Shown in pieces: positions 1 through 64,000 of a stretch of 64,000 bases of DNA. Positions within the stretch are counted from its first letter, which is position 1. The number at the start of each line of letters is the position of its first letter. The position numbers were made by a program, and so were the translations under genes. Origin of the DNA: an uncultured Actinomycetes bacterium (GTDB lineage: Bacteria > Actinomycetota > Acidimicrobiia > IMCC26256 > JACDBD01); assembly GCA_963737605.1 (NCBI GenBank), contig CAVTTE010000001.1, positions 2,631-66,630 on the forward strand. Reading direction: 5' to 3'. The notes below the pieces were generated by a model. It was not told the DNA's origin. It saw nothing but the letters and a program-made list of their open reading frames with translations, and did no database searches.

Positions 1-630
1 GCCAGCTGGCCTGCGCTCCCGTCGAATCCCCTGAGGGGCGTGCCTACCTCCGTGCGATGGCCGCGGCGGCGAACTACGGGCGTGCCAACCGGCAGCTGCT
101 CTCGGTCGCCGCTCGCGCCGCGTTCGACGAAGCCGGCCTCACGGCCAGCTTGCATCTGCTGTACGACGTCTCGCACAACCTGGCCAAGCTCGAATGGCAC
201 GACGTCAACGAGCATCGACGACTCCTGTGCGTGCACCGCAAGGGCGCGACGCGCGCCCTGCCGCCCGGCCATCCCGACCTCCCGCCGGACCTGGCGGCCG
301 TCGGGCAACCGGTCCTGATCCCGGGATCGATGGGGACCGCGTCCCACGTGCTCGCCGGGGTGCCGGGAGGCGGCGCCTTCCACTCGACCGCTCATGGCGC
401 CGGGCGCGCGATGAGCCGCCACGCGGCGCGCAAGCGGATCCGGGGCGAGGCCCTGCGACGCGAGCTGGAGGCGGAGGGGATCGCGGTGCGGTCGCGCTCG
501 GCGCGTGGGCTCGCCGAAGAGGCGCCCTTCTCCTACAAGGATGTCGACGAGGTCGTGCTCACGTGCGAGCGGGCCGGGACTCGCCCGGCGAGTCGCGCGG
601 TTGCGCCCGATCGGTGTCGTGAAAGGTTGA
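1..630 (+). CDS. rtcB: RNA ligase RtcB, C-terminal ~200 codons (5' end lies left of the window); one frame change near 577
   Basis: Frame is open from base 3 ([31 protein letters not shown]) and continues through ORF 57..650 with RtcB-type motifs ([17 protein letters not shown]). The ORF tail after ERAG is non-homologous. Skipping one base at ~577 gives [17 protein letters not shown]-stop (TGA 628..630), a typical RtcB C-terminus. Confidence 0.85.
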
Positions 631-646
631 GCGTGAGCCACTCAGA

Positions 647-1080
647 ATGATCGGCACCCGGACGCGCTGGTCACCGAGCGGTCTCGCACACCGCGGACGT
701 CATGATCGAGGCGTGGGGTGGAACGGCGCTGGAATGTCTCGAGGAAGCCGCCCGCGCTCTGGTGGAGACCTTCGCAGACGTGAGCAACGTCGCCGCCACC
801 GACACAGTCCCGGTGATGTTCGACCTCGCGGCCGGACGACGAAGAGGCACTCGTCGCCGTACTGGAGGAGATCGTGTACCTGATCGACGCCCGCGAGGCC
901 GTTCCGGTCGACCTCGCGCTGGAAGCGACCGAGGACGGCGGGGTGGCCGGGTACTTCGAGACGGCCGCCGCGTCAACGGTCCCGCTCGGCGGCGCGGCCC
1001 CGAAGGGTGTCTCGCGCTCGGAACTGGAGCTCGGGCACGACCAGGGGCGCTGGCGCTGCCGGGCAGTGATCGACGTCTGA
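647..1080 (+). CDS. Archease (RtcB cofactor family); start uncertain, at least 2 frame changes (~680, ~850)
   Basis: [32 protein letters not shown] (frame of ORF 702..1163) is the archease N-terminal signature. [16 protein letters not shown]...[24 protein letters not shown]-stop (ORF 874..1080) is the C-terminal signature. It lies directly after rtcB. The only ATG (647) is in a third frame. Confidence 0.65.
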
Positions 1081-1095
1081 GGATCGATCGCCAAT

Positions 1096-1109
1096 GGGCC
1101 TTTCGTCAC
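1096..1109. promoter_or_regulatory. Candidate DosR/DevR-type (NarL-family) operator, 5-4-5 palindrome GGGCC TTTC GTCAC
   Basis: It lies in the archease-nadA gap, 71 nt upstream of nadA. It matches the recurrent window motif in 4/5 + 4/5 half-site positions (GGGAC/GTCCC). Confidence 0.25.
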
Positions 1110-1179
1110 GGATTACGCGGGGCGTTCGCCACTGGATGCCCACCTTCCCGAGCGTCACGGTGATGCTCGGAGGTGCACG

Positions 1180-2225
1180 ATGAGCTTCGAGCACGTCGTC
1201 GGCCCGGCGCCCCGGCCCCGGCCGTCGGTCCAGGACACGGAGGCCAGCCGGGCCGTTGCCGCCGACGGCGAGATCCAGTCGATGAGCGAAGCGGAGCTGA
1301 TCGACGGGATCCACCGGCTCCGGCGCGACCGGGAGGCGGTCGTGCTCGCGCACAACTACCAAATCCCGCCGATCCAGGACTTGGCCGACTTCGTGGGCGA
1401 CTCCCTCGAGCTGTCGCAGGAGGCGGCACGTAGCGATGCACCGCTGATCGTGTTCTGCGGGGTGCACTTCATGGCCGAGACCGCCGCGGTCCTGTGTCCA
1501 GGCCAGCGCGTGGTGATCCCCGATCGCCGAGGCAGGTTGCTCGCTGGCGGCGACGGTCACCGCGGACGAGCTCCGGGCGTGGAAGGCCGAGCATCGCCGA
1601 CGCGTTGGTGGTCGCCTACGTGAACACGGACGCCGACGTCAAAGCCGAAGCCGACTACTGCTGCACCTCGGCGAACGCGGTGCAGATCGTCCGGTCGATC
1701 CCCGAGGACCGCGAGATCCTGTTCCTTCCCGACATGTTCCTCGGCCTCTTCGTCGAACGGATGTCAGGCCGTGCACTGCAGCTGTGGTTGGGCGAGTGCC
1801 ACGTGCACGCCGGCATCCGCGCCGACGATGTGTCGGCGTGCCTCGACGCGCATCCAGGCGCCGATCTGCTCCTGCACCCCGAGTGCGGGTGCGTGAGCCA
1901 GTGCCTCTCGGCGCTCGGTGAAGGCGACCTCCCTGCCGAGCGAACCCACATCGTCGGGACCGGCGGCATGGTGCGGCACGCGCGGTCGTGCACCGCGCCG
2001 GTCGACCTCGTCGGCACCGAGGTCGGCCTCCTCCACCGGCTCCGGTCCGAGAACCCCGGCCGACATTTCGTCCCGGTCAAGGAGGACGCCCTCTGCGACT
2101 ACATGAAGACGATCACGCTCCCGAAGCTGTACCGCTCGTTGCGCGATCTCGTCAGCGAAGTGACGGTGCCCGAACCGACCGCGACACGGGCACGGGAGGC
2201 GATCGAGCGCATGGTGGCGGTGTAG
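1180..2225 (+). CDS. nadA: Quinolinate synthase NadA; two +1 frame changes (~1523, ~1597)
   Basis: ORF 1180..1623 ([41 protein letters not shown]) and ORF 1494..2225 ([41 protein letters not shown]) are the N and C parts. The connecting [23 protein letters not shown] lies in the third frame. 1046 nt = 348 codons + 2 extra bases. Confidence 0.85.
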
Positions 2226-2228
2226 ACG

Positions 2229-3545
2229 ATGCCCTTCCGTGACCGACGAGAAGCGGGGCGGCGCCTTGCCGAGGCGCTCGTTGCACCTCCGCGACGAAGT
2301 CCCGATCGTGCTCGGGCTCCCTCGGGGCGGGGTTCCGGTCGCATTCGAGGTCGCGCAGGCCCTCGACGCACCGCTCGACGTCCTGATCGTGCGGAAGCTC
2401 GGCGTTCCTCACCAACCCGAGCTCGGCATGGGCGCGGTCGGCGAGGACGGCGTGCGCGTCCTGAACCCCGAGGTGATCCGCGGGTCGGGCGTCACCGACG
2501 AGGACATCGCGCAGGTCGAGGCACGCGAACGCATCGCGGTCGAGCAGCGGGCGCGCCTGTTCCGCGGCGCGCGGCCCGACGTCTCGTTGGCCGGCCGTAC
2601 CGCCATCATCGTCGACGACGGGCTCGCGACCGGAGGCACGGCACGTGCTGCGATCCAGGTCGCGCGCGTCCACGGAGCCGACCGGGTCGTGCTGGCGGTG
2701 CCCGTCGCGCCTCCTGACACGATCGATGCGCTGCAGAAGCGACGCCGACGAAGTCGTGTGCCTGGAGAGCCCCGAACCGTTCTGGGCCATCGGGGCGTGG
2801 TACGGCGACTTCTCGCCGACCGTGGACCGCGAGGTGATCGATCTGCTCAATGAGGCCCGGAAGGCTCGCGCCGCGGCGGCCGGAGGGAGCGACCCACGCA
2901 TGCACGCCGGCTACGACGGTGACGTCGAGGTGCACGCGGGCGAGCACGTTCTGCCCGGCAGCCTGACCATTCCACCCGGAGCGAGCGGAGTCGTGGTGTT
3001 CGCGCACGGCAGCGGGAGCAGCCGCCACAGCCCGCGCAACCGCTACGTCGCCGATGCGCTGCATCGAGGCGGACTGGGCACGTTGCTCTTCGATCTCCTG
3101 TCGCCCGAGGAGGAGGTCGACCGGGAGAACGTCTTCGACATTCCCCTGTTGGCGGGGCGGCTGGCCGCTGCGACCGACTGGCTCGCGCGCGCAGGCGGCG
3201 GCTCGTGAGCTCGCCGTGGGCTACTTCGGTGCGAGCACCGGGGCCGGCGCCGCGCTGTGGGCTGCGGCAGAGCCGGAGTCGCCGGTGCAGGCGGTCGTGT
3301 CGCGTGGAGGGCGTCCCGACCTCGCCCGGCGGCGTCTCCGAGACGTGCGCGCCCCGACGCTGCTGATCGTCGGGGGCCGGGACGATCTGGTGATCGACCT
3401 GAATCGCGAGGCGGCCGACCACCTGCGCTGCGAGCACCGGCTCGAGATCGTGCCCGGCGCGACGCACCTGTTCGAGGAGCCCGGAACGCTCGAGGTCGTC
3501 GCGGAGCTGGCGTGTCGCTGGTTCGTCGATCACCTCGCAACGTGA
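2229..3545 (+). CDS. Phosphoribosyltransferase fused to a dienelactone-hydrolase-type alpha/beta hydrolase (Rv0571c-like architecture); three +1 frame changes
   Basis: Order of motifs: MPFRDRREAGRRLAEAL (ATG 2229), LRDEVPIVLGLPRGGVPVAFEVA, TAIIVDDGLATGGTARAA (PRPP loop), ADEVVCLESPEPFWAIGAWYGDF, VVVFAHGSGSSRHSPRN, LAVGYFGASTGAGAAL (nucleophile elbow), LIVGGRDD, GATHLFEEPG. Pieces lie in ORFs 2229..2717, 2239..2853, 2645..3208 and 3054..3545. Junctions are at ~2283, ~2740 and ~3190. Confidence 0.8.
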
Positions 3546-3563
3546 CCACACGCCGGACGACGG

Positions 3564-3577
3564 GGCTCCTTCGACCC
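3564..3577. promoter_or_regulatory. Candidate operator of the same family, GGCTC CTTC GACCC
   Basis: It lies in the 84-nt gap upstream of the BON/DUF2267-acs-E1-E2-ACP operon. It shares TTCGACCCTGGGC with the site at 48935. Confidence 0.25.
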
Positions 3578-3628
3578 TGGGCCCGCCGCCGGCTCACGCA
3601 CCGTGAGAGAAGGAGAGAAGGAGGAGCC

Positions 3629-4470
3629 GTGAAGAGGATCCTGCGTCTCATGATCGTCGCCGCCGTGGTGCTCGGCGTGCTCTGGCTTCTGCGTGAAGGC
3701 CGAGCCGCCAAGGCGCACGCGGCGGCCGGGCGCCGGGCCCGATATCTCGGGGGACGGTGGAAGGGGATCCGGTACCGCCTCGCGGGCCGCCGACCCGACC
3801 CATGGGCCAGACGACGACGTCCTGGCCGATCGCGTCCGGTCCGAGCTCGGTCCACTCGAGAAGCGGCTCGACGTGCCTCGCGTCCACGTGCAAGTCCACG
3901 ACCATCACGCGTCACTGCACGGCGACGTGCCGACATGGAAGGTGGCCGACCGTCTCGTCACGGCCGTGCTCCACGTCTCGGGGATCCACGGGGTCGAGTC
4001 GTATCTCCACGTCGGGCTGACGCCAGGCGACACCCGCCCGTCGGAGGGGCGCCTCCACGCCGCCAAGTCAAACGCGCTGCAGACCCTCGTGGGCGCCGCG
4101 ATCCGCGGCGGCGCGCCCGAGGACCGAGCCGTCGCATCGGTGCGCGCGGTGCTCAGTGCGTTCGTGGACCGGGTGCCGACCCCGGAACGTGATCACGTTC
4201 TGGCCCATCTTCCCGCCGACGTCCGCCCGCTGGCGACGCCGCCTCAGCCGGGCCGGCAAGCCTCCACCGCGTGCGAACTGTTCCCGAGCTCGTCGCCGGC
4301 GTGACGGCGCAGGCGGAGCCGGGCGGAAACGGCCTGGCTCGCGGGCACGAAGCCTTGATCACCGAGTCGGTGCTCGCAACGTTGCGTGGTCTCGTGCCCG
4401 AGGAGGCGGACGACATCGCCGCGGTGCTTCCCTCCGAGCTTCGTGCGTTTTGGAACGCGGCCGTGCCGGC

Positions 4471-4474
<4 letters not shown>
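3629..4474 (+). CDS. Membrane-anchored BON-domain / DUF2267-repeat protein; two frame changes (~3800, ~4262)
   Basis: GTG 3629 is preceded by [39 protein letters not shown] is a TM helix. [41 protein letters not shown] is BON-like. [29 protein letters not shown] and [35 protein letters not shown] are DUF2267-like repeats. Pieces lie in ORFs 3257..4192, 3693..4304 and 4271..4474. Confidence 0.55.
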
Positions 4475-6301
<1,827 letters not shown>

Positions 6302-6302
<1 letters not shown>

Positions 6303-7300
6303 TGGAGGCGGCGACACCCGAACCACTCGGCGAGATCGACCCGGATCACGCCCGCCACCTCTACCGGGAGATGCTGCGCATCCGGCGGTTCGAGGAACGA
6401 TGCGTCGAGTTGTACAGCGCGACGCAGATCCGCGGCTTCCTCCATCTCTACATCGGGGAGGAGGCCGTGGCCGCGGGCGTCATGCAGACGCTCGACCCCG
6501 ACGACGCGGTCGTTGCCACCTACCGGGAGCACGGGCACACGCTGGCCCGTGGCGTTCCGGCGGGATCGATCATGGCCGAGATGTACGGGAAGGTCGAGGG
6601 CTGCAGCGGCGGCCGGGGCGGCTCAATGCACCTCTTCGACCTCGATTCGCGCTTCTACGGCGGGAACGCGATCGTGGGGGGCGGCCTGCCGATCGCGGTG
6701 GGCCTCGCGCTCGCCGACAAGATGCAGGGCCATCGGCGCGTGACTGCGTGCTTCTTCGGCGAGGGCGCCGTCGCCGAGGGCGAGTTCCACGAATGCCTCA
6801 ACCTCGCCGCACTGTGGGACCTGCCTGTGTTCTTCTGCTGCGAGAACAACCTGTACGCCATGGGCACGGCTCTCGAGCGTTCGGAATCGGAGATCGACCT
6901 CGCGCTCAAGGCCGCGAGCTACGAGATGCCGGCCTGGTCGGTCGACGGCATGGACGTCGTCGCGGTCGAGGACGCTGCGCGCCGCGTCGTCGAAGGCGTC
7001 CGCGCCGGTGGTGGTCCTCATTTCCTCGAGTGCCGGACGTACCGGTTCCGGGCGCACTCGATGTACGACCCCGAGCTCTACCGCGACAAGGCCGAGGTCG
7101 AAGGAGTGGAAGGTGCGTGATCCCCTCGTCACGTTCGCAGCCCGTCTGGCCGAGGCCGGGATCCTCGACGACGGCGGGATCGCGGCCCTCGAGGGAGAAG
7201 TGCGGCCGAGATCGACGCTGCGGTCGAGTTCGCCGAGGCCGGGACCCTCGAACCGGTGGAGGACGTCACCAAGTTCGTGTACCACGAGGCGCGGGCATGA
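6302..7300 (+). CDS. 2-oxoacid (pyruvate/acetoin/branched-chain type) dehydrogenase E1 alpha subunit; compensating frame changes at ~7093 and ~7205
   Basis: ATG 6302 overlaps the acs stop. Motifs: [43 protein letters not shown] (ThDP site), ENNLYAMGT. The tail [23 protein letters not shown] lies in ORF 7008..7400. The frame then returns for [32 protein letters not shown]-stop (7298..7300). Confidence 0.85.
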
Positions 7301-8301
7301 CCGCAACCGGGACCATCGTGACGACGACGTACCGAGAAGCCATGCGGGAGGCCATCCGCGATGCCCTGCAGCGCGACGAGCGCGTGTTCGTCATGGGTGA
7401 AGACGTCGGGAGGTACGGCGGCTGCTTCGCGGTGACGAAGGGGCTCCTCGCCGAGTTCGGCCCCGAGCGCATCCGCGACACGCCGCTGTCGGAATCCGCG
7501 TTCGTCGGCGCCGGGATCGGCGCCGCTCTCGGCGGCATGCGGCCCATCGTCGAGATCATGACCGTGAACTTCAGCCTGCTCGCGCTCGATCAGATCGTGA
7601 ACAACGCCGCCACCCTGGACCACATGTCGGGTGGCCAGCTGCATGTGCCCCTCGTCATCCGCATGACGACCGGCGCCGGGCGTCAGCTGGCCGCGCAGCA
7701 CTCCCACAGCCTCGAGGGCTGGTACGCGCACATTCCCGGGATCAAGGTGATCGCCCCGGCCACGCTCGAGGACGCCCGCGGCATGCTCTGGACGGCACTC
7801 GAGGATCCCGACCCGGTGCTCGTGTTCGAGCACGGCAGCCTGTACAACACGAAAGGTGAGCTCCCGGCCGATGCCGGCCCGGTCGACATCGACCACGCCG
7901 CCGTGCGACGGCACGGGCGTGACGTCTCGATCATCACGTACGGCGGGACCCTGTCGAAGTGTCTCGCCGCCGCCGACGAGCTGGCGGCGGGAGGCATCGA
8001 CGCCGAGGTTCTCGACCTCCGCACCCTCCGCCCGCTCGACACCGACGCCATCCTCGCCTCGGTCACGACAAGCCGCGCCGCGTGGTGATCGTCGACGAAG
8101 GCTGGCGCAGTGGCAGCATCTCGGCCGAGGTCGAGCGCGCGGGTCATGGAGGGCGCCTTCTACGACCTCGACGCGCCCGTCGCCCGCGTGTGCAGCGCCG
8201 AGGTCCCCATGCCGTACGCGAAGCACCTCGAGGACGCCGCGCTCCCCCAGGTGGGCGGCATCGTGCGAGCGGCGAGAGAGGTGGCGGCGCTCGATGCCTG
8301 A
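7297..8301 (+). CDS. 2-oxoacid dehydrogenase E1 beta subunit; compensating frame changes at ~8068 and ~8137
   Basis: ATG 7297 forms an ATGA overlap with the E1alpha stop. Motifs: [67 protein letters not shown]. The tail [16 protein letters not shown] / [30 protein letters not shown] lies in ORFs 7959..8363 and 8110..8301. Confidence 0.85.
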
Positions 8302-9570
8302 GTTCCGGATGCCCTCGCTCGGCGCCGACATGGACGCCGGCACGATCATCGAATGGCTGGTGAAGCCGGGCGACGAGGTGCACCGCGGCGACATCGTGGC
8401 GGTGGTCGACACCGACAAGGCCGACGTCGACGTCGAGATCTTCGCCGACGGCGTCGTCGACGAGATCCTCGTGCCGCCCGGCGAGAAGGTCGACGTGGGC
8501 ACGCCACTGGCGAGCATCCTGGCGCCGGGCGAGACCGTGCGCGAAGCGAGCACCGGCGGGCCAAGAAGGCCCCAGCCGCCGCGAAGAAGGCGGCCAAGGC
8601 GGCGAGGGCAAAGGCGCCGAGCAAGCAGGCTCCCAAGCGCGCGCCGCGCCGCCGCCCGGCGGCGAAGACGACGCCCGAGACAAGGCCCCCGGCCGCCGAG
8701 CCCGCCCACTCGCCCGTGGTCCGTCGCCTGGCGCGGCACCTCGGCGTCGACCTCGCCGGCCTCGCGGGCACGGGGCCCGGTGGCGCGGTGACCAGAGCCG
8801 ACGTCGAGCGCGCGGCGACGGGAACCGTGGCGGCGCCGCAGGTCTCGTGGGCCGCCCCCGCCACGGCGGAGGCGACGGCCGACGTCGTCGAAGCGCCCGA
8901 CCGGTCGGACGCGATGCGCCGATCGATCGCGGCGCTGATGGCGCGCTCGAAGCGCGAGATCCCCCACTACTACCTCGGCACTCACGTGGACGCGACATCC
9001 GCGCTCGACTGGCTGGAGCACACCAACCTCGAGCGCCCGGTCCCCGAGCGGCTCCTGCCGGCGGCGCTGTTCTTGAAGGCGGTCGCGCTGGCGGCGCGCG
9101 AGGTTCCGCAACTCAATGGATTCTGGGTCGATGACACCTTCCGTCCCGGCGACGGCGTGCACCTCGGCGTCGCGATCTCCCTTCGCCAGGCCGGCGGTCT
9201 CATCGCGCCCGCGATCCACGATGCCGACCGCAAGGACCTCACGACCCTGATGAGCGAGCTGCGCGATCTCGTGACCCGCACCCGCGCCGGCCGGCTTCGC
9301 AGCTCCGAGATGTCGGACCCGACGTTGACGGTCACGAACCTGGGTGACCAGGGTGTGGAAACGGTGTACGGCGTGATCTATCCACCGCAGGTCGCGCTGG
9401 TCGGCGTGGGCAAGATCGTCGAGCGCCCATGGGCCGCCGGCAACATGGTCGGCGTGCGGCGCGTCGCGACGCTCACGCTCGCCGGCGACCACCGCGCGAG
9501 CGACGGTCATACGGGCGCGCAGCTGCTCGCCGCCGTCGATCGATTCCTTCAGGAGCCGGAGAAGCTGTGA
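8294..9570 (+). CDS. Dihydrolipoamide acyltransferase E2 (lipoyl domain - PSBD - catalytic domain); one frame change (~8555)
   Basis: ATG 8294 overlaps the E1beta end by 8 nt. The lipoyl site is [17 protein letters not shown], followed by an Ala/Lys/Pro linker. The PSBD is [33 protein letters not shown]. The catalytic motif is [17 protein letters not shown]. Pieces lie in ORFs 7856..8791 and 8353..9570. Confidence 0.85.
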
Positions 9571-9818
9571 ACGACACGGAAGTCCGATCCCAGGTCCTGC
9601 AGGCACTGGCGCAGGTTGCGCCCGAAGCCGACCTCGAGGGGCTCGATCCGAGCGGGGACTTCCGCGAGGAGCTCGACCTCGACTCCATGGACATCCTCAA
9701 CCTCGTCATCGGCCTCCACGAGGCGACGGGCGTCGACATCCCCGAGCGCGACTACCCACAACTCGTGACGCTGGACGCGTGCGTCTCCTACCTGTCGGAG
9801 CGACTCACGCCCGCCTGA
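9567..9818 (+). CDS. Free-standing acyl carrier protein (phosphopantetheine-binding), translationally coupled to E2
   Basis: GTG 9567 overlaps the E2 stop (GTGA). The product is 83 aa (distal part of ORF 9429..9818). ELDLDSMDILNLVIGLHE is a carrier-protein helix II with the DS(M) serine. Confidence 0.7.
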   Translation: MNDTEVRSQVLQALAQVAPEADLEGLDPSGDFREELDLDSMDILNLVIGLHEATGVDIPERDYPQLVTLDACVSYLSERLTPA

Positions 9819-9833
9819 CGGCTTCGGACTCGG

Positions 9834-10277
9834 TCACGAGGCGGTGTCGAGAGCCTCGGTCAGCCTTCCGAACAGGTCGCGCATCGACACCACGCCGACA
9901 ACACGGCCGTCATGGTCGATGACGACGAGGTGACGCACGTCCTTCTCGACCATCCTCCGCGCGGCATCGAGGACGCGATCCCCTGCGTCGACCGTGACGA
10001 TCTCCTCTGTCATCACGTCCGCGGCCCAGACCGCGTCCGGGTCGGCATCACCGGACAGCGCTGCGAGCACATCGCGCTCCGAGACGATCCCGACCCGGTC
10101 GTCGCCGCGCCGCACGAGGGCGCATCCCAGCGCCAGCTCGGACAAGATGCCTGCCAGCGAGCGCAGAGTCATCTTCTCGTCGACGGAGACGGGGGCGTCG
10201 GCGACGAGCGGTCCGAGCGTGCGCAGCGCCTCTGTCACCACTTGGCGGCCCGCGGCGTCAAGCCGATCGGGATTCAC
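9834..10277 (-). CDS. CBS-pair domain protein
   Basis: ORF 9834..10277 (-), 147 aa, intact. It has two CBS repeats (GIVSERDVLAAL, VVGVVSMRDLF). Confidence 0.75.
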   Translation of the reverse strand: MNPDRLDAAGRQVVTEALRTLGPLVADAPVSVDEKMTLRSLAGILSELALGCALVRRGDDRVGIVSERDVLAALSGDADPDAVWAADVMTEEIVTVDAGDRVLDAARRMVEKDVRHLVVIDHDGRVVGVVSMRDLFGRLTEALDTAS

Positions 10278-10668
10278 GTCGCCTCCTCGTGACCAGGGCG
10301 GCGAGGACGTCGCGGGCCGAGACCACCCCCACCACCACGTCGTCCTCGACGATCGGGAGGTGGCGGATCTCGTTGTCCAGCATCCTGAGCCCTACGTCGA
10401 AGACCGTCTCGTCGGGTGTCGCGGAAGCCAGGTCCTCGGTCATGACGTCCGCCGCCCTGCACTCGTCAGGGTCGACGCCAGCGGCGAGCGCGGCGACGAG
10501 GTCGCGCTCCGAGACCAGGCACGGCGGGTGCGTCCCTTTCACCATCGCTGCGCCCACGGACTCCTCGGTGAGGGTCTCGGCGACGGCGCGCAGAGAATCC
10601 TCCGTGTGAACCTGCACCGCTGGGCGGTGCACGACGATCCGGATCGCGTCGTCGGGTTGCACTTCCAT
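10258..10668 (-). CDS. CBS-pair domain protein (paralogue of the downstream gene, 20-nt overlap)
   Basis: ORF 10258..10668 (-), 136 aa, intact. It has two CBS repeats (LVSERDLVAALA, VVGVVSARDVLAAL). Confidence 0.75.
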   Translation of the reverse strand: MEVQPDDAIRIVVHRPAVQVHTEDSLRAVAETLTEESVGAAMVKGTHPPCLVSERDLVAALAAGVDPDECRAADVMTEDLASATPDETVFDVGLRMLDNEIRHLPIVEDDVVVGVVSARDVLAALVTRRRRESRSA

Positions 10669-10700
10669 TGCTTGCGGTCCTCTCGCGTGGCCTCATCGAA

Positions 10701-10727
10701 GTGTCCGGCGACGGCGCCGCCGGACAC
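10701..10727 (-). terminator. GC-rich hairpin (10-bp perfect stem GTGTCCGGCG / CGCCGGACAC, 7-nt loop) downstream of hsp20
   Basis: It lies 22 nt past the hsp20 stop on the minus strand, in the 80-nt gap before the CBS gene. No U-tract follows, so it could be a terminator/attenuator or just a stabilising stem. Confidence 0.25.
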
Positions 10728-10748
10728 CCTCGATCGTTCCTTGGGGAC

Positions 10749-11174
10749 TTACGCGCGCTCGATCGGGATCTTCGTGGCTTCGGCCTCTGTCCGATCGATC
10801 GGCAGCCGAACCTCGAGGATCCCGTCCTTGTAGGTGGCCTTGACGTCCTCCCGGGCCGCGCCAGCCGGCAACGGAACAGTGCGGGAGAAGCTCCCGTAGT
10901 GGAACTCGCTCCGGTAGCCACCCTTCTCGGTCTTCTCGCTTTCTTCCCGGCGCTCGGCTCGGATCCGCAGGCTGTGGTCCACCACCTGGATGTCGACATG
11001 CTTGTCGGGGTCGAGCCCGGGCATCTCCGCTCGAATCACGAGCTCGTCGCCGTCGACGAACTCCTCGAGTCGGAGGAGCTCTTCGAACGGCCACGCCCCC
11101 GGCCAACCGAACCGATCGAGCAGCCGGCGCGGTCCGAACCGCTCCCGCCACGCGACCTCCTTCGTCTCCGCCAT
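10749..11174 (-). CDS. Hsp20 / alpha-crystallin family small heat-shock protein
   Basis: ORF 10749..11174 (-), 141 aa, intact. The alpha-crystallin domain reads ELVIRAEMPGLDPDKHVDIQVVDHSLRIRAERREE...GSFSRTVPLPAGAAREDVKATYKDGILEVRLP. Confidence 0.9.
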   Translation of the reverse strand: MAETKEVAWRERFGPRRLLDRFGWPGAWPFEELLRLEEFVDGDELVIRAEMPGLDPDKHVDIQVVDHSLRIRAERREESEKTEKGGYRSEFHYGSFSRTVPLPAGAAREDVKATYKDGILEVRLPIDRTEAEATKIPIERA

Positions 11175-11233
11175 CGTCGTTCCTTTCCTCGCTGCTGGTT
11201 CTTCCGCCTTGCCGCGTCCATCGTCGGAGATGG

Positions 11234-11247
11234 GGGCCTACATACCC
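11234..11247. promoter_or_regulatory. Candidate operator, GGGCC TACA TACCC
   Basis: It lies in the hsp20 / M50-CBS divergent gap, 60 nt upstream of hsp20. It has an AT-rich centre like the mycobacterial DosR box. Confidence 0.3.
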
Positions 11248-11270
11248 AGGGCCGACCGTCGGTCCCGCCG

Positions 11271-11284
11271 GGGACCTTCGGCTC
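11271..11284. promoter_or_regulatory. Candidate operator, GGGAC CTTC GGCTC
   Basis: This is an exact copy of the site at 23617 (a 16-mer, GGGGACCTTCGGCTCT, is shared). Its centre lies 30.5 nt upstream of a TAGCGT -10-like hexamer (11308..11313), which itself lies 7 nt before ATG 11320. Confidence 0.4.
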
Positions 11285-11307
11285 TACGTCCTCCATACGG
11301 CGATCCG

Positions 11308-11313
11308 TAGCGT
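11308..11313 (+). promoter_or_regulatory. Possible -10 hexamer TAGCGT (TANNNT class), implying a leaderless M50-CBS mRNA
   Basis: The last T lies 7 nt before ATG 11320, and no Shine-Dalgarno sequence lies between. The same hexamer recurs at 23656 at the same distance from the same box. Confidence 0.25.
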
Positions 11314-11319
11314 CGAGAC

Positions 11320-12448
11320 ATGACCGCCCAGCGAGGCGACGTGCGCCCCCGTCGGCGTCCCGTGACTCATCGCCTGTCGGTGTCGATCGGGCACGTGCTC
11401 GGCATCGACATCCGGGTGCATGCGACCTTCCTGCTCCTGGTGGCGCTGTTCGCGCTGGCGTACTCGGGATCCGGCGTGCCGGGCGTCGCTGCCGGATTGG
11501 CGTGGCTGGTCGTGATCTTCGCGTGCGTCGTGATCCACGAGCTCGCGCACAGCCTCGTGGCCCGACGGCGAGGCGGGGTCGTGCACGAGATCGTCTTGCT
11601 CCCGATCGGGGGCGTGTCGAAGCTCGAGCGCCTGCCCGAGTCGCCCGCCGACGAGCTGGCGGTCGCGATCGCCGGGCCACTCGCGAGCCTTGTCCTCGCG
11701 ATCGTCGCTGCCACGGCGGCGCTCGCTCTCGGCCAATCACTGCTGCCGGTCGACATGTTCGCCGGTCCGATCCTGCCGCGGATCGCGTGGTTCAACCTCC
11801 TCGTCGGGGGCTTCAACCTGCTGCCGGCGTTCCCGCTCGACGGCGGGCGGGTGTTCCGTGCCCTGCTCGAGCGCCACCGCGACCTGGAGACCGCCACACG
11901 GCTGTCGGCGCGCGTCGGGCGCGTGCTCGCGGTGCTCCTGATCGTCGTCGGCCTCCTGCTCAACTTCTGGCTCGCGCTCATCGGGCTGTTCGTCTACTTC
12001 GGCGCGTCGGCGGAAGAAGCCGCGACCATCGTGCACCTACGGCTCAAGGGGTTGCGGGTGGCCGACGCGATGCTCCTCGACCCGATCGTGGTCGACGAGG
12101 ACGACACGGCAGGCAGCCTCGATGACCTTCGGCGGCGCACTGCCCAGAAGGTGTTTCCGGTCACGGTTGCAGCCGGTAGCCCAGGCGTCGTCGGCGCCGA
12201 CGCCATTGCGGCCGCGCCGGCGGAGACGAAGATCCGAGATCTCATGGCCCGCCACCTCGTGGTGCCGCCGACCGCGTCGCTCGAGAAGGACGCGTCTGCC
12301 GCTGCTCCAGCAGTCGCCTCTTTCCGCCCTCGTTGTCGTGAGGCGCGGCTCCGTGGTGGGGCTCCTCCGGATGGAGGACGTCAACGCGGCGGTCGCCGCC
12401 CACGCGGCCGGACACGGAGGGATCGCACGTGCGCCCAACCGTGGTTGA
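11320..12448 (+). CDS. Site-2-protease family (M50) membrane metalloprotease with C-terminal CBS pair; one +1 frame change (~12293)
   Basis: ORF 11320..12483 carries HExxH (VIHELAHSL), multiple TM segments and NLLPAFPLDGGRV. The second CBS repeat (SALVVVRRGSVVGLLRMEDV) and the stop at 12448 lie in ORF 12122..12448. 1129 nt = 376 codons + 1. Confidence 0.8.
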
Positions 12449-12475
12449 CGACTCCGTCGTCTGCGCAACTGGCAC

Positions 12476-14366
12476 GTGAGTGATACAGGGGGAACGATGA
12501 GTCATGTGACCGAGCTCGTCGGAGACGCGACCACAGAGCCGGACGCGAAGACCCCCACGACGAGGGCGACGATCGTCGAGCTGTTCCGGCAGCAAGTCCG
12601 GTCTCTGGGGCCCCGGTCGGCGTTGCGCCACTCCGTCGACGGCAGCTGGCAGCCGATCACCTGGGCCGAGTATGGAGACGCCGTTCGCGAGATCGCGAGC
12701 CGGATTGATCGACATCGGCGTCGCGGCCGGGAGATCGGGTCGCGCTGCTGTCGACGAACCGGGCCGAGTGGCACTTCGCCGATCTCGGCATCCTGAGCGC
12801 GGCGGCGGTGACGGTTCCCGTCTACCCCACCAGCGCCGCAGGCCCAGGTCGCGTACATCGTCGATCACTGCGAGGCGCGAGTTGCAATCGTCGAGAACGA
12901 CGAGCAGCTCGCCAAGATCCTCGAGGAGCGAGCGGCGATGCCGAAGCTCGAGCGCGTGGTGCTCTTCGACGACACCGCCGCCGCGCTGGACGATCCGTTC
13001 CTGCTGAGCCTGGAGGAGCTGCGGTCGATCGGGCGCGACCGCCTCGAGCGGCATCCGGCCGCTCTCGACGGCCGAACGGACGGGATCGAGCCCGACGATC
13101 TCGCCACCCTCGTGTACACGAGCGGCACGACGGGCCCGCCGAAGGGCGCCATGATCACGCACGGCAACCTGGTCGCCACGATCGATGCGATCACCCGCGT
13201 CGTCTCGATCGGCCCGGACGACCGCTTCCTCTCCTTTCTGCCCCTCAGCCACGTGGCCGAGCGCGTGGTCAGCAACTTCGGTCAGATCGTCAGCGGCGGT
13301 GAGACATGGTTCGCGCGCAGCTTCGCCACCGTGCCCGAGGACCTCCGGGCGTGCCGGCCCACGGTGTTCTTCGCCGTTCCGAGGGTGTGGCAAAAGTTCC
13401 GCGACGTGATCTTCGAGGGGCTCGACGCCACGGCCGGTCTGGAGCGGGTTCTCGTAGACCGCTTCCTCGCGCTCGGCGCGACGAGTGTGTGCCACGAGCA
13501 GGACGGCACACCCATGAACGTCCTGCAGCGCGGCATGCATGCGGCGCTGGACCGGATCGTGGGCGCCCGGATCCGCTCCCGCACGGGTCTGGACCAGGCG
13601 CGGGTTCTCGTGTCGGGCGCGGCGCCCATCCACGCCGACTTGCTGCGACACCTCCATGCCGTCGGCCTGCGCGGTCGGAGAGGTGTACGGCCAGACCGAG
13701 GATTGCGGGCCTACCACCCTGAACCCGCCGCAGCGGATTCGCATCGGCACGGTCGGGCCGCCTCTCCCCGGCGTCCGGGTGCGGATCGCCGACGACGGCG
13801 AGATCCTCGTCCAGGGCGGCAACGTCTGCCGCGGCTACTTCAAGAACGAGGTCGGGACTCGCGAGCTCATCGACGAGGAGGGCTGGATGCACTCCGGCGA
13901 CGTCGGCCATTTCGATTCTGCCGGCTATCTCTGTGTCACCGGCCGCAAGAAGGACCTCATCATCACCGCACACGGCAAGAACATCGCGCCCCAGGAGATC
14001 GAGGCTCGTCTCCGGTTGGAGCCGTTCATCGCCGAGGCCGTCGTGATCGGCGACGCTCGCCCGTACCTCACGGCGCTCATCACTCTCGACACCGACACCC
14101 TGGCGCGATGGGCGGAGCACCGCCACAAGCCACTCAATGGTGAAGCCCTGGCCGGAGACCCGGACGTGCACGCCGAGATCGAAGCGTCGGTGGAACGCGT
14201 CAACGCCGCGCTGTCGCACGTCGAGACCATCAAGAAGTGGCGCATCCTGCCCCGTGACCTCACGGTCGCCGCCGGTGAGATGACGCCCACGCTCAAGGTC
14301 CGGCGGAAAGCCGTCGGGGAGCAATACCACGACATCATCGAGCAGATGTACGCCGAGCGCGCATGA
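12476..14366 (+). CDS. Long-chain fatty-acid--CoA ligase (FadD/AMP-binding family); four +1 frame changes (~12701, ~12731, ~12842, ~13669)
   Basis: Motifs: RVALLSTNRAEWHFADLGILSAAAVTVPVYPTSAA, LVYTSGTTGPPKGAMITHGNL, VGEVYGQTE, GWMHSGDVG, TGRKKDLIITAHGKNIAPQEIE, TPTLKVRRK. Pieces lie in ORFs 12476..12796, 12672..13007, 12808..13302, 12938..14143 and 13539..14366. An alternative start is ATG 12497. Confidence 0.8.
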
Positions 14367-14373
14367 AGCGGGA

Positions 14374-15813
14374 GTGCCGATGAAGCTCCAGGAGGTCCAG
14401 GTTCAGGCCCTTACTCCGGAACGGCTGTCGCCGCTCATCGGGCCGGAGCGCATGGAGCGGTTCCACAAGTTCGCTCAAGCGGCCCGCGACGTGCTCTCGG
14501 GCCGAGTCGTGCTCAACGTCAACTCCACGCCATCCGGCGGGGGCGTCGCCGAGATGCTCCGCACGCTCTTGGCCTACGCCCGTGGAGTCGGCGTCGACAC
14601 CCAATGGGTCGTCATCAACGGCGATCCGAGTTTCTTCACGATCACGAAGCGCATCCACAACAACCTCTACGGAGCACTCGGCGACGGCGGCCCGCTCGGA
14701 CGCCATGAGCGGCGGCATTACGAGGAGACCTTGCACGCCAACGCCCGCGAACTGCTCACGCTGATCGGTCCGACGCGACATCGTCTTGCTCCACGATCCT
14801 CAGACGGCCGGCCTCGCCGCCGATTCGCGGAGGTGGGGCCACCGTGGTGTGGCGCTGCCACGTGGGAGCCGATCACGTGAACGAGCACGTGGAGCGGGCC
14901 TGGGGGTTCCTGGAGCCCTATCTCGAGCACGTCGACGCGTACGTATTCTCACGCGGCGGAGTTCGCGCCTCCCTGGGCCGATCCCCGGCATGTGTTCGTG
15001 ATCCCTCCTTCAATCGACCCGTTCGCGCCGAAGAACCAGGCGATGGAGCAGAACGAGGTCGAGGCGGTGCTGCGCTACGTCGGGCTGCTCGGGGGCGACG
15101 GCCCTGCGCCGCGTATCGGATTCACCCGCGCCGACGGATCGCCCGGGTCGCGTCGACCGGCACGCCGACGTGCTCCAGACGGGGCCACCACCGCCGGCCG
15201 ACGTACCGCTGGTCGTGCAGGTGTCCCGGTGGGACCGTATGAAGGACATGCGAGGAGTGATGACGGCGTTCGCCGAGCACGTCGACGCGACCAGCCCTGC
15301 TCACCTCCTGCTGGCCGGACCGGTCGTGACGGGCGTCGCCGACGACCCGGAAGGCGGCACGATGCTGGCGGAGTGCACCGAGGTGTGGCGCCGGCTCGCC
15401 CACGCCGAGCGCACCCGCGTCCACCTCGCGTGTATCCCGATGCGCGACCCCGACGAGCACGCCGTCATCACGAACGCGATCCAGCGACACGCCGCCGTCG
15501 TGACCCAGAAGAGCATCGCCGAGGGCTTCGGGCTCACCGTGGCCGAGGCGATGTGGAAGGCAAGACCGATCGTGGCGACCGCGGTCGGTGGCATCGTCGA
15601 CCAGATCATCTCCGGCGAGAACGGGCTGCTCGTCGATGATCCGCACGACCTGGCCGGGTTCGGGCAGGCCGTGCGGCGCTTGCTCGACGACCCCGACGTA
15701 CGCGGCAAAGCTCGGCGCGCAACGCGCGTGAGCGGGCGGTGACCGAGTTCCTCGGGGACCGCCACCTCGAGCAGTGGGCGCAACTCTTCGCGCAGCTCGA
15801 GGCAAACAAGTGA
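14374..15813 (+). CDS. GT4-family glycosyltransferase resembling trehalose synthase TreT; at least 6 frame changes
   Basis: Motifs: [120 protein letters not shown] (GT-B EX7E region). Pieces lie in ORFs 14374..14880, 14786..15001, 14844..15242, 14992..15639 and 15170..15742. The stop is TGA 15811..15813. Confidence 0.65.
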
Positions 15814-15827
15814 TGAAGGAGCGTGGC

Positions 15828-18122
15828 ATGGGCGTCCAACCGGTCATCCCGTTCGACCAGCTCGCCGTGGACGACGTGGAGGTCGCCGGTGGGAAAGGCG
15901 CCAATCTCGGGGAGCTGACCAAGGCCGGGCTGCCCGTGCCGCCCGGGTTCGTCATCACCGCACCGGCGTACCTCGACGCCATGGACGCGGGCGGCGTGCG
16001 CGGCGAGGTCCGATCCGCCGCCGGTGCGCTCGACCCGGACGACTCCGCCGCGCTGTCGGCAACCGCCGAGCACCTGCACGACCTCGTGCGCAAGGCGGGC
16101 GTGCCGGACGGGCTGCGGCGGGCGGTCCTCGACGCCTACCACGGGATCGGCGGGGGCCTCGTCGCCGTCCGGTCCTCGGCCACGGCCGAGGACACCGCGG
16201 GCACGTCGTTCGCAGGGATGAACGAGACCTTCACGAACGTCAGCGGTGACGACGAGCTGATCGACCGCGTCGTCGACTGTTGGGCGTCGTTGTTCGGTGA
16301 GCGTGTGCTCTCGTACCGCGCGACCCAACACGTCACCGACGAGCCCGCGATAGCCGTCGTCGTGCAGCGCATGGTCGACTCGGACCGTTCCGGGGTGATG
16401 TTCTCGGCCGACCCGGCCAGCGGCGATCGATCGCGCATCGTGATCGAGGCGGCGTTCGGTCTCGGCGAGGTCGTCGTGGGCGGGCTCGTCGAGCCGGACA
16501 CCTACGTCGTCGCCAAGGACGGGCCGCGGCTGCTCGAAGCCCGCATCGGCCACAAGCCCTTCGCGATTCGGCGCGGGCCCGGTGGGGACGAGCGCGTCGA
16601 GCTCCCGGCCGAACAGGCAGCCCGTCAGGTCCTGAGCCCCGACGAGATCCTCGACCTCGCTCGGCTCGGCACGCGTGTCGAGCAGCACTACGGCACGCCG
16701 CAGGACATGGAGTGGGCCTACGCCGACGACGGCTTGTGGCTCGTGCAGTCGCGCCCGATCACGACGCTCGGCACCGAAGCCACTCGTCCCGCCGCGGCGC
16801 CGAGCGCCGGGCTCGAGCCGTTGATCACGGGGCTCGCGGCGGCGCCCGGCACCGTCGCGGGGCGCGTGCACGTCGTGCACACGGTCGAGGAGAGCCGCGC
16901 GCTCGAGCCGGGTGAGGTGCTCGTGGCCCCGATGACCACACCCGACTGGGTGCCGACGATGCGCCGCGCCGCAGCGCTGGTCACCGACGGCGGGGGCCTC
17001 ACGTGCCACGCCGCCATCGTGAGCCGAGAGCTCGGCGTGCCGTGCGTCGTCGGTACGCGCCGTGCCACCGAGGCATTGCGGGACGGAGAGCTCGTGACCG
17101 TCGACGGGGCCGGCGGCGCGATTTACGAAGGGGATCAGGTCGCGAGCATCGCCGCGCCGGCAGTGACCGTCGTGGGCGAGCCCGGCGCGCCGGGCGTCGC
17201 CGCACCCGAGCCGCTCGCCACGCGGTTGTACGTGAACCTGGCCATCGCCGACCGCGCCGAGGAAACCGCCGCCCTTCCGGTCGACGGAGTGGGCCTGCTG
17301 CGGGCCGAGTTCATGATCACCGACGCCCTGGGCGGTGTGCACCCACGCGCGCTGCTCGCGCGGGGCGACCAAGCGGAGTTCCTCGAGAAGATGTCGGCCT
17401 CGCTGCTGCGCATCACACGCGCGTTCGCGCCCCGCCCGGTCGTCTACCGGACGATCGACTTCCGCAGCAACGAGTTCGGCAAGCTCCAGGGGGGCGAGGA
17501 GTTCGAGCCCGTCGAGGCGAACCCGATGATCGGCTACCGGGGCTGCTACCGCTACGTGAAGGAGCCCGAGCTGTTCGCCCTCGAGCTCGAGCTGCTCGCG
17601 CGAGTGCGGGAGGAGACGCCGAATCTCCATGTGATGATCCCGTTCGTGCGGACGCGTTGGGAGCTCGAGGCATGCCTCGACCTGATCGAGGCGAGCCCGC
17701 TCGGTCGCCAGCGGGGCCTGCACCGCTGGGTCATGGCCGAGGTGCCGTCGGTCGTCTACCGCGTTCCCGAGTACGCGGCCCTCGGCGTCGACGGCGTGTC
17801 GATCGGCTCGAACGACCTCACCCAGCTCATGCTGGGCGTCGATCGCGATTCCGAGACCTGCGCCGAGCTCTTCGACGAGTCCGACGCCGCCGTGCTCGAC
17901 GCCATCGGCCGGATCATCACGGCCGCCCGCGACGCCGGCATCACGTCGTCGCTGTGCGGTCAGGCGCCGTCGACCAAGCCCGAGTTCGCCGAGCACCTCG
18001 TGCGCATGGGCATCAACTCGATCTCGGTCAACCCCGACGCCGTCGAGGCAGCCCGACGCATCGTCGGCGCCGCCGAGCGGCGCCTGCTCCTGGAGACAGC
18101 ACGGCCACGCCCTGGCTCGTGA
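15828..18122 (+). CDS. ppsA: Phosphoenolpyruvate synthase (pyruvate, water dikinase)
   Basis: ORF 15774..18122 has no detectable frame problem. Motifs: [44 protein letters not shown] (phospho-His), [11 protein letters not shown] prefer ATG 15828, which lies 5-6 nt after GAAGGAG. ATG 15813 would overlap the upstream stop. Confidence 0.9.
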
Positions 18123-18123
18123 C

Positions 18124-18834
18124 GTGGGCCTGATCGAGCTCGACAACGTCAGCCGCCGCTACGAGGTGGGTGGCGGCACCGTCACGGCTCTCGAGAGCGT
18201 CGACCTGACCGTAGGCGCAGGAGAGTTCGCGGTGGTCCTCGGCCCGTCGGGAAGCGGCAAGACGACGCTCCTCAACATGATCGGCGCGCTCGACACGCCG
18301 ACCAGCGGGGAGATCACGATCAACGGTGAGCGTCTCTCGGGCGCGCGTCGCGCCGATCTCTTCCGGTTCCGGCGCGAGACGGTGAGCTTCGTCTTCCAGA
18401 CCTTCAACCTCTTCCCCGGCCTGACCGCGGTCGAGAACGTGCAGTTCGGTGTGGACGTGACCGGTCGTCACGACGGCCATCGCATCGCGGCGGAGGTGCT
18501 CGCCCGCGTCGGCTTGGGCGACCGGCTCCACCACTTCCCGAGTCAGCTCTCGGGCGGCGAGCAGCAACGGGTCGCCATCGCCCGCGCCCTCGCCACCGGG
18601 AACCGGATCTTGCTCGCCGACGAACCCACCGGCGAGCTCGACTTCACCACCGGGATCCAGATCCTCGAGCTGCTGCACGAGCAGGCGCACGCCGGGATCA
18701 CGGTCCTGATCGTCACCCACAACCGCGAGATCGCTCGCATCGCCGATCGCGTGATCGAGCTCAGCAGCGGCCGCATCGTCAGTGACGGGCCACCCGCCGG
18801 CGGGCAGGTGCCCATCGCCGAGCTGCGCTGGTAG
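18124..18834 (+). CDS. ABC transporter ATP-binding protein (MacB/LolD-like)
   Basis: ORF 18124..18834, intact. It has Walker A (GPSGSGKTT), the signature LSGGEQQRVAIARA, Walker B (ILLADEPTGELD) and the H-loop (VTHN). Confidence 0.9.
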   Translation: MGLIELDNVSRRYEVGGGTVTALESVDLTVGAGEFAVVLGPSGSGKTTLLNMIGALDTPTSGEITINGERLSGARRADLFRFRRETVSFVFQTFNLFPGLTAVENVQFGVDVTGRHDGHRIAAEVLARVGLGDRLHHFPSQLSGGEQQRVAIARALATGNRILLADEPTGELDFTTGIQILELLHEQAHAGITVLIVTHNREIARIADRVIELSSGRIVSDGPPAGGQVPIAELRW

Positions 18835-18844
18835 GTGGGGATCG

Positions 18845-21278
18845 GTGCGGCTGTGGTGGAAATGGTCGTGGCGTGACCTGCGAGCCCGCTGGGTCCAGGT
18901 GGCGGCGATCGCGTTCATCATCGCCCTGGGATCGGGCATCTACTCGGGGCTGAGCAGCACATCGGAATGGCGTCGCGTGTCGTACGACGCCAGCTTCGAG
19001 CGGCTGCACATGTACGACCTCCGCGTGAAGCTGGCCGAGGGCGCGTTCGTCGACGCCGCCGCGCTCGAGCAAGCCGCACGGTCGATCCCCAGCGCGGGCT
19101 CCATCGACGCCGTCGAGCCCCGTCTCATCACGACGACCCAGGTGGACGCGTCGACCGACGGCAAGACCATCCTCGTACCCGGCCGCATCGTGGGCGTCGA
19201 CCTCGCCGGGGGTGGGCCCGCCGTCAACGGGGTGTCGGCGGAGAAGGGCCGCACCCTGCGCGCGAGCGATGCGGGCAGAGACGTCGCGGTGCTGGACGTC
19301 CACTTCGCCGATCACTACCACCTCCCCGATCACGGCCGGGTCGCGGTGAGCGGGGGGACGACCCTCGACTACGTCGGTCTCGGCCTCTCGCCCGAGTACT
19401 TCCTCATCACCGGGGAGCGCAACTCGCTCCTCGCCGAGGCCAACTTCGCGGCGGTGTTCGCACCCCTCGACACGGCCCAGCGCATCGCAGGCCGCCCCGG
19501 GGCCGCCAACGACCTCGTGCTGAAGCTCGCGCCCGGGGCCAATCGCAATGTCGTGCGCGCCGAGCTCGAGGCGGCGCTGGCCGAACGCTTCCCAGATGTC
19601 GGCGTCACGCTCAACGGTCCCCGGGGCGACTTCGCGTACCGCTACCTGTACGACGACATCGATGGCGACCAGCGCTTCTACAACATCTTCGCCGTGCTCA
19701 TCCTGGCCGGCGCCGCGTTCGCCGCGTTCAACCTCACCGGACGCATCGTCGAAGCGCAGCGCCGCGAGATCGGCATCGGGATGGCGCTCGGAGTCCCCGC
19801 CCGGCGCTTGGCCATCCGGCCGTTGCTCGTGGCGCTCGAGGTCGCTCTCCTCGGCGTCGCGTTCGGCGTGGGCGTGGGTCTCCTGGTCAGCTCGCTCATG
19901 GGCTCGGTGCTCCAGGGCTTCTTCCCACTCCCGGTGTGGCGGTTCCCGTTCCAGCCGGACGTCTTCGCCCGGGGCGCCGCTCTCGGGCTCGCGATCCCGT
20001 TCCTGGCCACGCTCTATCCCGTTTGGCGCGCGGTACGGGTCACGCCCGTCACCGCCATCCGGACCGGCTTCCTCGCCACCAAGAGCAGCGGCTTCGCGCC
20101 GGCTCTCGGACGGATCCCGATCCCGGGTCGGACGACGGCCCAGCTGCCGTTCCGAAACGTCCTGCGGGCACCGCGCCGGACACTCATGACGGTGCTCGGG
20201 GTCGCGGCCGCCATCATGGTGGTCGTCGGTCTCGTCGGCGTCTTCGACTCGTTCCGGGCAACAATCGACGACGCCGACGCCGAAGCGAGCACGAGCAGCC
20301 CGGATCGACTGAACGTCGAGCTCGACTTCTTCTACCCGATCGCCTCCGAGCAAGTGCGCTCGATCGAGCAATCGCCGGCGGCCGGCTCTGCAGAACCGAC
20401 CCTCGAGCTGCCTTCGACGCTGCGTGGCAACGGAACCAAGATCGAGACGCTCCTGGAGCTGCGTGATCTCGACAGCAAGTTGTGGGCGCCCACGGTCGTC
20501 GAGCGATCCGCCGCCGCCGGGCCCGGCATCGTGATCACCGAGACCGCCGCCGAAGATCTCGGGGTCAGACCGGGTGACACCGTCACCCTGCGCCATCCAC
20601 GTCGCGAAGGCACGTCGTACCGCTTCGTCGATTCGAAAGTGACGGTGATCGGCCTCAACACGTTCCCGATTCGCAGCATCGCCTTCATGGATCTCGCCGA
20701 CGCGAGCCTGATGAACCTCGAGGGTCTCACGAACCTCGTCGTCATCGACCCGGCGCCGGGCACGAGCGTCACCCAGGCGCAGCGGATGCTCTTCGGGCAG
20801 CCGGGCGTGGCGTCGGTGCAGCCCGTCTCCGCCTTCATCGATTCGATCCGCGACGCCCTCGAGGACGTGCTGGCGATCCTGGTCGTCGTGGAGGGCGCGG
20901 TTCTGCTGCTCGCCCTGCTCATCGCGTTCAACTCGGCCAGCATCAACGCGGACGAGCGCGCTCGAGAACACGCCGACGATGTTCGCCTTCGGATTGCGGC
21001 TCCGCACTGTGTTGCGCATGGCGACGACCGAAGGCGCGGTGATCGGCATCCTCGGCACCGCGGCCGGGCTCGCGGCCGGCTGGGTGCTGCTCGGGTGGCT
21101 CGTGCGCTCCCTGCTGCCCGAGACGCTGCCCGACATCGGCATCGTGACGTTCCTCGCGCCCAGCACCGTCCTCACCGCGGTCGGCCTGGGCGTGCTGGCG
21201 GTCGCGCTGGCGCCGCTGCTGACGAGCCGGAAGCTGCGTCGCATGGACATCCCGTCCACGCTCCGGGTGATGGAGTGA
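18845..21278 (+). CDS. FtsX-family ABC transporter permease (large, two FtsX modules); one frame change (~20968)
   Basis: GTG 18845 lies just after the ATPase stop. ORF 18782..21649 gives TM-rich FtsX-like sequence up to INADERAREHA. It then continues in ORF 20979..21278 (MFAFGLRLRTVLRM...LLTSRKLRRMDIPSTLRVME-stop), a typical FtsX C-terminus. Confidence 0.75.
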
Positions 21279-21521
21279 TGACGCCGGCCCGGACGTCGAA
21301 TCCGATCAGCCGGCTTCTCTCGAGCCGTCGTCCGCGTCGAGCTCTTCGACGAGCTCGTGCGGATCGTGGTCTTCGCATGGGTCGGTCTGCTCGTGGGGAT
21401 CGGGTACCCGGTCCCTCTCCTTCGGTGCTGGGCCCGCACCCGGCGCTTCCTCCGCCACCTCACGGGGGTCGCGTCGACCGACGTCTTCCGTTGCGTCGCC
21501 CGGCTCGTGCCTTCGGACCCA

Positions 21522-22185
21522 TCAGGTGCTCGCCCGGATGCGCCGACCCGACACGTTGCGCCGCTCGATACGCAGGTACACGCTCCGCTGACCCCCCGCC
21601 CACGGCTCGATGCCGAGCTCCTCGAGCCGACGGAACTCGTCCGGACTGACGCGACGCACACGGCCGGTGACGAGAACGCTCCAACCCGCGCTCATCGCCT
21701 CGTCGACGTGGTCGACCTCGAAGCTCACCGGTTCCATATCCGACACCGCAGCGAGCGCTCGTGTCAGCGGCGACACGGAACACCACGTCGCCGTCCATGA
21801 TCCGGTAGTTGACCGGCACCGCCTCCGGCCCGCGGTCAGTTGTGAACACGAAGCGGCCTACTCCTCCCTCGCCGAGGAGCCGCGTGCACTCCTCGTCGTT
21901 CAGGGTCTCGAGTTTCGGATGTGGCGCGGGGCGGCCTCGGCCTGGTGGCTGCTCGACGGCGCCGCCGAGCAGCTCGTCGGTACTCGTGTCCAGCGCACGT
22001 GCAAGGCTCCCAACGCCGGCGATCGGCACTCGAGCCGCTCGCTCCTCGAGGTACTCGACGTAACCCGGGGCCATGCCAGCTCGTTTCGCCAACTGCTCGC
22101 GACTCAAGTCGAGCTCCCGACGCCGTTGCGCGACTCGCCGTCCCAAGTCCCCAGGTGCGGATGTCTCTCCCCCGGTCGGTGCCAT
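21522..22185 (-). CDS. XRE-type HTH domain fused to a PPOX-family (pyridoxamine 5'-phosphate oxidase-like) domain; one frame change (~21775)
   Basis: ATG 22185 has GGAGG upstream. The HTH is LGRRVAQRRRELDLSREQLAKRAGMAPGYVEYLEE. The PPOX-like part reads NDEECTRLLGEGGVGRFVFTTDRGPEAVPVNYRIMDGDVVFR and continues in ORF 21522..21776 (FEVDHVDEAMSAGWSVLVTGRVRRV). Confidence 0.6.
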
Positions 22186-22228
22186 CCTCGAAGCCTCCTG
22201 CTCAGTATTCGCGTCGAGCATTCGCCGC

Positions 22229-22660
22229 CTAGATGGCAGGGATGCGACGACCCGAGACCCCGCCCAGTGCGATGCGCACCCAATTCGAGCGGGCACCCCG
22301 CGCCCAAGGACGCAGTGGACCTGCACGCAGGTGCGCGAGATCCGCTTCATCGGTGACGAGCTCGGCGCGACCCCGCACCAGCACACTCCAGCCCGAGTGA
22401 ACCAAAGATCGACTTTCGTCCACCTCGAACGCCACATCGGCTCCACCGACAATCGCATTCAACTTCGTGCCCGCGGCAGTGCAGAACACGATCGTGTCGC
22501 GGTCGACCATGTAGTTCACCGGGAGCACCAAGGGACGTCCGTCCACGACGAGGCCAAGCCGGCCGACGAACGAGCCGTGCGTGAGGAGCTCGACACATTC
22601 GTCCCGATCGAGCACCTCGAGCAGCTGACCGTGGTCGATCTCAGGCTCTTGCGAACTCAT
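22229..22660 (-). CDS. PPOX-family (pyridoxamine 5'-phosphate oxidase-like, FMN/F420-type) protein
   Basis: ORF 22229..22660 (-), 143 aa, intact. Motifs: LDRDECVELLTHGSFVGRLGLVVDGRPLVLPVNYMVDRDTIVF, FEVDESRSLVHSGWSVLVRGRAELV. It is a paralogue of the C-terminal domain of the downstream gene. Confidence 0.7.
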   Translation of the reverse strand: MSSQEPEIDHGQLLEVLDRDECVELLTHGSFVGRLGLVVDGRPLVLPVNYMVDRDTIVFCTAAGTKLNAIVGGADVAFEVDESRSLVHSGWSVLVRGRAELVTDEADLAHLRAGPLRPWARGARSNWVRIALGGVSGRRIPAI

Positions 22661-23514
22661 GCTCCCGTCGTTTCTCCGTCCGGCTCGTCACGGTCGGAGA
22701 GGCCATCAGGTCGCACGACGAGCACGGGGCACGGCGCATTGTGCACAACGGCGGCGGTGACGCTGCCCAGCGCAACCCGGGCGAGGCCCGTCCGTCCGTG
22801 CGTCGACATAGCGATCAGCGAAGCACGGACGTCACGCACGTAGTCGACGATCGCGTCCGCGGCATCGTCGCGATGGAGCACGTCCCAGTTGATACCGGCG
22901 CCGTCCCGGGAAAGCAACGACTCGGCCAGCGCATGGACCGCGCCGAATTCGATGGCCTCCTGCTCCCCCGCTTCCTCGAGAGCGAGTCGCGCCTCGGGGT
23001 CGAGCACCTGCACCGCCCACGCGCGCAGATGCAGCGCCCGAATCCAATCGGAGACCTCGGGGACGATCGCCTTCGACGTCTGCGTGCCGTCGGTGCAGAC
23101 GACCACGTTGTCGAGCCGAGTGGCCAGCGACAATTCGACGTTCGGCCCGAGCAGCAGCATCGGCGCGTGCACAAGCCGGATCGCATCTTCGGCGGTGCTC
23201 CCGAGCAGGGCCTGGATGACACCCGAATGCCCGTGCGTCGACATGCAGACAATCGGATCCGCCAGATCGGCGACGACGATCTTCAGCCCGCTCGCGGCGA
23301 AATGGTCGCTGATCACCGCGACGTTCGCCCCTGCGATTCCAGCTTTGGCAGCGGCATCCGTGAGGTACCGCTCGGGTTCCACGACGACCCCGCCCATTTT
23401 GCTCGTCATCAGGGTCACGTCGGCACCTGTGCGCTCCGCGAGCGCCGCGGCGGGCACGAGCGCTCGCTCCGCGAACTCGGAGCCGTCCAGGGGAACCACG
23501 ATCGTCTTGGTCAC
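22657..23514 (-). CDS. Universal stress protein, tandem Usp domains
   Basis: ORF 22657..23514 (-), 285 aa, intact. It has two Usp modules (IVVPLDGSEFAERAL...MSTHGHSGVIQALLGSTAEDAIRLVHAPMLLL; VVVCTDGT...MSTHGRTGLARVALGSVTAAVVHNAPCPVLVV). Confidence 0.85.
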   Translation of the reverse strand: MTKTIVVPLDGSEFAERALVPAAALAERTGADVTLMTSKMGGVVVEPERYLTDAAAKAGIAGANVAVISDHFAASGLKIVVADLADPIVCMSTHGHSGVIQALLGSTAEDAIRLVHAPMLLLGPNVELSLATRLDNVVVCTDGTQTSKAIVPEVSDWIRALHLRAWAVQVLDPEARLALEEAGEQEAIEFGAVHALAESLLSRDGAGINWDVLHRDDAADAIVDYVRDVRASLIAMSTHGRTGLARVALGSVTAAVVHNAPCPVLVVRPDGLSDRDEPDGETTGA

Positions 23515-23594
23515 GAGACTCCTCCTCCGTCAGGCACTGCCGTGCACGCCTGCGGCATCCCTTCAAGGGTGCACGGCTCGGAGCCGCTGCGCCA

Positions 23595-23608
23595 GGGACC
23601 TGGGTCGG
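23595..23608. promoter_or_regulatory. Candidate operator, GGGAC CTGG GTCGG (weaker partner)
   Basis: It lies in the usp / usp divergent gap. Its centre is 22 bp (two helical turns) from the site at 23617. Confidence 0.3.
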
Positions 23609-23616
23609 CTACAGAG

Positions 23617-23630
23617 GGGACCTTCGGCTC
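23617..23630. promoter_or_regulatory. Candidate operator, GGGAC CTTC GGCTC
   Basis: It is identical to the site at 11271. Its centre lies 32.5 nt upstream of TAGCGT (23656..23661), ahead of usp 23689. Confidence 0.4.
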
Positions 23631-23655
23631 TGCGCGGATCGCCCACCAGACTCGA

Positions 23656-23661
23656 TAGCGT
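23656..23661 (+). promoter_or_regulatory. Possible -10 hexamer TAGCGT for usp 23689
   Basis: It fits the TANNNT class, lies 32.5 nt downstream of the box centre, and is followed by GGAGGAG and ATG. Confidence 0.25.
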
Positions 23662-23688
23662 CCGCGGAAGCTGACGCGGAGGAGACCC

Positions 23689-24150
23689 ATGGCGGCGGAA
23701 CGGATCGTGGTCGGCGTGGACGGTTCGGAAGGAGCCGACTCGGCGGTGCGTTGGTGCGCCCGCTATGCACGGAGCCTCGACGCGGAAGTGACAGCCGTAT
23801 CGGTGGTCGAACCCCACGTCCCGCTGGTGCCACCGCCCGATGCCTACGCCGATGCCATGCAACAGGCCGAAGACGCCGAACGAGAGAAAGCGCGTTCCAC
23901 ACTCGAAACGGACTGGTGTCGGCCTCTTCGTGATGCCGGTGTCCGCTACGACGCGCGCTCGGTGCTCGGGGATCCGGCGGAAACACTCATGCAGACCGCG
24001 ATCGATCTCGGTGCCGACCTGCTCGTCGTTGGCCGCCGCGGGCGAGGCAGGTTCATCGAAGCGCTGGTTGGCAGTGTCCCTCGCAAGCTCGCCCACTATG
24101 CCGAACTGCCGCTGGTCATCGTGCCGTCTGGGTGGGAGCGGGCGACGTAG
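23689..24150 (+). CDS. Universal stress protein (single Usp domain)
   Basis: ORF 23689..24150, 153 aa, intact. GGAGGAG lies 7 nt upstream. Motifs: IVVGVDGSEGADSAVRW, LLVVGRRGRGRFIEALVGSVPRKLAHYAELPLVIV. Confidence 0.85.
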   Translation: MAAERIVVGVDGSEGADSAVRWCARYARSLDAEVTAVSVVEPHVPLVPPPDAYADAMQQAEDAEREKARSTLETDWCRPLRDAGVRYDARSVLGDPAETLMQTAIDLGADLLVVGRRGRGRFIEALVGSVPRKLAHYAELPLVIVPSGWERAT

Positions 24151-24158
24151 CCGCGCCC

Positions 24159-26935
24159 CTATCGCATGCGGCGCACGCCGGGCAGGGGCGACGGCGGCAA
24201 CGGGACGAGCCGAATCTTCACATCGACGACGGTCACCGCGTCCGGCGACACGATCACCGGGTTGCAGTCCATCTCCGCCACCTCAGGCAGCTCGTCAGCG
24301 AGCCGCCCCACCCGCAGCAGCAACTGCTCGAGCGCTCCGACATCGGCGGGCGGGGAGCCGCGGTACCCGAACAGCAACGGCGACGTGCGCAACGAGCGGA
24401 CCATCTCGCGGGCGTCCAGATCGGTGATCGGCAGAATGCGCAATGCCGTGTCGCGCACCAGCTCGGCGGTCGTGCCTCCCATGCCGAAGACGACGAGCGA
24501 GCCGAACAGAGCGTCGCGAGTCACGCCGACGATCGTCTCGATGCCCGTGCCGACCATGGGCTGCACGATTGCACCACCCATCTCGTCACCGAGACGTTCC
24601 TGCATCGCCGTGAACGCGTCCCTGACCTCCTCCTCAGACGCCAGGTTCAGCTGCACGGCGCCGACATCGGTCTTGTGCACGATCGCACCCGATCCCGCCT
24701 TGAGCGCCACGGGATAGCCGAGCTCCTCGGCGGCATCGACGGCATCCGACGCCGTCGCGACCGGCATCGTCCGGACGATCGGCAGGCCGAAGCAGTCGCA
24801 CAGGGACTGAGCAACGTCGGCATCCAGCCACACACCGTCGGGCGAGGCGCCGACCCGCTCGCTGACGATGGCTCGCGCCCGCTCTGCATCCACGTCGGGA
24901 AAGTCGGGAACGGCGCCCTCGGGTCGCCGGCGCCACGCGCCGTACCCGGCCGCGTGACCGAGCGCGGCCGCCGCCGACTCGGGGAAGGCAAACGAGGGAA
25001 TCGACCGCTCGTCGGGTTGAGTCGAGCGCAACGCGTCGGGGATCCCGTGGCGCCCGAGGAAGCACGCCACGATCGGCTTCGGCCCTGCGTCGCCGGCAGC
25101 CGCCCGGATTGCACGCGCGACGTCGTCGGGCTGCGTGACGAGCGGAGGGACGAAGATGACGATCACGGCATCGATCTGGTCGTCCTGGAGCACAGTACGA
25201 AGTGCCCGTTCGTACGTCGTCGCGGTGGCAGACGCGACCAGGTCGATCGGATTACGGACGCCGGCGTCCGGTGATGCGAAGTCACGCAACCTCGCCTGTG
25301 TCTCCGCACTGAGCTCCGGCACCTCGAGGCCGGCGCCGGCGCACGCATCGGCGGCGAGGATCGCGGGACCGCCGCCGTTGCTCACGATGGCGACGCGTCG
25401 GCCCTGCGGTAGCGGTTGGTGCGCGAGAACCTGTGCGGCGTCGAACAGCTCCTCGAGCGTGTCGACCCGGATCACGCCCGCCTGCCGGAAGAGCGCGTCG
25501 ACGGCGACGTCCGAGCTGGCGAGGGCGGCGGTGTGCGAGCCGGCGGCGCGCGTGCCCGCCTGGGTGCGACCACTCTTGACGGCGACGATCGGCTTCGTCC
25601 CGGAGATCCGGCGCGCCAGGCGCGCGAACTTGCGCGGGTTCCCGAACGACTCGAGGTACAGCAGGATCACGTCGGTGTCAGCATCCTCCTCCCAGTACTG
25701 GAGGAGGTCGTTGCCGCTCACGTCGGCCTTGTTGCCAACCGACACGAACGTCGAGATGCCCAGGCCCAGCTCCGCGGCTTGGCCGAGCAGCTCGATCCCG
25801 AGCGCGCACCGATTGTGACGAGAAGGCGATCCGACCGGCGGTCGGGACGAACGGCGCGAAGGTCGCGTTCATGCGCACAGCCGGATTCGTGTTGATCACC
25901 CCCATGCAGTTCGGTCCCACGATCCGCATCCCGTTGCGGCGGGCGACCTCGACGAGATCGCGCTCGGCCTGCGCCTGATCCCCTCCGACCTCGGCAAAGC
26001 CCGCCGAGACGATCACGAGGCTGCGCACCCCCTTCGCCGCGCATTGCCGGACGGCTGCAGGCACCTCGGTTGCCGGGACGGCGACGACCGCGAGGTCGAC
26101 GTCGTCGGGGACGTCGCCGATCGTCGGGTACGCCCGCACGCCCGATCACCGCGCGCGCGTTCGGGTTCACGGGATAGACGGGACCGGTGAACCCACCATC
26201 GAGGAGATTGCGCAGTATCTCGTGGCCGATCGTCCCCGGCCGGCGGCTCGCGCCGATCAGGGCGATCGACGACGGTGTGAGCAGCCCGGCGATCGACTCT
26301 GCCTCGGCGCGGTGCTCCCGCGCCTGTTGCGCTGCGAGCGACGCGTCGGTCGTGCCGATCGAGAAGGACACTTCGATCGTGCCCTGCTCGAAGTGGCTCG
26401 TGACCTCGTATCCCGCGTCGCGGAACACGGCCAGCATCCGCCGGTTCTGGGGCAGGGTCGTCGCGACGAACCGGCGGAGCCCCTGGCCTCGTCCGATCGC
26501 GGCGAGGTGCTCGAGGAGAAGCGTCCCCAGGCCTCGACTCTGGTGGGCGTCGTCGACGACGAATGCGACCTCGGCCGTGTCCCCGGTCGGCTGGCGGTCG
26601 TAGCGGGCCATGGCGACGACCTCGTCGCCCAGCTCGGCCACGATCACGACGTGCTCGTCCTGATCGACCTGGGTCAATCGCTCGGTTCGGAGGGCGAACG
26701 GCGCCGGGACCGGCGAGAAGAAGCGTAGGTACATGCTCTCGGGCGAGAGCCGCTCGTAGAGGCGAAGGACCGGCTCGTCGTCTGCGGGCCGGATCGGGCG
26801 GATTCGTACCGTTCGGCCGTCGGCAGACACCACGTCAGCCGCCCACGCCGACGGGTAACGGTCGGCATTGTCCGCCGCATCGCTGGCCCTCGCATCGGCT
26901 TTCGGTTCGACCATGGCACCCCGAGACTTCCGCAC
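24159..26935 (-). CDS. Pat-type protein acetyltransferase with inverted (actinobacterial) domain order: N-terminal GNAT plus an ADP-forming acyl-CoA synthetase-like region; two frame changes (~26140, ~25808)
   Basis: The GNAT domain has VAFVVDDAHQSRGLGTLLLEHL. The CoA-binding part has IALIGASRRPGTIGHEI and VYPVNPNA, followed by VRAYPTIGDVPDDVDLAVVAVPA and SVGNKADVSGNDLLQYW. The ATP-grasp part has YPVALKAGSGAIVHKTDVG. Pieces lie in minus ORFs 25718..26935, 25678..26139 and 24159..25745. Confidence 0.75.
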
Positions 26936-26976
26936 GCTCGCCGCTCAACCTAGAGGACCGCTTCTCTCCTGCCACC

Positions 26977-26990
26977 GGGCCATCGGTCCC
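26977..26990. promoter_or_regulatory. Candidate operator, GGGCC ATCG GTCCC (best palindrome)
   Basis: It lies in the Pat / DUF1918-gap divergent gap. Its centre lies 31.5 nt from a minus-strand TAGGTT hexamer (26952..26947), which sits ~12 nt before the Pat GTG at 26935. Confidence 0.35.
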
Positions 26991-27073
26991 AGGCCGACGT
27001 GACTCGCGACCCTTCCGTGCAGGTGGCCGCGAAGCGGACGATCGGATCAGAGCGAATCATCGAGGAGGTGACC

Positions 27074-27268
27074 ATGCACGCCGAGGTTGGAGACGAGCTC
27101 GTCGTCGACAGCATGCACACGGGTGAGGAGCCCAGGAAAGGTGAGATCCTCGAGGTTCGGATCGAGGACGGCCGCGAGCACTACATCGTCCGTTGGGACG
27201 ACAACGGACACGAGACGCTCTTCTTCCCGGGTCCGACGTCGCATGTGCTGCACACCGGCCGCCCGACG
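27074..27268 (+). CDS. DUF1918-like small protein, read in frame into gap with no stop codon in this sequence
   Basis: ATG 27074 lies 5 nt after GAGGAGG. The product is MHAEVGDELVVDSMHTGEEPRKGEILEVRIEDGREHYIVRWDDNGHETLFFPGPTSHVLHTGRPT. This is the internal part of ORF 26999..28279. Confidence 0.5.
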
Positions 27269-28279
27269 ATGAGTACCCGGGTTGCCATCAACGGGTTGGG
27301 ACGAACCGGCCGGAGCTTCCTGCGCGCAATCAACGCAAGAGAAAACTCGGTTGAGGTTGTGGCTGTGAACGATCTCGGCACCCCATCGTCGATGACCAAC
27401 CTGTTGCGCCGTGACTCCGTGTTCGGTTCATGGCGCCAGGCAATTGAACCGACCGCCGGCGGGATCTCCATCGGAGGTCACGAGATCACCTTCCTCTCCG
27501 AATCGGATCCGGCTGGCCTGCCTTGGAAGGACCTGGACGTTGACGTCGTGATCGAGTCCACCGGGCGCTTCACGGAGCGGAGCAAGGCGGCGACACACCT
27601 CGAGGCTGGCGCCGGCCACGTGATCGTGTCGGCACCGTGCAAGGGAGCCGACGCGACCTTCATCGTGGGCGTAAACGAGGACACCTTCGACCCGCAGGCC
27701 CATCTGGTCATCTCGAACGGATCGTGTACGACAAACTGCTTCGTACCCATGGTCAAGGTCCTCGACGAGGCGTTCGGCATCGCGAAGGGACTGATGACGA
27801 CTGTCCACGCCTACACCGGCGATCAGAACCTGGTCGACGGGCCTCACAAGGACGACCGGCGGGCTAGGAGCGCGGCGATCAACATCGTTCCCACGTCGAC
27901 GGGTGCCGCTCGCGCGACGAGTCTCGTGCTCGAGGCCATGCAGCACCGTTTGGACGGCGCCGCACTGCGCGTCCCCGTTGCCGACGGCTCCATCGTCGAT
28001 TTCACAGCCGCGCTCGAGCGCTCCGTGACCACTGAGGAGGTCAACGACGCTTTCCAGAGCGCAGCCGGGCGCGAGCCGTTGCGTCGCGTCCTCGAGTACT
28101 CCGACGAGCCGATCGTGTCGACCGATGTGATCGGCTCGTCGGCTTCGTGCATCGTCGACGCGCCCCTCACGATGGTGGTCGACGACCTGGTGAAGGTCTT
28201 CGGGTGGTACGACAACGAATACGGGTACGCCTGCCGGCTCGTCGACCTCGTCGGCGTGGTCGGTGCGGCTCGCACCTGA
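27269..28279 (+). CDS. gap: Type I glyceraldehyde-3-phosphate dehydrogenase
   Basis: Motifs: MSTRVAINGLGRTGR, SNGSCTTNCFVPMVKVL (catalytic Cys), TVHAYTGDQ, IVPTSTGAA, WYDNEYGY. This is the distal part of ORF 26999..28279. Confidence 0.9.
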   Translation: MSTRVAINGLGRTGRSFLRAINARENSVEVVAVNDLGTPSSMTNLLRRDSVFGSWRQAIEPTAGGISIGGHEITFLSESDPAGLPWKDLDVDVVIESTGRFTERSKAATHLEAGAGHVIVSAPCKGADATFIVGVNEDTFDPQAHLVISNGSCTTNCFVPMVKVLDEAFGIAKGLMTTVHAYTGDQNLVDGPHKDDRRARSAAINIVPTSTGAARATSLVLEAMQHRLDGAALRVPVADGSIVDFTAALERSVTTEEVNDAFQSAAGREPLRRVLEYSDEPIVSTDVIGSSASCIVDAPLTMVVDDLVKVFGWYDNEYGYACRLVDLVGVVGAART

Positions 28280-28295
28280 CCGGAGGCAACGGCTC

Positions 28296-28764
28296 ATGGA
28301 CCACGCGATTGACTTCACGGAACGGATTCCCGGCACCTACTGGCACGCGGCGGCGATCCTGAAGGTGGAGCTCGACCAGATCGTCCGTAGTCCGCTCGAG
28401 GAGTTTCGCATCGAGATCGGTGGCGGAGCGATCACCCGGCGCGTCGACGCCAAAGTTGGCCCCCTGATCAGCGGCCACGGGACCCTCCGGGTTCCGCTTC
28501 AATGGCAGGCGGCCGAGCATCCGCACGTTGTTCCCCGTCATGGATGCCGACTTGCACGTCAGCGATCTCGACGGCGGTCACATCGAGCTGCGCCTCGCAG
28601 GCGACTACCACACGCCACTCGGCCCCGTTGGCGCGGTTGCGGACGCCTTGGCCGGACGACGAGTTGCCGAGAAGTCGGTGCACGACTTCCTCGCCGACGT
28701 CGCACAGAGGCTCGAGGCGGCCCTCGTCGAACACGCAGCGAGGGCAGGCGTCGAACCGAGCTGA
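28296..28764 (+). CDS. Hypothetical protein (~155 aa); one +1 frame change (~28525)
   Basis: ATG 28296 lies 10 nt after CGGAGG. MDHAIDFTERIPGTYWHAAAILKVELD...LQWQAAEHPHV (ORF 28263..29117) continues as FPVMDADLHVSDLDGGHIELRLAGDYHTPLGPVGAVADALAGRRVAEKSVHDFLADVAQRLE (ORF 28528..28764). I recognise no family confidently. Confidence 0.4.
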
Positions 28765-28772
28765 TCGACCGT

Positions 28773-29683
28773 TCAACGGCGATACAGCGCAAGTGCGACC
28801 GTGATTCCCGCGCCGACTGCGACCCAGAGCGCGGTCCGGGCCGTGTCGAGCCGTCCGTTTCCGCGCGCGGCTTCGAGGGCGGCGATCGGTCCGGCAGTGT
28901 GTGCACGACGCGAGCCGCTCGTCGGCCCGACGACGCGGTCGGGCGGGATCCCGAGGCGGTTCGCGAGCTCGACGGGAAATTCGACGGAGGGCCCGCTCGT
29001 TGCCACGAGGTCCAGTTCTCGGATCGTGAGCCCGTGGTCCGGCGGCGTACTTCTCGACGGCGACCTGCGCGCACTCGAGGCATTGTGACGCGTACCCGGG
29101 CTGCTCCCGCACGGTGAGCACACTGCGTCCAACTGGGGTCCCCGGCAGTCGCGGCCCCGGACGCTCCTTCCAGCTCACCCGGCTCTCGAAGAGCCCCGCG
29201 TGCTCGGGGAAGGTCTCGAAGTGGAAGTCCGTGAGACCGGGAATCGTGTCGTCCCGGCCGAGGAGGAGTGCGCCGCCGACTGGTCGGAACCGGTAGCCGC
29301 GGGACGGGCCAGGGTCCACGTCGCTGGCCACGGCCATGCCCAGGCGGATGGCGCCGGAGCGCAGGAAGCCGTCCAGGAGATAGGCCGCCGTCAACACGCC
29401 ACAGGCACCGTTGTCGACGTCGAACGAGAACGTCCCGTGCCCGGCTACCGGCGGATGGCCGGGGTTGGCGCCGATGTCCTCCTGGATGAGCGCCGCGAGT
29501 GCGGGTTCGGCCAGGTTCTCGTCGCGATAGACGCCCGCGTTGATCAACAAATCGAGCTCCTCCGCGCCGTGTGCCGGCCTGCTTCAAACAATCTCGGGCG
29601 GCGCGATCGGCGAGGCGCAGGGCCCGACGCCCGAACGGGTTCCGGGAGTGCGAGGTGGCGACGGCCTCAATCGTCGTGCCCAT
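28773..29683 (-). CDS. KAS III (FabH)-like protein with a degenerate catalytic triad; two frame changes (~29575, ~29040)
   Basis: Order of motifs: MGTTIEAVATSHSRNPFGRRALRLADRAARDCLKQAG, then HGAEELDLLINAGVYRDENLAEPALAALIQEDIG, FSFDVDNGACGVLTAAYL (Cys retained), then DHGLTIRELDLVATSGPSVEF (no His at the HQxN position) and RRAHTAGPIAALEAA (no GNT Asn). Pieces lie in minus ORFs 28559..29683, 28468..29550 and 28773..29132. Confidence 0.55.
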
Positions 29684-30791
29684 ACCGGTCCATGAGCTCG
29701 CCGTCCACGGGGAAGATCACCACGCCGACCTCGAGACCGGAGGCGAACGACAGCAGCATCACCTTGTCCCCCTTCTCGAACCGGCCCTCCTGCAGGTACC
29801 GGTACAGCGCGACGAAGTGCGTCGTCGAGGCCGTGTTGCCGAATTGCTCCACGTTCACGACGACGTGCTTCGGCGGCCCTCCGCGTCGCGTTGCAAGCTT
29901 CTTCATGCCCGTCTCGATGGCCCGGGCCGAGGTCTGATGCGGGATCAGATAGTCGATCTCGTTGAAGTCGAGGCCGCCCTGGTGCAGGGCCTCCCTGAGC
30001 AGCGGTGGGCAATCCTCGATGGCGACCTTGTGGATGCCGCGGGCGTCCGTGTACATGGTTCCGCCGGGGCCGGTCCGGCTCGGGAATCCGAGGCAGAGCC
30101 GGCTGTGCTCGGACAGGGTCGTGAACCCCGCGACCTCGATGCCCGCGGCACCCTCGGGGGCGCGCTCGACGATCACCGCCGCGCCGGCGTCGCCGAGTGT
30201 CAGCGATGCCATCTGATCGCTCAGGACGCTGCGCACCTCCCTCGTGGCACTGGCCCCGAGCACGGAGATGTACTCGCCGCTCACCACCATCCCGCACTCG
30301 ATGTCACCGCGGCGGATGAAGTCGTTCAGGATGAACACGCCCGTCATCATCCCGGCGCAGGCGTTGGAGAGATCGAAGTTGATCGCCTGGCGCGCGCCGA
30401 GCGCTTCCTTGAGCGACAGGCTCAACGGCGGCTCGAAGCGGTGGGACAGACCGCCGGTGTACTTCGTGATGCTGGCGTTGATCAGGACATCGACGTCCTC
30501 CGGGCGACGGCTCGACCGCTCGAGGCAGTCACGAGCGGCACCGAGCGCAAGCGTGAATGAGTCCTCGCCGTCCCCGGCGACGCGGCGTTCATGGATGCCG
30601 GTGAGTCCCTCGAGGTCGATGTCCGCCTTGTGCCGCATGCGGCCCATGAGCTCGTCGGTCGTCAGCCGACCCTCGGGCAGCTGGACCCCGATGCTCGCGA
30701 ACCGACTCGTGAACGGAGGCCGGCCCGGCTCGTGCGGCTCAGGGCCGCCTTCGATGACCATCCAGTGGTCGGAATCGCTGCGCTGGGTCAT
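29667..30791 (-). CDS. 3-oxoacyl-ACP synthase III (FabH)-family protein with an intact Cys-His-Asn triad
   Basis: ATG 30791 lies within ORF 29667..31295 (-); 374 aa, intact. Motifs: INFDLSNACAGMMTGV (Cys), YLIPHQTSARAI (His), EQFGNTASTTHFVAL (Asn). The 3' end overlaps the next KAS III-like gene by 17 nt. Confidence 0.75.
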   Translation of the reverse strand: MTQRSDSDHWMVIEGGPEPHEPGRPPFTSRFASIGVQLPEGRLTTDELMGRMRHKADIDLEGLTGIHERRVAGDGEDSFTLALGAARDCLERSSRRPEDVDVLINASITKYTGGLSHRFEPPLSLSLKEALGARQAINFDLSNACAGMMTGVFILNDFIRRGDIECGMVVSGEYISVLGASATREVRSVLSDQMASLTLGDAGAAVIVERAPEGAAGIEVAGFTTLSEHSRLCLGFPSRTGPGGTMYTDARGIHKVAIEDCPPLLREALHQGGLDFNEIDYLIPHQTSARAIETGMKKLATRRGGPPKHVVVNVEQFGNTASTTHFVALYRYLQEGRFEKGDKVMLLSFASGLEVGVVIFPVDGELMDRYGHDD

Positions 30792-30875
30792 CGGGAACGC
30801 CGGCTCCCCACTCGACTCGTCGCAGTATGCGCCCTGCTCTGCGGTGACCAAGAGCCTTCGGTCATCCCCGCCCGG

Positions 30876-30889
30876 GGGACTTCGGCCCT
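30876..30889. promoter_or_regulatory. Candidate operator, GGGAC TTCG GCCCT (or GGGAC-TTC-GGCCC)
   Basis: It lies in the KAS III / FNT-PFOR divergent gap. It equals the 39686 site minus one C. A second related element, GAGCC TTCG GTCAT, lies at 30852..30865. Confidence 0.3.
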
Positions 30890-30923
30890 GGCATTCGAGT
30901 CCGGATCGCAGTGGACTGCGGGG

Positions 30924-31872
30924 GTGAGCGTCGAATCCGGCGACCGAAGTGTCAAGGGCCGCGACTTGCCCCACGCCCGGACGGCTCCGGCCCGGGACGC
31001 GGTCGACGGTGCAGTCCCGTCGTTCGACGCGCTGCTCCCGCCCGACATCGCCCGCCGAGCCGAGACCGTCGGGGTGGCGAAGGCGACGATGCGCTTCGAC
31101 CGCCTCGTCGTGCTGTCGGTACTCGCCGGAGCGTTCATCTCGCTCGGGCGCGATGTTCTCGACGGTCGTCACCGCCGGGGGCGGCATCGCACCCGGGGTC
31201 GCGCGCGTGCTCGGCGGACTGGTCTTCTCGCTCGGGCTGATCCTCGTGGTCGTCGCCGGCGCCGAGCTGTTCACGGGGAACACGCTCGTCGTCATCGCGA
31301 CCGCGAGCCGCCGGGTCAGGCTGGGCGCGCTCCTCGAAGGGCTGGCTGATCGTCTACGTCGGCAACTTCGTCGGCGCCTTGCTCACAACGCTGGTGATCT
31401 ATTGGTCCGGCTTCTACAACGGCGGAGGCGGTGCCGTCGGGGCTCGCGCGCTCGAGATCGCAGCCACGAAGACATCCCTGGGGTTTCGTGAGGCCGTGTT
31501 GCTCGGTGTGCTCGCCAACGCGCTCGTCTGCCTCGCGATCTGGTTGGCGATGTCGGCTCGCTCCGTGACCGACAAGGTGTTCGCGATCGTGTTCCCGATC
31601 ACCGCCTTCGTCGCCGCCGGCTTCGAGCACAGCATCGCCAACATGTACTTCATCCCCGCCGGGCTGTTCATCAAGGCGTGGTCGCCGCAGAGCTTCTGGG
31701 CCGCCGCCGGGATCAACTCGGGCGGCTATCCCACGGTCACCTGGCAGGACTTCTTCGTCGGCAACCTGCTCCCGGTCACGATCGGCAACATCATCGGCGG
31801 AGCGGTTCTCGTAGGCCTCGTGTACTGGTTCGTGTATCTCCGCGGCCAGGATGCGCGCGCGGCGTCGCCCTG

Positions 31873-31873
<1 letters not shown>
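30924..31873 (+). CDS. Formate/nitrite transporter (FNT) family channel; start uncertain, two +1 frame changes (~31150, ~31335)
   Basis: Order of motifs: DALLPPDIARRAETVGVAKATMRFDRLVVLSVLAGAFISLG, then LGGLVFSLGLILVVVAGAELFTGN, then VGNFVGALLTTLVIYW, ANALVCLAIWLA, AAGFEHSIANMYFIP. Pieces lie in ORFs 30591..31349, 30949..31491 and 31379..31873. Confidence 0.7.
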
Positions 31874-35473
<3,600 letters not shown>

Positions 35474-35474
<1 letters not shown>

Positions 35475-36480
35475 TGACCGACCTCACCACGCAGTACCTG
35501 GGCTTCGAGCTGTCGTCGCCGCTCGTCGCCTCGGCCGGCCCGCTCACGTCCCGGCTCGACACGCTCGAGATGCTGCAGGACGCGGGCGCAGCGGCGGTCG
35601 TCCTGCCGTCGCTCTTCGAGGAAGAGGTCATCGCGAGCGGGCTCGAGCTGCACGGCCCTGCACACGCAGGGCACGGAGTCGTTCGCCGAGGCGCTCACCT
35701 ATCTCCCCGAGCTCGGCGGGCCCACCGTCGTCGATCGCGCCCTCGAGCTCGTCGAAGGGGCCAAGGCCGCGCTCGACGTGCCCGTCATCGCGAGCGTCAA
35801 CGGCACGACCCCGGGAGGATGGGTGCGCCACTCGCGCGAGCTGGTCGACGCCGGCGCCGACGCCCTCGAGCTGAACCTGTACTCGGTCGCGGCCGACGTC
35901 ACGGACACCGCGGGCACGGTGGAAGAGCGGCAGCTCGAGCTCGTACGGGCGGTCCGCGAAACCGTGTCCGTGCCGCTCTCCGTCAAGCTCTCGCCGTACT
36001 ACACGGCGCTCGGCCATTTCGCCGTCAGCGTCCTGGACGCCGGCGCCGACGGCCTGGTGCTCTTCAACCGCTTCTACCAACCCGACATCAACCTCGACGT
36101 GCTCGACGTCCAGCCCACGCTCCACCTCAGCAGCTCGCCCGAGCTGCGCCTCCCGCTGCGCTGGATCGCCATCCTCGCCGGACAGGTCGACGGCTTCCTC
36201 GCGGCCTCGACCGGGGTCCACCGGGTGGACGACGTCGTCAAGGTGCTGCTCGCAGGCGCCGACGTGGCGATGTCGACCTCTGCCCTGCTCGTCCACGGCG
36301 CGAGGCATCTCGCGACGCTGCGGACGGGACTCGATGCGCTGGCTCGCCGAGCACGAGTACCACTCGGTCGCCGAGCTCCGGGGCAGCGTCAGCCGTCGAT
36401 CCGTCCCCGACCCCGACCTGTACGAGCGCGCCCAGTACGCGCGGGTCCTGCACCGCTCGACGGACGCGTTCCTCGGATAG
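35474..36480 (+). CDS. Dihydroorotate dehydrogenase-like (class 1 PyrD / DPD-B fold) protein; two +1 frame changes (~35660, ~36338)
   Basis: ATG 35474 overlaps the PFOR stop. Order of motifs: TQYLGFELSSPLVASAGPLT, then TESFAEALTYLPELGG, VIASVNGTTPGGW, ADALELNLYS, LSVKLSPYY, GLVLFNRFYQPDI, then WLAEHEYHSVAELRGSVS. The stop is TAG 36478..36480. Pieces lie in ORFs 35471..37180 and 35778..36878 plus a third frame. Confidence 0.65.
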
Positions 36481-36489
36481 CGCCGACCA

Positions 36490-37425
36490 GTGCTGCGCGC
36501 GTTCGGCGTCGCCGAGAACCCACTGCCACGCGTCGAGGGGACGATCCCGCTGCCGGACGGCCGCTCTCTCGGCTACGCCGAGTTCGGCGACGAGCACGGA
36601 GTGCTGGTGCTGTGGTTCCACGGCTCGCCCGGCGCCCGCCGGCAGGTGCCGCCGATCGCGCGTTCCGCCGCCGATCGGCTCGGCCTCCGCCTCGTCTGCA
36701 TCGAGCGGCCGGGCGTCGGCGCGTCGAGCGACCACGCTGTATCGCGACCTGCGCGACTCGGCCTCCGACGTCGAGGTGGTCGTCGACCACCTCGGCCACG
36801 ACCGATTCCTCGTCGTCGGGCTGTCCGGTGGCGGGCCGTACGCGCTGGCGTGCGCGCACGAGATGGCCGACCGGGTGATGGCCGTCGGGGATCCTCGGCG
36901 GTGTGGTTCCGACCACGGGCGAGGAGGCGGCCGCCGCCACCGGAATCGTCGCGCTCGCACGCACGTACAACCGGCCGCTGACGGTGTTCCGCGTCCCGCT
37001 CGGCCTGGGCCTGCGCGGGTTCGTCCTCGCCGCCACGCCGGCCGGGCACGCTGCTCTACCGCGCCTACACGCAGCTGCTGCCGCACGGCGACAACAAGGT
37101 GCTCGACGATCCCGAGCTCGAGGCGATGTTCATCGACGATCTCACGAACGGCGCCCGCGGCGGGTTCGGCGCGTTCGTGAACGACCTCGTGCTCGCCGGC
37201 CGACCGTGGGGGTTCCGCGTCGCCGACGTGCGCGTGCCGGTCCGCTGGTGGCACGGCGACGCCGACCCCTTCGTGCCGCTCGACCAGGCCCAGCGGACGG
37301 CTGCGCTCCTCCCCGACGTCCGGCTGTACATCCGTCCGCACGAGAGCCACCTCGGCGGGTTCGCGGTCGCCGACGAGGTGCTCGCGACGCTGTCCGAGCT
37401 TTGGCGGCAACGAATCGCGGGCTGA
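36490..37425 (+). CDS. Alpha/beta hydrolase; three +1 frame changes (~36733, ~36888, ~37055)
   Basis: Order of motifs: VLVLWFHGSPGARR, then DRFLVVGLSGGGPYALACA (nucleophile elbow), then VRWWHGDADPFVP and RPHESHLG. Pieces lie in ORFs 36490..36981, 35471..37180, 36903..37472 and 37099..37425. Confidence 0.6.
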
Positions 37426-37438
37426 CAGCAACTCCGCG

Positions 37439-38342
37439 TCACGCGGCGGGGTGGGGATGGGTCTCCTCGTAGGTCGTTCGCTCCGGGAGCAGGAACTCGT
37501 ACCGTTGGTGCCGCACGCGCTGCTGCCACCAACGGTTCACGCGCTGGAGTCGGAACAACACCGGCCACAGGCGGCGGTCCTGGGCATGCACGCGCTCGGC
37601 CTCCGCTCTCGTCAACCGGGGCTCGACGCGTGTGTTGATGACGGCGAGCGCCGGCTCCAGCCAGCCTGTCTGATCCTCCTTCAGGAGGTTGGCGGCCAGA
37701 TCGAGGAGCGAACCACGAGCGGTCGTCCAGCGCCGGATCAGCTTCGTCATCTCGCGGCGGACAACCGGACGCACGACGGCCGGAAGCGCAGCCAGGAACG
37801 GCGAGAGATCGAACGCCGGGCGCTTCCGCTCGTCGAGCAGGAACGGTGTCGTCAGGTCCAGCTGCCAGGGCTCATCGTCGAGCCACATCCAGTTGCTCAG
37901 CTGCGCATCGAGACCGACACGCTCGGTAGTGGCGCGGGTCACGGTGTCGACGACGGCTTCGAGGAGCGGGTGGCCAGCGCGAAGGCGGCGCCGCGCGCAG
38001 CACCTCGATAGCGAGCGCGTCGGGCGGCAGTAGTGGCTGCACATGGAAGCCGGTCACGCGCCCGTCGCCCCGCACGAGGTGGTGCAGATCGGTGTCCAGC
38101 ACCCGGACCCCGCGCCCGCGCAACTCTCCGATGTAGCGCATCACGACGTCGCGATACCTCTCGAAGGCGTCGAGATCGGCGAACGGAGGCAGGCGCTTGC
38201 ACGCGACCACCGGGGCGTCCGCCGGCCAGCCGAGCACGAGACTGATCTCACCGTGGCCGACGAGCCGCAGCCGGCCGGTTTCGCCGGTCGCGAGCGCGTG
38301 CGAAACGTCGGCCTCGAGCCCCTCGAGGTCGGGGGTGATCAT
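37439..38342 (-). CDS. Conserved protein with a kinase-fold-like N-terminus (possible small-molecule phosphotransferase); one frame change (~38010)
   Basis: ATG 38342 overlaps the aminotransferase stop (ATGA). RLVGHGEISLVLGWP and VVACKRLPPF resemble the glycine-rich loop and the catalytic-Lys strand of APH/protein-kinase-fold enzymes. Pieces are the 3' part of minus ORF 37872..40088 and ORF 37439..38044. Confidence 0.4.
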
Positions 38343-39593
38343 GCCGCGGCTGCGGCCGCGGCGCGGTCGAGACCGCCGAGGACCTCGTCGACCTCTGCCG
38401 CGTCGATCACGAGGGGCGGCATCACGAGCAGGGTCTCCTGCCGGTTGTTCGCCCAGATGGCGAGCACGCCCTGCTCGATCGCGGCGAGCATCAGGCGCGA
38501 GCACACCTCGGACGACGGCGTGTCGAGGGCCCGCATGAGCCCCAGCCCGCGGTGGCCGACCAGCACCCCCGGATGGCGCCCGCACAGCTCGTCGAAGCCG
38601 GCGGCGAGGCGCTCGCCCATCGCGCGGACGTGCTCGAGGAACCCGGGCTCGGTGACCTTGTCGACGACGGCCTGCACGACCACTGCGCCCGAGCTCCGAG
38701 CCGCCGTAGCTGGACGGATGGAAGAACGGGTCGGTGCCGAAGAAGGTGTCGACGCGCTCGCCGAAGCAGCAGGCCGCGATCGGGTAGACGCCGGCCGACA
38801 GTCCCTTCCCGGTGACGAGGAGGTCCGGGACGACGTCCCAGTGCTCGCACGCCCAGATCGCGCCGGTGCGGCCCAGACCCGATTGCACCTCGTCGAGGAG
38901 GAGCAGTGCGCCGCGCTCGTCGCAGATCGCTCGGACGCCGGGCCAGAAGTCGTCGTCCGGGACGATGTAGCCGGCGGTGGCCGGGATCGTCTCCATGCAC
39001 ACCGCCGCCGTCTCGTCGTCGACGGCACGGTCGACGGCGCCGAGGTCGCCGAAGGGCACCTTCGCGACGCCGGGCACGAGGGGGCGGAACCACTTCGTGT
39101 CGCGCTCCTCGTCCATCGCCAGCGCGAAGCCGACGTGACCGTGATAGCCGTGCTCCGCGGCCACGATCCCGGTGCGGCCCGTGACGGCGCGGGCGAGCTT
39201 GCACGCGACCTCGACGGCCTCGCCGCCGCCCGGCGTGAAGAACGTATAGGTGAGGTCACCGGGAAGCGTGCGCGCCAGCGCCCCTGCGGCCCGAGCCCGC
39301 ACGGCCGACGGCAGGAGCCAATCGCCCATATCGCCCAGGTCCTCGAGCGCGGTCGACAGCGCTTCGATCGCGAAGCGGGGTCGGTGACCGAAGTCGAACA
39401 CGCCGCCCGAGCTCCGGCAGTTGATGTACGCCTTGCCGTCGAGATCCCAGATCCGGACCCCGTCGCGGCGGCCCTGCACGATGCTCAGGCCGAGGGCTCG
39501 AAAGGCCTTCGCCTTCTCGGCCGACAGGTGCTCGCCGACGAGGTCGAACCCCGCGTCGTTGCTCGCCGGGAGCGTCGAAGAGATCACGCTCAC
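38339..39593 (-). CDS. Class-III (acetylornithine/GABA-type) PLP-dependent aminotransferase family protein; one frame change (~38700)
   Basis: GTG 39593 or 39587 follows GGGGGAGGAG. Motifs: INCRSSGGVFDFGHRP, FFTPGGGEAVEVACKLAR, AAEHGYHGH, LLLDEVQSGLGRTGAIWACEHW, PDLLVTGKGLSAG (PLP Lys). Pieces lie in minus ORFs 37872..40088 and 38339..39259. Confidence 0.8.
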
Positions 39594-39685
39594 TGCTCCT
39601 CCCCCAGGTCTGCACGTCTGGTCGCAGCACGCGCAGTATGCGGCCGCGGGAGAATCGGCGATAGGGGCCGAACGGGGCCACTGAA

Positions 39686-39699
39686 GGGACCTTCGGCCC
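39686..39699. promoter_or_regulatory. Candidate operator, GGGAC CTTC GGCCC
   Basis: It lies in the aminotransferase / Liv-SBP divergent gap. It is the third exact copy of the 12-mer GGGACCTTCGGC. Confidence 0.4.
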
Positions 39700-39785
39700 C
39701 GGTTCCCGTGCCCATTCGCTCTGGCCCGGCGGTCACCCCCAAGCCCACAGTGGGTTTCACTGCACGAAGGCACGAGGGGGGAGCC

Positions 39786-41327
39786 ATGTCTGCGCCCGAG
39801 GACCCGCGGCGGATCCGCGCCGAGGACGGGCTGCGCAGGCCCGTCGATCGGCGGACGTTCATCCGGTGGGCGGGCAGCAGCAGCCTCGCCGGGCTCGGCC
39901 TGCTCGGCGCCTTCGGCGGCATGGGTTCCGCCGGCGCGAGCGGCACGCGGCTGCTCCGGACCGGCGCGGCGTCGACCGTCGGAAGGCTGCCGAAACAGCT
40001 GAAAGTGGGCGTGATCGTCCCCACGTCGGGGATCGGGCAGTTCATCGGTGACATCACCCAGCGGTCGTTGGGCGCGGCGAAGCAGCACATCCAGGAGGAG
40101 GGGCTGTTCAAGGGCACGGAGGTCGACTACGAGATCGTGAACGCGCCCGCGGAGCGCTTCGCCGACGCGACCAACCAGGCGTACAGCAAGCTGATCGCCG
40201 ACCCCGACGTCGTCGGGATCCTCTGGTGCACGCCGATCGGGCTGAAGGAGGCACGCGCGCAGATCCGGCGTGACCAGATCCCCGTGATCGCGGTCTTCGG
40301 CGACCCGTATGCGGACGGGTACCTGTACCCCAAGGGATCAGAACGCTCGATCTTCCAGCTTCTGCTGCCGGACACGATGTCGTTCGACGCATTGTGTCGG
40401 TACGCGGCCAAGGACCGCGACTACAAGAGCGTGGGGCTCATCTACGACGGCACGACACTCGGCGCGGCGCGCGCACAGTTCGAGGCGGCCGCCAAGAAGA
40501 ACCGCCTCCGGGTCGCGGGCATCGAGGAGTTCCAGATCTTCTCGGGCGACTACGGCGCGCAACTCCAGAGGCTCAAGGACGCCGGCCCGCAGTCCTTGAT
40601 CGTGTGGGGCCTCGCCGACAACACGGCCGGCATCGTCAAGGGGCTCCGAGATCTCGGCGCCGACTACGTGGACACGCCGACCGCCAAGCAGGGGGCGGAG
40701 TGGCGCCCGCAGGTGCTCGGCTATCCGGGCGGCACCGGCGAGAAGAAGTGGGCCGAGCTGGCCGGCGACGCCGCCAAGGGCGGCAGCCTCACGGCGTGGT
40801 ACCTGGGAGGCCTCGTGGGCGGACCGCAGTTCGCGATCCGCGACTGGCTCGTTGCCTACGACGGCAAGGGCGCGAGCGGCGGCGAGGAATCACCCGCGAA
40901 CGGGTGGTGGGCGCTCCTCCAAGCGGTGAAGGAAGCGGGCGGAACCGACCGCCGGAAGATGGTCACCGCCCTCGAGCAGCTCCGGACGCGCTTCGCCGGA
41001 CTCCCCTTCGGCTTCGGCCCCAAGCAGCACCTGGGGATGACACGCGACGACGTCGTGCTCATCACGCTCGAGCGTTACACGGGACCGGTCGTGACCGACC
41101 CGCCCTACGCGATCGGGCGCGAGTGGAAGGAGACCTTCCCGCTCATCCAGGCGGACTACGTCGGGCCCGCGCATCTCGTCCGCCCGACCCTTGCCGCGAA
41201 CCGGCGGTCCCAGCCGGAGTACATCCAGCAGATCCTCGACGAGGGTTGGGGAACGCAGTGCACGAAGACGCCGCCGGACGCGCTCGGCAACGACGTCGAG
41301 CTGAGCAACGAGTGCAAGATCCACTGA
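39786..41327 (+). CDS. ABC transporter substrate-binding protein, Liv (branched-chain amino acid/amide) family, Tat-type signal
   Basis: ATG 39786 lies within ORF 38043..41327. RRTFIRWAGSSSLAGLGLLGAFGG is a twin-arginine-like signal. The periplasmic-binding type I region starts at LKVGVIVPTSGIGQF. It is followed by the livH/M/G/F genes. 513 aa, no frame problem seen. Confidence 0.75.
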   Translation: MSAPEDPRRIRAEDGLRRPVDRRTFIRWAGSSSLAGLGLLGAFGGMGSAGASGTRLLRTGAASTVGRLPKQLKVGVIVPTSGIGQFIGDITQRSLGAAKQHIQEEGLFKGTEVDYEIVNAPAERFADATNQAYSKLIADPDVVGILWCTPIGLKEARAQIRRDQIPVIAVFGDPYADGYLYPKGSERSIFQLLLPDTMSFDALCRYAAKDRDYKSVGLIYDGTTLGAARAQFEAAAKKNRLRVAGIEEFQIFSGDYGAQLQRLKDAGPQSLIVWGLADNTAGIVKGLRDLGADYVDTPTAKQGAEWRPQVLGYPGGTGEKKWAELAGDAAKGGSLTAWYLGGLVGGPQFAIRDWLVAYDGKGASGGEESPANGWWALLQAVKEAGGTDRRKMVTALEQLRTRFAGLPFGFGPKQHLGMTRDDVVLITLERYTGPVVTDPPYAIGREWKETFPLIQADYVGPAHLVRPTLAANRRSQPEYIQQILDEGWGTQCTKTPPDALGNDVELSNECKIH

Positions 41328-41343
41328 CGGAGGCACGCTGACG

Positions 41344-42255
41344 ATGTCGAGGGTGCTCCAGGTCGTCGTCTACACGCTGACGATCGGGTCCGTGTACGCA
41401 CTCGTCGCGCTCGGGTACGGCCTGATCTTCTCGACCACGCGGATCGTGAACTTCGCCCAGGGCACGCTCGTGGTCGTCGGCGGTTATCTCGCCTGGTGGC
41501 TCTTCGTGAGCACGTTCGACGAGGGCGTGCCGCTCGTAGTGGTGCTCCTGCTGGTGATCGTGCTGTCGGCGCTGATCGGCCTCTTCGTCGATCTGGTGGC
41601 CGTGCTGCCGCTGGGCCGGTTCGATCCGGCGACGAACATCGCGTGGCTCGTCACCACCTTCGGCGCCGGCGTCGTCCTGCAGGAGATCGTCGCGAAGTCG
41701 ATCAGCGACAGCGGGCAATCCCTCCCTGCGCTCGCGGAGTCGTTCTTCGGCTGGCGCGGCTCGGTCCTCGAGGACGTCGCGATTCGCCCGAGCGATGCCG
41801 TCCTTGTGGGCGCCACGATCGCACTGTTCTTCGCCCTCGAAGCACTTCAGGTGCGCACGAAGATCGGCCGGGCGTTTCGAGGCGTCGCCCAGGACCGCCA
41901 GGCGGCGTCGCTCATGGGCATCAACCCGACGGCCATGGTGATGCTGAGCTTCATGATCGCCGGCGCGCTCGCGGCCATCGCGGGCGTGCTGGTCGCGCCC
42001 CGCCTCGGGGTGCGCTTCAACATCGGCCTGAACCTCGGCGTGTTCGGATTCGTCGCCGCCGTCATCGGCGGTCTGGGGTCGACCCGGGGCGCGATCGTGG
42101 GCGGCTACCTCGTCGGCTTCGTCGACGGCGTGACCGGCGTGCTGAGCAGTCGTGCGGACGCATACGCGCCGCTGGCCATCTTCGCCGTGTTCGTCCTCGT
42201 TCTCGCGCTCCGCCCGACGGGGCTGCTGGGCAAAGCCGTCGTGGAGAAGGTGTGA
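41344..42255 (+). CDS. Branched-chain amino acid ABC transporter permease (LivH family)
   Basis: ORF 41344..42255, 303 aa, intact. Motifs: GSVYALVALGYGLIFSTTRIVNFAQG, GVAQDRQAASLMGINP. Confidence 0.85.
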   Translation: MSRVLQVVVYTLTIGSVYALVALGYGLIFSTTRIVNFAQGTLVVVGGYLAWWLFVSTFDEGVPLVVVLLLVIVLSALIGLFVDLVAVLPLGRFDPATNIAWLVTTFGAGVVLQEIVAKSISDSGQSLPALAESFFGWRGSVLEDVAIRPSDAVLVGATIALFFALEALQVRTKIGRAFRGVAQDRQAASLMGINPTAMVMLSFMIAGALAAIAGVLVAPRLGVRFNIGLNLGVFGFVAAVIGGLGSTRGAIVGGYLVGFVDGVTGVLSSRADAYAPLAIFAVFVLVLALRPTGLLGKAVVEKV

Positions 42256-44973
42256 CCGCCGTCGACCAGCGCGTCGCGGGCGCGGGTGAGGCCGCCGTCG
42301 CGACCAAGCCGGTCGGGCGTGCCCCATGGCGGGCGACGCTCGGCCACTACTTCCCGCTCTTGGTGCTCGTGGGCTTCCTGACGTGGTTCGGTACGGCCCA
42401 GTCGACGGATCGATTCTGGATCACGCTCGGCATCCAAGCCCTCTGGACCGCGATCGCGGTGATCGGCTTGAACATCCTGCTCGGTTACACCGGCCTCCTG
42501 TCGCTCGGGCATTACGCCTTCTTCCTCTACGGCGGCTTCGTCGGCGCGATCTGGGCGGTGCAGGACTGGGGGCTCAGCCCGTGGCTGGGGTTCCCGCTCG
42601 CGTTCGCGGCCGGAATGCTCCTCGGCGCCCTCCTCGCGCTCACCTGCTGTCATCTTCACGGCTTTTACCTCACCGTGGTGACGCTCGCGTTCGGGCTGAT
42701 CGCAGCGGCGCTGGCGTTGCTCTTCGAGAGCCTGTTCAACGGGCTGTCGGGCCGGTCGGTCGACCAACCCCTCGACACGAACTTCTTCTTCCTCGACGCG
42801 AACAACCCGAACCGACCCTTCGTCGGGCTCTACTGGATCGGGGTCGTCCTCCTGCTCCTCTCGCTGTATATGAGCTGGAACCTCGTGCACAGCCGTTGGG
42901 GTCGCGGGTACAAGGCGATCCGAGAATCAGAGGTCGCGGCGAGGCTTTCGGGCATCCCGACCTACTGGTTCAAGGTGTCGGCGTTCGCGCTCTCGGCCGG
43001 GTTCGTCTCGCTCGCCGGGGTCCTCGCGGCGCAGACCAACCTCCAGGTCACGATGGTGAACGGCAGCGCCATCGTGGGCCAGTCGTTCCAGTACGTGATC
43101 TTCGCGTTCTTCGGTGGGCTCGGCACGCTTGCAGGCCCGATCGTGGGCGCGTTCACGTTCACCCTCGGGTTCGGCATCGACTTCGGAGGCGAGAGTTCGA
43201 CGGAGCGGCTGAGCGAGTACGACGCGCTGTTCTACGGCGTGCTGATCATCGTGATCGCGATCGTCGCGCCCCGCGGCATCGTGGGCGCGTGGCACGCCCT
43301 CGTGGCGCGCATCAAGCGTCGTACGACGCCGCAGACTTCGGAGCCGGCACCCGTGTCGGCGGTCTCACCACGGCGGGTCGAGCTCCGGCGCGTCTCGACC
43401 CACGGCCGCAGTGCGCCGCCCGCGCGCGGGCCGATTCTCGACATCCGGGGGGTGACGAAGCGCTTCGGGGGCGTGTCGGCGCTCTCGCACGTCGACGTCG
43501 CGATCGAGCCCGGGAATATCCACGCCGTCATCGGGCCGAACGGTTCGGGGAAGACGACGCTGATCAACGTCGTCACCGGCATCTACCGTTCCGACGACGG
43601 AAGGGTGCTCTTCCGGGACCGCGACCTGACGAGCCTGCCGGCGCAGCGCCGCACCGGGCTCGGCGTCGCCCGAACCTTTCAGGCCTGCCAGATCTGGCGC
43701 CGGATGACCGTGCTCGAGAACGTGATCGTCGGCGCGCACACGCGCACTCGCGCCGGGCTCATCCGCTCGTTGCTCGTCCCCGGCCGGCTCCGGCAGCGAG
43801 GAGCAGCGCGTTCGCGACCGCGCGCTCGAGCTGCTCGCGTTCGTGGGATTGGCCGACCGCAGCGACGAGCCGGCCGGCAGCCTGGCCTTCGGCGACCAGC
43901 GGCGGCTCGAGGTGGCGCGCGCCCTCGCGTCGGAGCCCGACGTCCTGCTGCTCGACGAGCCGGTCGCCGGCATGCACCCACGCGAGATCGGCGACATGAC
44001 CATGCTGATCGAGCAGATCCGGGCGGCCGGGATCACCGTGCTGCTCGTCGAGCACCACGTGGACGTGGTCATGCACCTGTCCGATCGCGTGACCGTGCTC
44101 GACGGCGGCAGAGTGATCTCCGAGGGCACCCCCGCCGAGGTGCGCGCCGACCCGAATGTCATCGCGGCCTACCTCGGGGAGGAGACACGGACGACGCCGG
44201 CTCGCACGTCGCCCGTGCAACCGCTGGTGGCCGACGACCCGGCTCGCGAGGAGCGCGCACCGATCCTGACCGTCCGTGGGCTCCAAGTGCAGTACGGCGC
44301 GGCCCGCGTCCTGCATGGGATCGACCTCGACGTCTGCGAGGGTGAGATCGTCGCCATCATCGGGAGCAACGGCGCCGGGAAGACGACGAGCCTCAAGACC
44401 GTCTCGGGCGTGAGCGAGCTCTTGAAGTCCGTGCACGGCGAGGTCACCTTCCTCGGCGAGCGCGTCGAGCGTCGCCCTGCATACCGGATCGCGCGCATGG
44501 GCATGGCCCACGTGCCGGAGGGACGCCGCGTGTTCGCGGACTCGACGGTCCAGGAGAACCTGTTGCTCGGCGCGTACCGCCGGCGCGATCACCGGGTCGC
44601 CGACGACCTCGAATCGGCGTACGCGCGGTTCCCGGTGCTGAAGGAGCGGCGTCATACGCCGGCCGGCCTCCTGTCGGGCGGCGAGCAGCAAATGCTCGCC
44701 ATCGCCCGCGGCCTCGTCTCCGCGCCGCGCTGCCTGCTGCTCGACGAGCCTTCATTGGGCCTCGCCCCGATCCTCGTCGACCAGGTGTTCGGCATCGTCC
44801 GGGAGCTCGCCCGCGATGGCATGACGATCCTGATCGTCGAGCAGATGGCGACGAAGGCGCTGGCGGTCGCCGACCGCGCCTACGTCCTCGAGACCGGAGT
44901 GATCGCGGCGCAGGGCCCGGCGCTCGAGCTCGCGTCGGATCCCACGGTGCAAGCGACGTACTTCGGCGGGTGA
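42252..44973 (+). CDS. Fused LivM-type permease, LivG-type ATPase and LivF-type ATPase in one reading frame; one +1 frame change (~43785)
   Basis: GTG 42252 overlaps the livH stop (GTGA). The permease part has LLGYTGLLSLGHYAFF. ATPase 1 has GPNGSGKTTL, then, after the shift, LAFGDQRRLEVARAL, LLLDEPVAGM and VEHH. A ~30-aa linker with no stop follows. ATPase 2 has GSNGAGKTTS, LSGGEQQMLAIARGL and LLLDEPSLGLAP. Pieces lie in ORFs 41496..44345 and 43843..44973. Confidence 0.75.
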
Positions 44974-46380
44974 TGACCATGGAGCGGCTGGGCGCCCTCG
45001 ATGCCGAGTTCCTGCACATGGAGGACGGGATCGCGCACATGCACGTCGCCGGCGTCTCGGTGTTCGAGGGCCCGGCCCCGACCGTGGACGAGCTCGGGCG
45101 GCTGCTCACCGCCAAGCTCCACCTCATCCCCCGCTACCGGCAGCGCGTGCGGTTCGCTCCCCTCGCGCTCGGCCGACCGGTGTGGCAGGACGACCCGCAC
45201 TTCAACCTCGCGTACCACCTCCGCCATACGGCGCTGCCCCCGCCGGGCGGCGACGCCGACCTGTGCCGGCTCATGGGCCGGCTCATGTCGCAGCCACTCC
45301 ATCGCGATCGCCCGCTGTGGGAATCCTGGATGGTCGAGGGCTTGCCCAAGGGTCGCTGGGCCGTGATCTCCAAGGTCCACCACTGCATGGTCGACGGGAT
45401 CTCCGGTGTGGAGCTCCTCCACGTGCTGCTCGCCGTGGATCGTGACGAGCCGTTGCCCGAGCCGCAGCCGTGGAAGCCGGCGCCCGAGCCCTCCGGCCCC
45501 GCAGTGGTGGTCGACGCGTGGGAGGGCCTCGCCGGCGACCTCACTGCTGCGCTCCGACGGGTACCGGCGGCGCTGCGCGACCCGCTCGGCGCGGGGCGGT
45601 CCGTCGCGCGGACGAGCCAGGGTGCTCTCCGGTTCGGGCGCCATCTGGCGACCACACCACCGCTCTCGATCGAGGGAACGATCGGGCCGAACCGTGCGTG
45701 GGCGCATTCCTCGGCGAAGATCGACGACATCCGGGTCATCCGCGGCGCGTTTGACGGCACGTTGAACGATGTGGTGCTCGCAGCCGTCGCGGGTGGATAC
45801 CGCGAAGCTGCTGCTCCGTCGCGGCGACGACGCCGACCACGCGGTGCTTCGCTCCCTCGTGCCCGTCTCGGTGCGTTCCGAGGACGCGCGTGGCGATCCC
45901 GGCAACCAGGTGTCGGCGTTCCTGTACGAGCTCCCGGTCCATGTGGCCGACCCGCTCGAGCGGCTCCGCGCGGTCCACGAGGAGATGAGCGATCTCAAGG
46001 AGTCGCACATGGCAGATGCGGGCGAAGCAGCCGTGACCATCGGCGAGCTCGCGCCGCCGATGATCGTAGGGTTGGTTTCCCGAGTCGGCTCGCGCATCAT
46101 GCACCGACTGCCGCAACGCTCGGTCAACACGGTGACGACCAACGTTCCCGGACCCCAGTTTCCGCTGTATTGCCTGGGACGGGAGATGCTCGAGTACTAC
46201 CCCTACGTTCCTCTCAGTCATGGCGTGCGGGTCGGCACCGCCGTCCTCTCGTACAACGGTCGTCTCGCGTTCGGGATCACCGGCGACTTCGACACCGCAT
46301 CCGACGTCGGCGTCCTCGCCCGGGCGATCAAGGCCGGCATCAGAGAGCTCAAGAAGCTCGCGACGAGACAACCTCGGTGA
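44973..46380 (+). CDS. Wax ester synthase / diacylglycerol acyltransferase (WS/DGAT, Tgs family); one frame change (~45790)
   Basis: ATG 44973 overlaps the upstream stop (TGATG). Motifs: LDAEFLHMEDGIAHMHVAGV, KVHHCMVDGISG (HHxxxDG), then NVPGPQFPLYCLGREMLEYYPYVPL. Pieces are ORF 44970..47969 (first ~275 codons) and ORF 45769..46380. Confidence 0.85.
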
Positions 46381-47969
46381 CCGACAACCTCGCCGATGCG
46401 GTCGACTACCTGCACCGCGGGTGGGCCGTTCTCCCGCTGCACGGGATCCGATCCGGGCGCTGCACCTGCGGCCGCCGCGACTGCCCGGCGCCGGGAAAGC
46501 ACCCGAGGATCCGGTGGGAGACCTACCAGTGGCGCGCGCCGCGGGAGGCCGACCTCGAGGCATGGTTCCACCGGTGGCCCGACAGCAACCTCGGCGTCGT
46601 CACCGGGACCATCTCCGGCTTGGTCGTGCTCGACATCGATCCCCGCAACGGCGGTGACGACGAGATGAGCAAACTCGAGCACCTCCACGGCGCCCTCCCC
46701 CCGACGCCGGAAGTCCGCACGGGCGGCGGCGGTGTCCATCTCTACTTCGAGTCCCCGGAGCATCCGATCGCGACGACGATCCTCGGCCCCGGGGTCGACC
46801 TGAAGGCCGACGGCGGCCTCGTCGTGGTTCCACCCAGCGTGCACGCCTCGGGTCACCGCTACGAGTGGGAGCCCGGCGCCGACCCCGACGCGCTGCCGCT
46901 CGCCGACCTGCCCGCCTGGTTGCACCCGCCGGGGTCCGAGGGCGGGCGGGGCGGCGCGGGCGCGCCGGCTCCGCCGCGGTCGACCGCCGACCGCGTCGAG
47001 TTCGCCGATCTCTGGCGCGCGCTCGGCATCGACGTCGTCCCCGGCGACCGCTACTACCGGTGCCCGTTCCACGACGACCATCATCCGTCGCTCCACGTCG
47101 ACGCCGAGGGATGCCGGTGGTACTGCTTCGGATGCCGCCGCGGCGGAGGCCCGGGGCGGCTGCGCCGCCTGGTCGCCCAGAAGGTCGGCGTGTCCGCACG
47201 TCGGCCGGCCGTGTCCCCGCCGCCTGACGACGCGGCGCCGGCGACGACCTGGCTCCAGTGGCCGACGATCCAGCCCGGCGGCACGCAGGAAGTCGTCGGC
47301 GAAGCTGCGCACGTCGATGCGCTCGAGGCCGTCGCCGGCGGCCGGACCTGGGCCGGGCCACGCCACCGTCTCGTCTCTGCCGCGCTCGAGTCGGAGCCGG
47401 CCAACCCGCACGACCCCGACGCGGTACGTGTCCGCGTGGGCGGCGAGACCGTGGGCTATCTACCTCGTGACGACGCGCCGCGGTTCCGCACGCTGGTGAC
47501 CGAGCTTGCGGCGAGACACCGTGCCGCGATCGCGAGAGCCCGCCTCACCGGCGGCTGGGATCGAGGACCGCGCGGTCGCGGCGCGCTCGGGATCGAGCTG
47601 GACGTCGACCCCGACCTCGTTCCGCTCCGGCCCGGTACGCCCTTCCTGCCCGACGAGATCGCGGTCGACGTCGTCGGCGAGGACGGGCATCAGGGACCGC
47701 TCGAGCTCCTCGTGGAACACGCCCCGGGGCGAATCCACGTCGCGACGCTGACGGAGGCGATCGCAGGCCAGGGCCCGCGCATCTCGGTCGAGATCGACGG
47801 TGTGGTGGTCGGGGTGCTCGGCCGCACGGCGACCGAGCGCTATCTGCCGGTGGTTCGAGCCGTCACCGCCGGCGGCTTCCCGACCACGTGTGAGGCGATC
47901 GTGGCCCGCGGCGCGAGGAAGTACGAGTGCCGGATCCTCCTCCCCCGCGTCAGTGGGCTCATGGCGTAG
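46377..47969 (+). CDS. Bifunctional primase-polymerase (PrimPol) domain, CHC2 zinc finger and two HIRAN-like modules
   Basis: GTG 46377 overlaps the WS/DGAT stop (GTGA). PrimPol motifs: GWAVLPL, CPAPGKHPRI, SGLVVLDIDPRNGG (DxD), TGGGGVHLYF, VVVPPSVHASGHRYEW. The zinc finger is YRCPFHDDHHPSLHVDAEGCRWYCFGC. The HIRAN-like modules are EVVGEAAHVDALE...SEPANPHDPDAVRVRVGGETVGYLPRDDA and VVGEDGHQGPLE...ISVEIDGVVVGVLGR. 530 aa, no frame problem seen. Confidence 0.75.
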   Translation: MTDNLADAVDYLHRGWAVLPLHGIRSGRCTCGRRDCPAPGKHPRIRWETYQWRAPREADLEAWFHRWPDSNLGVVTGTISGLVVLDIDPRNGGDDEMSKLEHLHGALPPTPEVRTGGGGVHLYFESPEHPIATTILGPGVDLKADGGLVVVPPSVHASGHRYEWEPGADPDALPLADLPAWLHPPGSEGGRGGAGAPAPPRSTADRVEFADLWRALGIDVVPGDRYYRCPFHDDHHPSLHVDAEGCRWYCFGCRRGGGPGRLRRLVAQKVGVSARRPAVSPPPDDAAPATTWLQWPTIQPGGTQEVVGEAAHVDALEAVAGGRTWAGPRHRLVSAALESEPANPHDPDAVRVRVGGETVGYLPRDDAPRFRTLVTELAARHRAAIARARLTGGWDRGPRGRGALGIELDVDPDLVPLRPGTPFLPDEIAVDVVGEDGHQGPLELLVEHAPGRIHVATLTEAIAGQGPRISVEIDGVVVGVLGRTATERYLPVVRAVTAGGFPTTCEAIVARGARKYECRILLPRVSGLMA

Positions 47970-47976
47970 CGGTCAG

Positions 47977-48876
47977 TCAGCCCGCGTGCTGCTCCGTACC
48001 CCGGTCTCCCGCGGGACCGGGCCCGGACGGCAACCGGCGACGTCGGCGGCTTCCGTCGAGCACACGGACGACGTTGGTCATGACCTCGCTGAAGGAATCG
48101 GGCTCGTCGATCAGCCACCCGTGGCCCCCGCTCAGCGTCGTGGGCCGCACGTCTAATGCCTCACAGAGCGCGTCGGTGGACGCTTCCGGAATCACGCGGT
48201 CGCGTGTGCCCCACAGCACGACGACGGGCAGACCACGACCACGGAGCTCCTCGAGCTCCTCGGTCAGGTCGGCGGTGCGGGCGATTCGCGCGGCTCGCCA
48301 GAAGGCTCGCGGCGCCCGGACCAGGCTTGGAACGGCTTCTGAGACGATGACGGGAAGGACCCGCGTGAGCTGGCGTATCGGGAGAAGGTCGCGGGACAGG
48401 TGCAGTCCCCAGTCCCACAGCGGCCGTTCGGCCATCGATCGCAGCGTCGATCCCTTCTTCCACGCTGACCCGCCGACCGAGTTGACGAGCACGAGCCCGC
48501 GCACATGGGACGGCCGCTCGTAGGAGAACACGATCGCGACGCCACCGCCGAACGAGTGACCGATGAGCACCGCCGGCTCGTCGACCCCGACCGCGTCCAG
48601 GAACGCGGCGAGCCACTCGGCGTACCCCGCGAACGACCGGCGAACACGGGGCAAAGGCGGCGTGCCGCCGAAACCGGGAAGGGCGGGCGCGACCACGCGC
48701 ACGCCTTCCCTCGCCAAGAGGCGGAGCGCCGGCTCGTACGCCCGGTCGTCGATCCCCCATCCGTGCAAGAAGACGACCGGCAACCCGGTCCCGGCGGTGC
48801 CGTACCGCGCCTCCCGGCCCTCGACCACCGTCGAGCGGCGGGACCATAACGATGCCTCCGGCGCTCCATCATCCAC
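47977..48876 (-). CDS. Alpha/beta hydrolase
   Basis: ORF 47977..48876 (-), 299 aa, intact. Motifs: LPVVFLHGWG, VLIGHSFGGGVA (nucleophile elbow), VVVLWGTRDRVIP, GGHGWL. Confidence 0.7.
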   Translation of the reverse strand: MDDGAPEASLWSRRSTVVEGREARYGTAGTGLPVVFLHGWGIDDRAYEPALRLLAREGVRVVAPALPGFGGTPPLPRVRRSFAGYAEWLAAFLDAVGVDEPAVLIGHSFGGGVAIVFSYERPSHVRGLVLVNSVGGSAWKKGSTLRSMAERPLWDWGLHLSRDLLPIRQLTRVLPVIVSEAVPSLVRAPRAFWRAARIARTADLTEELEELRGRGLPVVVLWGTRDRVIPEASTDALCEALDVRPTTLSGGHGWLIDEPDSFSEVMTNVVRVLDGSRRRRRLPSGPGPAGDRGTEQHAG

Positions 48877-48934
48877 AGATCACAGCCTGCCGACCGTGTC
48901 GGCGACGGCACAGGGGCGATGGCCCACGGCGACC

Positions 48935-48948
48935 GGGCCATTCGACCC
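48935..48948. promoter_or_regulatory. Candidate operator, GGGCC ATTC GACCC
   Basis: It lies ~60 nt upstream of the minus-strand alpha/beta hydrolase gene (start 48876). Confidence 0.25.
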
Positions 48949-48986
48949 TGGGCGATCCTCTAGCCCCGCTGCGGTCCGCGGGCGCT

Positions 48987-49227
48987 CTACTCGAACTCCT
49001 CGACCAGTCGCCCCGGGCGACAGGCAAACCCCTGGTCCTCGAGTCGCCACGACGAGTCGCAGCAGCCACAGCGTGCCCACGCGTTCTCCCCGGCGTCTCG
49101 AGGCGGGCCGGAGTGGTTCCTCGGGGCACACCGGGCAGTAGCCGGCGGCGATGCTGACGACCACTCCGGTCCCCTCGGCGTCGCGCGGCGGTCGATGGTC
49201 CCTCGAGCACCCGAAGTAGAGCCGCAC
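48987..49227 (-). CDS. Possible small Cys-rich protein (~80 aa) needing one frame change; very uncertain
   Basis: GTG 49227 lies 8 nt after AGGAGG. The N part is VRLYFGCSRDHRPP...GYCPVCPEE (ORF 48880..49275 frame). An alternative frame gives ARCGCCDSSWRLEDQGFACRPGRLVEEFE-stop (TAG 48987..48989). 241 nt is not a multiple of 3. I recognise no family. Confidence 0.2.
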
Positions 49228-49310
49228 GTCCGTCACCTCCTGCAACGAGCATTGCCCCCATCGTCGTCTGAACACGAAGGAAACACGACGGGCGGAGGAC
49301 CTGCCGCCCG

Positions 49311-49324
49311 GGGTCCTCCGTCCC
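49311..49324. promoter_or_regulatory. Candidate operator, GGGTC CTCC GTCCC, embedded in a 9-bp inverted repeat CGGAGGACC(N10)GGTCCTCCG (49293..49320)
   Basis: It lies 37-50 nt upstream of the P-type ATPase start at 49361. Confidence 0.3.
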
Positions 49325-49360
49325 TATTGACCCGGGGGGCGCTGCTGCGATGCTTGTCCG

Positions 49361-52300
49361 ATGGGCGCGCTCGACTGGTTCCCCCCGCTTCGTCTGCTTC
49401 CGCTGCGGCGCACCCGCCGGAGGTGGTGCACGGCCGGTCGCGTCCACTTCGAGCTGCGCCAGGTCCCGGCGGCGGATGCGCCCGGCTACGGAGCGCAGGT
49501 GGAAGCGACGCTGGCCGACATCGACGCCGTCGACTGGGCGGAGGTCAATCCGCATCTCCTGCGGGTCGTGGTGGCGCACGACCCCCGCGTCGTCACGACC
49601 GACGAGCTGGAAGCGCGCGCTCGAACAGGCCGAGGCCGAGTGCGGCGCCGACCGCTACGGGTTCCGCACCGAAGGTCCCGAGCACCCGGGTGACTACGAA
49701 CCGATCGTGCGCGACTTCCTTTCGCTGGGTGCCGACGTCGTCGGCCTCGGCCTCGCGCTCGTCGGGCGGGCGCGCCGGTTCCGCCCCCTGCCCATCGAGA
49801 TCGACGTCGCCGCGCTGGTGTCGGTCGTCGAGGGAGCCCCTCGGGTACGTCGCCTCGTCGAGCGCCGGGTCGGCTCTCCGCTCGCCGACCTGGGCCTGAG
49901 TGTCGCGAACGCGGTCGGACAGGGACTGGCGCAGGGCCCGCTCGGGCCCGTCGTCGACATCGCCCACCGCGTGTCGCTCTACGGCGAGCTCGTCGCCCGC
50001 CGGCCGCGCCTGGGAGCGGCGCGAGCCCGAGTTGTGCGAGAAGCCGACCGCCGGGGGCATCACGCCGCCCCCGTCCGACCCACGACCCTGCCCCGTGCCG
50101 CGCGGCCCGGTCGAGACGTACGCCGATCGCGCGTGGTTCGGGTCCCTCGCCGGGTTCGGACTCGCGTTCGCCATCACCAGGCGCATGGATCGCGCCGTCG
50201 CCGCGCTCTACGCCGGGCTCCCCAAGGCGGGCCGATTGGGACGCGAGGCGTTCGCGGCCCAGCTCGGGCGATCGCTCGCCGACCGCGGCGTGATCCCGCT
50301 CGATCCCTCGGCACTGCGGATGCTGGACCGCGTCGACTGTCTCCTCGTCCAGGCGGACAGCGTGCTCGAAGACGACGATGACGGTACGTTGCGTCCCGGC
50401 GCCGACGAGGTGCTGGCGGCCGCGCAGCGGGCCGGACTGCGCACCCTCGTCGCCGGCGGTGATGCCGACCACGCGGCGCGTCTGCCGGTCGACGGCACGC
50501 TTCCCGGCGGCGACGCCGAACTGGCGCGGGCGATACGGGCCGAACAGGCCGACGGGCGCGTCGGTCTGCCTGATCGCGTCGAGAGCGTCGACGGCGTTGG
50601 CGGCCGCCGACTGTGCCATCGGCTTGTGTCGTCCCGGCGCCGAGCCGGCCTGGGGCGCGGACTTGCTCTGCGCCGACGACCTCGCTCCAGCCTTCCTCGT
50701 CGTCTCGGCCGTGCCGGAGGCCCGGGCGGTGAGCCGGGAGAGCGTCGTGCTCGCCGGAGCGGGCGCGGCGGGCGGCCTGCTCCTCGCCTTCGGAGGGCTC
50801 CTGCCCGGCACGACGCAGCGCGCGACCACGGCTGTGAACGCGGCGACGGCGATGGCCATCGTGAACGGCGCGCGTCGCGGAATCGGCGTCACCCGCCGAG
50901 CGGTGCCCGTGCGTGTCGATCGCACGCCCTGGCACGCGCTCGAGGTCGAAGATGTCCTCCACTTCGTCGGTTCCTCTCTCGATGGTCTTCCCGAAGACGA
51001 GGCTCGGCAGCGGGCGACACCACACACCTCCGAGTCGCCGCCCGCAGCGCAGTTCACGCGGGCCGTCGTCGAGGAGCTCGCGAATCCGCTGACGCCGGTC
51101 CTCGGTGCCGGCGCCGCGCTGTCGGCGGCGGTCGGATCATTTGGCGACGCGGCCATGGTCGGCGGCGTGATGGTGTTGAACTCGATCGTCGGCGGCGCGC
51201 AACGTCTGCGGGCCGATCGCGCGATCGCCGCCCTCGTCCGGCGGAGACAGCGCTCCGTGAGCGTCGCTCGCGGCGGCCGAGACCGGAACGTGAGCTCCGA
51301 CGATCTCGTCGTGGGAGACGTGATCCGCCTGCAGTCGGGCGAGTCCGTACCGGCCGACTGCCGGATCATCGGCGGCGGCCCGCTCGAGGTGGACGAGTCG
51401 AGCCTCACCGGCGAGTCCGTTCCCGTGGCGAAGAACGCCTCACCGACCGACGCGGCCCTCGTCGCGGAGAGGACGTCCATGGTCTACGAGGGCACGTCGA
51501 TCGCCGCCGGCGAGGCCGCAGGCGTGGTCGTCGCGGTCGGCGACGCGACCGAGGCCCGCCGCAGCGTGCTGCTCGGTGGGCCTCCGCCCTCCAGCGGCGT
51601 CGAAGCCCGTCTGCGTTCGCTCACCGCGCTCACCATTCCGGTGTCGCTGGGGGCCGGCGCCGCCGTCGTCGCGATCGGCATGTTGCGGGGACGCTCGATG
51701 CGGCAGACGATCGGCGCGGGCGTGAGCCTCGCGGTCGCCGCCGTGCCCGAAGGGCTGCCGCTGCTGGCGACCGTCGCGCAACTCGGCGCCGCCCGCCGCC
51801 TTTCGAGCCGCGGTGCGCTGGTGCGGAACCCGCGCGCGATCGAGGCCCTCGGCCGGGTGGACGTCGTCTGCGCCGACAAGACCGGGACGCTGACCGTCGG
51901 TCATATCGAGACCCAGGTCGTCTCCGACGGTGAGACCGAAGCGCCAATCGGCGCCGTCCCGCCGGGATTGCGGCGGGTTCTCGCGGTCGCGCTGCGGGCG
52001 ACACCCGATGCGGGCCACGGACGGCTCCCGCACCCCACCGACCGCGCGATCCTGCGCGGCGCAGAGGTGGCGGCGGTCACCGTGCGAGACGGTGGGGAGG
52101 ACTGGGGGCGCCTCTCGGAGATGCCTTTCGAGCCGGCGCGTGGTTTCCACGCCGTCCTCGGCGACGACGGCAACGGGCTCGGCGTCAGCGTGAAGGGCGC
52201 ACCCGAGGTGCTGCTGCCACGCTGCAACCGTTGGTCGCGTCCCGCCGGCGACGTGCCGCTCACCGAAGATGACCGGGCCCGCTTTGCCCGCGTGGCCGGC

Positions 52301-53516
52301 GATCTGGCGCGGCGAGGCTTGCGCGTGCTGGCGCTGGCAGAACGCAAAGCAGAGCACCATGACGATCTCGCCGACCACCGCGTCCGCGGGCTGGCCTTCT
52401 CCGGCTTCGTCGGCCTCAGTGATCCCGCCCGCGACACCGCAGCCGAAGCGATCCGCAACCTCCGTGACGCCGGGGTCGACGTCGTGATGATCACCGGCGA
52501 TCACCCGAGCACCGCCGAGGGCATCGCCGCCGAGCTCGACCTGCTCGACGGCGGAGCGATCACGACCGGTGCGGAGATCGACACTTTGTCCGACGACGAG
52601 CTGACAGAAGCGGTCGCCGCGACGCACGTCTTCGCGCGTGTCACCCCGGCCCACAAGGTGCGAATCGTCGCCGCGTTCCAGCGTTCCGGGAGGGCGGTCG
52701 CGATGACCGGTGACGGCGCCAACGACGCGCCCGCCATCCGGCTCGCTGACGTCGGCATCGCGCTCGGCAAGCGGAGCACCGCCGCCGCCCAGGATGCGGC
52801 CGACCTCGTCGTGGTCGACGAGCGCATCGAGACCATCGTCGACGCCGTGCTCGAGGGACGCGGCCTCTGGGCCTCCGTACGGGACGCGGTCGCGGTGCTC
52901 GTCGGAGGCAACCTCGGCGAGATCGCGTTCACGTTGCTCGGCACGATGGTCGACGGGACGTCGCCGCTGAACGCCCGCCAGCTGTTGCTCGTGAACCTGC
53001 TCACCGACGCCGCGCCGGCGCTCGCGCTCGCGCTGCGCGCACCGCGGCGAGCTTGCACCGGAGGCGCTCTTGCGGGAAGGCCCCGAGGCATCCCTCGGCC
53101 GCAGCCTCGACCGGGCGATCGTGTGGCGTGGGGTGGCGACCGCCGGCGGGGCGACGGGCGCCTACATCGCGGCGCGTCTCACCGGGACGCCGGGGAGAGC
53201 GCGCACCGTCGCGCTGGTCGCGCTGGTCGGAGCACAGCTGGGTCAGACGCTCGTCGCCGGCGGCCGGAGCCCGACGGTGATCGCGGCCGGGCTCGGATCG
53301 ACCGCAGTCCTCGCCGGCATCGTGCAGACGCCGGGCATCAGTCAGTTCTTCGGGTGCCGACCCCTCGGACCGGTGGCATGGGCCACCGGGCTCTCGGCCG
53401 CCGCCGGCGCGACCGCGGGCGCGGTCGTGGCGCCCCGACTCGTCGAATCGCTCGCCGAAGTGCTGCGCGACCGGGCGGGTGTGCGCGTGCCCGAAGCGCT
53501 GCTCCCGGCGCGTTGA
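49361..53516 (+). CDS. Very long cation-translocating P-type ATPase (CtpI-like N-terminal extension); four +1 frame changes (~49612, ~50000, ~50565, ~53050)
   Basis: Motifs: RVHFELRQV...DAVDWAEVNPHLLRVVV (N-terminal module), LTGESVPV, VVCADKTGTLT (phospho-Asp), MITGDHPSTA, MTGDGANDAPAI. The C-terminal TM region lies in ORF 53070..53516. Pieces lie in ORFs 49361..49693, 49350..50381, 49900..51933, 50378..54139 and 53070..53516. 4156 nt = 1384 codons + 4 extra bases. Confidence 0.8.
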
Positions 53517-53519
53517 GTC

Positions 53520-54467
53520 ATGGGCACTGCCGTCCCGACCTGGACATGGGTGGCCTTCGCCGCCGGGATCACGGTTCTGCTCGTCCTCGATCTGCGCGTG
53601 CTCCACCGCCATCCTCACGCACTCGGTGTCCGCGAGGCAGCAATCCAGAGCGCGGGTTGGATCACACTCGGCCTCGCGTTCGGCGTCGTCGTCCTCGCCT
53701 GGCGCGGCAGCACTCTCGGCGGCGAATACTTCTCGGCCTACCTGCTCGAGGAGAGCCTCTCGATCGACAACGTCTTCGCGTGGGCTCTGATCCTCGCCCA
53801 CTTCGCCGTCCCCCCTGCGTTCCAGCACCGGGTGCTGTTCTGGGGAATCCTCGGCGCGATCGTCCTGCGCGTCGTGTTCATCCTCGGCGGCGTCTCGCTC
53901 CTCGAGCGCTTCGACTGGATCGTCTACGTGTTCGGCGCGTTCCTGCTCGTCACGGCGGCGCGCCTCGTGTTCCGCGACGACTCGAAGCTCGACCCGAACC
54001 GCCATCCAATCGGGCGCCTCGTCCACGCGTGGAAGCCACCCATCTCCGAGCTGTCGGAGCCGTTGTTCGTCGTCCGTCGGGGCGGCAGAGCCGTCCTGAC
54101 GCCGTTGTTCGCGGTCCTTCTGCTCGTCGCGACAACTGACGTCATCTTCGCCGTCGACTCCATACCCGCGGTCCTCGGCGTGACGCAGGACCGCTTCGTC
54201 GCGGTCACATCGAACGTCTTCGCCGTCCTCGGCCTGCGGGCGCTCTTCTTCTTGCTCGCCGCGTTGCAGGCTCGCTTCTCGTACCTCCAGCAGGGCATGG
54301 CGGTCATACTCGGCCTCGTCGGCACCAAGATGGTGCTGTCGGGCGTGGTCGAGATCCCGGTCGGACTGTCGATCGCCGCCATCCTGATCGTGCTGGCCGT
54401 GTCGGTCCTCTCCTCCCTGCGAGTGCACCCGGGCGAGGAGGTCTGGCCCGACGGGCGCGTCCCCTGA
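53520..54467 (+). CDS. TerC-family integral membrane protein
   Basis: ORF 53520..54467, 315 aa, intact. Motifs: YLLEESLSIDNVFAW, ATTDVIFAVDSIPAVLGVT. It starts 4 nt after the ATPase stop. Confidence 0.85.
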   Translation: MGTAVPTWTWVAFAAGITVLLVLDLRVLHRHPHALGVREAAIQSAGWITLGLAFGVVVLAWRGSTLGGEYFSAYLLEESLSIDNVFAWALILAHFAVPPAFQHRVLFWGILGAIVLRVVFILGGVSLLERFDWIVYVFGAFLLVTAARLVFRDDSKLDPNRHPIGRLVHAWKPPISELSEPLFVVRRGGRAVLTPLFAVLLLVATTDVIFAVDSIPAVLGVTQDRFVAVTSNVFAVLGLRALFFLLAALQARFSYLQQGMAVILGLVGTKMVLSGVVEIPVGLSIAAILIVLAVSVLSSLRVHPGEEVWPDGRVP

Positions 54468-54473
54468 GGGCTC

Positions 54474-54487
54474 GGGACCTCCGGCCC
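54474..54487. promoter_or_regulatory. Candidate operator, GGGAC CTCC GGCCC
   Basis: It lies in the 129-nt gap between TerC and the ACAD/PfaA-like genes. It matches the 39686 site in 13 of 14 positions. Confidence 0.35.
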
Positions 54488-54513
54488 GCGCCGCGCGTCG
54501 TACGGATCAATTC

Positions 54514-54527
54514 GGGTCGTTCGGCCC
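54514..54527. promoter_or_regulatory. Candidate operator, GGGTC GTTC GGCCC
   Basis: It lies in the same gap. Its centre is 40 bp from the 54474 site and 70-83 nt upstream of ACAD ATG 54597. Confidence 0.3.
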
Positions 54528-54596
54528 CTCAGGACCGACGTTGGCCCCTATCAGGGCATACGGAGGGGGCGCAGCCTCGTGTCAGGGGAATAGAAC

Positions 54597-56251
54597 ATGA
54601 CGGGTCTCGAGCCTGAAGCTCTCGACATGGCCCTGGAGGCGATCGGCGACTTCGCGCACGCCGAATTGCCGCCGCACAAACTGCTCGAATACGACGCCAA
54701 CGACGAAGTCCCTCTCGACGTCGTGCGGGCGATGTGCAGCGACAAGCTGGGCATCCAGCTGCTCTTCATCCCGACGGAATACGAGGGGATGGGCGGCGGG
54801 ACGTTCGACGTGTACCGGGTCTGCGAGGCCATGGCCCATATCGACCTGGGCGTGGCGACCGGCGTGCTGGCGACGTTCCTCGGGAGCGACCCGATCGTGG
54901 TCGGCGGCACCACTGAGCAGAAGAAGCAATGGCTCACACGCATCGCCGACGAGGGGCTGCTGTTCGCCTACGGAGCCACCGAGCCGGAGGCGGGCAGCGA
55001 CCTCGCGGCCTTGAAGACGACGGCTCGTCGAGTCGAGGAGGACGGGCGAGTCGGGTACGTCATCAACGGCAAGAAGCAGTGGATCAGCAACGGCGGCGTC
55101 GCCGATGTCTACAGCATTCTCGCCAATGCCCCGGGCGGGCCGAGCTGGTTCGTCGTCGACGGAGGCGTGCCGGGCTTCGACCACGGCAAGCCGGAGGACA
55201 AGCACGGCATTCGTTCGAGCAACACCGCCGCGCTCATGCTCGACGACGTTCGCGTCGATGCCGATCGTCTCGTCGGAGGCGAAGAAGGCCTGGGTCTGCT
55301 CCAAGCGCAGAAGATCTTCGGCTACACCCGCCTCATGGTGGCCGCGTTCGGACTGGGGGCCGGATGGGCTGCGCTCGACATCGCCATCCCGTACTCCACC
55401 GAGCGCATCCAGGCCGGGACGCCGTTGTCGGAGAAGCAGGGCTACACGCACAAGCTGATCGTCCCGCACGCAGTCGCCCTGGAGGCAGCCCGCGCGTACG
55501 TCGAGGAGACGGCCGAGCGCATCGACGCCGACGAGGGCGACCTCATCACCGAGGGCGCGATCGCCAAGTACCTGGCCACCGAAGCGGGCAACGCGGCTGC
55601 CGATGCGGGCATCCAGGCGCTCGGTGGCTACGGCTATGTGCGCGAGTTCCTGGTCGAGAAGATTCGCCGCGACGTCCGCATCACCACCATCTACGAGGGC
55701 ACCTCCGAGATCATGGAGATGACGATCGCCCGCGATCGCTGGCAGGACCACATCAAGACCCGCGGTCAGCACTACCACGACCGGGCGAAGGAGCTGGAGG
55801 CGCTCCACGACGAGCACCCGGCCGTCGGGGCCGACGTCGCCGCTCTCGCTTTCCACGCCCTCGCCGACGTCCTCGAGCGCGCGCGCGTCGATCGCCTTAC
55901 CCGCAACCAGCACGTGCTGCTGCGATTGGGCGAGCTCATCGCCAAGGCCGAGGGCGCCGCCGCGCTGGCCCGCCGGGCGGCCCGAGCCGAGGCCGGAGCC
56001 CTGAGCCCGAAGGCCGACAAACGATTCGACGCCGACGCCTTGGGCGCGGTGAGCCGGGTGTGGGCTCGCACCGCGGCGCTGACCGTGGCCCAGGGCGGCG
56101 CGCGCTGGGTGCTCGGCGCGGGTGACGAGGCGTTGGGGTCGGCCGACGTCGAGTCGGTCGCTCGGGCTCGGACGCATCCACGCTGCGCAGGCTGGGCTGC
56201 TCGAGCGACATGGACCGCGTTGCCGACGCGCTCTACGGGCGTCGGCCGTGA
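54597..56251 (+). CDS. Acyl-CoA dehydrogenase with a ~170-aa C-terminal extension; two +1 frame changes (~56160, ~56205)
   Basis: This is the first part of ORF 54597..57518. Motifs: [50 protein letters not shown]. The true end [13 protein letters not shown]-stop (TGA 56249..56251) lies two frames on. 1655 nt = 551 codons + 2. Confidence 0.85.
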
Positions 56252-56279
56252 GCCCGGGCGGACGTCCGATGGGAGAGAG

Positions 56280-59200
56280 ATGAACGAGCACCTCGACCGG
56301 GCGGTCGCCGTCGTTGGAGTGGGCGCGATCATGCCCGACGCGCCCGACACGGCGACGTTCTGGGAGAACATCAAGGCCGGTCGCTACAGCATCAGTGACG
56401 TCGACCCGGTGCGCTGGGACCCGGAGCTCTACTACGACCCCGATCCGAAGGCACCGGACAAGACGTACTCGAAGATCGGCGGCTGGGTGCACGACTGGGC
56501 GTGGGACCCGCGTGCCTGGAAGCTGCCGGTCATGCCGCGCGTGGCGGACGCGATGGACGACGCGCAGAAGTGGGCGGTTGCCTGCACGCACCAGGCGCTC
56601 GCCGACTACGGCTACCCGGATCGATCTCTCGACAACGAGCGGGTCGCCGTCGTCTTCGGCAATGCCATGGCCGGGGAGAAGCATTACGAGACGGCGCTGC
56701 GCATCAGCTTTCCTGAGCTCGCCGACGAGCTCGCTGCGGCACCGAGCTTCCGTGCACTGTCCAACGACGTGCAGCGAGCGATCACGACTGAGCTGGGCGA
56801 CACGGTCGACAAGCGATACCCCGAGATCACCGAGGACACCATGCCCGGTGAGCTCTCCAACTGCATCGCCGGGCGGGTCGCCAACTTGTTCAACTTCCGA
56901 GGGCCCAACTACGTCATCGACGCCGCGTGCGCGTCGGCCATGGCCGCGATCAGCTCGGCCGTGGAAGGGCTCGTCGAGGGCGAATACGACGCGGTGATCT
57001 CGGGCGGCATCGACCGCAACATGGGCGCGTCGACGTACGTGAAGTTCTGCAAGATCGGGGCGCTGTCGGCGACCGGGACCCGCCCCTACGCCGAGGGTGC
57101 CGACGGGTTCGTGATGGGCGAGGGTGCCGCCGTGTTCCTGCTGAAGCGTCTTGGCGACGCCATCCGCGCCGGCGACCGCATCTACTGCGTCCTCCTCGGC
57201 CTGGCCGGCTCGAGCGACGGCAAGGGCAAGGGGATCACCGCCCCGAACCCGGTGGGTCAGAAGCTGTGCATCGAGCGAGCGTGGCGCAACGCCGGGGTCG
57301 GCACCGCAGACGGCGACGCTGGTCGAAGGGCACGGCACCTCCACTCGAGTGGGCGACGTGGTGGAGCACGAGAGCATGGCGGCGGTCTTCGGTGGCAACG
57401 GCATCGCGCCCGGGTCCATCGCCCTCGGGTCGGTCAAGTCGAACATCGGCCACCTCAAGGGGGCCGCCGGCGCGGCCGGGCCTCTTCAAGGCGGTCATGT
57501 CACTCCACGAGAAGGTGATCCCGCCCAGTCTCAACTTCTCCCGTCCGAACCCCGACATCGACTTCTCCCTGCAGCCCGTTCCGAGTGAACACCGAGTTGC
57601 GCGAGTGGGAGCGGCCCGAGGCCGGCGTGCGGCGGGCCGGTGTGAGCGCCTTCGGCTTCGGCGGCACCAACTTCCACACCGTCCTCGAGGAGTACGTGCC
57701 AGAGCCGGGTGACGGCGGCGCGAAGACCTACGCGGCACCCGAGGTGAAGGCGACATCGGGCACCGCGTCGGTCCGCGCGCCCGGTCCGGCGCGCGGCACC
57801 GCGGTCGTAGGCGCCGCCACCGAGGCCGAGCTCGGCGAGCGGCTGGCCGGCTTGGCGTCCGACGCCGCTCAGGGTCGGGTCCCCCCCGCGGGGCCCCCCT
57901 CGCGGGACGCCTTGCGCGCGCCCGAACGCGTGGCGATCGACTTCGTCACGGCCGAAGAGCTGGGCGACAAGGCCGTCCGCGCCCAGAAGGCGCTGACCGG
58001 CGACGATGCAGTCTGGAAGTTGTTGCGCTCGCGCGGCGTCTTCCGCGGCAGCGGTCCGGCGCCCAAGGTGGCGTTCCTCTACACCGGGCAGGGCTCGCAG
58101 TACCCGAACATGCTGCGGAAGCTCGCGGAGACCGAGCCGCGGGTCACCGAGGTCTTCGACGAGGCCGACCGCGTCATGACCCCGCTGCTCGGCGGACGCC
58201 GGCTGCGCGACTACCTCTTCGTCGATCCCGGCGACGAGGCCGCGGTGGCGCAGGCCAATGAGGAGCTTCGCCGGACCGAGATCACCCAGCCCGCCGTCCT
58301 CACCGTCGACTACGCGCTCGCACGCGCCTCCTCGACGAGCACGGGCTCCGTCCCGACTTCGTCATGGGCCACAGCCTCGGCGAGTACGGCGCCCTCGTGG
58401 CTGCCGGCGCCCTGTCGTTGGCTGACGCCCTCGAGGCGGTGAGTGCACGGGGCCGCGAGATGGCCAACCTCGACATCGAGGACCACGGCCTCATGGCTGC
58501 GGTGTTCGCGCCCCTCGCCGAGGTGGAGGAGATCGTCGCCGGCATCGCGGGCAACGTCGTCGTCGCCAACGTCAACAGCACGAGCCAGGCCGTCATCGGC
58601 GGCGCCAGCGCGGCGGTTGAGCAGGCGATCGCCGCGCTCAACGCCGCCGGCCATCGCGTCGCGCCGCTGCCCGTGAGCCACGCGTTCCACACCTCGATCG
58701 TGGCGCCGGCCTCCGAGCCGCTGCAGCGCACGCTCGCGCGGCTACGACTGCGGCCACCCGCGATCCCGGTGGTCGCCAACTTGAGCGGCGACTTCTACCC
58801 GATGGGGCCGGGCGTCGAAGCCGAGATGATCGAGATCCTCGGCCGCCAGGTGGCGTCTCCCGTGCAGTTCGCGAAGGGGCTGCGCACGCTCCACGAGAAC
58901 GGAGCCCGGGTGTTCGTCGAGGTCGGCCCGAAGAAGGCCCTGCACGGCTTCGTCGAGGACGTGTTCGGCAGCGAGCCCGACGTGGTCGCCCTTTTCACCA
59001 ACCATCCGAAGTGGGAGGACGACGTCGCCTTCAACCAGGCCCTCTGCGGCCTCTACGCCGCCGGAGTCGGGCCCGGCGACTCGACCGAGGCTCCGGCCGG
59101 GACAACCGACCTGGTCGCAGCGCCGCCCCTGACCGCGGCCGCGCCCGCGACGCACCTCGTCCCGGCTGAGCGGTACTCGGAGCTCGGGCAACTCGTGGCG

Positions 59201-62200
59201 GAGTTCCTCGACCGCACGGTCGAGGCCGACGCCGACGGTGCCGGGCGACGGCGACCGGAGGTCATCGCGGGCGCGGCCCTGGGCGCACCCGGTACCGAAC
59301 GAGTCTTCGATCCCACCAACCTCGGGCGCCTGCTGAATGGTGAGCAGTGCATCAAGGCCATTCCGCCCGAGATTCGGGACGCCATCCTCGGTCAGCACAT
59401 CACCCGTCTGGTCAAGCGCGAGGACGGGAGCGGCAGCTTCGAGACCATCGACGACGCCGCCGACGTCATCAAGCTCGCAGCACGCGCCCACGCATTCGAC
59501 CCTGTCGGGGAGTTCGGCATCGACGCCGAGCGGGTTCCCGCCTTGGAGAACACAACGTGCATGGCCATCGCGGCCGGCTTCGACGCGCTCCGCGACGCCG
59601 GCATCCCGCTGATCCTGCACTACAAGACGACGCACATCGGAACCCGGCTCCCCGAACGCTGGGGCCTCCCCGACGAGCTTCGGGACGACACCGGCGTGAT
59701 CTTCGCCTCCGCCTTTCCCGGACTGGACGCCTTCGCCGGCCACGCTCGCGACTACTACACGGACAAGGCCCGCCGAGAGCAGCTCGCCGCCCTCGAAGCG
59801 GTGCAGGCCAGCCTGTCGAGCATCGACGGAGCCGGCGCCGGCACCGCCGCCGCGAGCGCCGAGCTCGACGGGCGGATCGCAGCGCTGCGAGCCGAGATCG
59901 AGGCCAACCCGTATGTCTTCGATCGTCGCTTCCTGTTCCGCGTGCTCTCCATGGGGCACTCGCAGTTCGCCGAGATCATCGGTGCCCGGGGGCCCAACAC
60001 GCAGGTGAACGCGGCCTGCGCCAGCACCACCCAGGCCATCGCGGTTGCCGAGGACTGGATCCGCACTCGTCGCTGCCGGCGGGTCATCGTCGATCGCGGC
60101 CGACGACGCGACTTCCGACAACCTCCTGGGTTGGATCGGCGCCGGCTTCCTCGCCTCGGGTGCGGCGGCAACCGACGCCGCCGTCGAGGAGGCGGCCACC
60201 CCGTTCGACCGACGCCGCCACGGGATGATCCTCGGAATGGGGGCGGCCGCACTCGTGCTCGAGTCGGCCGAGGCAGCCGAGGAGCGGGGGGTCCGCCCGA
60301 TCGCCGAGGTGCTGTCCGCGTTCACGGCCAACAGCGCCTTCCACGGCACCCGCCTCGACGTGGGCCACATCAGCCAGGCGATGGAGACGCTCGTCAGCCA
60401 GGCCGAGGAGCGGTGGGGCGTGGACCGCCAGGAGATGGCGCCGGCGACGGTGTTCGTCTCCCACGAGACCTACACACCCGCCCGGGGCGGGAGCGCGGCG
60501 GCTGAGGTCGCCTCGCTGCGCTCGGTCTTCGGACCGTCGGCCGAGCCAGATCGTGGTGGCGAACACCAAGGGCTTGACCGGCCATCCCATGGGCGCCGGC
60601 ATCGAGGACGTGGTCGCGGTCAAGAGCCTGGAAACGGGGCTGGTGCCGCCGATCGTCAACTACAAGGAAGCCGACCCCGAGCTCGGCGAGCTGAACCTCT
60701 CGCGCGGCGGCAGCTATCCGGTGCGCTACGCCTTGCGCCTGGCTGCCGGGTTCGGCTCCCAGATCAGCATGACGCTGTTGCGGTGGGTGCCATCGCCCGA
60801 CGGTGGTCGGCGGGCTCCCGACGAGCTGGGCTACGAGTACCGGATCGACGACCCGGCCCGGTGGCGCGGCTGGCTCGCCCGAGTGAGCGGCAACGGCGAC
60901 GCCACGCTCGAGATCGTGCAGCACCAGCTGCGGGTGATCGACACCGAACCGACCGGCGGCGCCGTAAAGGCCCCGGAGGTCGAAGCCGCGCCCCGCCGCG
61001 CCGAGCCCGCGCCCGTCCCGGAGGTCGAGCCCGCGCCGGTCCCGGAGGTCGAGCCCGCGCCGGTCGCCGAGGTGACGGTCGCCGCGCCGGGGTCGGCGAG
61101 GACGACGTGCGCGAGCAGGTGCTCGCCCTGGTGGCAGAGAAGACCGGCTACCCCCAGGACATGCTCGACCTCGACCTGGATCTCGAAGCCGACCTCGGCA
61201 TCGACACGGTCAAGCAGGCCGAGCTGTTCGCCACCGTGCGCGAGGCCTACGGCATCCCCCGCGACGACAACCTGAAGCTGCGCGACTTCCCCACCCTCGA
61301 GCACGTGATCGGCTTCGTGGTCCAGCGGGCCGGCACGACACCCGACACCGCGCCCGCGCCCGTCGAACCGGAGGTCGAGCGCACCGCGGTCCGAGCCGCC
61401 GAGTGAGGCGGCGCCGGCCGGGGTCGGCGAGGACGACGTGCGCGAGCAGGTGCTCGCCCTGGTGGCAGAGAAGACCGGCTACCCCCAGGACATGCTCGAC
61501 CTCGACCTGGATCTCGAAGCCGACCTCGGCATCGACACGGTCAAGCAGGCCGAGCTGTTCGCCACCGTCCGCGAGGCCTACGGCATCCCCCGCGACGACA
61601 ACCTGAAGCTGCGCGACTTCCCCACCCTCGAGCACGTGATCGGCTTCGTGGTCCAGCGGGCCGGCACGACACCCGACACCGCGCCCGCGCCCGTCGAAGC
61701 AGGTCGCGCCGGCGCGAGGTCGCCACCGCGGCCGAGCCGCCGAGTGAGGCGGCGCCGGCCGGGGTCGGCGAGGACGACGTGCGCGAGCAGGTGCTCGCCC
61801 TGGTGGCAGAGAAGACCGGCTACCCCCAGGACATGCTCGACCTCGACCTGGATCTCGAAGCCGACCTCGGCATCGACACGGTCAAGCAGGCCGAGCTGTT
61901 CGCCACCGTGCGCGAGGCCTACGGCATCCCCCGCGACGACAACCTGAAGCTGCGCGACTTCCCCACCCTCGAGCACGTGATCGGCTTCGTGGTCCAGCGG
62001 GCCGGCACGACACCCGACACCGCGCCCGCGCCCGTCGAAGAGGTCGCGGCCGCGCCCGCGCCGAGCCCGGAGGCCACCGTCGGCCTGGAAGCCTGCGACG
62101 CCGTGCCCCGTCGGGTGCCCGTGCCCGTGCTGCGGCCGCCGGTCGACCGCTGCCGCCCGACCGGCGTCACATTGAGCGCAGGTTCGCGCGTCGTGGTGAT

Positions 62201-64000
62201 GCCCGACCGCGGCGGAGTGAGCGAGGCGCTCGTCGAGCTTCTCCGCCGAGCGCGGCGTCGAGCCGTTGGTCATCGAGGGAACGCCGGACGCCGAGAAACT
62301 CGCCGGTCAGCTCGACGCGTGGACCGGTGCCGGCGCCGTCCAGGGCGTCTACTGGCTGCCCGCCCTCGACGTGGAGCCGCCCCTCGCCGAGCTCGACCTC
62401 GCCGGCTGGAGAGAAGGCCTCAGGCTTCGGGTGAAGCTCCTCGCGGCCACGATGCGATCGCTCTACGAGCACGTCGCGTCGGCTGGCACCTTCCTCGTCG
62501 CGGCCACCCGCTTGGGCGGCCGCCACGGCTACGACGAGGCAGGCGCCATCGCCCCACTGGGTGGAGCTGTGACCGGCTTCACCAAGGCCTACAAGCGCGA
62601 GCGTCCGGACACCATGGTCAAGGCGGTCGACGTGGAGGGCGGGGCCGCCCCCGAAGAGGTCGCCGCCGGCCTCGTGAACGAGACCCTGCACGACCCGGGC
62701 GCGGTCGAGATCGGCCGACAGGGCGGGCTCCGGTGGGCCGTCGGCCTGCAAGAGCAACCCGTGGAAGACGGTCAGCCCGGTATGTCGCTCGGCCCGGAAA
62801 CGGTCTTCGTCGTGACCGGCGCTGCCGGCAGCATCGTGTCGGCCATCGTCGCCGACCTGGCCGCGGCGTCGGGCGGGACGTTCCACCTGCTCGACCTCAC
62901 CGCCGAGCCCGACCCCGGAGACCCCGACCTCGAGCGCTTCGTGACCGACCGGGACGGCCTGAAACATGACCTGATCCAGCGCATCAAGGACCGGGGCGAC
63001 CGGGCCACGCCCGCGCTCGTGGAGCGCGAGCTGGCCAGGCTCGAACGCGCGAGGGCCGCGCTCGACGCGGTGCTCGCGGTTCGGGAGGCGGGTGGCGAGG
63101 CCATCTACCACAGCGTGGACCTGCGCGACGCCGCGGCCGTCCGGAAGACGGTCGAGATGGTCCGCGAGCGGCACGGACGGGTCGACGTGCTGTTGCACGC
63201 GGCGGGTCTGGACGCCAGCCACTTCCTCCCCGACAAGTCGGACGAGGAGTACGAGCTGGTCTTCGACGTCAAGAGCGACGGCTGGTTCAACCTGCTCGCC
63301 GCCATCGACGACATGCCGCTGGGCGCCACCGTGTGCTTCAGCTCGGTGGCCGCGCGCTTCGGCAACGGCGGCCAGACCGACTACAGCGCGGCCAACGACC
63401 TGCTGTGCAAGACGACGTCGAGCTTCCGCACCACACGGCCCGAGACGCGCGGCATCGCCATCGACTGGACCGCCTGGGGCGGCATCGGCATGGCCACCCG
63501 GGGCTCCATCCCCAAGATGATGGAGATGGCGGGCATCGACATGCTGCCGCCGGAGGCCGGCGTTCCCTGGGTCCGCCGGGAGCTCGTCGGCGGCGGCCGG
63601 CGCGGTGAGGTGCTGGTGGCGGAGGGTCTCGGCATTCTCATGGAGGAGGCGGACCCCGACGACGGCCTCGACCGAGCCGCCTTGGCCGGGCTCGCCCGCG
63701 GGCCGATGGTCGGAACGGTGAGATCGATGGGGGTCTGGCGACCGCTTGCGGTCGAGACGATGCTGGACCCGACCGCGCAGCCTTTCCTCGACGACCACCG
63801 CATCGACGGCGTGCCCGTGCTGCCCGGCGTGATGGGTGTGGAGGCGTTCGCCGAGGTCGCGGCGCTGGCCGTGCCGGGCTGGCAGGTGGTCTCGATCGAG
63901 GACGTCGCGTTCCTGGCTCCGTTCAAGTTCTACCGCGACGAGCCCCGGCAAGTGACCGTGGAGGCAACGGTCATGCCCGGCGACGGAGGCGAGCTGCTCG
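56280..64000 (+). CDS. PfaA-like multidomain PUFA/polyketide-type synthase, first 7.7 kb (3' end beyond window): KS, malonyl-AT, a second KS with ~90-aa insertion, 3 tandem ACP, KR, PKS-type DH; about 10 frame changes
   Basis: ATG 56280 follows GGGAGAGAG. KS1 motifs: [32 protein letters not shown] motifs: [28 protein letters not shown]2 motifs: [30 protein letters not shown]. The three ACPs each read [33 protein letters not shown] motifs: [22 protein letters not shown]. The DH motif is [15 protein letters not shown]. The frame is open to base 64000. Pieces lie in ORFs 54597..57518, 57151..57588, 56927..57712, 57585..58442, 58364..60505, 60045..61406, 60553..61275, 61438..61947 and 61779..62969, plus an unlisted open frame from 62248. 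Confidence 0.85.
61003..61074 (+). repeat. 3 x 24-nt tandem repeat encoding an EPAPVPEV linker just upstream of the ACP array
   Basis: The units are GAGCCCGCGCCCGTCCCGGAGGTC, GAGCCCGCGCCGGTCCCGGAGGTC and GAGCCCGCGCCGGTCGCCGAGGTG. They translate to [24 protein letters not shown] in ORF 60553..61275. Confidence 0.8.
61089..62039 (+). repeat. Three near-identical 279-nt tandem units (ACP-domain coding) at 61089..61367, 61420..61698 and 61761..62039
   Basis: By direct comparison the cores are identical, except for example G/C at the GCCACCGT(G/C)CGCGAG position of unit 2. Start-to-start distances are 331 and 341 nt. Neither is a multiple of 3, but their sum (672) is. Confidence 0.9.

Follow-up and report, generated by a model that had tools for sequence, protein, structure and literature searches.

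The question raised by this locus was whether a 64 kb stretch of DNA (the window, analysed at its full length) carries a dormancy regulon of the type controlled by DosR in Mycobacterium tuberculosis. A first-pass annotation had argued so from gene content alone, and this reading has now gained independent evidence from promoter boxes and from regulators of related genomes. Quite probably, the window belongs to a regulon island of the DosR (DevR/OsdR) type, carried by a soil Acidimicrobiia bacterium. Most likely, the stretch is a DosR-controlled low-oxygen survival island packing stress, fermentation and storage-lipid genes together. Low-oxygen islands of this type are already known from Mycobacterium and Streptomyces.

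Every gene family listed by the first-pass annotation was recovered using Pfam and NCBIfam (Table 1), together with further families, namely DUF1918, the PatA-like GNAT with ADP-forming acyl-CoA synthetase, an Acs/PDH-like operon, NadA, and BON with DUF2267. Its archease and Rv0571c-like calls also held: PF01951 was matched over the whole profile, only once two reading frames were joined, and in 8 other genomes the phosphoribosyltransferase-hydrolase was a single ORF (465-534 aa) that matched all three window frames. This fusion has the Rv0571c-type architecture and the M50-CBS protease the Rv2625c-type architecture, and the DUF1918 protein belongs to the Rv0569/Rv2302 family. The proposed counterparts of M. 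tuberculosis DosR members stood at the family level but not as orthologues, since the tandem USP had no match to Rv2623 in the PDB, and Rv2626c (E=3e-7) was only the 11th PDB match of the second CBS protein. Judged by sequence, they are family-level homologues, and orthology is not implied. In M. asiaticum, the gene at the Rv3129 position encoded a protein 40% identical to the window PPOX-like protein (22229-22660), and the gene at the tgs1 position was 35-40% identical to the window WS/DGAT.

Table 1. Genes and candidate regulatory boxes of the window (bits refer to the position matrix)
Position	Strand	Feature	Evidence and remarks
1..650	+	RtcB RNA ligase, C-terminal 216 aa	PF01139 E=8.5e-65; NCBIfam RtcB family; cut by window start
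655..1080	+	Archease (RtcB cofactor)	PF01951 E=1.1e-21; frameshift near 840
1093..1135		Weak box pair, 23 bp apart	GGGCCTTTCGTCAC and GGGGCGTTCGCCAC (8.9 bits); upstream of nadA
1180..2225	+	Quinolinate synthase NadA	PF02445 E=1.5e-87 in two frames; one frameshift
2239..3545	+	Phosphoribosyltransferase + alpha/beta (dienelactone-type) hydrolase fusion	Pribosyltran, Hydrolase_4; two frameshifts
3561..3580		Box, 10.6 bits	Matrix scan; upstream of BON/DUF2267 gene
3693..4474	+	BON + DUF2267 protein	Pfam
4500..9818	+	Acetyl-CoA-synthetase-like ligase, 2-oxoacid dehydrogenase E1alpha/E1beta/E2, ACP	Pfam AMP-binding, E1_dh, Transket_pyr, Biotin_lipoyl, 2-oxoacid_dh, PP-binding; several frameshifts
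9834..11174	-	CBS pair (9834-10277), CBS pair (10258-10668), Hsp20 (10749-11174)	Pfam CBS, HSP20; one leftward unit
11246..11287		Primary box GGGACCTTCGGCTC, 18.4 bits	In the hsp20-M50 spacer; second, weaker site at 22 bp distance
11320..12447	+	M50 metalloprotease + C-terminal CBS domain	PF02163 E=3.5e-24; frameshift at 12295
12476..15742	+	Long-chain acyl-CoA ligase + TreT-like trehalose synthase (glycosyltransferase, 14374-15742)	AMP-binding, AMP-binding_C_3, TreT_GT1, Glycos_transf_1; NCBIfam TreT; frameshifts
15810..18122	+	PEP synthase PpsA, intact	NCBIfam NF005057 814.7 bits (equivalog cut-off 598); TIGR01418
18124..21649	+	ABC ATPase + FtsX/MacB-type permease	Pfam
21525..22185	-	HTH_31 + Pyridox_ox_2 fusion (putative local regulator)	Pfam E=8e-25 and E=3.9e-9, joined frames; one frameshift
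22229..23514	-	PPOX-like (Pyridox_ox_2) protein (22229-22660), tandem USP (22657-23514)	Pfam
23614..23633		Box GGGACCTTCGGCTC, 20.6 bits	Between divergent USP genes
23689..24150	+	Single-domain USP	PF00582 E=3.6e-30
24159..26935	-	PatA-like GNAT acetyltransferase + ADP-forming acyl-CoA synthetase domains	Pfam Acetyltransf_1, CoA_binding_2, Succ_CoA_lig, ATP-grasp_5; frameshifts
26977..26990		Box GGGCCATCGGTCCC	Exact GGGMC-N4-GKCCC; between patA and DUF1918-GAPDH
27074..28279	+	DUF1918, directly followed by type I GAPDH (27278-28279)	Pfam; PDB 2A7Y E=4.5e-12; TIGR01534 above cut-off
28471..30851	-	Two KAS III-like condensing enzymes	ACP_syn_III, ACP_syn_III_C; NCBIfam FabH subfamily
30872..30891		Box, 12.7 bits	Between KAS III and FNT-PFOR
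30949..35474	+	Formate/nitrite transporter FNT (30949-31873), pyruvate:ferredoxin oxidoreductase PFOR (31870-35474)	Pfam; TIGR02176
35471..39600		DHO_dh-like protein, alpha/beta hydrolase (+); DUF6206, class-III aminotransferase (-)	Pfam
39683..39702		Box AGGGACCTTCGGCCCC, 20.9 bits	Same as the OsdR sites predicted for SCO0167/SCO0216
39786..44973	+	Liv-type branched-chain amino-acid ABC transporter	Peripla_BP_6, BPD_transp_2 x2, ABC_tran x2
44970..46380	+	WS/DGAT wax-ester/triacylglycerol synthase	WS_DGAT_cat E=5.5e-64, WS_DGAT_C E=3.9e-29; one frameshift
46377..47969	+	Prim-Pol + CHC2 zinc ribbon + HIRAN protein	Pfam; probably outside the regulon
47977..48876	-	Alpha/beta hydrolase	Pfam
48932..49327		Two boxes, 15.3 + 10.9 bits	Between alpha/beta hydrolase and P-type ATPase
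49350..54467	+	Long P2-type P-type ATPase (49350-53516, about 1390 aa) + TerC	E1-E2_ATPase, Hydrolase, Cation_ATPase_C, TerC; frameshifts in ATPase
54471..54551		Boxes at 54471 (13.6 bits) and 54511 (14.7 bits), weak site 54532	
54597..64000	+	Acyl-CoA dehydrogenase joined to PfaA-like polyketide/PUFA-type synthase	Pfam; TIGR02813 PfaA N-terminus

Among genes of more than about 300 aa, most were broken into 2-6 reading frames by indels of a single base; such indels occurred about once per 1-2 kb and are almost certainly assembly errors. PFOR was split into about 6 frames, with indels at 32580, 32906, 33040, 33342, 33785, and 34704 relative to metagenome contigs and a related genomic locus (L241). 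The CBS domain of the M50 gene was recognized (E=8e-6) only once a single base at 12295 had been deleted, and this extra base was also absent from a related transcript contig. In relatives, each gene of the Acs/PDH-like operon was an intact single ORF, the P-type ATPase was matched by a single ORF of 1571 aa in locus L006, and near-identical metatranscriptome contigs existed for the CBS-CBS-Hsp20 unit. DUF1918 and GAPDH formed one ORF in the window and two ATGA-overlapping genes in L241. The P-type ATPase had the Ca-type as its best NCBIfam match and carried an N-terminal extension without Pfam matches. The PfaA-like synthase, with the domain order KS-AT-KS-ACPx3-KR-DH and three 341-bp tandem ACP repeats at 61065-62048, ran off the window end.

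A 5-4-5 palindrome, GGGACCTTCGGCCC(T), recurred in the window, where 9-10 intergenic regions carried a copy; the consensus of these boxes is (A)GGGACCTTCGGCCC(T). Exact matches to GGGMC-N4-GKCCC numbered three, all of them intergenic. The position matrix, which is partly circular because it was built from matches to a pattern first noticed in the window, placed 9 of its 14 matches scoring 10 bits or more (binomial p about 4e-11) and 7 of its 8 matches scoring 12 bits or more (p about 2e-10) in the 3.1% of the DNA that is intergenic. Counts of the degenerate core pattern in the entire window did not exceed those in shuffles; the box signal resides in the location of the matches and in the extended consensus. 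Most promoters had a single clear box, and three had second, weaker sites 21-23 bp from the primary one. The gene content of the proposed island was indeed found within positions 1-53516, the limits given previously, but the island continues past 53516: further boxes, at 54471 and 54511, lie ahead of the ACAD-PKS genes, and these genes reach the window end. No Crp/Fnr or Rex boxes were found in the intergenic DNA of the window.

The boxes were also present in other genomes. In comparison to L241 (92.6% identical), those at 23614 and 26977 were kept within diverged spacers, the latter inside a stretch of about 50 nt that was perfectly conserved. Across 1.45 Mb of ppsA loci there were 36 box matches with at most one mismatch, versus about 4 expected from base composition, and many of them were located 30-430 bp upstream of ppsA. 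Of 76 ppsA genes from other genomes, 37 carried a box in the 600 bp upstream, versus about 7 expected. Against a chance level of about 6% and an ABC ATPase control (3/29), upstream boxes accompanied homologues of GAPDH/DUF1918 (10/13), PRTase-hydrolase (5/8), Hsp20 (3/5), tandem USP (7/16), PPOX (19/51), single USP (10/30), and the P-type ATPase (8/39). A 25-bit box was directly upstream of PFOR in L118, and a 24-bit box preceded a WS/DGAT homologue of Microthrixaceae. Thus, on sequence grounds, common DosR-type control of the window genes is supported.

No response regulator or kinase was encoded in the 64 kb window. Related Acidimicrobiia MAGs encoded clear DosR orthologues, 60% identical to M. 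tuberculosis DevR. The response regulator of one ppsA locus (L023) matched the DevR structure 3C3W with E=1.4e-79 (next best response regulator, 1e-42), shared 60% identity with DevR, and conserved the EKTVKNYV recognition helix; its gene was 1.4 kb away from ppsA, and both genes were preceded by boxes. We identified 80 further DosR orthologues, mostly from Acidimicrobiia, and some MAGs supplied both an orthologue and one of the best ppsA matches. Within 10 kb of these 80 orthologues were PPOX (42 loci), single USP (30), P-type ATPase (13), and PatA-like genes (15-17), as well as PFOR, WS/DGAT, Hsp20, M50, CBS, and TreT genes at single loci each. GAF-HisKA_3 and PAS-HisKA_3 kinases adjoined DosR orthologues in related Acidimicrobiia. 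In only 8 of the 80 cases did the 450 bp upstream of the regulator gene itself contain a box. We infer that the source genome has a DevR-type regulator as well.

Under the mechanism we propose, an orthologue of M. tuberculosis DevR, a response regulator of the NarL family encoded outside the window, would be activated by a GAF- or PAS-type HisKA_3 sensor kinase as the oxygen or redox state falls, with hypoxia as the presumed inducing signal. The activated regulator would bind the 5-4-5 palindromic boxes in at least 9 promoter regions and switch on about ten transcription units. The protective and repair output would include USPs, Hsp20, CBS-pair proteins, the M50-CBS protease, PPOX-like flavoproteins, RtcB-archease, and DUF1918. 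The oxygen-independent central-carbon output might comprise PFOR with the formate/nitrite channel, PEP synthase, and GAPDH, along with acetyl-CoA ligase/2-oxoacid dehydrogenase, NAD synthesis, and PatA-type protein acetylation. TreT, WS/DGAT, acyl-CoA ligase, KAS III, and the PfaA-like synthase would serve carbon storage and lipid remodelling, and the P-type ATPase and TerC ion homeostasis.

The window palindrome shares its geometry and half-site with the M. tuberculosis Dev box. In the devR locus of M. asiaticum, the same matrix recovered the canonical Dev boxes, with a tandem pair at the expected Rv3134c-devRS promoter and a further box immediately preceding the WS/DGAT gene that occupies the tgs1 position. 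M. tuberculosis promoters always contain at least two adjacent boxes (PMC3177182), whereas those of the window mostly had one clear box. Although the genes were indeed clustered, the earlier description of an unusually compact island in a non-mycobacterial lineage was overstated because the core OsdR regulon of Streptomyces coelicolor also forms one cluster, SCO0167-SCO0219 (PMC5069765). With the OsdR sites of this species the window palindrome agrees letter for letter: the site at 39683 is the predicted OsdR site AGGGACCTTCGGCCCC of SCO0167/SCO0216 (PMC5069765, Table 1), and CGGGACCTTCGGCCCT, the predicted site in front of SCO5979, is the same as the window consensus; in EMSA, a probe of the intergenic region SCO5978-SCO5979 was bound by OsdR (PMC5069765).

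Gene content was established by scanning candidate and concatenated ORFs against Pfam and NCBIfam. This ORF-wise Pfam scan was adopted because gene calling on composition alone (GC3, codon models) broke genes, owing to frame changes in the sequence. Every family named in the first-pass annotation, which had likened the window to the DosR dormancy regulon of Mycobacterium tuberculosis, was recovered: RtcB with an adjacent archease, the PRTase-hydrolase fusion, Hsp20 with two CBS-pair proteins, an M50 protease with a CBS domain, one tandem and one single USP, two Pyridox_ox_2 proteins, WS/DGAT, a long P2-type ATPase, FNT-PFOR, PpsA, a TreT-like enzyme and GAPDH, together with lipid genes for two KAS III enzymes, an acyl-CoA ligase, an ACP and a PfaA-like synthase. 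The guess that the P-type ATPase was CtpI-like agreed with its length, which resembled that of the long mycobacterial CtpH/CtpI type. Beyond this list, we found a DUF1918 protein directly upstream of GAPDH, a PatA-like acetyltransferase, NadA, BON/DUF2267, an operon of Acs and 2-oxoacid dehydrogenase genes, and an HTH_31-PPOX fusion. The DUF1918 protein matched M. tuberculosis Rv2302 (PDB 2A7Y), which is the paralogue of the DosR-regulated Rv0569. The member families of the DosR regulon present in the window were USP, alpha-crystallin, CBS pair/M50, RtcB-archease, PRTase-hydrolase, PPOX-like, WS/DGAT, P-type ATPase and DUF1918.

Similarity to the individual M. tuberculosis proteins was at the level of families, with 30-40% identity where measured. 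In PDB searches, which stood in for reciprocal comparisons with M. tuberculosis, the tandem USP did not reach Rv2623 at E<1e-3, and the CBS protein matched Rv2626c at E=3e-7, in 11th place in the list. In M. asiaticum, the gene at the Rv3129 position was 40% identical to the PPOX protein, and the one at the tgs1 position was 35-40% identical to WS/DGAT. Two arrangements in the window repeated M. tuberculosis operons, namely Rv2626c-Rv2625c (CBS pair and M50-CBS) and Rv2630-Rv2631 (archease and RtcB), both of which are listed in PMC3177182.

The window had a G+C content of 70%, even along its length, and a tRNA search of it found none. The identity of its PEP synthase to Acidimicrobiia MAG genes did not exceed 73-74%, and related sequences were present in soil and groundwater metagenomes. 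Over its full length, a 17.6-kb segment could be aligned with a contig of MAG MFD04944.bin.2.40 (hereafter L241), with 92.6% of nucleotides identical. A mobile island was considered and rejected on the even composition, the absence of tRNA and integrase genes, and the complete synteny over 17.6 kb with this relative. The Prim-Pol gene, which lay between WS/DGAT and the hydrolase, was the only one in the window resembling a mobile-element or DNA-repair function; integrase, repeats and tRNA were absent nearby.

Several other genes had unusual structures. DUF1918 and GAPDH formed a single ORF in the window and two genes with an ATGA overlap in L241, the linker having 8 bases fewer in the window; the single ORF was either a genuine, recent fusion of the two genes or a further error of the assembly. 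The N-terminal extension of the P-type ATPase (about 600 aa) had no Pfam match and was shared by a 1571-aa single ORF of L006, a locus from another genome. The block of Acs, E1/E2 and ACP genes also adjoined ppsA in 8-11 other genomes, and in the MAGs labelled Myxococcota that had it (L041, L055) no box was found upstream of ppsA.

Coordinates of genes, segments and box sites in the window (an empty cell means that no value is given)
Feature	Position	Strand	Description
Acs block	4500-9818		Acs, E1alpha/E1beta/E2, ACP
CBS genes	10090-10319		stretch matched by metatranscriptome contigs
hsp20	10870-11075		stretch matched by metatranscriptome contigs
Segment aligned with L241	18070-35716
HTH_31-PPOX	21525-22185	-	HTH_31 DNA-binding domain fused to Pyridox_ox_2 (PPOX-like) domain
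PatA-like	24159-26935	-	N-terminal GNAT acetyltransferase and ADP-forming acyl-CoA synthetase domains
DUF1918-GAPDH	27074-28279		one ORF
DUF6206 protein and class-III aminotransferase	37439-39600	-	leftward pair
Prim-Pol	46377-47969	+	Prim-Pol, CHC2 zinc-ribbon and HIRAN protein
P-type ATPase, N-terminal extension	49350-51200
PfaA-like synthase	54597-64000		KS-AT-KS-ACP x3-KR-DH; truncated by window end, frameshifted
Acyl-CoA dehydrogenase domain and first KS	54597-57518		one ORF
Tandem ACP repeats	61065-62048		three, 341 bp each, 96% alike
Box (weak)			before nadA/PRTase-hydrolase
Box			before BON/DUF2267
Box			between hsp20-CBS-CBS and divergent M50-acyl-CoA ligase-TreT-PpsA-ABC
Box			between two divergent USP units
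Box			between patA and divergent DUF1918-GAPDH
Box			between KAS III and divergent FNT-PFOR
Box	39683		between aminotransferase and divergent liv(-WS/DGAT); strongest box, shared by the DUF6206/aminotransferase pair and the liv transporter operon
Box			between hydrolase and divergent P-type ATPase-TerC
Box			before ACAD-PKS genes
Boxes with a weaker second site	1093/1116, 11246/11268, 54511/54532		three promoters, 21-23 bp off
Two good box sites	54471/54511		40 bp apart
Boxes for which the matrix scan gave no second site scoring 4 bits or more	23614, 26977, 30872, 39683, 48932

Over the whole window, neither the bare core GGGAC-N4-GTCCC nor its degenerate form was enriched relative to shuffles, and the box signal was carried only by position and by the extended consensus. 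All three exact matches to GGGMC-N4-GKCCC were intergenic, and the intergenic sites had the longer common consensus GGGACCTTCGGC(C/T)C. With a position matrix built from matches in other genomes, nine of the 14 hits of at least 10 bits (p about 4e-11) and seven of the eight of at least 12 bits (p about 2e-10) fell within the 3.1% of the window that was intergenic. Ten intergenic box sites were found in total. Crp/Fnr and Rex boxes were absent from the intergenic DNA of the window. All DevR promoters of M. tuberculosis have at least two adjacent boxes, a primary and a secondary (PMC3177182), and by analogy the second sites in the window appeared to recall these tandem Dev boxes. Since secondary sites in M. 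tuberculosis are poorly conserved, the matrix may miss such sites. The site at 39683, AGGGACCTTCGGCCCC, was identical to the predicted OsdR sites of Streptomyces coelicolor SCO0167 and SCO0216, and the window consensus was identical to the site predicted upstream of SCO5979. In EMSA, OsdR bound the SCO5978-SCO5979 intergenic probe and likewise the USP/pyruvate-phosphate-dikinase intergenic region (PMC5069765).

In 80 ppsA loci of other genomes, where base composition would predict about 4 matches with no more than one mismatch, we found 36, and 14 of these sat 30-430 bp upstream of ppsA. According to the matrix, 37 of 76 ppsA genes had a box within 600 bp upstream (about 7 expected). Across 160 loci, an upstream box was present for GAPDH/DUF1918 (10/13), PRTase-hydrolase (5/8), Hsp20 (3/5), tandem USP (7/16), single USP (10/30), PPOX (19/51) and P-type ATPase (8/39) homologues, compared with about 6% by chance, 3/29 for a control ABC ATPase and 0 for operon-internal genes. 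Genes for an erythromycin-esterase family protein, beta-CASP nucleases, SQR-like oxidoreductases and flavodoxin were also boxed in these loci. Between the window and L241, boxes 23614 and 26977 stood as conserved blocks amid diverged spacers. The mycobacterial reference was the devR locus of M. asiaticum, whose DevR was 94% identical to that of M. tuberculosis; the matrix found there a tandem pair, 21 bp apart, at the position of the Rv3134c-devRS promoter, as well as a box immediately before the WS/DGAT gene that occupies the tgs1 position. Outside Actinomycetota, a Candidatus Dormiibacterota MAG (L080) had a 23.6-bit box at 8118, 250 bp upstream of ppsA (8371). This could mean that the system is more widespread, that genes were transferred or that the sequence was wrongly binned.

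Neither a response regulator nor a histidine kinase was found in the window, and for a homologue of the regulator tblastn gave E>2. An Acidimicrobiales MAG locus (L023) had a response regulator 1.4 kb from ppsA that matched the DevR structure 3C3W at E=1.4e-79 (next best response regulator 1e-42), was 60% identical to DevR and kept the EKTVKNYV helix. In the DosR-DNA structure, this helix carries the base-contacting K179, K182 and N183. Boxes were located upstream of both the regulator gene and ppsA at this locus. A generic NarL-type response regulator near ppsA in another genome (L005), with VraR as its best PDB match, was set aside. We identified 80 further DosR orthologues, mostly from Acidimicrobiia (Microthrixaceae, Iamia and others), some of them from the same MAGs as the closest ppsA genes. 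Within 10 kb of the 80 orthologues we found PPOX (42 loci), single USP (30), PatA (15-17) and P-type ATPase (13) genes. One locus (L103) had the order M50-Hsp20-USP-PPOX-USP-DosR-PatA, another (L118) had USP-USP-PatA plus a 25-bit box in front of PFOR, and at one Microthrixaceae locus WS/DGAT was preceded by a 24-bit box. The kinases adjoining DosR orthologues were of the GAF-HisKA_3-HATPase (L098) and PAS-HisKA_3-HATPase (L121) types, with one sensor domain each compared with the two GAF domains of the DosS/DosT type.

Other genes were also seen beside the orthologues. The PatA-like protein adjoined the regulator in L098, L103, L118, L124 and L133, among others, and one of 20 PatA homologues had a box directly upstream; this pattern suggests that protein acetylation and the DosR system are linked in a conserved fashion. 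Homologues of the HTH_31-PPOX protein lay within 10 kb of the regulator in 42 of the 80 loci, although the PPOX part may account for most of the similarity. Within the island, the fusion could act as a local regulator that senses flavin/F420. NirK-like multicopper nitrite reductases (L098, L118) and an arginine deiminase plus carbamate kinase (L103:7840-10001) were also found near DosR orthologues, and both of these additional anaerobic energy modules were absent from the window.

Rhizosphere and soil metatranscriptome contigs matched the CBS genes and hsp20 with one mismatch over 206-230 nt, and a related transcript covered hsp20 plus its leader. Therefore, a nearly identical population was transcriptionally active in nature; these contigs documented transcription and had no bearing on its trigger.

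The window contained at least 30 single-base frame changes in 64 kb, roughly one per 1-2 kb, and most of its longer genes were split across two to six reading frames, such that single intact ORFs of other genomes matched it in two or three frames. In PFOR, the changes at 32580, 32906/33039-33040, 33342, 33785-33786 and 34704 were one-base differences from contigs of four independent metagenomes. L241 had the same one-base differences from the window, and its PFOR was one open frame of 1325 codons (stop to stop). One reading of this abundance of frame changes, which lay away from homopolymers (including the one at 12295), was that the island is a decaying pseudogene block with real frameshifts and non-functional genes. 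We considered it scarcely credible. The window gene fragments had no in-frame stops and kept their GC3 throughout, and FtsX, KAS III and FNT were intact in L241 as well as PFOR. The PFOR substitutions between the window and L241 numbered 23/17/108 at codon positions 1/2/3, with 98 synonymous and 41 non-synonymous codon changes, as in unbroken genes. None of the contigs sharing 98% or more identity with the window covered 32580, 33342, 33785-33786 or 34704, and at 32906 near-identical contigs continued without the extra base. The near-identical hsp20 and CBS transcripts also spoke against decay. Thus, given their frequency, the intact relatives and the substitution pattern of purifying selection, the frameshifts were most likely assembly errors. 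Automated annotation of the window would accordingly be misleading.

The observed families, the placement and conservation of the boxes, and the occurrence of DosR orthologues near these families in relatives were best explained if the window is a putative DosR/DevR/OsdR-type regulon island. It was very improbable that the likeness is a coincidence of large common families (USP, Hsp20, CBS, PPOX, P-type ATPase) among independently regulated stress and carbon genes. The lack of any specific closeness of the tandem USP and CBS proteins to their M. tuberculosis namesakes, the core pattern unenriched over the whole window and the lack of a regulator in it would fit such a coincidence, but the box statistics made it unlikely: the sites were strongly biased to intergenic DNA and conserved upstream of homologous genes in dozens of genomes. 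Moreover, the same families recurred around DosR orthologues, and rarer architectures (the PRTase-hydrolase fusion, M50-CBS by the CBS pair, RtcB by archease, DUF1918) were common to the window and M. tuberculosis. It was also unlikely, if less so, that the island is a co-regulated stress regulon whose boxes are read by another factor, either the HTH_31-PPOX protein or a NarL-family paralogue responding to some cue besides oxygen (nutrient exhaustion, development or nitrate, for example). One protein encoded in the island does combine a DNA-binding part with a sensor-like domain of flavin/F420 type, Streptomyces OsdR has been tied to development and stress and not strictly to hypoxia (PMC5069765), and few DosR orthologues had a box just upstream of their own gene. 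However, the GGGAC/GGGCC half-site and 5-4-5 spacing were identical to those of DevR- and OsdR-bound sites, which disfavoured another regulator; the matrix recovered bona fide mycobacterial Dev boxes, and DosR orthologues with the conserved recognition helix were physically linked to boxed genes in relatives.

Under the preferred DosR-type reading, the source genome would encode a DosR orthologue that binds the window boxes, and the signal would be low oxygen or redox stress. Judging by its content, the island may couple four functions: protection and repair, oxygen-independent carbon metabolism (PFOR/FNT, PpsA, GAPDH, Acs), storage (trehalose, triacylglycerol or wax esters, and the PfaA-like lipid synthase) and ion homeostasis. 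More tentatively, and with a little less than an even chance, the DosR core across Actinomycetota could be ancient and metabolic rather than dormancy-specific, comprising ppsA, GAPDH/DUF1918, the PRTase-hydrolase fusion, PFOR/FNT, the P-type ATPase and PPOX-like genes; the box also stood before ppsA in the Dormibacterota MAG. The Acidimicrobiia regulator would then also drive the added trehalose, triacylglycerol/wax-ester and PfaA-type lipid synthesis, with low oxygen leading to fermentation and storage. If true, low oxygen would trigger a combined fermentation/storage switch in abundant, nominally aerobic soil bacteria.

Acidimicrobiia are abundant, mostly uncultured bacteria of soil, water and wastewater, and how they survive oxygen fluctuation is poorly known. 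Within the literature library searched, no paper was found to mention both DosR and Acidimicrobiia. The locus offers a testable sequence-level regulon model, comprising about ten promoters with boxes and a specified family to which the candidate regulator belongs, and it would extend DosR/OsdR biology to a third actinobacterial class. Its candidate new members (PEP synthase, PFOR/FNT, GAPDH-DUF1918, PatA and the PfaA-like synthase) would tie a "dormancy" regulator to fermentative carbon flow and storage lipids. It may also serve as a functional guide for the functionally unassigned M. tuberculosis regulon genes Rv0571c, Rv0569, Rv2625c/26c and Rv2630/31, these being the members that stayed conserved with their box over great evolutionary distance.

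The PfaA-like synthase resembled PfaA-type PUFA/polyketide synthases in its domain order (KS-AT-...-tandem ACPs-KR-DH), its three near-identical tandem ACPs and an N-terminal match to TIGR02813. This match was confined to the N-terminal 330 positions and scored 200 bits (cut-off 1010), in a gene that was fragmented and truncated. In contrast to PfaA-type synthases, the window protein was thus below the family cut-off, and it shared its ORF with an acyl-CoA dehydrogenase.

The DevR (DosR) dormancy regulon of M. tuberculosis comprises about 48 genes (PMC3177182). The window resembled it in box geometry and half-site (GGGAC-N4-GTCCC type), in divergent promoters sharing one box, and in its families: USPs, Hsp20 (hspX), the CBS pair (Rv2626c) next to M50-CBS (Rv2625c), RtcB-archease (Rv2631/Rv2630), PRTase-hydrolase (Rv0571c), DUF1918 (Rv0569), PPOX-like (Rv3129 position), WS/DGAT (tgs1) and P-type ATPase (ctpF). 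However, the M. tuberculosis genes are scattered over about ten loci, whereas those of the window formed one block of at least 64 kb, with the regulator and kinase not adjacent. Most window promoters had one clear box instead of two to four in tandem. Nitroreductases (acg, Rv3131), narK2/narX, fdxA, nrdZ and pfkB, all found in the M. tuberculosis regulon, were not seen in the window, which in turn added PFOR/FNT, PpsA, GAPDH, TreT, PatA, the Acs-PDH-like operon and the PfaA-like synthase.

The core of the S. coelicolor OsdR/OsdK regulon spans SCO0167-SCO0219, with the consensus AGGGCCGATCGGCCCT, and includes the PEP/pyruvate dikinase SCO0208, which is boxed and bound by OsdR in vitro (PMC5069765). 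The first-pass annotation had described an unusually compact island for a non-mycobacterial lineage. The clustering was borne out, but "unusually" was not, because the OsdR core is also one cluster. Both were DosR-type islands in non-mycobacterial actinobacteria, USP genes dominated in both, and variants of the OsdR consensus were identical to window sites. The Streptomyces cluster, which is tied to development and sporulation, includes the regulator, kinase, nitrate reductase Nar2 and nitrate transporter that the window lacked, whereas the window belonged to the class Acidimicrobiia and added PFOR/FNT, PpsA, TreT, PatA, and storage-lipid and PKS genes.

Follow-up and report, generated by a model that had tools for sequence, protein, structure and literature searches.

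The 64-kb stretch of DNA analysed here (the window) carries a real, recurring GGGAC-N4-GNCCC motif in its promoter regions. We estimate a probability of about 85% that these 14-bp boxes are operators ("Dev boxes") of a NarL-family response regulator orthologous to DevR/DosR of Mycobacterium tuberculosis and OsdR of Streptomyces coelicolor, an assignment drawn from sequence comparison. As such, the window would be a new example of a well-known regulon, and the mechanism itself is not new.

A short motif with all strict matches in intergenic DNA

The exact 12-mer GGGACCTTCGGC occurs three times in the window, at 11271, 23617 and 39686. The mean expectation from dinucleotide shuffles is 0.04, close to the 0.03 estimated in the initial annotation, and 0/100 shuffles contained at least three copies. 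The gene map places all three copies inside divergent gaps, and the 16-mer GGGGACCTTCGGCTCT is common to those at 11271 and 23617, both as originally described. Exact matches to the pattern GGGNC-N4-GNCCC number six (26977, 39686, 48935, 49311, 54474 and 54514), a total not above chance for the whole window given a shuffle expectation of 5.2. All six fall within the intergenic mask (2052 nt, 3.2% of the window), so the strict motif is not equally frequent in coding DNA. Among control spacers of 0–3 and 5–12 nt, 0–2 of 0–6 matches were intergenic, and spacer 4 alone had all its matches in intergenic DNA. The earlier claim that all sites lie in the roughly 3% of non-coding DNA holds for these strict matches. 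With one mismatch allowed, the pattern is common in coding DNA and occurs less often than in shuffles (45 observed, 62 expected), which places the signal in the strict core, the spacing and the location. Across 80 loci of unrelated lineages, we found 12 motif matches in 672 kb.

Across the six strict matches and three 12-mer copies the GGG.C....G core is invariant. The strict matches all close in.CCC; of the three 12-mer copies, two close in CTC. As palindromes the sites are imperfect, and positions 4 and 11 never form a Watson-Crick pair. In place of the GTCCC first proposed, most sites have GGCCC or GNCCC as their second half-site, the form also known for OsdR.

The published OsdR consensus is AGGGCCGATCGGCCCT, with predicted sites AGGGACCTTCGGCCCC upstream of both SCO0167 and SCO0216 and CGGGACCTTCGGCCCT at SCO5979; all predicted sites that were tested were bound in EMSA (PMC5069765). 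Window positions 39685-39700 are identical to the SCO0167 and SCO0216 sites at 16/16 positions. With a matrix built from the S. coelicolor OsdR sites (threshold at least 8 bits), 8/17 window matches were intergenic. A second matrix used 12 sites from four other genomes only (L118, L120, L121 and L002; no window sites). Its best nine window matches were all intergenic, like the six strict matches, as were 10/14 of those with at least 10 bits, and good matches inside genes lie at 22532, 23318, 25844 and 26223.

Boxes, tandem partners and promoter position

The strong boxes are as follows, with scores from the four-genome matrix unless stated otherwise.

39686..39699: strongest box, GGGACCTTCGGCCC, in the aminotransferase (minus) / LivJ-like (plus) divergent gap (39573-39785), 87 bp upstream of the LivJ-like ATG (39786); top match of both matrices (15.6 and 17.3 bits)
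11271..11284, plus strand: GGGACCTTCGGCTC, in the hsp20 (minus) / M50-CBS (plus) gap (11175-11319), 36 bp upstream of ATG 11320; 12.2 bits, unchanged in L001
23617..23630, plus strand: GGGACCTTCGGCTC, between divergent USP genes (minus / plus, 23515-23688), 59 bp upstream of ATG 23689; 12.2 bits
26977..26990, minus strand: GGGACCGATGGCCC (minus-strand reading), in the GNAT/ADP-forming acyl-CoA synthetase (minus) / DUF1918-GAPDH (plus) gap; exact strict match, 11.4 bits
48935..48948: GGGCCATTCGACCC, upstream of an alpha/beta-hydrolase gene (minus); exact strict match, 14.3 bits
49311..49324: GGGTCCTCCGTCCC, upstream of the P-type ATPase-TerC unit (plus); exact strict match, 14.6 bits
54474..54487: GGGACCTCCGGCCC, 110 bp upstream of the PfaA-like ATG (54597); exact strict match, 12.8 bits
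54514..54527: GGGTCGTTCGGCCC, 70 bp upstream of the same ATG; exact strict match, 13.4 bits (10.9 bits with the OsdR matrix)

Several of these boxes have a neighbour at a fixed distance.

39665..39678: GGGCCGAACGGGGC, secondary to the box at 39686 and 21 bp upstream of it; OsdR-matrix match of 9.8 bits at 39664
11249..11262: GGGCCGACCGTCGG, secondary to the box at 11271 and 22 bp upstream of it; OsdR-matrix match of 10.4 bits at 11248
23595..23608: GGGACCTGGGTCGG, a degenerate box secondary to that at 23617 and 22 bp upstream of it; absent among the listed matrix matches of both scans
26999..27012: GTGACTCGCGACCC, possibly secondary to the box at 26977 and 22 bp away by its coordinates; a one-mismatch match, absent among the listed matrix matches
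start about 48913: degenerate partner of the 48935 box, 22 bp away; 7.2 bits

Partners recognised by a matrix thus stand 21–22 bp from at least three boxes (11271, 39686 and 48935), and degenerate partners stand 22 bp from those at 23617 and 26977. Averaged over 17 boxes, the score profile has its peaks at -22, +21 and +22, and tandem boxes about 21 bp apart, centre to centre, occur both in the window pairs and in L121 (5058/5079). The site at 11234 is doubtful.

Three further boxes are weak.

3564..3577: GGCTCCTTCGACCC, an imperfect box 53 bp upstream of the BON/DUF2267 start codon (GTG 3630); 10.3 bits with the matrix from other genomes
30875..30889: GGGGACTTCGGCCC (or GGGAC-N3-GGCCC), between FabH-like (minus) and FocA-PFOR (plus); 8.7 bits
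1096..1109: GGGCCTTTCGTCAC, 71 bp upstream of nadA (ATG 1180); 8.0 bits

The BON/DUF2267 gene heads an Acs-E1alpha-E1beta-E2-ACP gene string, and at the counterpart of its box L001 has the perfect form GGGCCCTTCGACCC and L037 has GGGTCCTTCGATCC. The orthologous FocA/FabH gap of L120 reads GGGTCGGAAGGCCT, and the nadA box is unchanged in L001 and L037 despite different flanks. The initial annotation had the coordinates of all ten of its listed relatives of the 12-mer right (10/10), but they are not of equal standing, several being weak or secondary boxes. Strong boxes stand at the PfaA-like and Liv-WS/DGAT units; the assignments of PFOR, E1/E2-ACP and nadA as targets are weaker, like their boxes.

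Putative -10 hexamers lie downstream of three boxes.

11308..11313, plus strand: predicted TAGCGT, between the 11271 box (23 nt away) and ATG 11320 (6 nt away)
23656..23661, plus strand: predicted TAGCGT, 25 nt after the 23617 box
26947..26952, minus strand: predicted TAGGTT of the GNAT-ACS gene

The short distance to ATG 11320 suggests that the transcript of this gene may be leaderless. The L120 gap orthologous to that at 26977 contains GGGACGGATGGCCC, likewise followed by TAGGTT after a spacer of 24 nt. The order box, 23–25 nt, TANNNT is found at 11271, 23617, 26977 (minus), L120 6139 and L120 17131 (minus), and no clear -10 hexamer was seen at promoters beyond these five. With these predicted -10 elements as the reference, the box centre would fall near -43.

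Candidate targets and the regulator

Candidate targets around the boxes include five gene groups.

9834..11174, minus strand: hsp20 and two CBS-pair genes (Pfam HSP20, CBS)
11320..21649, plus strand: M50-CBS protease, FadD-like ligase, TreT-like glycosyltransferase, PPDK and ABC transporter (Pfam)
21463..24150: tandem USP, PNPOx-like and HTH_31-PNPOx-like genes (minus) and a single USP gene (plus) (Pfam)
39786..47969, plus strand: Liv-type ABC transporter, WS/DGAT and PrimPol-HIRAN (Pfam)
49350..64000, plus strand: P-type ATPase, TerC and, after them, the PfaA-like megasynthase (Pfam, translations)

To judge by strand and spacing, the 11320..21649 string is probably co-transcribed. Pfam families identified in the window include HSP20, CBS, Peptidase_M50, Pyridox_ox_2, Pribosyltran, PPDK, WS_DGAT, E1-E2 ATPase and Form_Nir_trans, together with three Usp domains in two genes. 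These support the flanking genes as typical DosR/OsdR targets, including Hsp20, USPs, CBS-pair, M50-CBS, PNPOx-like and PPDK proteins as well as WS/DGAT, P-type ATPase and PRTase-hydrolase classes. Counterparts of the hallmark dormancy genes are present by Pfam (alpha-crystallin, USPs, CBS-pair Hrp1, M50-CBS, tgs1, ctpF and Rv0571c-like), and the PRTase-hydrolase fusion is intact in L037. The PfaA-like megasynthase has an ACP tandem repeat and extends past the window end. Its relatives in other lineages mostly have no motif upstream, so the link between motif and PfaA is lineage-specific and without cross-species support.

Neither a devR nor a devS gene lies within the 64-kb window, and the presence of the regulator in this genome is therefore inferred from relatives, among which L118 and L121 encode a cognate REC-GerE regulator and GAF kinase. 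The regulator in the homologous island of L118 matches DevR (PDB 3C3W) at E = 1e-79, as against 6e-47 for VraR and 1e-32 for NarL, and the L118 GAF kinase matches the GAF domains of DosT and DevS at E of about 1e-50. The recognition-helix stretch of this regulator, AEKTVKNYVS, is identical to that of DevR. The DNA-contacting residues of DosR are Lys179, Lys182 and Asn183. Boxes stand at the ATPase, hsp20 and USP promoters of L118 (the ATPase box is exact there and has one mismatch in L120), and L120 and L002 also have boxes at homologous promoters. In L121 the dosS/dosR pair is flanked by two copies of GGGCCGAAGGTCCC, which is the best box of the window in reverse complement, and also by tandem boxes 21 bp apart. 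DevR-like regulators 83–100% identical to the L118 protein are abundant, with named sources in Acidimicrobiia, Microthrixaceae and Actinomycetes MAGs and one exception labelled as a Thermoplasmata archaeon.

Could something other than a DevR orthologue account for the boxes? The absence of devR from the window leaves room for a different transcription factor, either a non-orthologous NarL-family paralogue or the XRE-type HTH_31-PNPOx-like fusion (21463-22458, minus strand), whose HTH_31-Pyridox_ox_2 architecture is encoded in the island and kept beside hsp20 in L120. We consider this improbable, because published OsdR sites have the identical motif, the tandem 21-bp layout is of the DevR type, and in L118 and L121 the motif adjoins devRS while the PNPOx-like gene has no HTH or the fusion is not seen. 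Structural elements such as RNA or DNA hairpins, REP-like repeats or terminators are very improbable. Although the GC-rich near-palindromes could fold into a short stem (-3.2 to -7.6 kcal/mol), the mismatched positions 4 and 11 and the variation of predicted stems between sites argue against this, as does conservation that is limited to core positions and does not extend to pairing. Furthermore, no T-run follows any box inspected with its flanks, an Rfam search gave no family match, and every strong site precedes a gene start, with many of them in divergent gaps and none between convergent genes.

Chance, or the composition of intergenic DNA rich in G/C runs at a genomic GC content of 70%, would fit the unremarkable strict count of 6 against 5.2 and the mild enrichment of GGG-containing words in gaps. 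We nevertheless regard it as having a negligible probability, since it is contradicted by the spacer control, with 6/6 strict matches in 3.2% of the DNA at spacer 4 only, and by the cross-genome tests, in which matrices of other organisms recover the same sites and homologous promoters of four other genomes also carry the motif; the exact 12-mer (3 copies, 0.04 expected) also argues against it. The assignment of the 5-4-5 geometry to DosR/DevR made in the initial annotation is instead supported by OsdR-site identity, matrices, tandem layout, gene content and relatives.

For a DevR/OsdR-type operator, we infer a mechanism in which, in response to hypoxia or NO/CO, a GAF-domain haem kinase (DosS/DosT type) would phosphorylate the regulator. 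One dimer of the regulator would bind the strong GGGAC-N4-GNCCC box and a second would be recruited cooperatively to the weaker box 21–22 bp away on the same helix face. From a promoter-proximal box centred near -43 the regulator would contact RNA polymerase as a class-II-type activator rather than a repressor. The predicted result is activation of most transcription units in a ~55-kb dormancy/stress island, with putative operon boundaries: hsp20/CBS-pair, M50-CBS protease through PPDK, USP/PNPOx-like, ADP-forming acyl-CoA synthetase, DUF1918-GAPDH, Liv transporter/WS/DGAT/PrimPol, P-type ATPase/TerC and the PfaA-like synthase, and possibly, through weaker boxes, FocA-PFOR, BON-Acs-E1/E2-ACP and nadA-PRTase.

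Comparison with known response-regulator systems

NarL/FixJ-family operators, for example the 7-2-7 heptamer pairs of NarL, resemble the window boxes as promoter inverted repeats for a dimeric GerE-type helix-turn-helix, but differ in half-site sequence and spacing. The OsdR/OsdK system of S. coelicolor (SCO0204/SCO0203) is closer: its consensus has the same GGGNC-N4-GGCCC form, the 16-mer AGGGACCTTCGGCCCC is present in both genomes, and its targets are likewise clustered, in a ~50-gene region including USPs, PPDK and PNPOx (PMC5069765). Spacers differ, being CGATCG-like in Streptomyces and C/G-W-W-C/G (often CTTC) in the window, and the OsdR regulon extends to developmental genes and nitrate reductase, neither of which is seen in the window.

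In M. tuberculosis, the Dev-box consensus is TTSGGGACTWWAGTCCCSAA, each DevR promoter has 2–4 tandem boxes, and tgs1 has two, at -42.5 and -63.5 (Chauhan et al. 2011, PMC3177182). The window boxes share the 5-4-5 inverted repeat, the invariant GGG..C / G..CCC, the central W-W, the promoter location and the tandem arrangement about 21 bp apart. A proximal box near -43, where the predicted -10 elements would place it, would also fit. The second half-site is usually GGCCC/GNCCC rather than GTCCC, and the TT/AA flanks of the 20-mer are not conserved. DevR targets with window counterparts include hspX (Hsp20) and Rv2626c (CBS), comparable to the hsp20 and CBS-pair unit, as well as USPs, Rv2625c (M50-CBS), tgs1 (WS/DGAT), ctpF (P-type ATPase) and Rv0571c (PRTase-hydrolase). 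The kinases of relatives have one GAF domain (375-391 aa) where M. tuberculosis has two. Unlike M. tuberculosis, the host belongs to an uncultured Acidimicrobiia-like lineage and has its targets packed in a single ~55-kb island, which may add the PfaA-like megasynthase, PFOR, the E1/E2-ACP module, the Liv transporter and PrimPol to the DevR regulon.

Placement of the motif in the window

The 12-mer GGGACCTTCGGC occurs at 11271, 23617 and 39686, where chance would give about 0.03 copies by the estimate of the initial annotation and 0.04 by the mean of dinucleotide shuffles of the window, with at least three copies in 0/100. All 13 sites listed in that annotation were found where it had placed them, and it also read correctly that each copy of the 12-mer lies in a divergent intergenic gap (3/3 by our gene map) and that the copies at 11271 and 23617 share a 16-mer, GGGGACCTTCGGCTCT. 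The strict inverted repeat GGGNC-N4-GNCCC has 6 matches, against 5.2 expected from whole-window shuffles, a count that is unremarkable alone, but 6/6 fall inside an intergenic mask of 2052 nt (3.2% of the window). Control half-sites with spacers of 0–3 or 5–12 bp, or in everted or direct orientation, give at most 3 intergenic sites among 0–10 matches, which ties the signal to the 4-bp spacer and to promoter DNA. The separation from coding DNA holds for the strict form and is lost in the one-mismatch form, which we rejected as uninformative (45 matches versus 62 expected, mostly in coding DNA). Weak boxes lie at 1096, 3564 and 30875; the one at 3564 is perfect in the sister contig L001.

Two further observations concern placement. 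The strict motif is absent from coding DNA (0 occurrences in ~62 kb, versus ~5 by shuffles), where other spacers have 0–6; numbers are small, and counter-selection on stray boxes within genes may be at work. Between the hydrolase and ATPase genes, 613 nt were called non-coding; this stretch includes another good box, at 49189 (12.2 bits), and may also contain a small Cys-rich ORF at 48880-49275 (minus strand).

Because many genes are broken across frames, simple calling by ORF, GC3 or codon score was unusable in this window of ~70% GC, and genes were mapped with a six-frame codon HMM and by reading of translations, key genes being confirmed by Pfam.

Genes and features of the window (key genes confirmed by Pfam).
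RtcB; archease; NadA; phosphoribosyltransferase then hydrolase; BON/DUF2267 protein
Acetyl-CoA synthetase (Acs); E1alpha; E1beta; E2; ACP
Minus strand: two CBS-pair proteins and Hsp20
M50 protease (with CBS); FadD-like ligase; TreT-like glycosyltransferase; PPDK; ABC transporter
Minus strand: HTH_31-PNPOx-like protein, PNPOx-like protein and tandem USP, facing a single USP on the plus strand
GNAT/ADP-forming acyl-CoA synthetase (GNAT-ACS); DUF1918 with GAPDH
FabH-like genes; FocA-type channel; PFOR; DHODH-like gene
Aminotransferase; Liv-type transporter; WS/DGAT; PrimPol-HIRAN protein
Hydrolase; P-type ATPase; TerC; PfaA-like synthase (running off the window)
Frame-split regions: 1180-2225, 4466-6299, 12497-14366, 31855-35471, 44970-46380, 49350-53516 and others

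Neither devR nor devS is present in the 64-kb window, which is part of a 146-kb contig, and Rfam gathering and tRNA scans of the window returned 0 matches each. Frame-split genes include those for NadA, Acs, FadD, PFOR, WS/DGAT, the P-type ATPase, FocA and GNAT-ACS. Since the same genes are intact in a JGI contig (L037) whose RtcB is 96% identical to that of the window, the breaks are most likely assembly indels rather than pseudogenes. The nearest genome is the MAG 'uncultured Actinomycetes bacterium MFD04944.bin.2.40' (L001; 93% nucleotide identity). There, ~1.09 kb corresponding to window 5649-6735 (end of Acs, start of E1alpha) is missing at 5417-5420, either by deletion or by misassembly in that MAG; the segment is present in L037. 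The gene for the protein with PrimPol, CHC2 zinc-ribbon and HIRAN domains (46362-47969, plus strand) appears to share a transcript with WS/DGAT and the Liv-type transporter; in an operon for lipid storage and transport, such a member is unusual.

Correspondence with OsdR sites and DevR promoters

The boxes match published sites of OsdR, the Streptomyces coelicolor orthologue of DevR, whose consensus is AGGGCCGATCGGCCCT; those of its predicted sites that were tested by EMSA were all bound (Urem et al. 2016, PMC5069765). The predicted sites include AGGGACCTTCGGCCCC before SCO0167 and SCO0216 and CGGGACCTTCGGCCCT before SCO5979 (PMC5069765). The first of these equals window 39685-39700 at 16/16 bases, and the 12-mer is contained in the sites of all three genes (3/3). 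When a matrix built from the 26 sites listed by Urem et al. 2016 (PMC5069765) was run on the window, 39685 ranked first and 8/17 matches of at least 8 bits were intergenic. An independent matrix, made from 12 sites all taken from the related contigs L118, L120, L121 and L002, placed its best 9 matches in intergenic DNA, as were 10/14 matches of at least 10 bits.

The tandem arrangement is also shared. Every M. tuberculosis DevR promoter carries 2–4 tandem boxes in helical phase, those of tgs1 lying at −42.5 and −63.5 (Chauhan et al. 2011, PMC3177182). Comparable pairs occur in the window: 21–22 bp from the strong boxes at 11271, 39686 and 48935 lie partners (11249, 39665 and 48913) that a matrix scan also detects. 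For 23617 and 26977 the partners, each at 22 bp (23595 and 26999), are degenerate and were listed by neither matrix scan. Averaged over the surroundings of 17 boxes from five genomes, the matrix score has its peaks at offsets −22, +21 and +22. A TANNNT hexamer follows the box by 23–25 nt in 5 cases (window 11271, 23617 and 26977, the last on the minus strand; L120 6139 and, on the minus strand, 17131), and from these predicted hexamers the proximal box would be centred near −43. At the M50-CBS gene, 6 nt separate one predicted −10 hexamer, TAGCGT (window 11308-11313), from the ATG at 11320, so the transcript may be leaderless.

Boxes and devRS in related contigs

Related contigs carry the boxes, in L118 and L121 together with the regulator genes. 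A groundwater contig (L118; Hsp20 66% identical) has a homologous island with genes for USP, two P-type ATPases, Hsp20, CBS and PNPOx-like proteins, a GAF-HisKA_3 kinase and a REC-GerE regulator. That regulator matches M. tuberculosis DevR (3C3W) over its full length at E = 1e-79, compared with 6e-47 for VraR and 1e-32 for NarL, and its recognition-helix stretch AEKTVKNYVS is identical to that of DevR; the kinase GAF domain matches DosT and DevS at E ~1e-50. In this contig the ATPase promoter has the box GGGTCGAAGGTCCC, hsp20 is preceded by GGGACGAAGGTCCC at a distance of 84 bp, a USP gap has GGGCCCAAGGTCCC, and a further divergent gap has GGGGCTGAGGTCCC. L120, strongly syntenic with the window, holds GGGACGGATGGCCC in its DUF1918/GNAT-ACS gap, orthologous to that of window 26977. 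It also has a box before a USP gene, and boxes with one mismatch in the gaps at FocA/FabH and at the ATPase. An Acidimicrobiia MAG (L002) has boxes before an HPF-like gene followed by M50-CBS and before a PRTase gene. In L121 (GCA_046074845.1), a divergent dosS/dosR pair is flanked by two copies of GGGCCGAAGGTCCC, which is the best box of the window in reverse complement, and by two tandem boxes spaced 21 bp. DevR-like regulators with 83–100% identity to that of L118 abound, the named sources being Acidimicrobiia, Microthrixaceae and Actinomycetes MAGs with 1 exception labelled Thermoplasmata archaeon.

In M. tuberculosis devR and devS are co-directional, whereas in L118 and L121 the kinase is divergent from devR across a gap of 8–55 bp. 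The DosS-like kinases of L118 (12081-13905) and L121 (3079-4942) are short (375–391 aa), and their first GAF region alone matches DosT/DevS haem-GAF structures. Two other candidates were set aside: a box in L015, whose match lies within a coding gene and was taken as chance, and the RtcB homologue P0015 (L036), which is not syntenic.

Inverted repeats of this kind might instead be hairpins or terminators. Several observations make this unlikely. Positions 4 and 11 are unpaired in every box, the folds predicted for the boxes have little stability and little consistency, none of the boxes inspected with flanking sequence runs into a T-run, and the boxes sit 5′ of genes. Binding by a different protein, for example the island's own HTH_31-PNPOx fusion, is less parsimonious given that the best box is identical to predicted OsdR sites and that boxes accompany devRS in relatives. 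The fusion itself (21463-22458, minus strand) combines a DNA-binding domain, HTH_31 (XRE-type), with a PNPOx-like (Pyridox_ox_2) domain and is kept beside hsp20 in a relative (L120 10493-11158). It may regulate the island as a second factor that senses flavin or redox state. The initial assignment of the motif as a DosR/DevR-type box is supported by OsdR-site identity, both matrices and the devRS association, and these sequence comparisons support the window as a putative DevR/OsdR-type regulon island of an uncultured Acidimicrobiia-like actinobacterium. Where each operon begins and ends, that its control is positive and not negative, and which signal induces it are inferences.

Reach of the putative regulon

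The PfaA-like synthase was followed in one metagenome scan with its ACAD domain, fused to KS at window 54597-57518, as query. Among the best 80 of >560 relatives (71–88% identical, mostly in lineages with 55–63% GC), the motif is absent upstream of most, and one locus alone (L038) has a box, at −178. The link between this gene and the box is accordingly lineage-specific, without cross-species support; the ACAD domain itself is widespread well beyond this lineage, given the number and GC content of its relatives. Within the synthase, a 341-bp unit repeated 2.9 times at 96% identity (61065-62048) corresponds to near-identical tandem ACP domains, with a 24-bp unit repeated three times just upstream (61002-61073).

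At somewhat below even odds (roughly 0.45), we propose that in this lineage a DevR-type switch may have extended into a contiguous ~55-kb island. A single hypoxia signal would then govern chaperone and USP genes together with a PfaA-type megasynthase (ACAD-KS...ACP x3), WS/DGAT, PFOR with a formate/nitrite channel, an E1/E2-ACP 2-oxoacid-dehydrogenase-like module and PrimPol-HIRAN as one dormancy programme. If so, fermentative pyruvate metabolism would be coupled to special or storage-lipid synthesis and DNA repair in dormancy. Our search of an accessible literature library found no description for the class Acidimicrobiia of a DosR link, including such a programme. The lineage-specific additions (PfaA-like synthase, PFOR, E1/E2-ACP module, WS/DGAT and PrimPol) form a testable list and hint at anoxia survival in uncultured soil actinobacteria. 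The value of these results lies in annotation and comparative regulon biology rather than in a new mechanism. They suggest that the DosR/DevR/OsdR dormancy regulon, described in Mycobacterium and Streptomyces, also exists in Acidimicrobiia-like actinobacteria of soil and groundwater, and the conservation of operator, tandem promoter layout and core targets argues that the DevR system is ancient in Actinomycetota.

What the first reader, a model, noticed from the sequence alone, without database searches (positions are those of the whole stretch)
54474..64000. PfaA-like 'secondary lipid' megasynthase with an additional inserted KS domain, preceded by an extended acyl-CoA dehydrogenase and two candidate operator boxes
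Canonical PfaA is KS-MAT-ACPn-KR-DH. Here a second complete KS lies between MAT and the ACPs. It retains Cys (NAACASTTQ), His (SHETYT) and His (GHPMGAG), and it carries a ~90-aa, partly coiled-coil-looking insertion before the active-site Cys.

The gene follows, 28 nt downstream, a 550-aa ACAD with a long C-terminal extension. No PfaB/C/D-type genes are visible upstream. The rest of the cluster, if any, lies beyond base 64000. pfa-like clusters of unknown product have been catalogued in Actinobacteria. The product and the role of a KS-MAT-KS arrangement are, as far as I know, uncharacterised.
Basis: partly seen in the sequence, partly recalled or inferred. Interest (0 to 1): 0.65.

Follow-up and report, generated by a model that had tools for sequence, protein, structure and literature searches.

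The report
Orphan two-ketosynthase soil lipid synthase operon
The region holds the first two genes (a long-chain-type acyl-CoA dehydrogenase and a giant KS-AT-KS-ACP3-KR-DH synthase) of a lipid-synthase operon found in many soil bacterial phyla; it was catalogued in 2011 as "Type R", its product is still unknown, its apparent frame breaks are sequencing errors, and its carrier domains carry threonine where every textbook carrier protein has serine.

Summary
After reading through about 14 single-base assembly errors, 54597-56251 encodes a 550-aa VLCAD-like acyl-CoA dehydrogenase. Twenty-eight nt later, 56280 to beyond 64000 encodes one synthase: KS1-AT-KS2-ACPx3-KR-DH.

The frame breaks occur across the whole window. 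They are absent from short-read DNA contigs, RNA contigs and a 95%-identical JGI contig, so the gene is alive.

KS2 is a complete FabF-fold ketosynthase. Its Cys/His/Lys/His residues are invariant in 53/53 orthologs, and a two-helix insertion precedes the Cys.

The architecture is not new. It is the "Type R secondary lipid synthase" of Shulse & Allen 2011, who called KS2 a "CLF". In relatives the downstream genes are a single-chain acetyl-CoA carboxylase and a PPTase, not PfaB/C/D.

I found three features undescribed in the searched literature:
- The ACAD is a conserved partner (54/59 loci), with EtfBA beside it in Acidobacteriota.
- A sister clade lacks the ACAD in the one context seen and has a FabK/PfaD-type enoyl reductase fused instead. 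The ACAD/ETF pair is therefore probably the enoyl reductase.
- Every ACP (198/198 in orthologs, 3/3 here) has Thr at the phosphopantetheine serine position.

The product is unknown.

The parts
54474..54487 (.). Candidate operator box 1, GGGACCTCCGGCCC, at -129 from the ACAD start
   Evidence: It is one of six GGGNC-N4-GNCCC sites in the window. All six lie in segments called non-coding, and all six have T at position 7. It is only partly conserved in the 95%-identical contig L081 (GGGACCTCCGGACT).
54514..54527 (.). Candidate operator box 2, GGGTCGTTCGGCCC, at -89 from the ACAD start and 40 nt from box 1
   Evidence: Identical in L081. It overlaps a local direct repeat GGCCCCT(0-2)CAGG at 54523-54533 and 54543-54555 (2 matches against 0.10 expected; the pattern was chosen post hoc).
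54597..56251 (+). VLCAD-like acyl-CoA dehydrogenase, 550 aa after correcting about 4 one-base indels at 56129-56204. The catalytic Glu lies in IYEGTSEI. The C-terminal ~165 aa form a helical domain.
   Evidence: Pfam Acyl-CoA_dh_N/M/1. 80% identical to the L002 ACAD. 96% identical to an intact 550-aa JGI protein, P0121. The DNA alignment to L081 shows the indels. MCAD alignment. The AF2 model (pLDDT 85.8) best matches VLCAD-type ACADs 3owa, 2z1q and 7s7g, TMq 0.75-0.81.
56271..56282 (+). Ribosome-binding site GGGAGAGAG and the ATG start of the synthase. The gap after the ACAD stop is 28 nt.
   Evidence: The same 28-nt spacing appears in the L081 gene calls, and 30 nt in L002.
56280..64000 (+). 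Type R synthase gene, 5' ~7.7 kb, equivalent to about 2350 of the 2550 residues of the L002 ortholog. It runs off the window end. About 10 spurious frame changes lie at 57294, 57476, 57569, 58319 (2 nt), 60091, 60544, ~61090, ~61404, ~61714 and 62248.
   Evidence: tblastn with the intact L002 protein, the frame HMM, and indels seen in DNA and RNA contigs.
56280..57700 (+). KS1 (PfaA-type ketosynthase). Cys codon 56928-56930 (DAACAS), with HGTST and KSNIGH motifs.
   Evidence: Pfam ketoacyl-synt 3.6e-58, translation, and NCBIfam PfaA best stretch 9-927 in L002.
58060..58990 (+). Malonyl-type acyltransferase (GQGSQ, GHSLGE with Ser 58373-58375, HAFH)
   Evidence: Pfam Acyl_transf_1 and translation.
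59255..60795 (+). KS2, a second complete ketosynthase. Helical-hairpin insertion at ~59720-59920. Cys 60017-19, His 60462-64, Lys/His 60568-85, GFGSQ.
   Evidence: The Cys/His/His residues align to those of FabF and are invariant in 53/53 orthologs. The AF2 model gives FabF TMt 0.80-0.86. KS2 is 25% identical to KS1.
61065..62048 (+). Three near-identical tandem ACP domains (period ~341 nt, 96% identical). Each has Thr (ACG at 61206-08, 61537-39, 61878-80) at the phosphopantetheine-Ser position.
   Evidence: TRF, Pfam PP-binding x3, Thr aligned to the Ser of solved ACPs, codons, and 198/198 Thr in orthologs.
63040..63480 (+). Ketoreductase (TGAAGSI Rossmann motif, YSAAN)
   Evidence: Pfam KR 3.9e-21 and translation.
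63745..64000 (+). N-terminal part of the PKS-type dehydratase (HxxxGxxxxP: [10 protein letters not shown]), cut by the window end
   Evidence: Pfam PKS_DH_N 7e-12. L002 continues with PS-DH to residue 2550.

Best explanation
The region is the 5' part of an intact, expressed operon: acad - synthase - (single-chain acetyl-CoA carboxylase) - PPTase. It most likely belongs to a soil Acidimicrobiales bacterium and is a member of the 'Type R secondary lipid synthase' family. The frame breaks are single-base assembly errors.

**Mechanism. Domain identities are shown; roles are inferred.**
- The operon's own ACC makes malonyl-CoA.
- The HAFH-type AT loads malonyl units onto three tandem carrier domains. 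These are activated by the operon's own PPTase, apparently on a threonine.
- Two ketosynthases, both with Cys-His-His, carry out the condensations. They probably divide the work by chain length, as the PfaA and PfaC ketosynthases do in PUFA synthases.
- KR and the PKS-type DH produce the enoyl intermediate.
- The VLCAD-like ACAD supplies the missing enoyl reduction. It would draw electrons from EtfBA, which is encoded next to it in Acidobacteriota. I put this at about 0.5.
- The system would then be a self-contained, high-flux type I fatty-acid-like synthase making a long, largely saturated acyl chain for a bulk lipid. The final product and the release step are unknown.
For: **Gene is intact.**
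- Candidate frameshifts are window-wide: about 30 outside the region and 9-10 inside.
- Short-read contigs from four soil metagenomes lack the extra bases at exactly the frame-change sites. The same is true in an unrelated part of the window.
- RNA-seq contigs cover 54609-63501 but not the upstream genes, and also lack the extra bases.
- L081 (95% nt identity) and P0121 (96% aa identity) are intact.

**Family and operon.**
- L002 has ACAD 557 aa, synthase 2550 aa, ACC 1865 aa and PPTase 237 aa.
- ACAD lies directly upstream in 54/59 loci, ACC follows in 49/59, and a PPTase lies downstream in 55/59.
- The Type R description matches, including ACC present in Koribacter relatives and absent from two of the three Solibacteraceae loci.

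**KS2 looks active:**

**ACAD as reductase.**
- EtfB-EtfA lie directly upstream in 28 loci.
- A sister clade has a FabK/PfaD-type NMO domain fused N-terminally. The one genomic context examined has no ACAD and reads accC-BCCP-CT-synthase-PPTase-gpsA.
- The VLCAD fold implies long chains.

**High flux:** tandem ACPs and a dedicated ACC.
Against: - No experiment links any member to a product. I found no functional paper.
- ACADs normally oxidise. The sequence does not reveal the direction. The closest solved relatives are MCAD and SCAD, which are oxidative.
- No etf genes are present in the window or in the Acidimicrobiia loci.
- The ER-for-ACAD displacement rests on one examined genomic context (L083/L084) plus domain fusions.
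- No thioesterase or other release enzyme is conserved nearby.
- The downstream ACC and PPTase are inferred from relatives at 72-74% identity, not seen in the window.
- In E. coli, a carrier-protein Ser-to-Thr change abolishes modification, so carrier function here depends on unproven chemistry.
Confidence: 0.75

Rival explanations
1. The gene, and the ACAD tail, is a real pseudogene in this organism. The frameshifts exist in the DNA and the synthase is dead.
For: About 14 frame disruptions in 9.4 kb. The source's own gene call P0001 ends in out-of-frame junk.
Against: The same kind of break occurs throughout the window, in the ATPase, TerC, WS/DGAT and many other genes. Independent DNA and RNA contigs from close relatives lack the extra bases at the same sites. 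The intervening sequence keeps 74-80% amino-acid identity to orthologs and strong GC3 periodicity. Other long-read MAG proteins show the same artefact (P0002, P0003).
Confidence: 0.04
2. KS2 is a non-catalytic chain-length-factor-like partner of KS1, as labelled in 2011. It shapes the pocket but does not condense.
For: Shulse & Allen call it CLF. It is very divergent: fabF 141.7 bits against a cut-off of 493.75, and Pfam covers only part of it. It has an unusual HETYT motif and a helical insertion.
Against: The defining CLF feature, loss of the active-site Cys, is not met. Cys, both His, the Lys and GFGSQ are invariant in 53/53 orthologs at 55-90% identity and align to the catalytic residues of FabF. 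The fold is complete.
Confidence: 0.2
3. The ACAD is a tailoring or oxidative enzyme: an acyl-ACP or acyl-CoA dehydrogenase that adds an alpha,beta (or further) double bond, or that links the product to beta-oxidation. With no enoyl reductase, the synthase makes a polyene or a hydroxy/enoyl lipid, as enediyne PKSE-type KS-AT-ACP-KR-DH enzymes do.
For: ACADs and ETF normally run oxidatively. The closest solved relatives are oxidative MCAD, SCAD and VLCAD. There is no ER domain in cis.
Against: The sister clade fuses a FabK/PfaD-type ER to the same synthase and, in the one context seen, has no ACAD. A dedicated ACC, tandem ACPs and a gpsA neighbour point to bulk acyl-lipid synthesis. The top NCBIfam match of the ACAD is a reductive family member, acryloyl-CoA reductase, though far below its cut-off.
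Confidence: 0.3
4. It is a canonical PUFA synthase whose PfaB/C/D partners lie beyond base 64000.
For: The best NCBIfam hit is PfaA, TIGR02813. It has the KS-AT-ACPn-KR-DH backbone.
Against: The score of 774.5 is below the cut-off of 1010.1. In 59 related loci the downstream genes are ACC and/or PPTase, never PfaB/C/D. No FabA-type DH is conserved.
Confidence: 0.02

Closest known systems
Type R secondary lipid synthase (Shulse & Allen 2011, PLoS One, PMC3098273): Koribacter versatilis, Solibacter usitatus, Elusimicrobium minutum, Roseiflexus spp.
   Same: A single pfaA homolog with KS-MAT-(second KS-fold domain)-ACP(3-6)-KR. A PPTase gene lies downstream, and an ACC gene sits between them in Koribacter. 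The product is uncharacterised. My related loci include Korobacteraceae (with ACC), Solibacteraceae (two of three loci without ACC) and Roseiflexaceae homologs.
   Different: This copy is from an Acidimicrobiales-like actinobacterium. The paper labels the second domain 'CLF', but it keeps Cys/His/His. The paper does not mention the conserved ACAD or EtfBA, the C-terminal DH, or the Thr in the carrier domains.
PfaA of bacterial PUFA synthases (pfaABCDE; NCBIfam TIGR02813)
   Same: KS-MAT-tandem ACP-KR-DH order. The ACP repeats are near-identical, and it is the best-scoring named family.
   Different: It scores below the family cut-off. It has an extra KS2. There are no PfaB, PfaC (KS-CLF-FabA DH) or PfaD partners. 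The ACPs have Thr rather than Ser.
KS-CLF pairs (PfaC didomain; type II PKS such as actinorhodin KS/CLF, PDB 1tqy)
   Same: Two thiolase-fold KS-type domains in one system. 1tqy chains are among the structural matches.
   Different: A CLF lacks the catalytic Cys, whereas KS2 keeps it. KS1 and KS2 are separated by the AT. KS2 is closer to FabF than to any PKS KS.
Very-long-chain acyl-CoA dehydrogenase type ACADs (human VLCAD 7s7g/3b96; B. anthracis 3owa; T. thermophilus 2z1q). ACAD-family reductases that work with ETF (Bcd/EtfAB 5ol2, CarC 6fah, AcrC) are named only as precedents.
   Same: An MCAD-like core with the catalytic Glu, plus a C-terminal helical domain (TMq 0.75-0.81). There is genetic linkage to EtfBA.
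   Different: Only 23-27% identical to VLCAD-type structures. It is embedded in a synthase operon, and neither substrate (ACP- or CoA-bound) nor direction is known.
Single-chain multidomain bacterial ACC, SACE_4237 of Saccharopolyspora erythraea (Livieri 2019, PMC6491548)
   Same: The gene after the synthase in relatives has the same BC-BCCP-ACC_central-CT single-polypeptide layout.
   Different: It is not visible in the window. That paper describes a housekeeping ACC and mentions no synthase context.

Membership tests
Type R secondary lipid synthase (Shulse & Allen 2011) | One pfaA homolog with domain order KS-MAT-second KS-fold domain ('CLF')-ACP-KR | tested here: met
   Pfam hits on window pieces. 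tblastn colinearity with the intact 2550-aa L002 protein.
Type R secondary lipid synthase (Shulse & Allen 2011) | 3-6 tandem ACP domains | tested here: met
   Three PP-binding hits and a 2.9-copy tandem array. Orthologs have 1-7.
Type R secondary lipid synthase (Shulse & Allen 2011) | PPTase gene downstream (with or without an ACC gene between) | not testable with these tools
   The window ends inside the synthase. In relatives a PPTase is present in 55/59 loci and an ACC in 49/59.
Type R secondary lipid synthase (Shulse & Allen 2011) | Groups with the Koribacter, Solibacter and Roseiflexus homologs | tested here: met
   This was tested by similarity only; no tree was built. Korobacteraceae and Solibacteraceae loci are 64-66% identical over KR-DH, with the same operon. 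A Roseiflexaceae hit, P0106, scores E 7e-146.
PfaA, PUFA synthase subunit (NCBIfam TIGR02813) | Whole-protein score above the curated cut-off of 1010.1 bits | tested here: not met
   774.5 bits for the intact ortholog L002.
PfaA, PUFA synthase subunit (NCBIfam TIGR02813) | Partner genes pfaB, pfaC (KS-CLF-FabA-type DH x2) and pfaD (ER) in the cluster | tested here: not met
   Absent upstream in the window and absent from 59 related loci.
Chain length factor (CLF) | KS fold with the active-site Cys replaced | tested here: not met
   The Cys is present, aligned to the FabF Cys, and invariant in 53/53 orthologs.
Condensing ketosynthase of the FabF/FabB (KAS I/II) type | Complete thiolase fold with a Cys-His-His triad, Lys, and the GFGG-type loop | tested here: met
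   It does not reach the fabF equivalog cut-off (141.7 against 493.75), so it is a divergent member. Catalysis is untested.
Acyl-CoA dehydrogenase, VLCAD-type architecture | The three ACAD domains, a catalytic Glu in the YEG motif, and an extra C-terminal helical domain | tested here: met
   Pfam, MCAD alignment, and Foldseek full-length matches to 3owa, 2z1q and VLCAD. Substrate and direction were not tested.
4'-phosphopantetheine carrier domain (Pfam PP-binding) | Conserved Ser at the start of helix II as the attachment site | tested here: not met
   Thr is at that position in 3/3 window ACPs and 198/198 ortholog ACPs. The fold family is met (PP-binding 27-29 bits).
DosR/DevR-type operator | Palindrome GGGAC-N4-GTCCC upstream of regulon genes, enriched over chance | tested here: inconclusive
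   The strict core with 1 mismatch gives 7 hits against 7.7 expected. The relaxed GGGNC-N4-GNCCC gives 6 hits against 5.2 expected, but all six are in non-coding DNA and share T at position 7. No regulator was identified.

The most novel reading that the evidence does not exclude
The whole family uses threonine-linked 4'-phosphopantetheine. Its carrier domains (Thr in 198/198 orthologous ACPs; Ser and Thr alternate at the same site in rare relatives) would be activated by the co-inherited PPTase on a secondary alcohol. That modification is not described in the literature I could search, and E. coli AcpS cannot perform it. In addition, an ACAD/ETF pair replaces the usual enoyl reductase. Together this would be a previously unrecognised kind of self-contained fatty-acid synthase, spread across soil phyla.
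Probability: 0.4. Interest if true: 0.85.

Novelty: new member of a known kind. Interest (0 to 1): 0.55.

Why it matters
- **Scale and neglect.** Type R synthases are among the most widespread large biosynthetic genes of uncultured soil bacteria: Acidobacteriota, Actinomycetota, Myxococcota, Binatia, Chloroflexota and others. The KS2 N-terminal half alone finds 354 cluster representatives at E<=1e-30. They are transcribed in soil, yet fifteen years after being catalogued they have no known product.
- **Working model.** This analysis turns a domain cartoon into a testable model: two active ketosynthases, an ACAD/ETF pair acting as enoyl reductase, a dedicated ACC, and Thr-type carrier domains with a private PPTase.
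- **If Thr-linked phosphopantetheine is real.** It changes a textbook rule used by every annotation pipeline to call carrier domains active or dead. It would also explain why the PPTase always travels with the synthase.
- **Practical warning.** High-GC long-read MAGs can shred such genes into many false ORFs.

Tried and rejected
- **Source contig look-up.** Looking up the source contig through its own gene call P0001 found nothing on record. The sequence beyond 64000 could not be obtained.
- **RNA and signal scans.** Rfam at gathering thresholds found nothing across the whole window. Sigma-70 promoter and intrinsic terminator scans of 54300-54700 found nothing.
- **Strict DosR core.** GGGAC-N4-GTCCC with 1 mismatch occurs at chance frequency.
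- **Upstream motif in relatives.** It is only weakly conserved: 3 exact hits in 55 loci against 0.4 expected.
- **Extra conserved neighbours.** All-against-all clustering of ORFs in the related loci was swamped by spurious antisense ORFs in high-GC DNA. It found no thioesterase, acyltransferase or other conserved neighbour.
- **Literature.** Nine searches looked for a product or function of Type R/PfaA-like clusters, and for Thr-linked phosphopantetheine. Apart from the 2011 catalogue and the S36T control, they found nothing.
- **Rejected readings:**
  - ACAD-synthase fusion. The open frame joining them is an artefact of about 4 indels.
  - Mis-assembly of two genes. There is a single ORF in 53 loci.
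  - Recent duplication of KS1. KS1 and KS2 are only 25% identical.
- **Not done.** I built no formal KS phylogeny including PfaC KS/CLF, because no reference sequences were available offline.

Full report
**1. What the raw sequence shows.**
- The window is about 72% G+C.
- On the + strand from 54597 onward, third-position GC is very high, but the coding frame jumps repeatedly.
- Pfam on the open stretches gives, in order: ACAD domains, KS, AT, a weak second KS, three PP-binding domains, KR, and the N-terminus of a PKS dehydratase that runs off at 64000.
- Read literally, there is no stop between the ACAD and KS1. The synthase is cut into about ten pieces in three frames.

**2. The frame breaks are assembly errors, not gene decay.**
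- A codon-position HMM over the whole window finds about 39 same-strand frame switches with no in-frame stop nearby. About 30 of them lie outside the finding. They hit the P-type ATPase, a WS/DGAT gene and many others.
- Contigs from four independent soil metagenomes, 90-99% identical, lack 1-2 bases at 56135, 56160, 56204, 57294, 57476, 57569, 58319, 60092 and 62249. These are exactly my frame-change sites.
- The same pattern appears in an unrelated stretch, at 32580, 32906, 33040, 33341, 33786, 33855 and 34704.
- Soil RNA-seq contigs cover 54609-63501 but give zero depth over TerC and the ATPase. They also lack the extra bases at 57294, 58319, 60091, 60544 and 62248.
- A JGI short-read contig, L081, is 95% identical in DNA. 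It carries an intact 550-aa ACAD (P0121, 96% aa identity), a 28-nt gap and the start of the synthase. The window differs from it by four one-base indels in the ACAD tail and two in TerC.
- With those corrected, the ACAD ends ...[17 protein letters not shown] at TGA 56249-51. The synthase starts at ATG 56280 behind GGGAGAGAG.

**3. Anatomy.**
- *KS1* has DAACAS, HGTST and KSNIGH motifs. *AT* has GHSLGE and HAFH, the malonyl type.
- *KS2* (59255-60795) aligns to FabF with Cys, His and Lys/His on the catalytic positions.
  - In 53 intact orthologs, the motifs NxACxS, SHETYTPA, NTKGxTGH and GFGSQ are invariant.
  - An AlphaFold model of an Ilumatobacteraceae ortholog has pLDDT 75. It superposes on the whole of FabF (TM 0.80-0.86 by target).
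  - The roughly 90 extra residues before the Cys form two long helices.
  - KS2 is only 25% identical to KS1. It scores far below the fabF cut-off. It is an old, divergent, but catalytically equipped KS, not a CLF in the strict sense.
- *ACPs.* Three ACP units form a 96%-identical tandem array.
- *KR and DH* carry their usual motifs.
- *ACAD.* The core is MCAD/SCAD-like with the catalytic Glu. A full-length model (pLDDT 85.8) best matches VLCAD-type enzymes, including their C-terminal helical domain. The 'long extension' is therefore the VLCAD-type domain, which suggests long-chain substrates.

**4. Context from relatives.**
- A scan of one genome per species found 251 relatives. The closest are Acidimicrobiia/Acidimicrobiales MAGs at 72-74% identity. 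Next come Acidobacteriota, Binatia, Myxococcota, Thermoleophilia, Rhodothermales and others.
- In L002 the genes are intact: ACAD (557 aa), a 30-nt gap, the synthase (2550 aa), a single-chain BC-BCCP-central-CT carboxylase (1865 aa), then a PPTase (237 aa).
- Across loci with enough flank, ACAD lies directly upstream in 54/59, ACC follows in 49/59, and a PPTase lies downstream in 55/59.
- In 28 Acidobacteriota/Binatia loci, etfB-etfA lie immediately upstream of the ACAD on the same strand.
- No PfaB/C/D, thioesterase or other conserved neighbour was found.

**5. What is known.**
- Shulse & Allen (2011) defined 'Type R'. It is one pfaA homolog, KS-MAT-CLF-ACP(3-6)-KR, followed by a PPTase. Koribacter has an ACC gene between the two, and the other members do not. 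It occurs in Acidobacteria, Elusimicrobia and Roseiflexus, and the product is unknown.
- My loci reproduce this pattern. Korobacteraceae have the ACC. Two of the three Solibacteraceae loci lack it. Roseiflexaceae homologs are present.
- The architecture is therefore catalogued, and this window is a new member from an actinobacterial lineage.
- The synthase scores below the curated PfaA cut-off (774.5 against 1010.1).
- I found no later functional study.

**6. How it probably works.**
- *Shown:* the domain set KS, AT, KS, ACPn, KR and DH with no ER in cis; a dedicated ACC and PPTase; a conserved ACAD, with EtfBA in some lineages.
- *Clue from a sister clade.* Searching 1.84 billion representatives with the family-specific KS2 N-terminal half gave 354 hits at E<=1e-30.
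  - Several long members carry a FabK/PfaD-type NMO (enoyl reductase) domain fused in front of KS1. They often also carry the PPTase fused at the C-terminus (P0314, P0320, P0361).
  - In L083 the context is accC-BCCP-carboxyltransferase, then ER-KS-AT-KS2-ACP2-KR-DH, then PPTase, then gpsA. There is no ACAD.
- *Inference.* The family needs an enoyl reductase. Where none is fused, the ACAD/ETF pair takes that place (non-orthologous displacement).
  - ACAD-family enzymes running reductively with ETF have precedents: Bcd/EtfAB, CarC and AcrC. That statement is my own knowledge. The first two appear among the structural and sequence matches, and AcrC is the top NCBIfam hit.
  - I put this role at about 0.5. 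The main rival is an oxidative or tailoring ACAD with a polyene-type product, at about 0.3.
- A dedicated ACC, tandem ACPs and the gpsA neighbour argue for a bulk acyl lipid rather than a trace metabolite.
- Two active KS domains probably split the chain-length range. This is by analogy with the PUFA synthase KS of PfaA and PfaC, and is not tested.

**7. An unexpected feature: threonine carrier domains.**
- All three window ACPs read ...[16 protein letters not shown]..., with ACG codons at 61206, 61537 and 61878.
- The Thr aligns exactly with the phosphopantetheinyl-Ser of solved ACPs: PigH, AcpP-type proteins and CurA.
- It is Thr in 198/198 ACPs of 53 orthologs, and in 204 of 218 motif matches in the wider family, including the ER-fused clade.
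- One relative has Ser in all five ACPs. Another has Ser-Thr-Ser within one protein. The site is therefore the same one, and Ser and Thr are exchangeable in evolution.
- In E. coli, ACP S36T cannot be modified and is non-functional (PMC3340395).
- I found no report of Thr-linked phosphopantetheine.
- The simplest reading is that the co-inherited PPTase modifies Thr. This is inference only, and it is the most novel reading.

**8. The 'operator boxes'.**
- The finding starts exactly at GGGACCTCCGGCCC (54474). A second copy, GGGTCGTTCGGCCC, lies 40 nt downstream.
- The relaxed palindrome GGGNC-N4-GNCCC occurs six times in the window, which is the chance number (5.2 expected).
- However, all six lie in the ~9% of the window that my frame model calls non-coding, in four intergenic regions. 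All six have T at position 7.
- The other sites lie in intergenic regions next to three sets of genes:
  - a Liv-type ABC operon that ends in a WS/DGAT gene;
  - the P-type ATPase;
  - a DUF1918-GAPDH gene, divergent from a GNAT/ADP-forming acyl-CoA synthetase-like gene.
- Box 2 is identical in L081, and box 1 is half-changed.
- More distant relatives keep the motif only sporadically.
- The boxes are therefore plausible sites for a NarL/DosR-like regulator. The hypoxia link remains speculation.

**9. Verdict.**
- The locus is an ordinary, intact and expressed member of a catalogued but functionally orphan family.
- Its interest lies in the family: active KS2, ACAD/ETF as the likely ER, and Thr-type carriers.

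Noticed in passing
window 61206-61208, 61537-61539, 61878-61880 (and all ACPs in L001-L080): Every tandem ACP has Thr ([11 protein letters not shown]) at the canonical phosphopantetheine-Ser position. This holds for 198/198 ACPs in 53 orthologs. Rare relatives have Ser, or mixed Ser/Thr, at the same site (P0327, P0348). E. coli ACP S36T is unmodifiable.
   Followed up: yes
whole window, e.g. 32580, 32906, 33040, 33341, 33786, 33855, 34704, 45792, 53035: The window carries roughly one spurious single-base indel per 1-1.5 kb, mostly extra bases. These break most genes into false ORFs, as is typical of an unpolished long-read MAG. Short-read contigs of related populations lack them.
   Followed up: yes
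window 26977, 39686, 48935, 49311, 54474, 54514: Six GGGNC-N4-GNCCC boxes, all with T at position 7, all lie in intergenic DNA. The adjacent genes are DUF1918-GAPDH, a Liv-type ABC operon ending in WS/DGAT, a P-type ATPase, and the ACAD-synthase operon. This is a possible small regulon of a NarL/DosR-like regulator.
   Followed up: partly
P0314, P0320, P0361; L083 2171-17268: A sister clade of the synthase has a FabK/PfaD-type NMO enoyl reductase fused N-terminally, and often the PPTase fused C-terminally. In L083 it is flanked by a three-gene ACC and by gpsA, with no ACAD.
   Followed up: partly
L007-L056 (e.g. L009 6-1684); L072, L074, L075: etfB-etfA lie directly upstream of the ACAD in 28 Acidobacteriota/Binatia loci. 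In three Thermoleophilia/Actinomycetes loci, weaker etf matches lie upstream on the opposite strand. None is present in the window or in the Acidimicrobiia loci.
   Followed up: partly
window 44970-46359: A WS/DGAT wax-ester/triacylglycerol synthase gene, split by a frame error at ~45792, lies at the end of a Liv-type ABC transporter operon (39797-44968). A Prim-Pol/zinc-ribbon/HIRAN protein follows at 46362-47963.
   Followed up: partly
window 61002-61073: A 24-nt unit repeated three times (93% matches) encodes a Pro/Ala-rich (EPAPVPEV)n linker just before the first ACP.
   Followed up: no
L002 1557-2873: In the closest intact relative, a HisKA_3-type histidine kinase (the partner type of NarL-family regulators) lies immediately upstream of the ACAD. 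The window has TerC and a P-type ATPase there instead.
   Followed up: no
P0121-P0240: The ACAD is unusually conserved across phyla: 71-87% identity between Acidimicrobiales, Acidobacteriota, KSB1, Krumholzibacteriia and others. This is much higher than for the synthase, and suggests strong constraint or recent horizontal spread of the operon.
   Followed up: no
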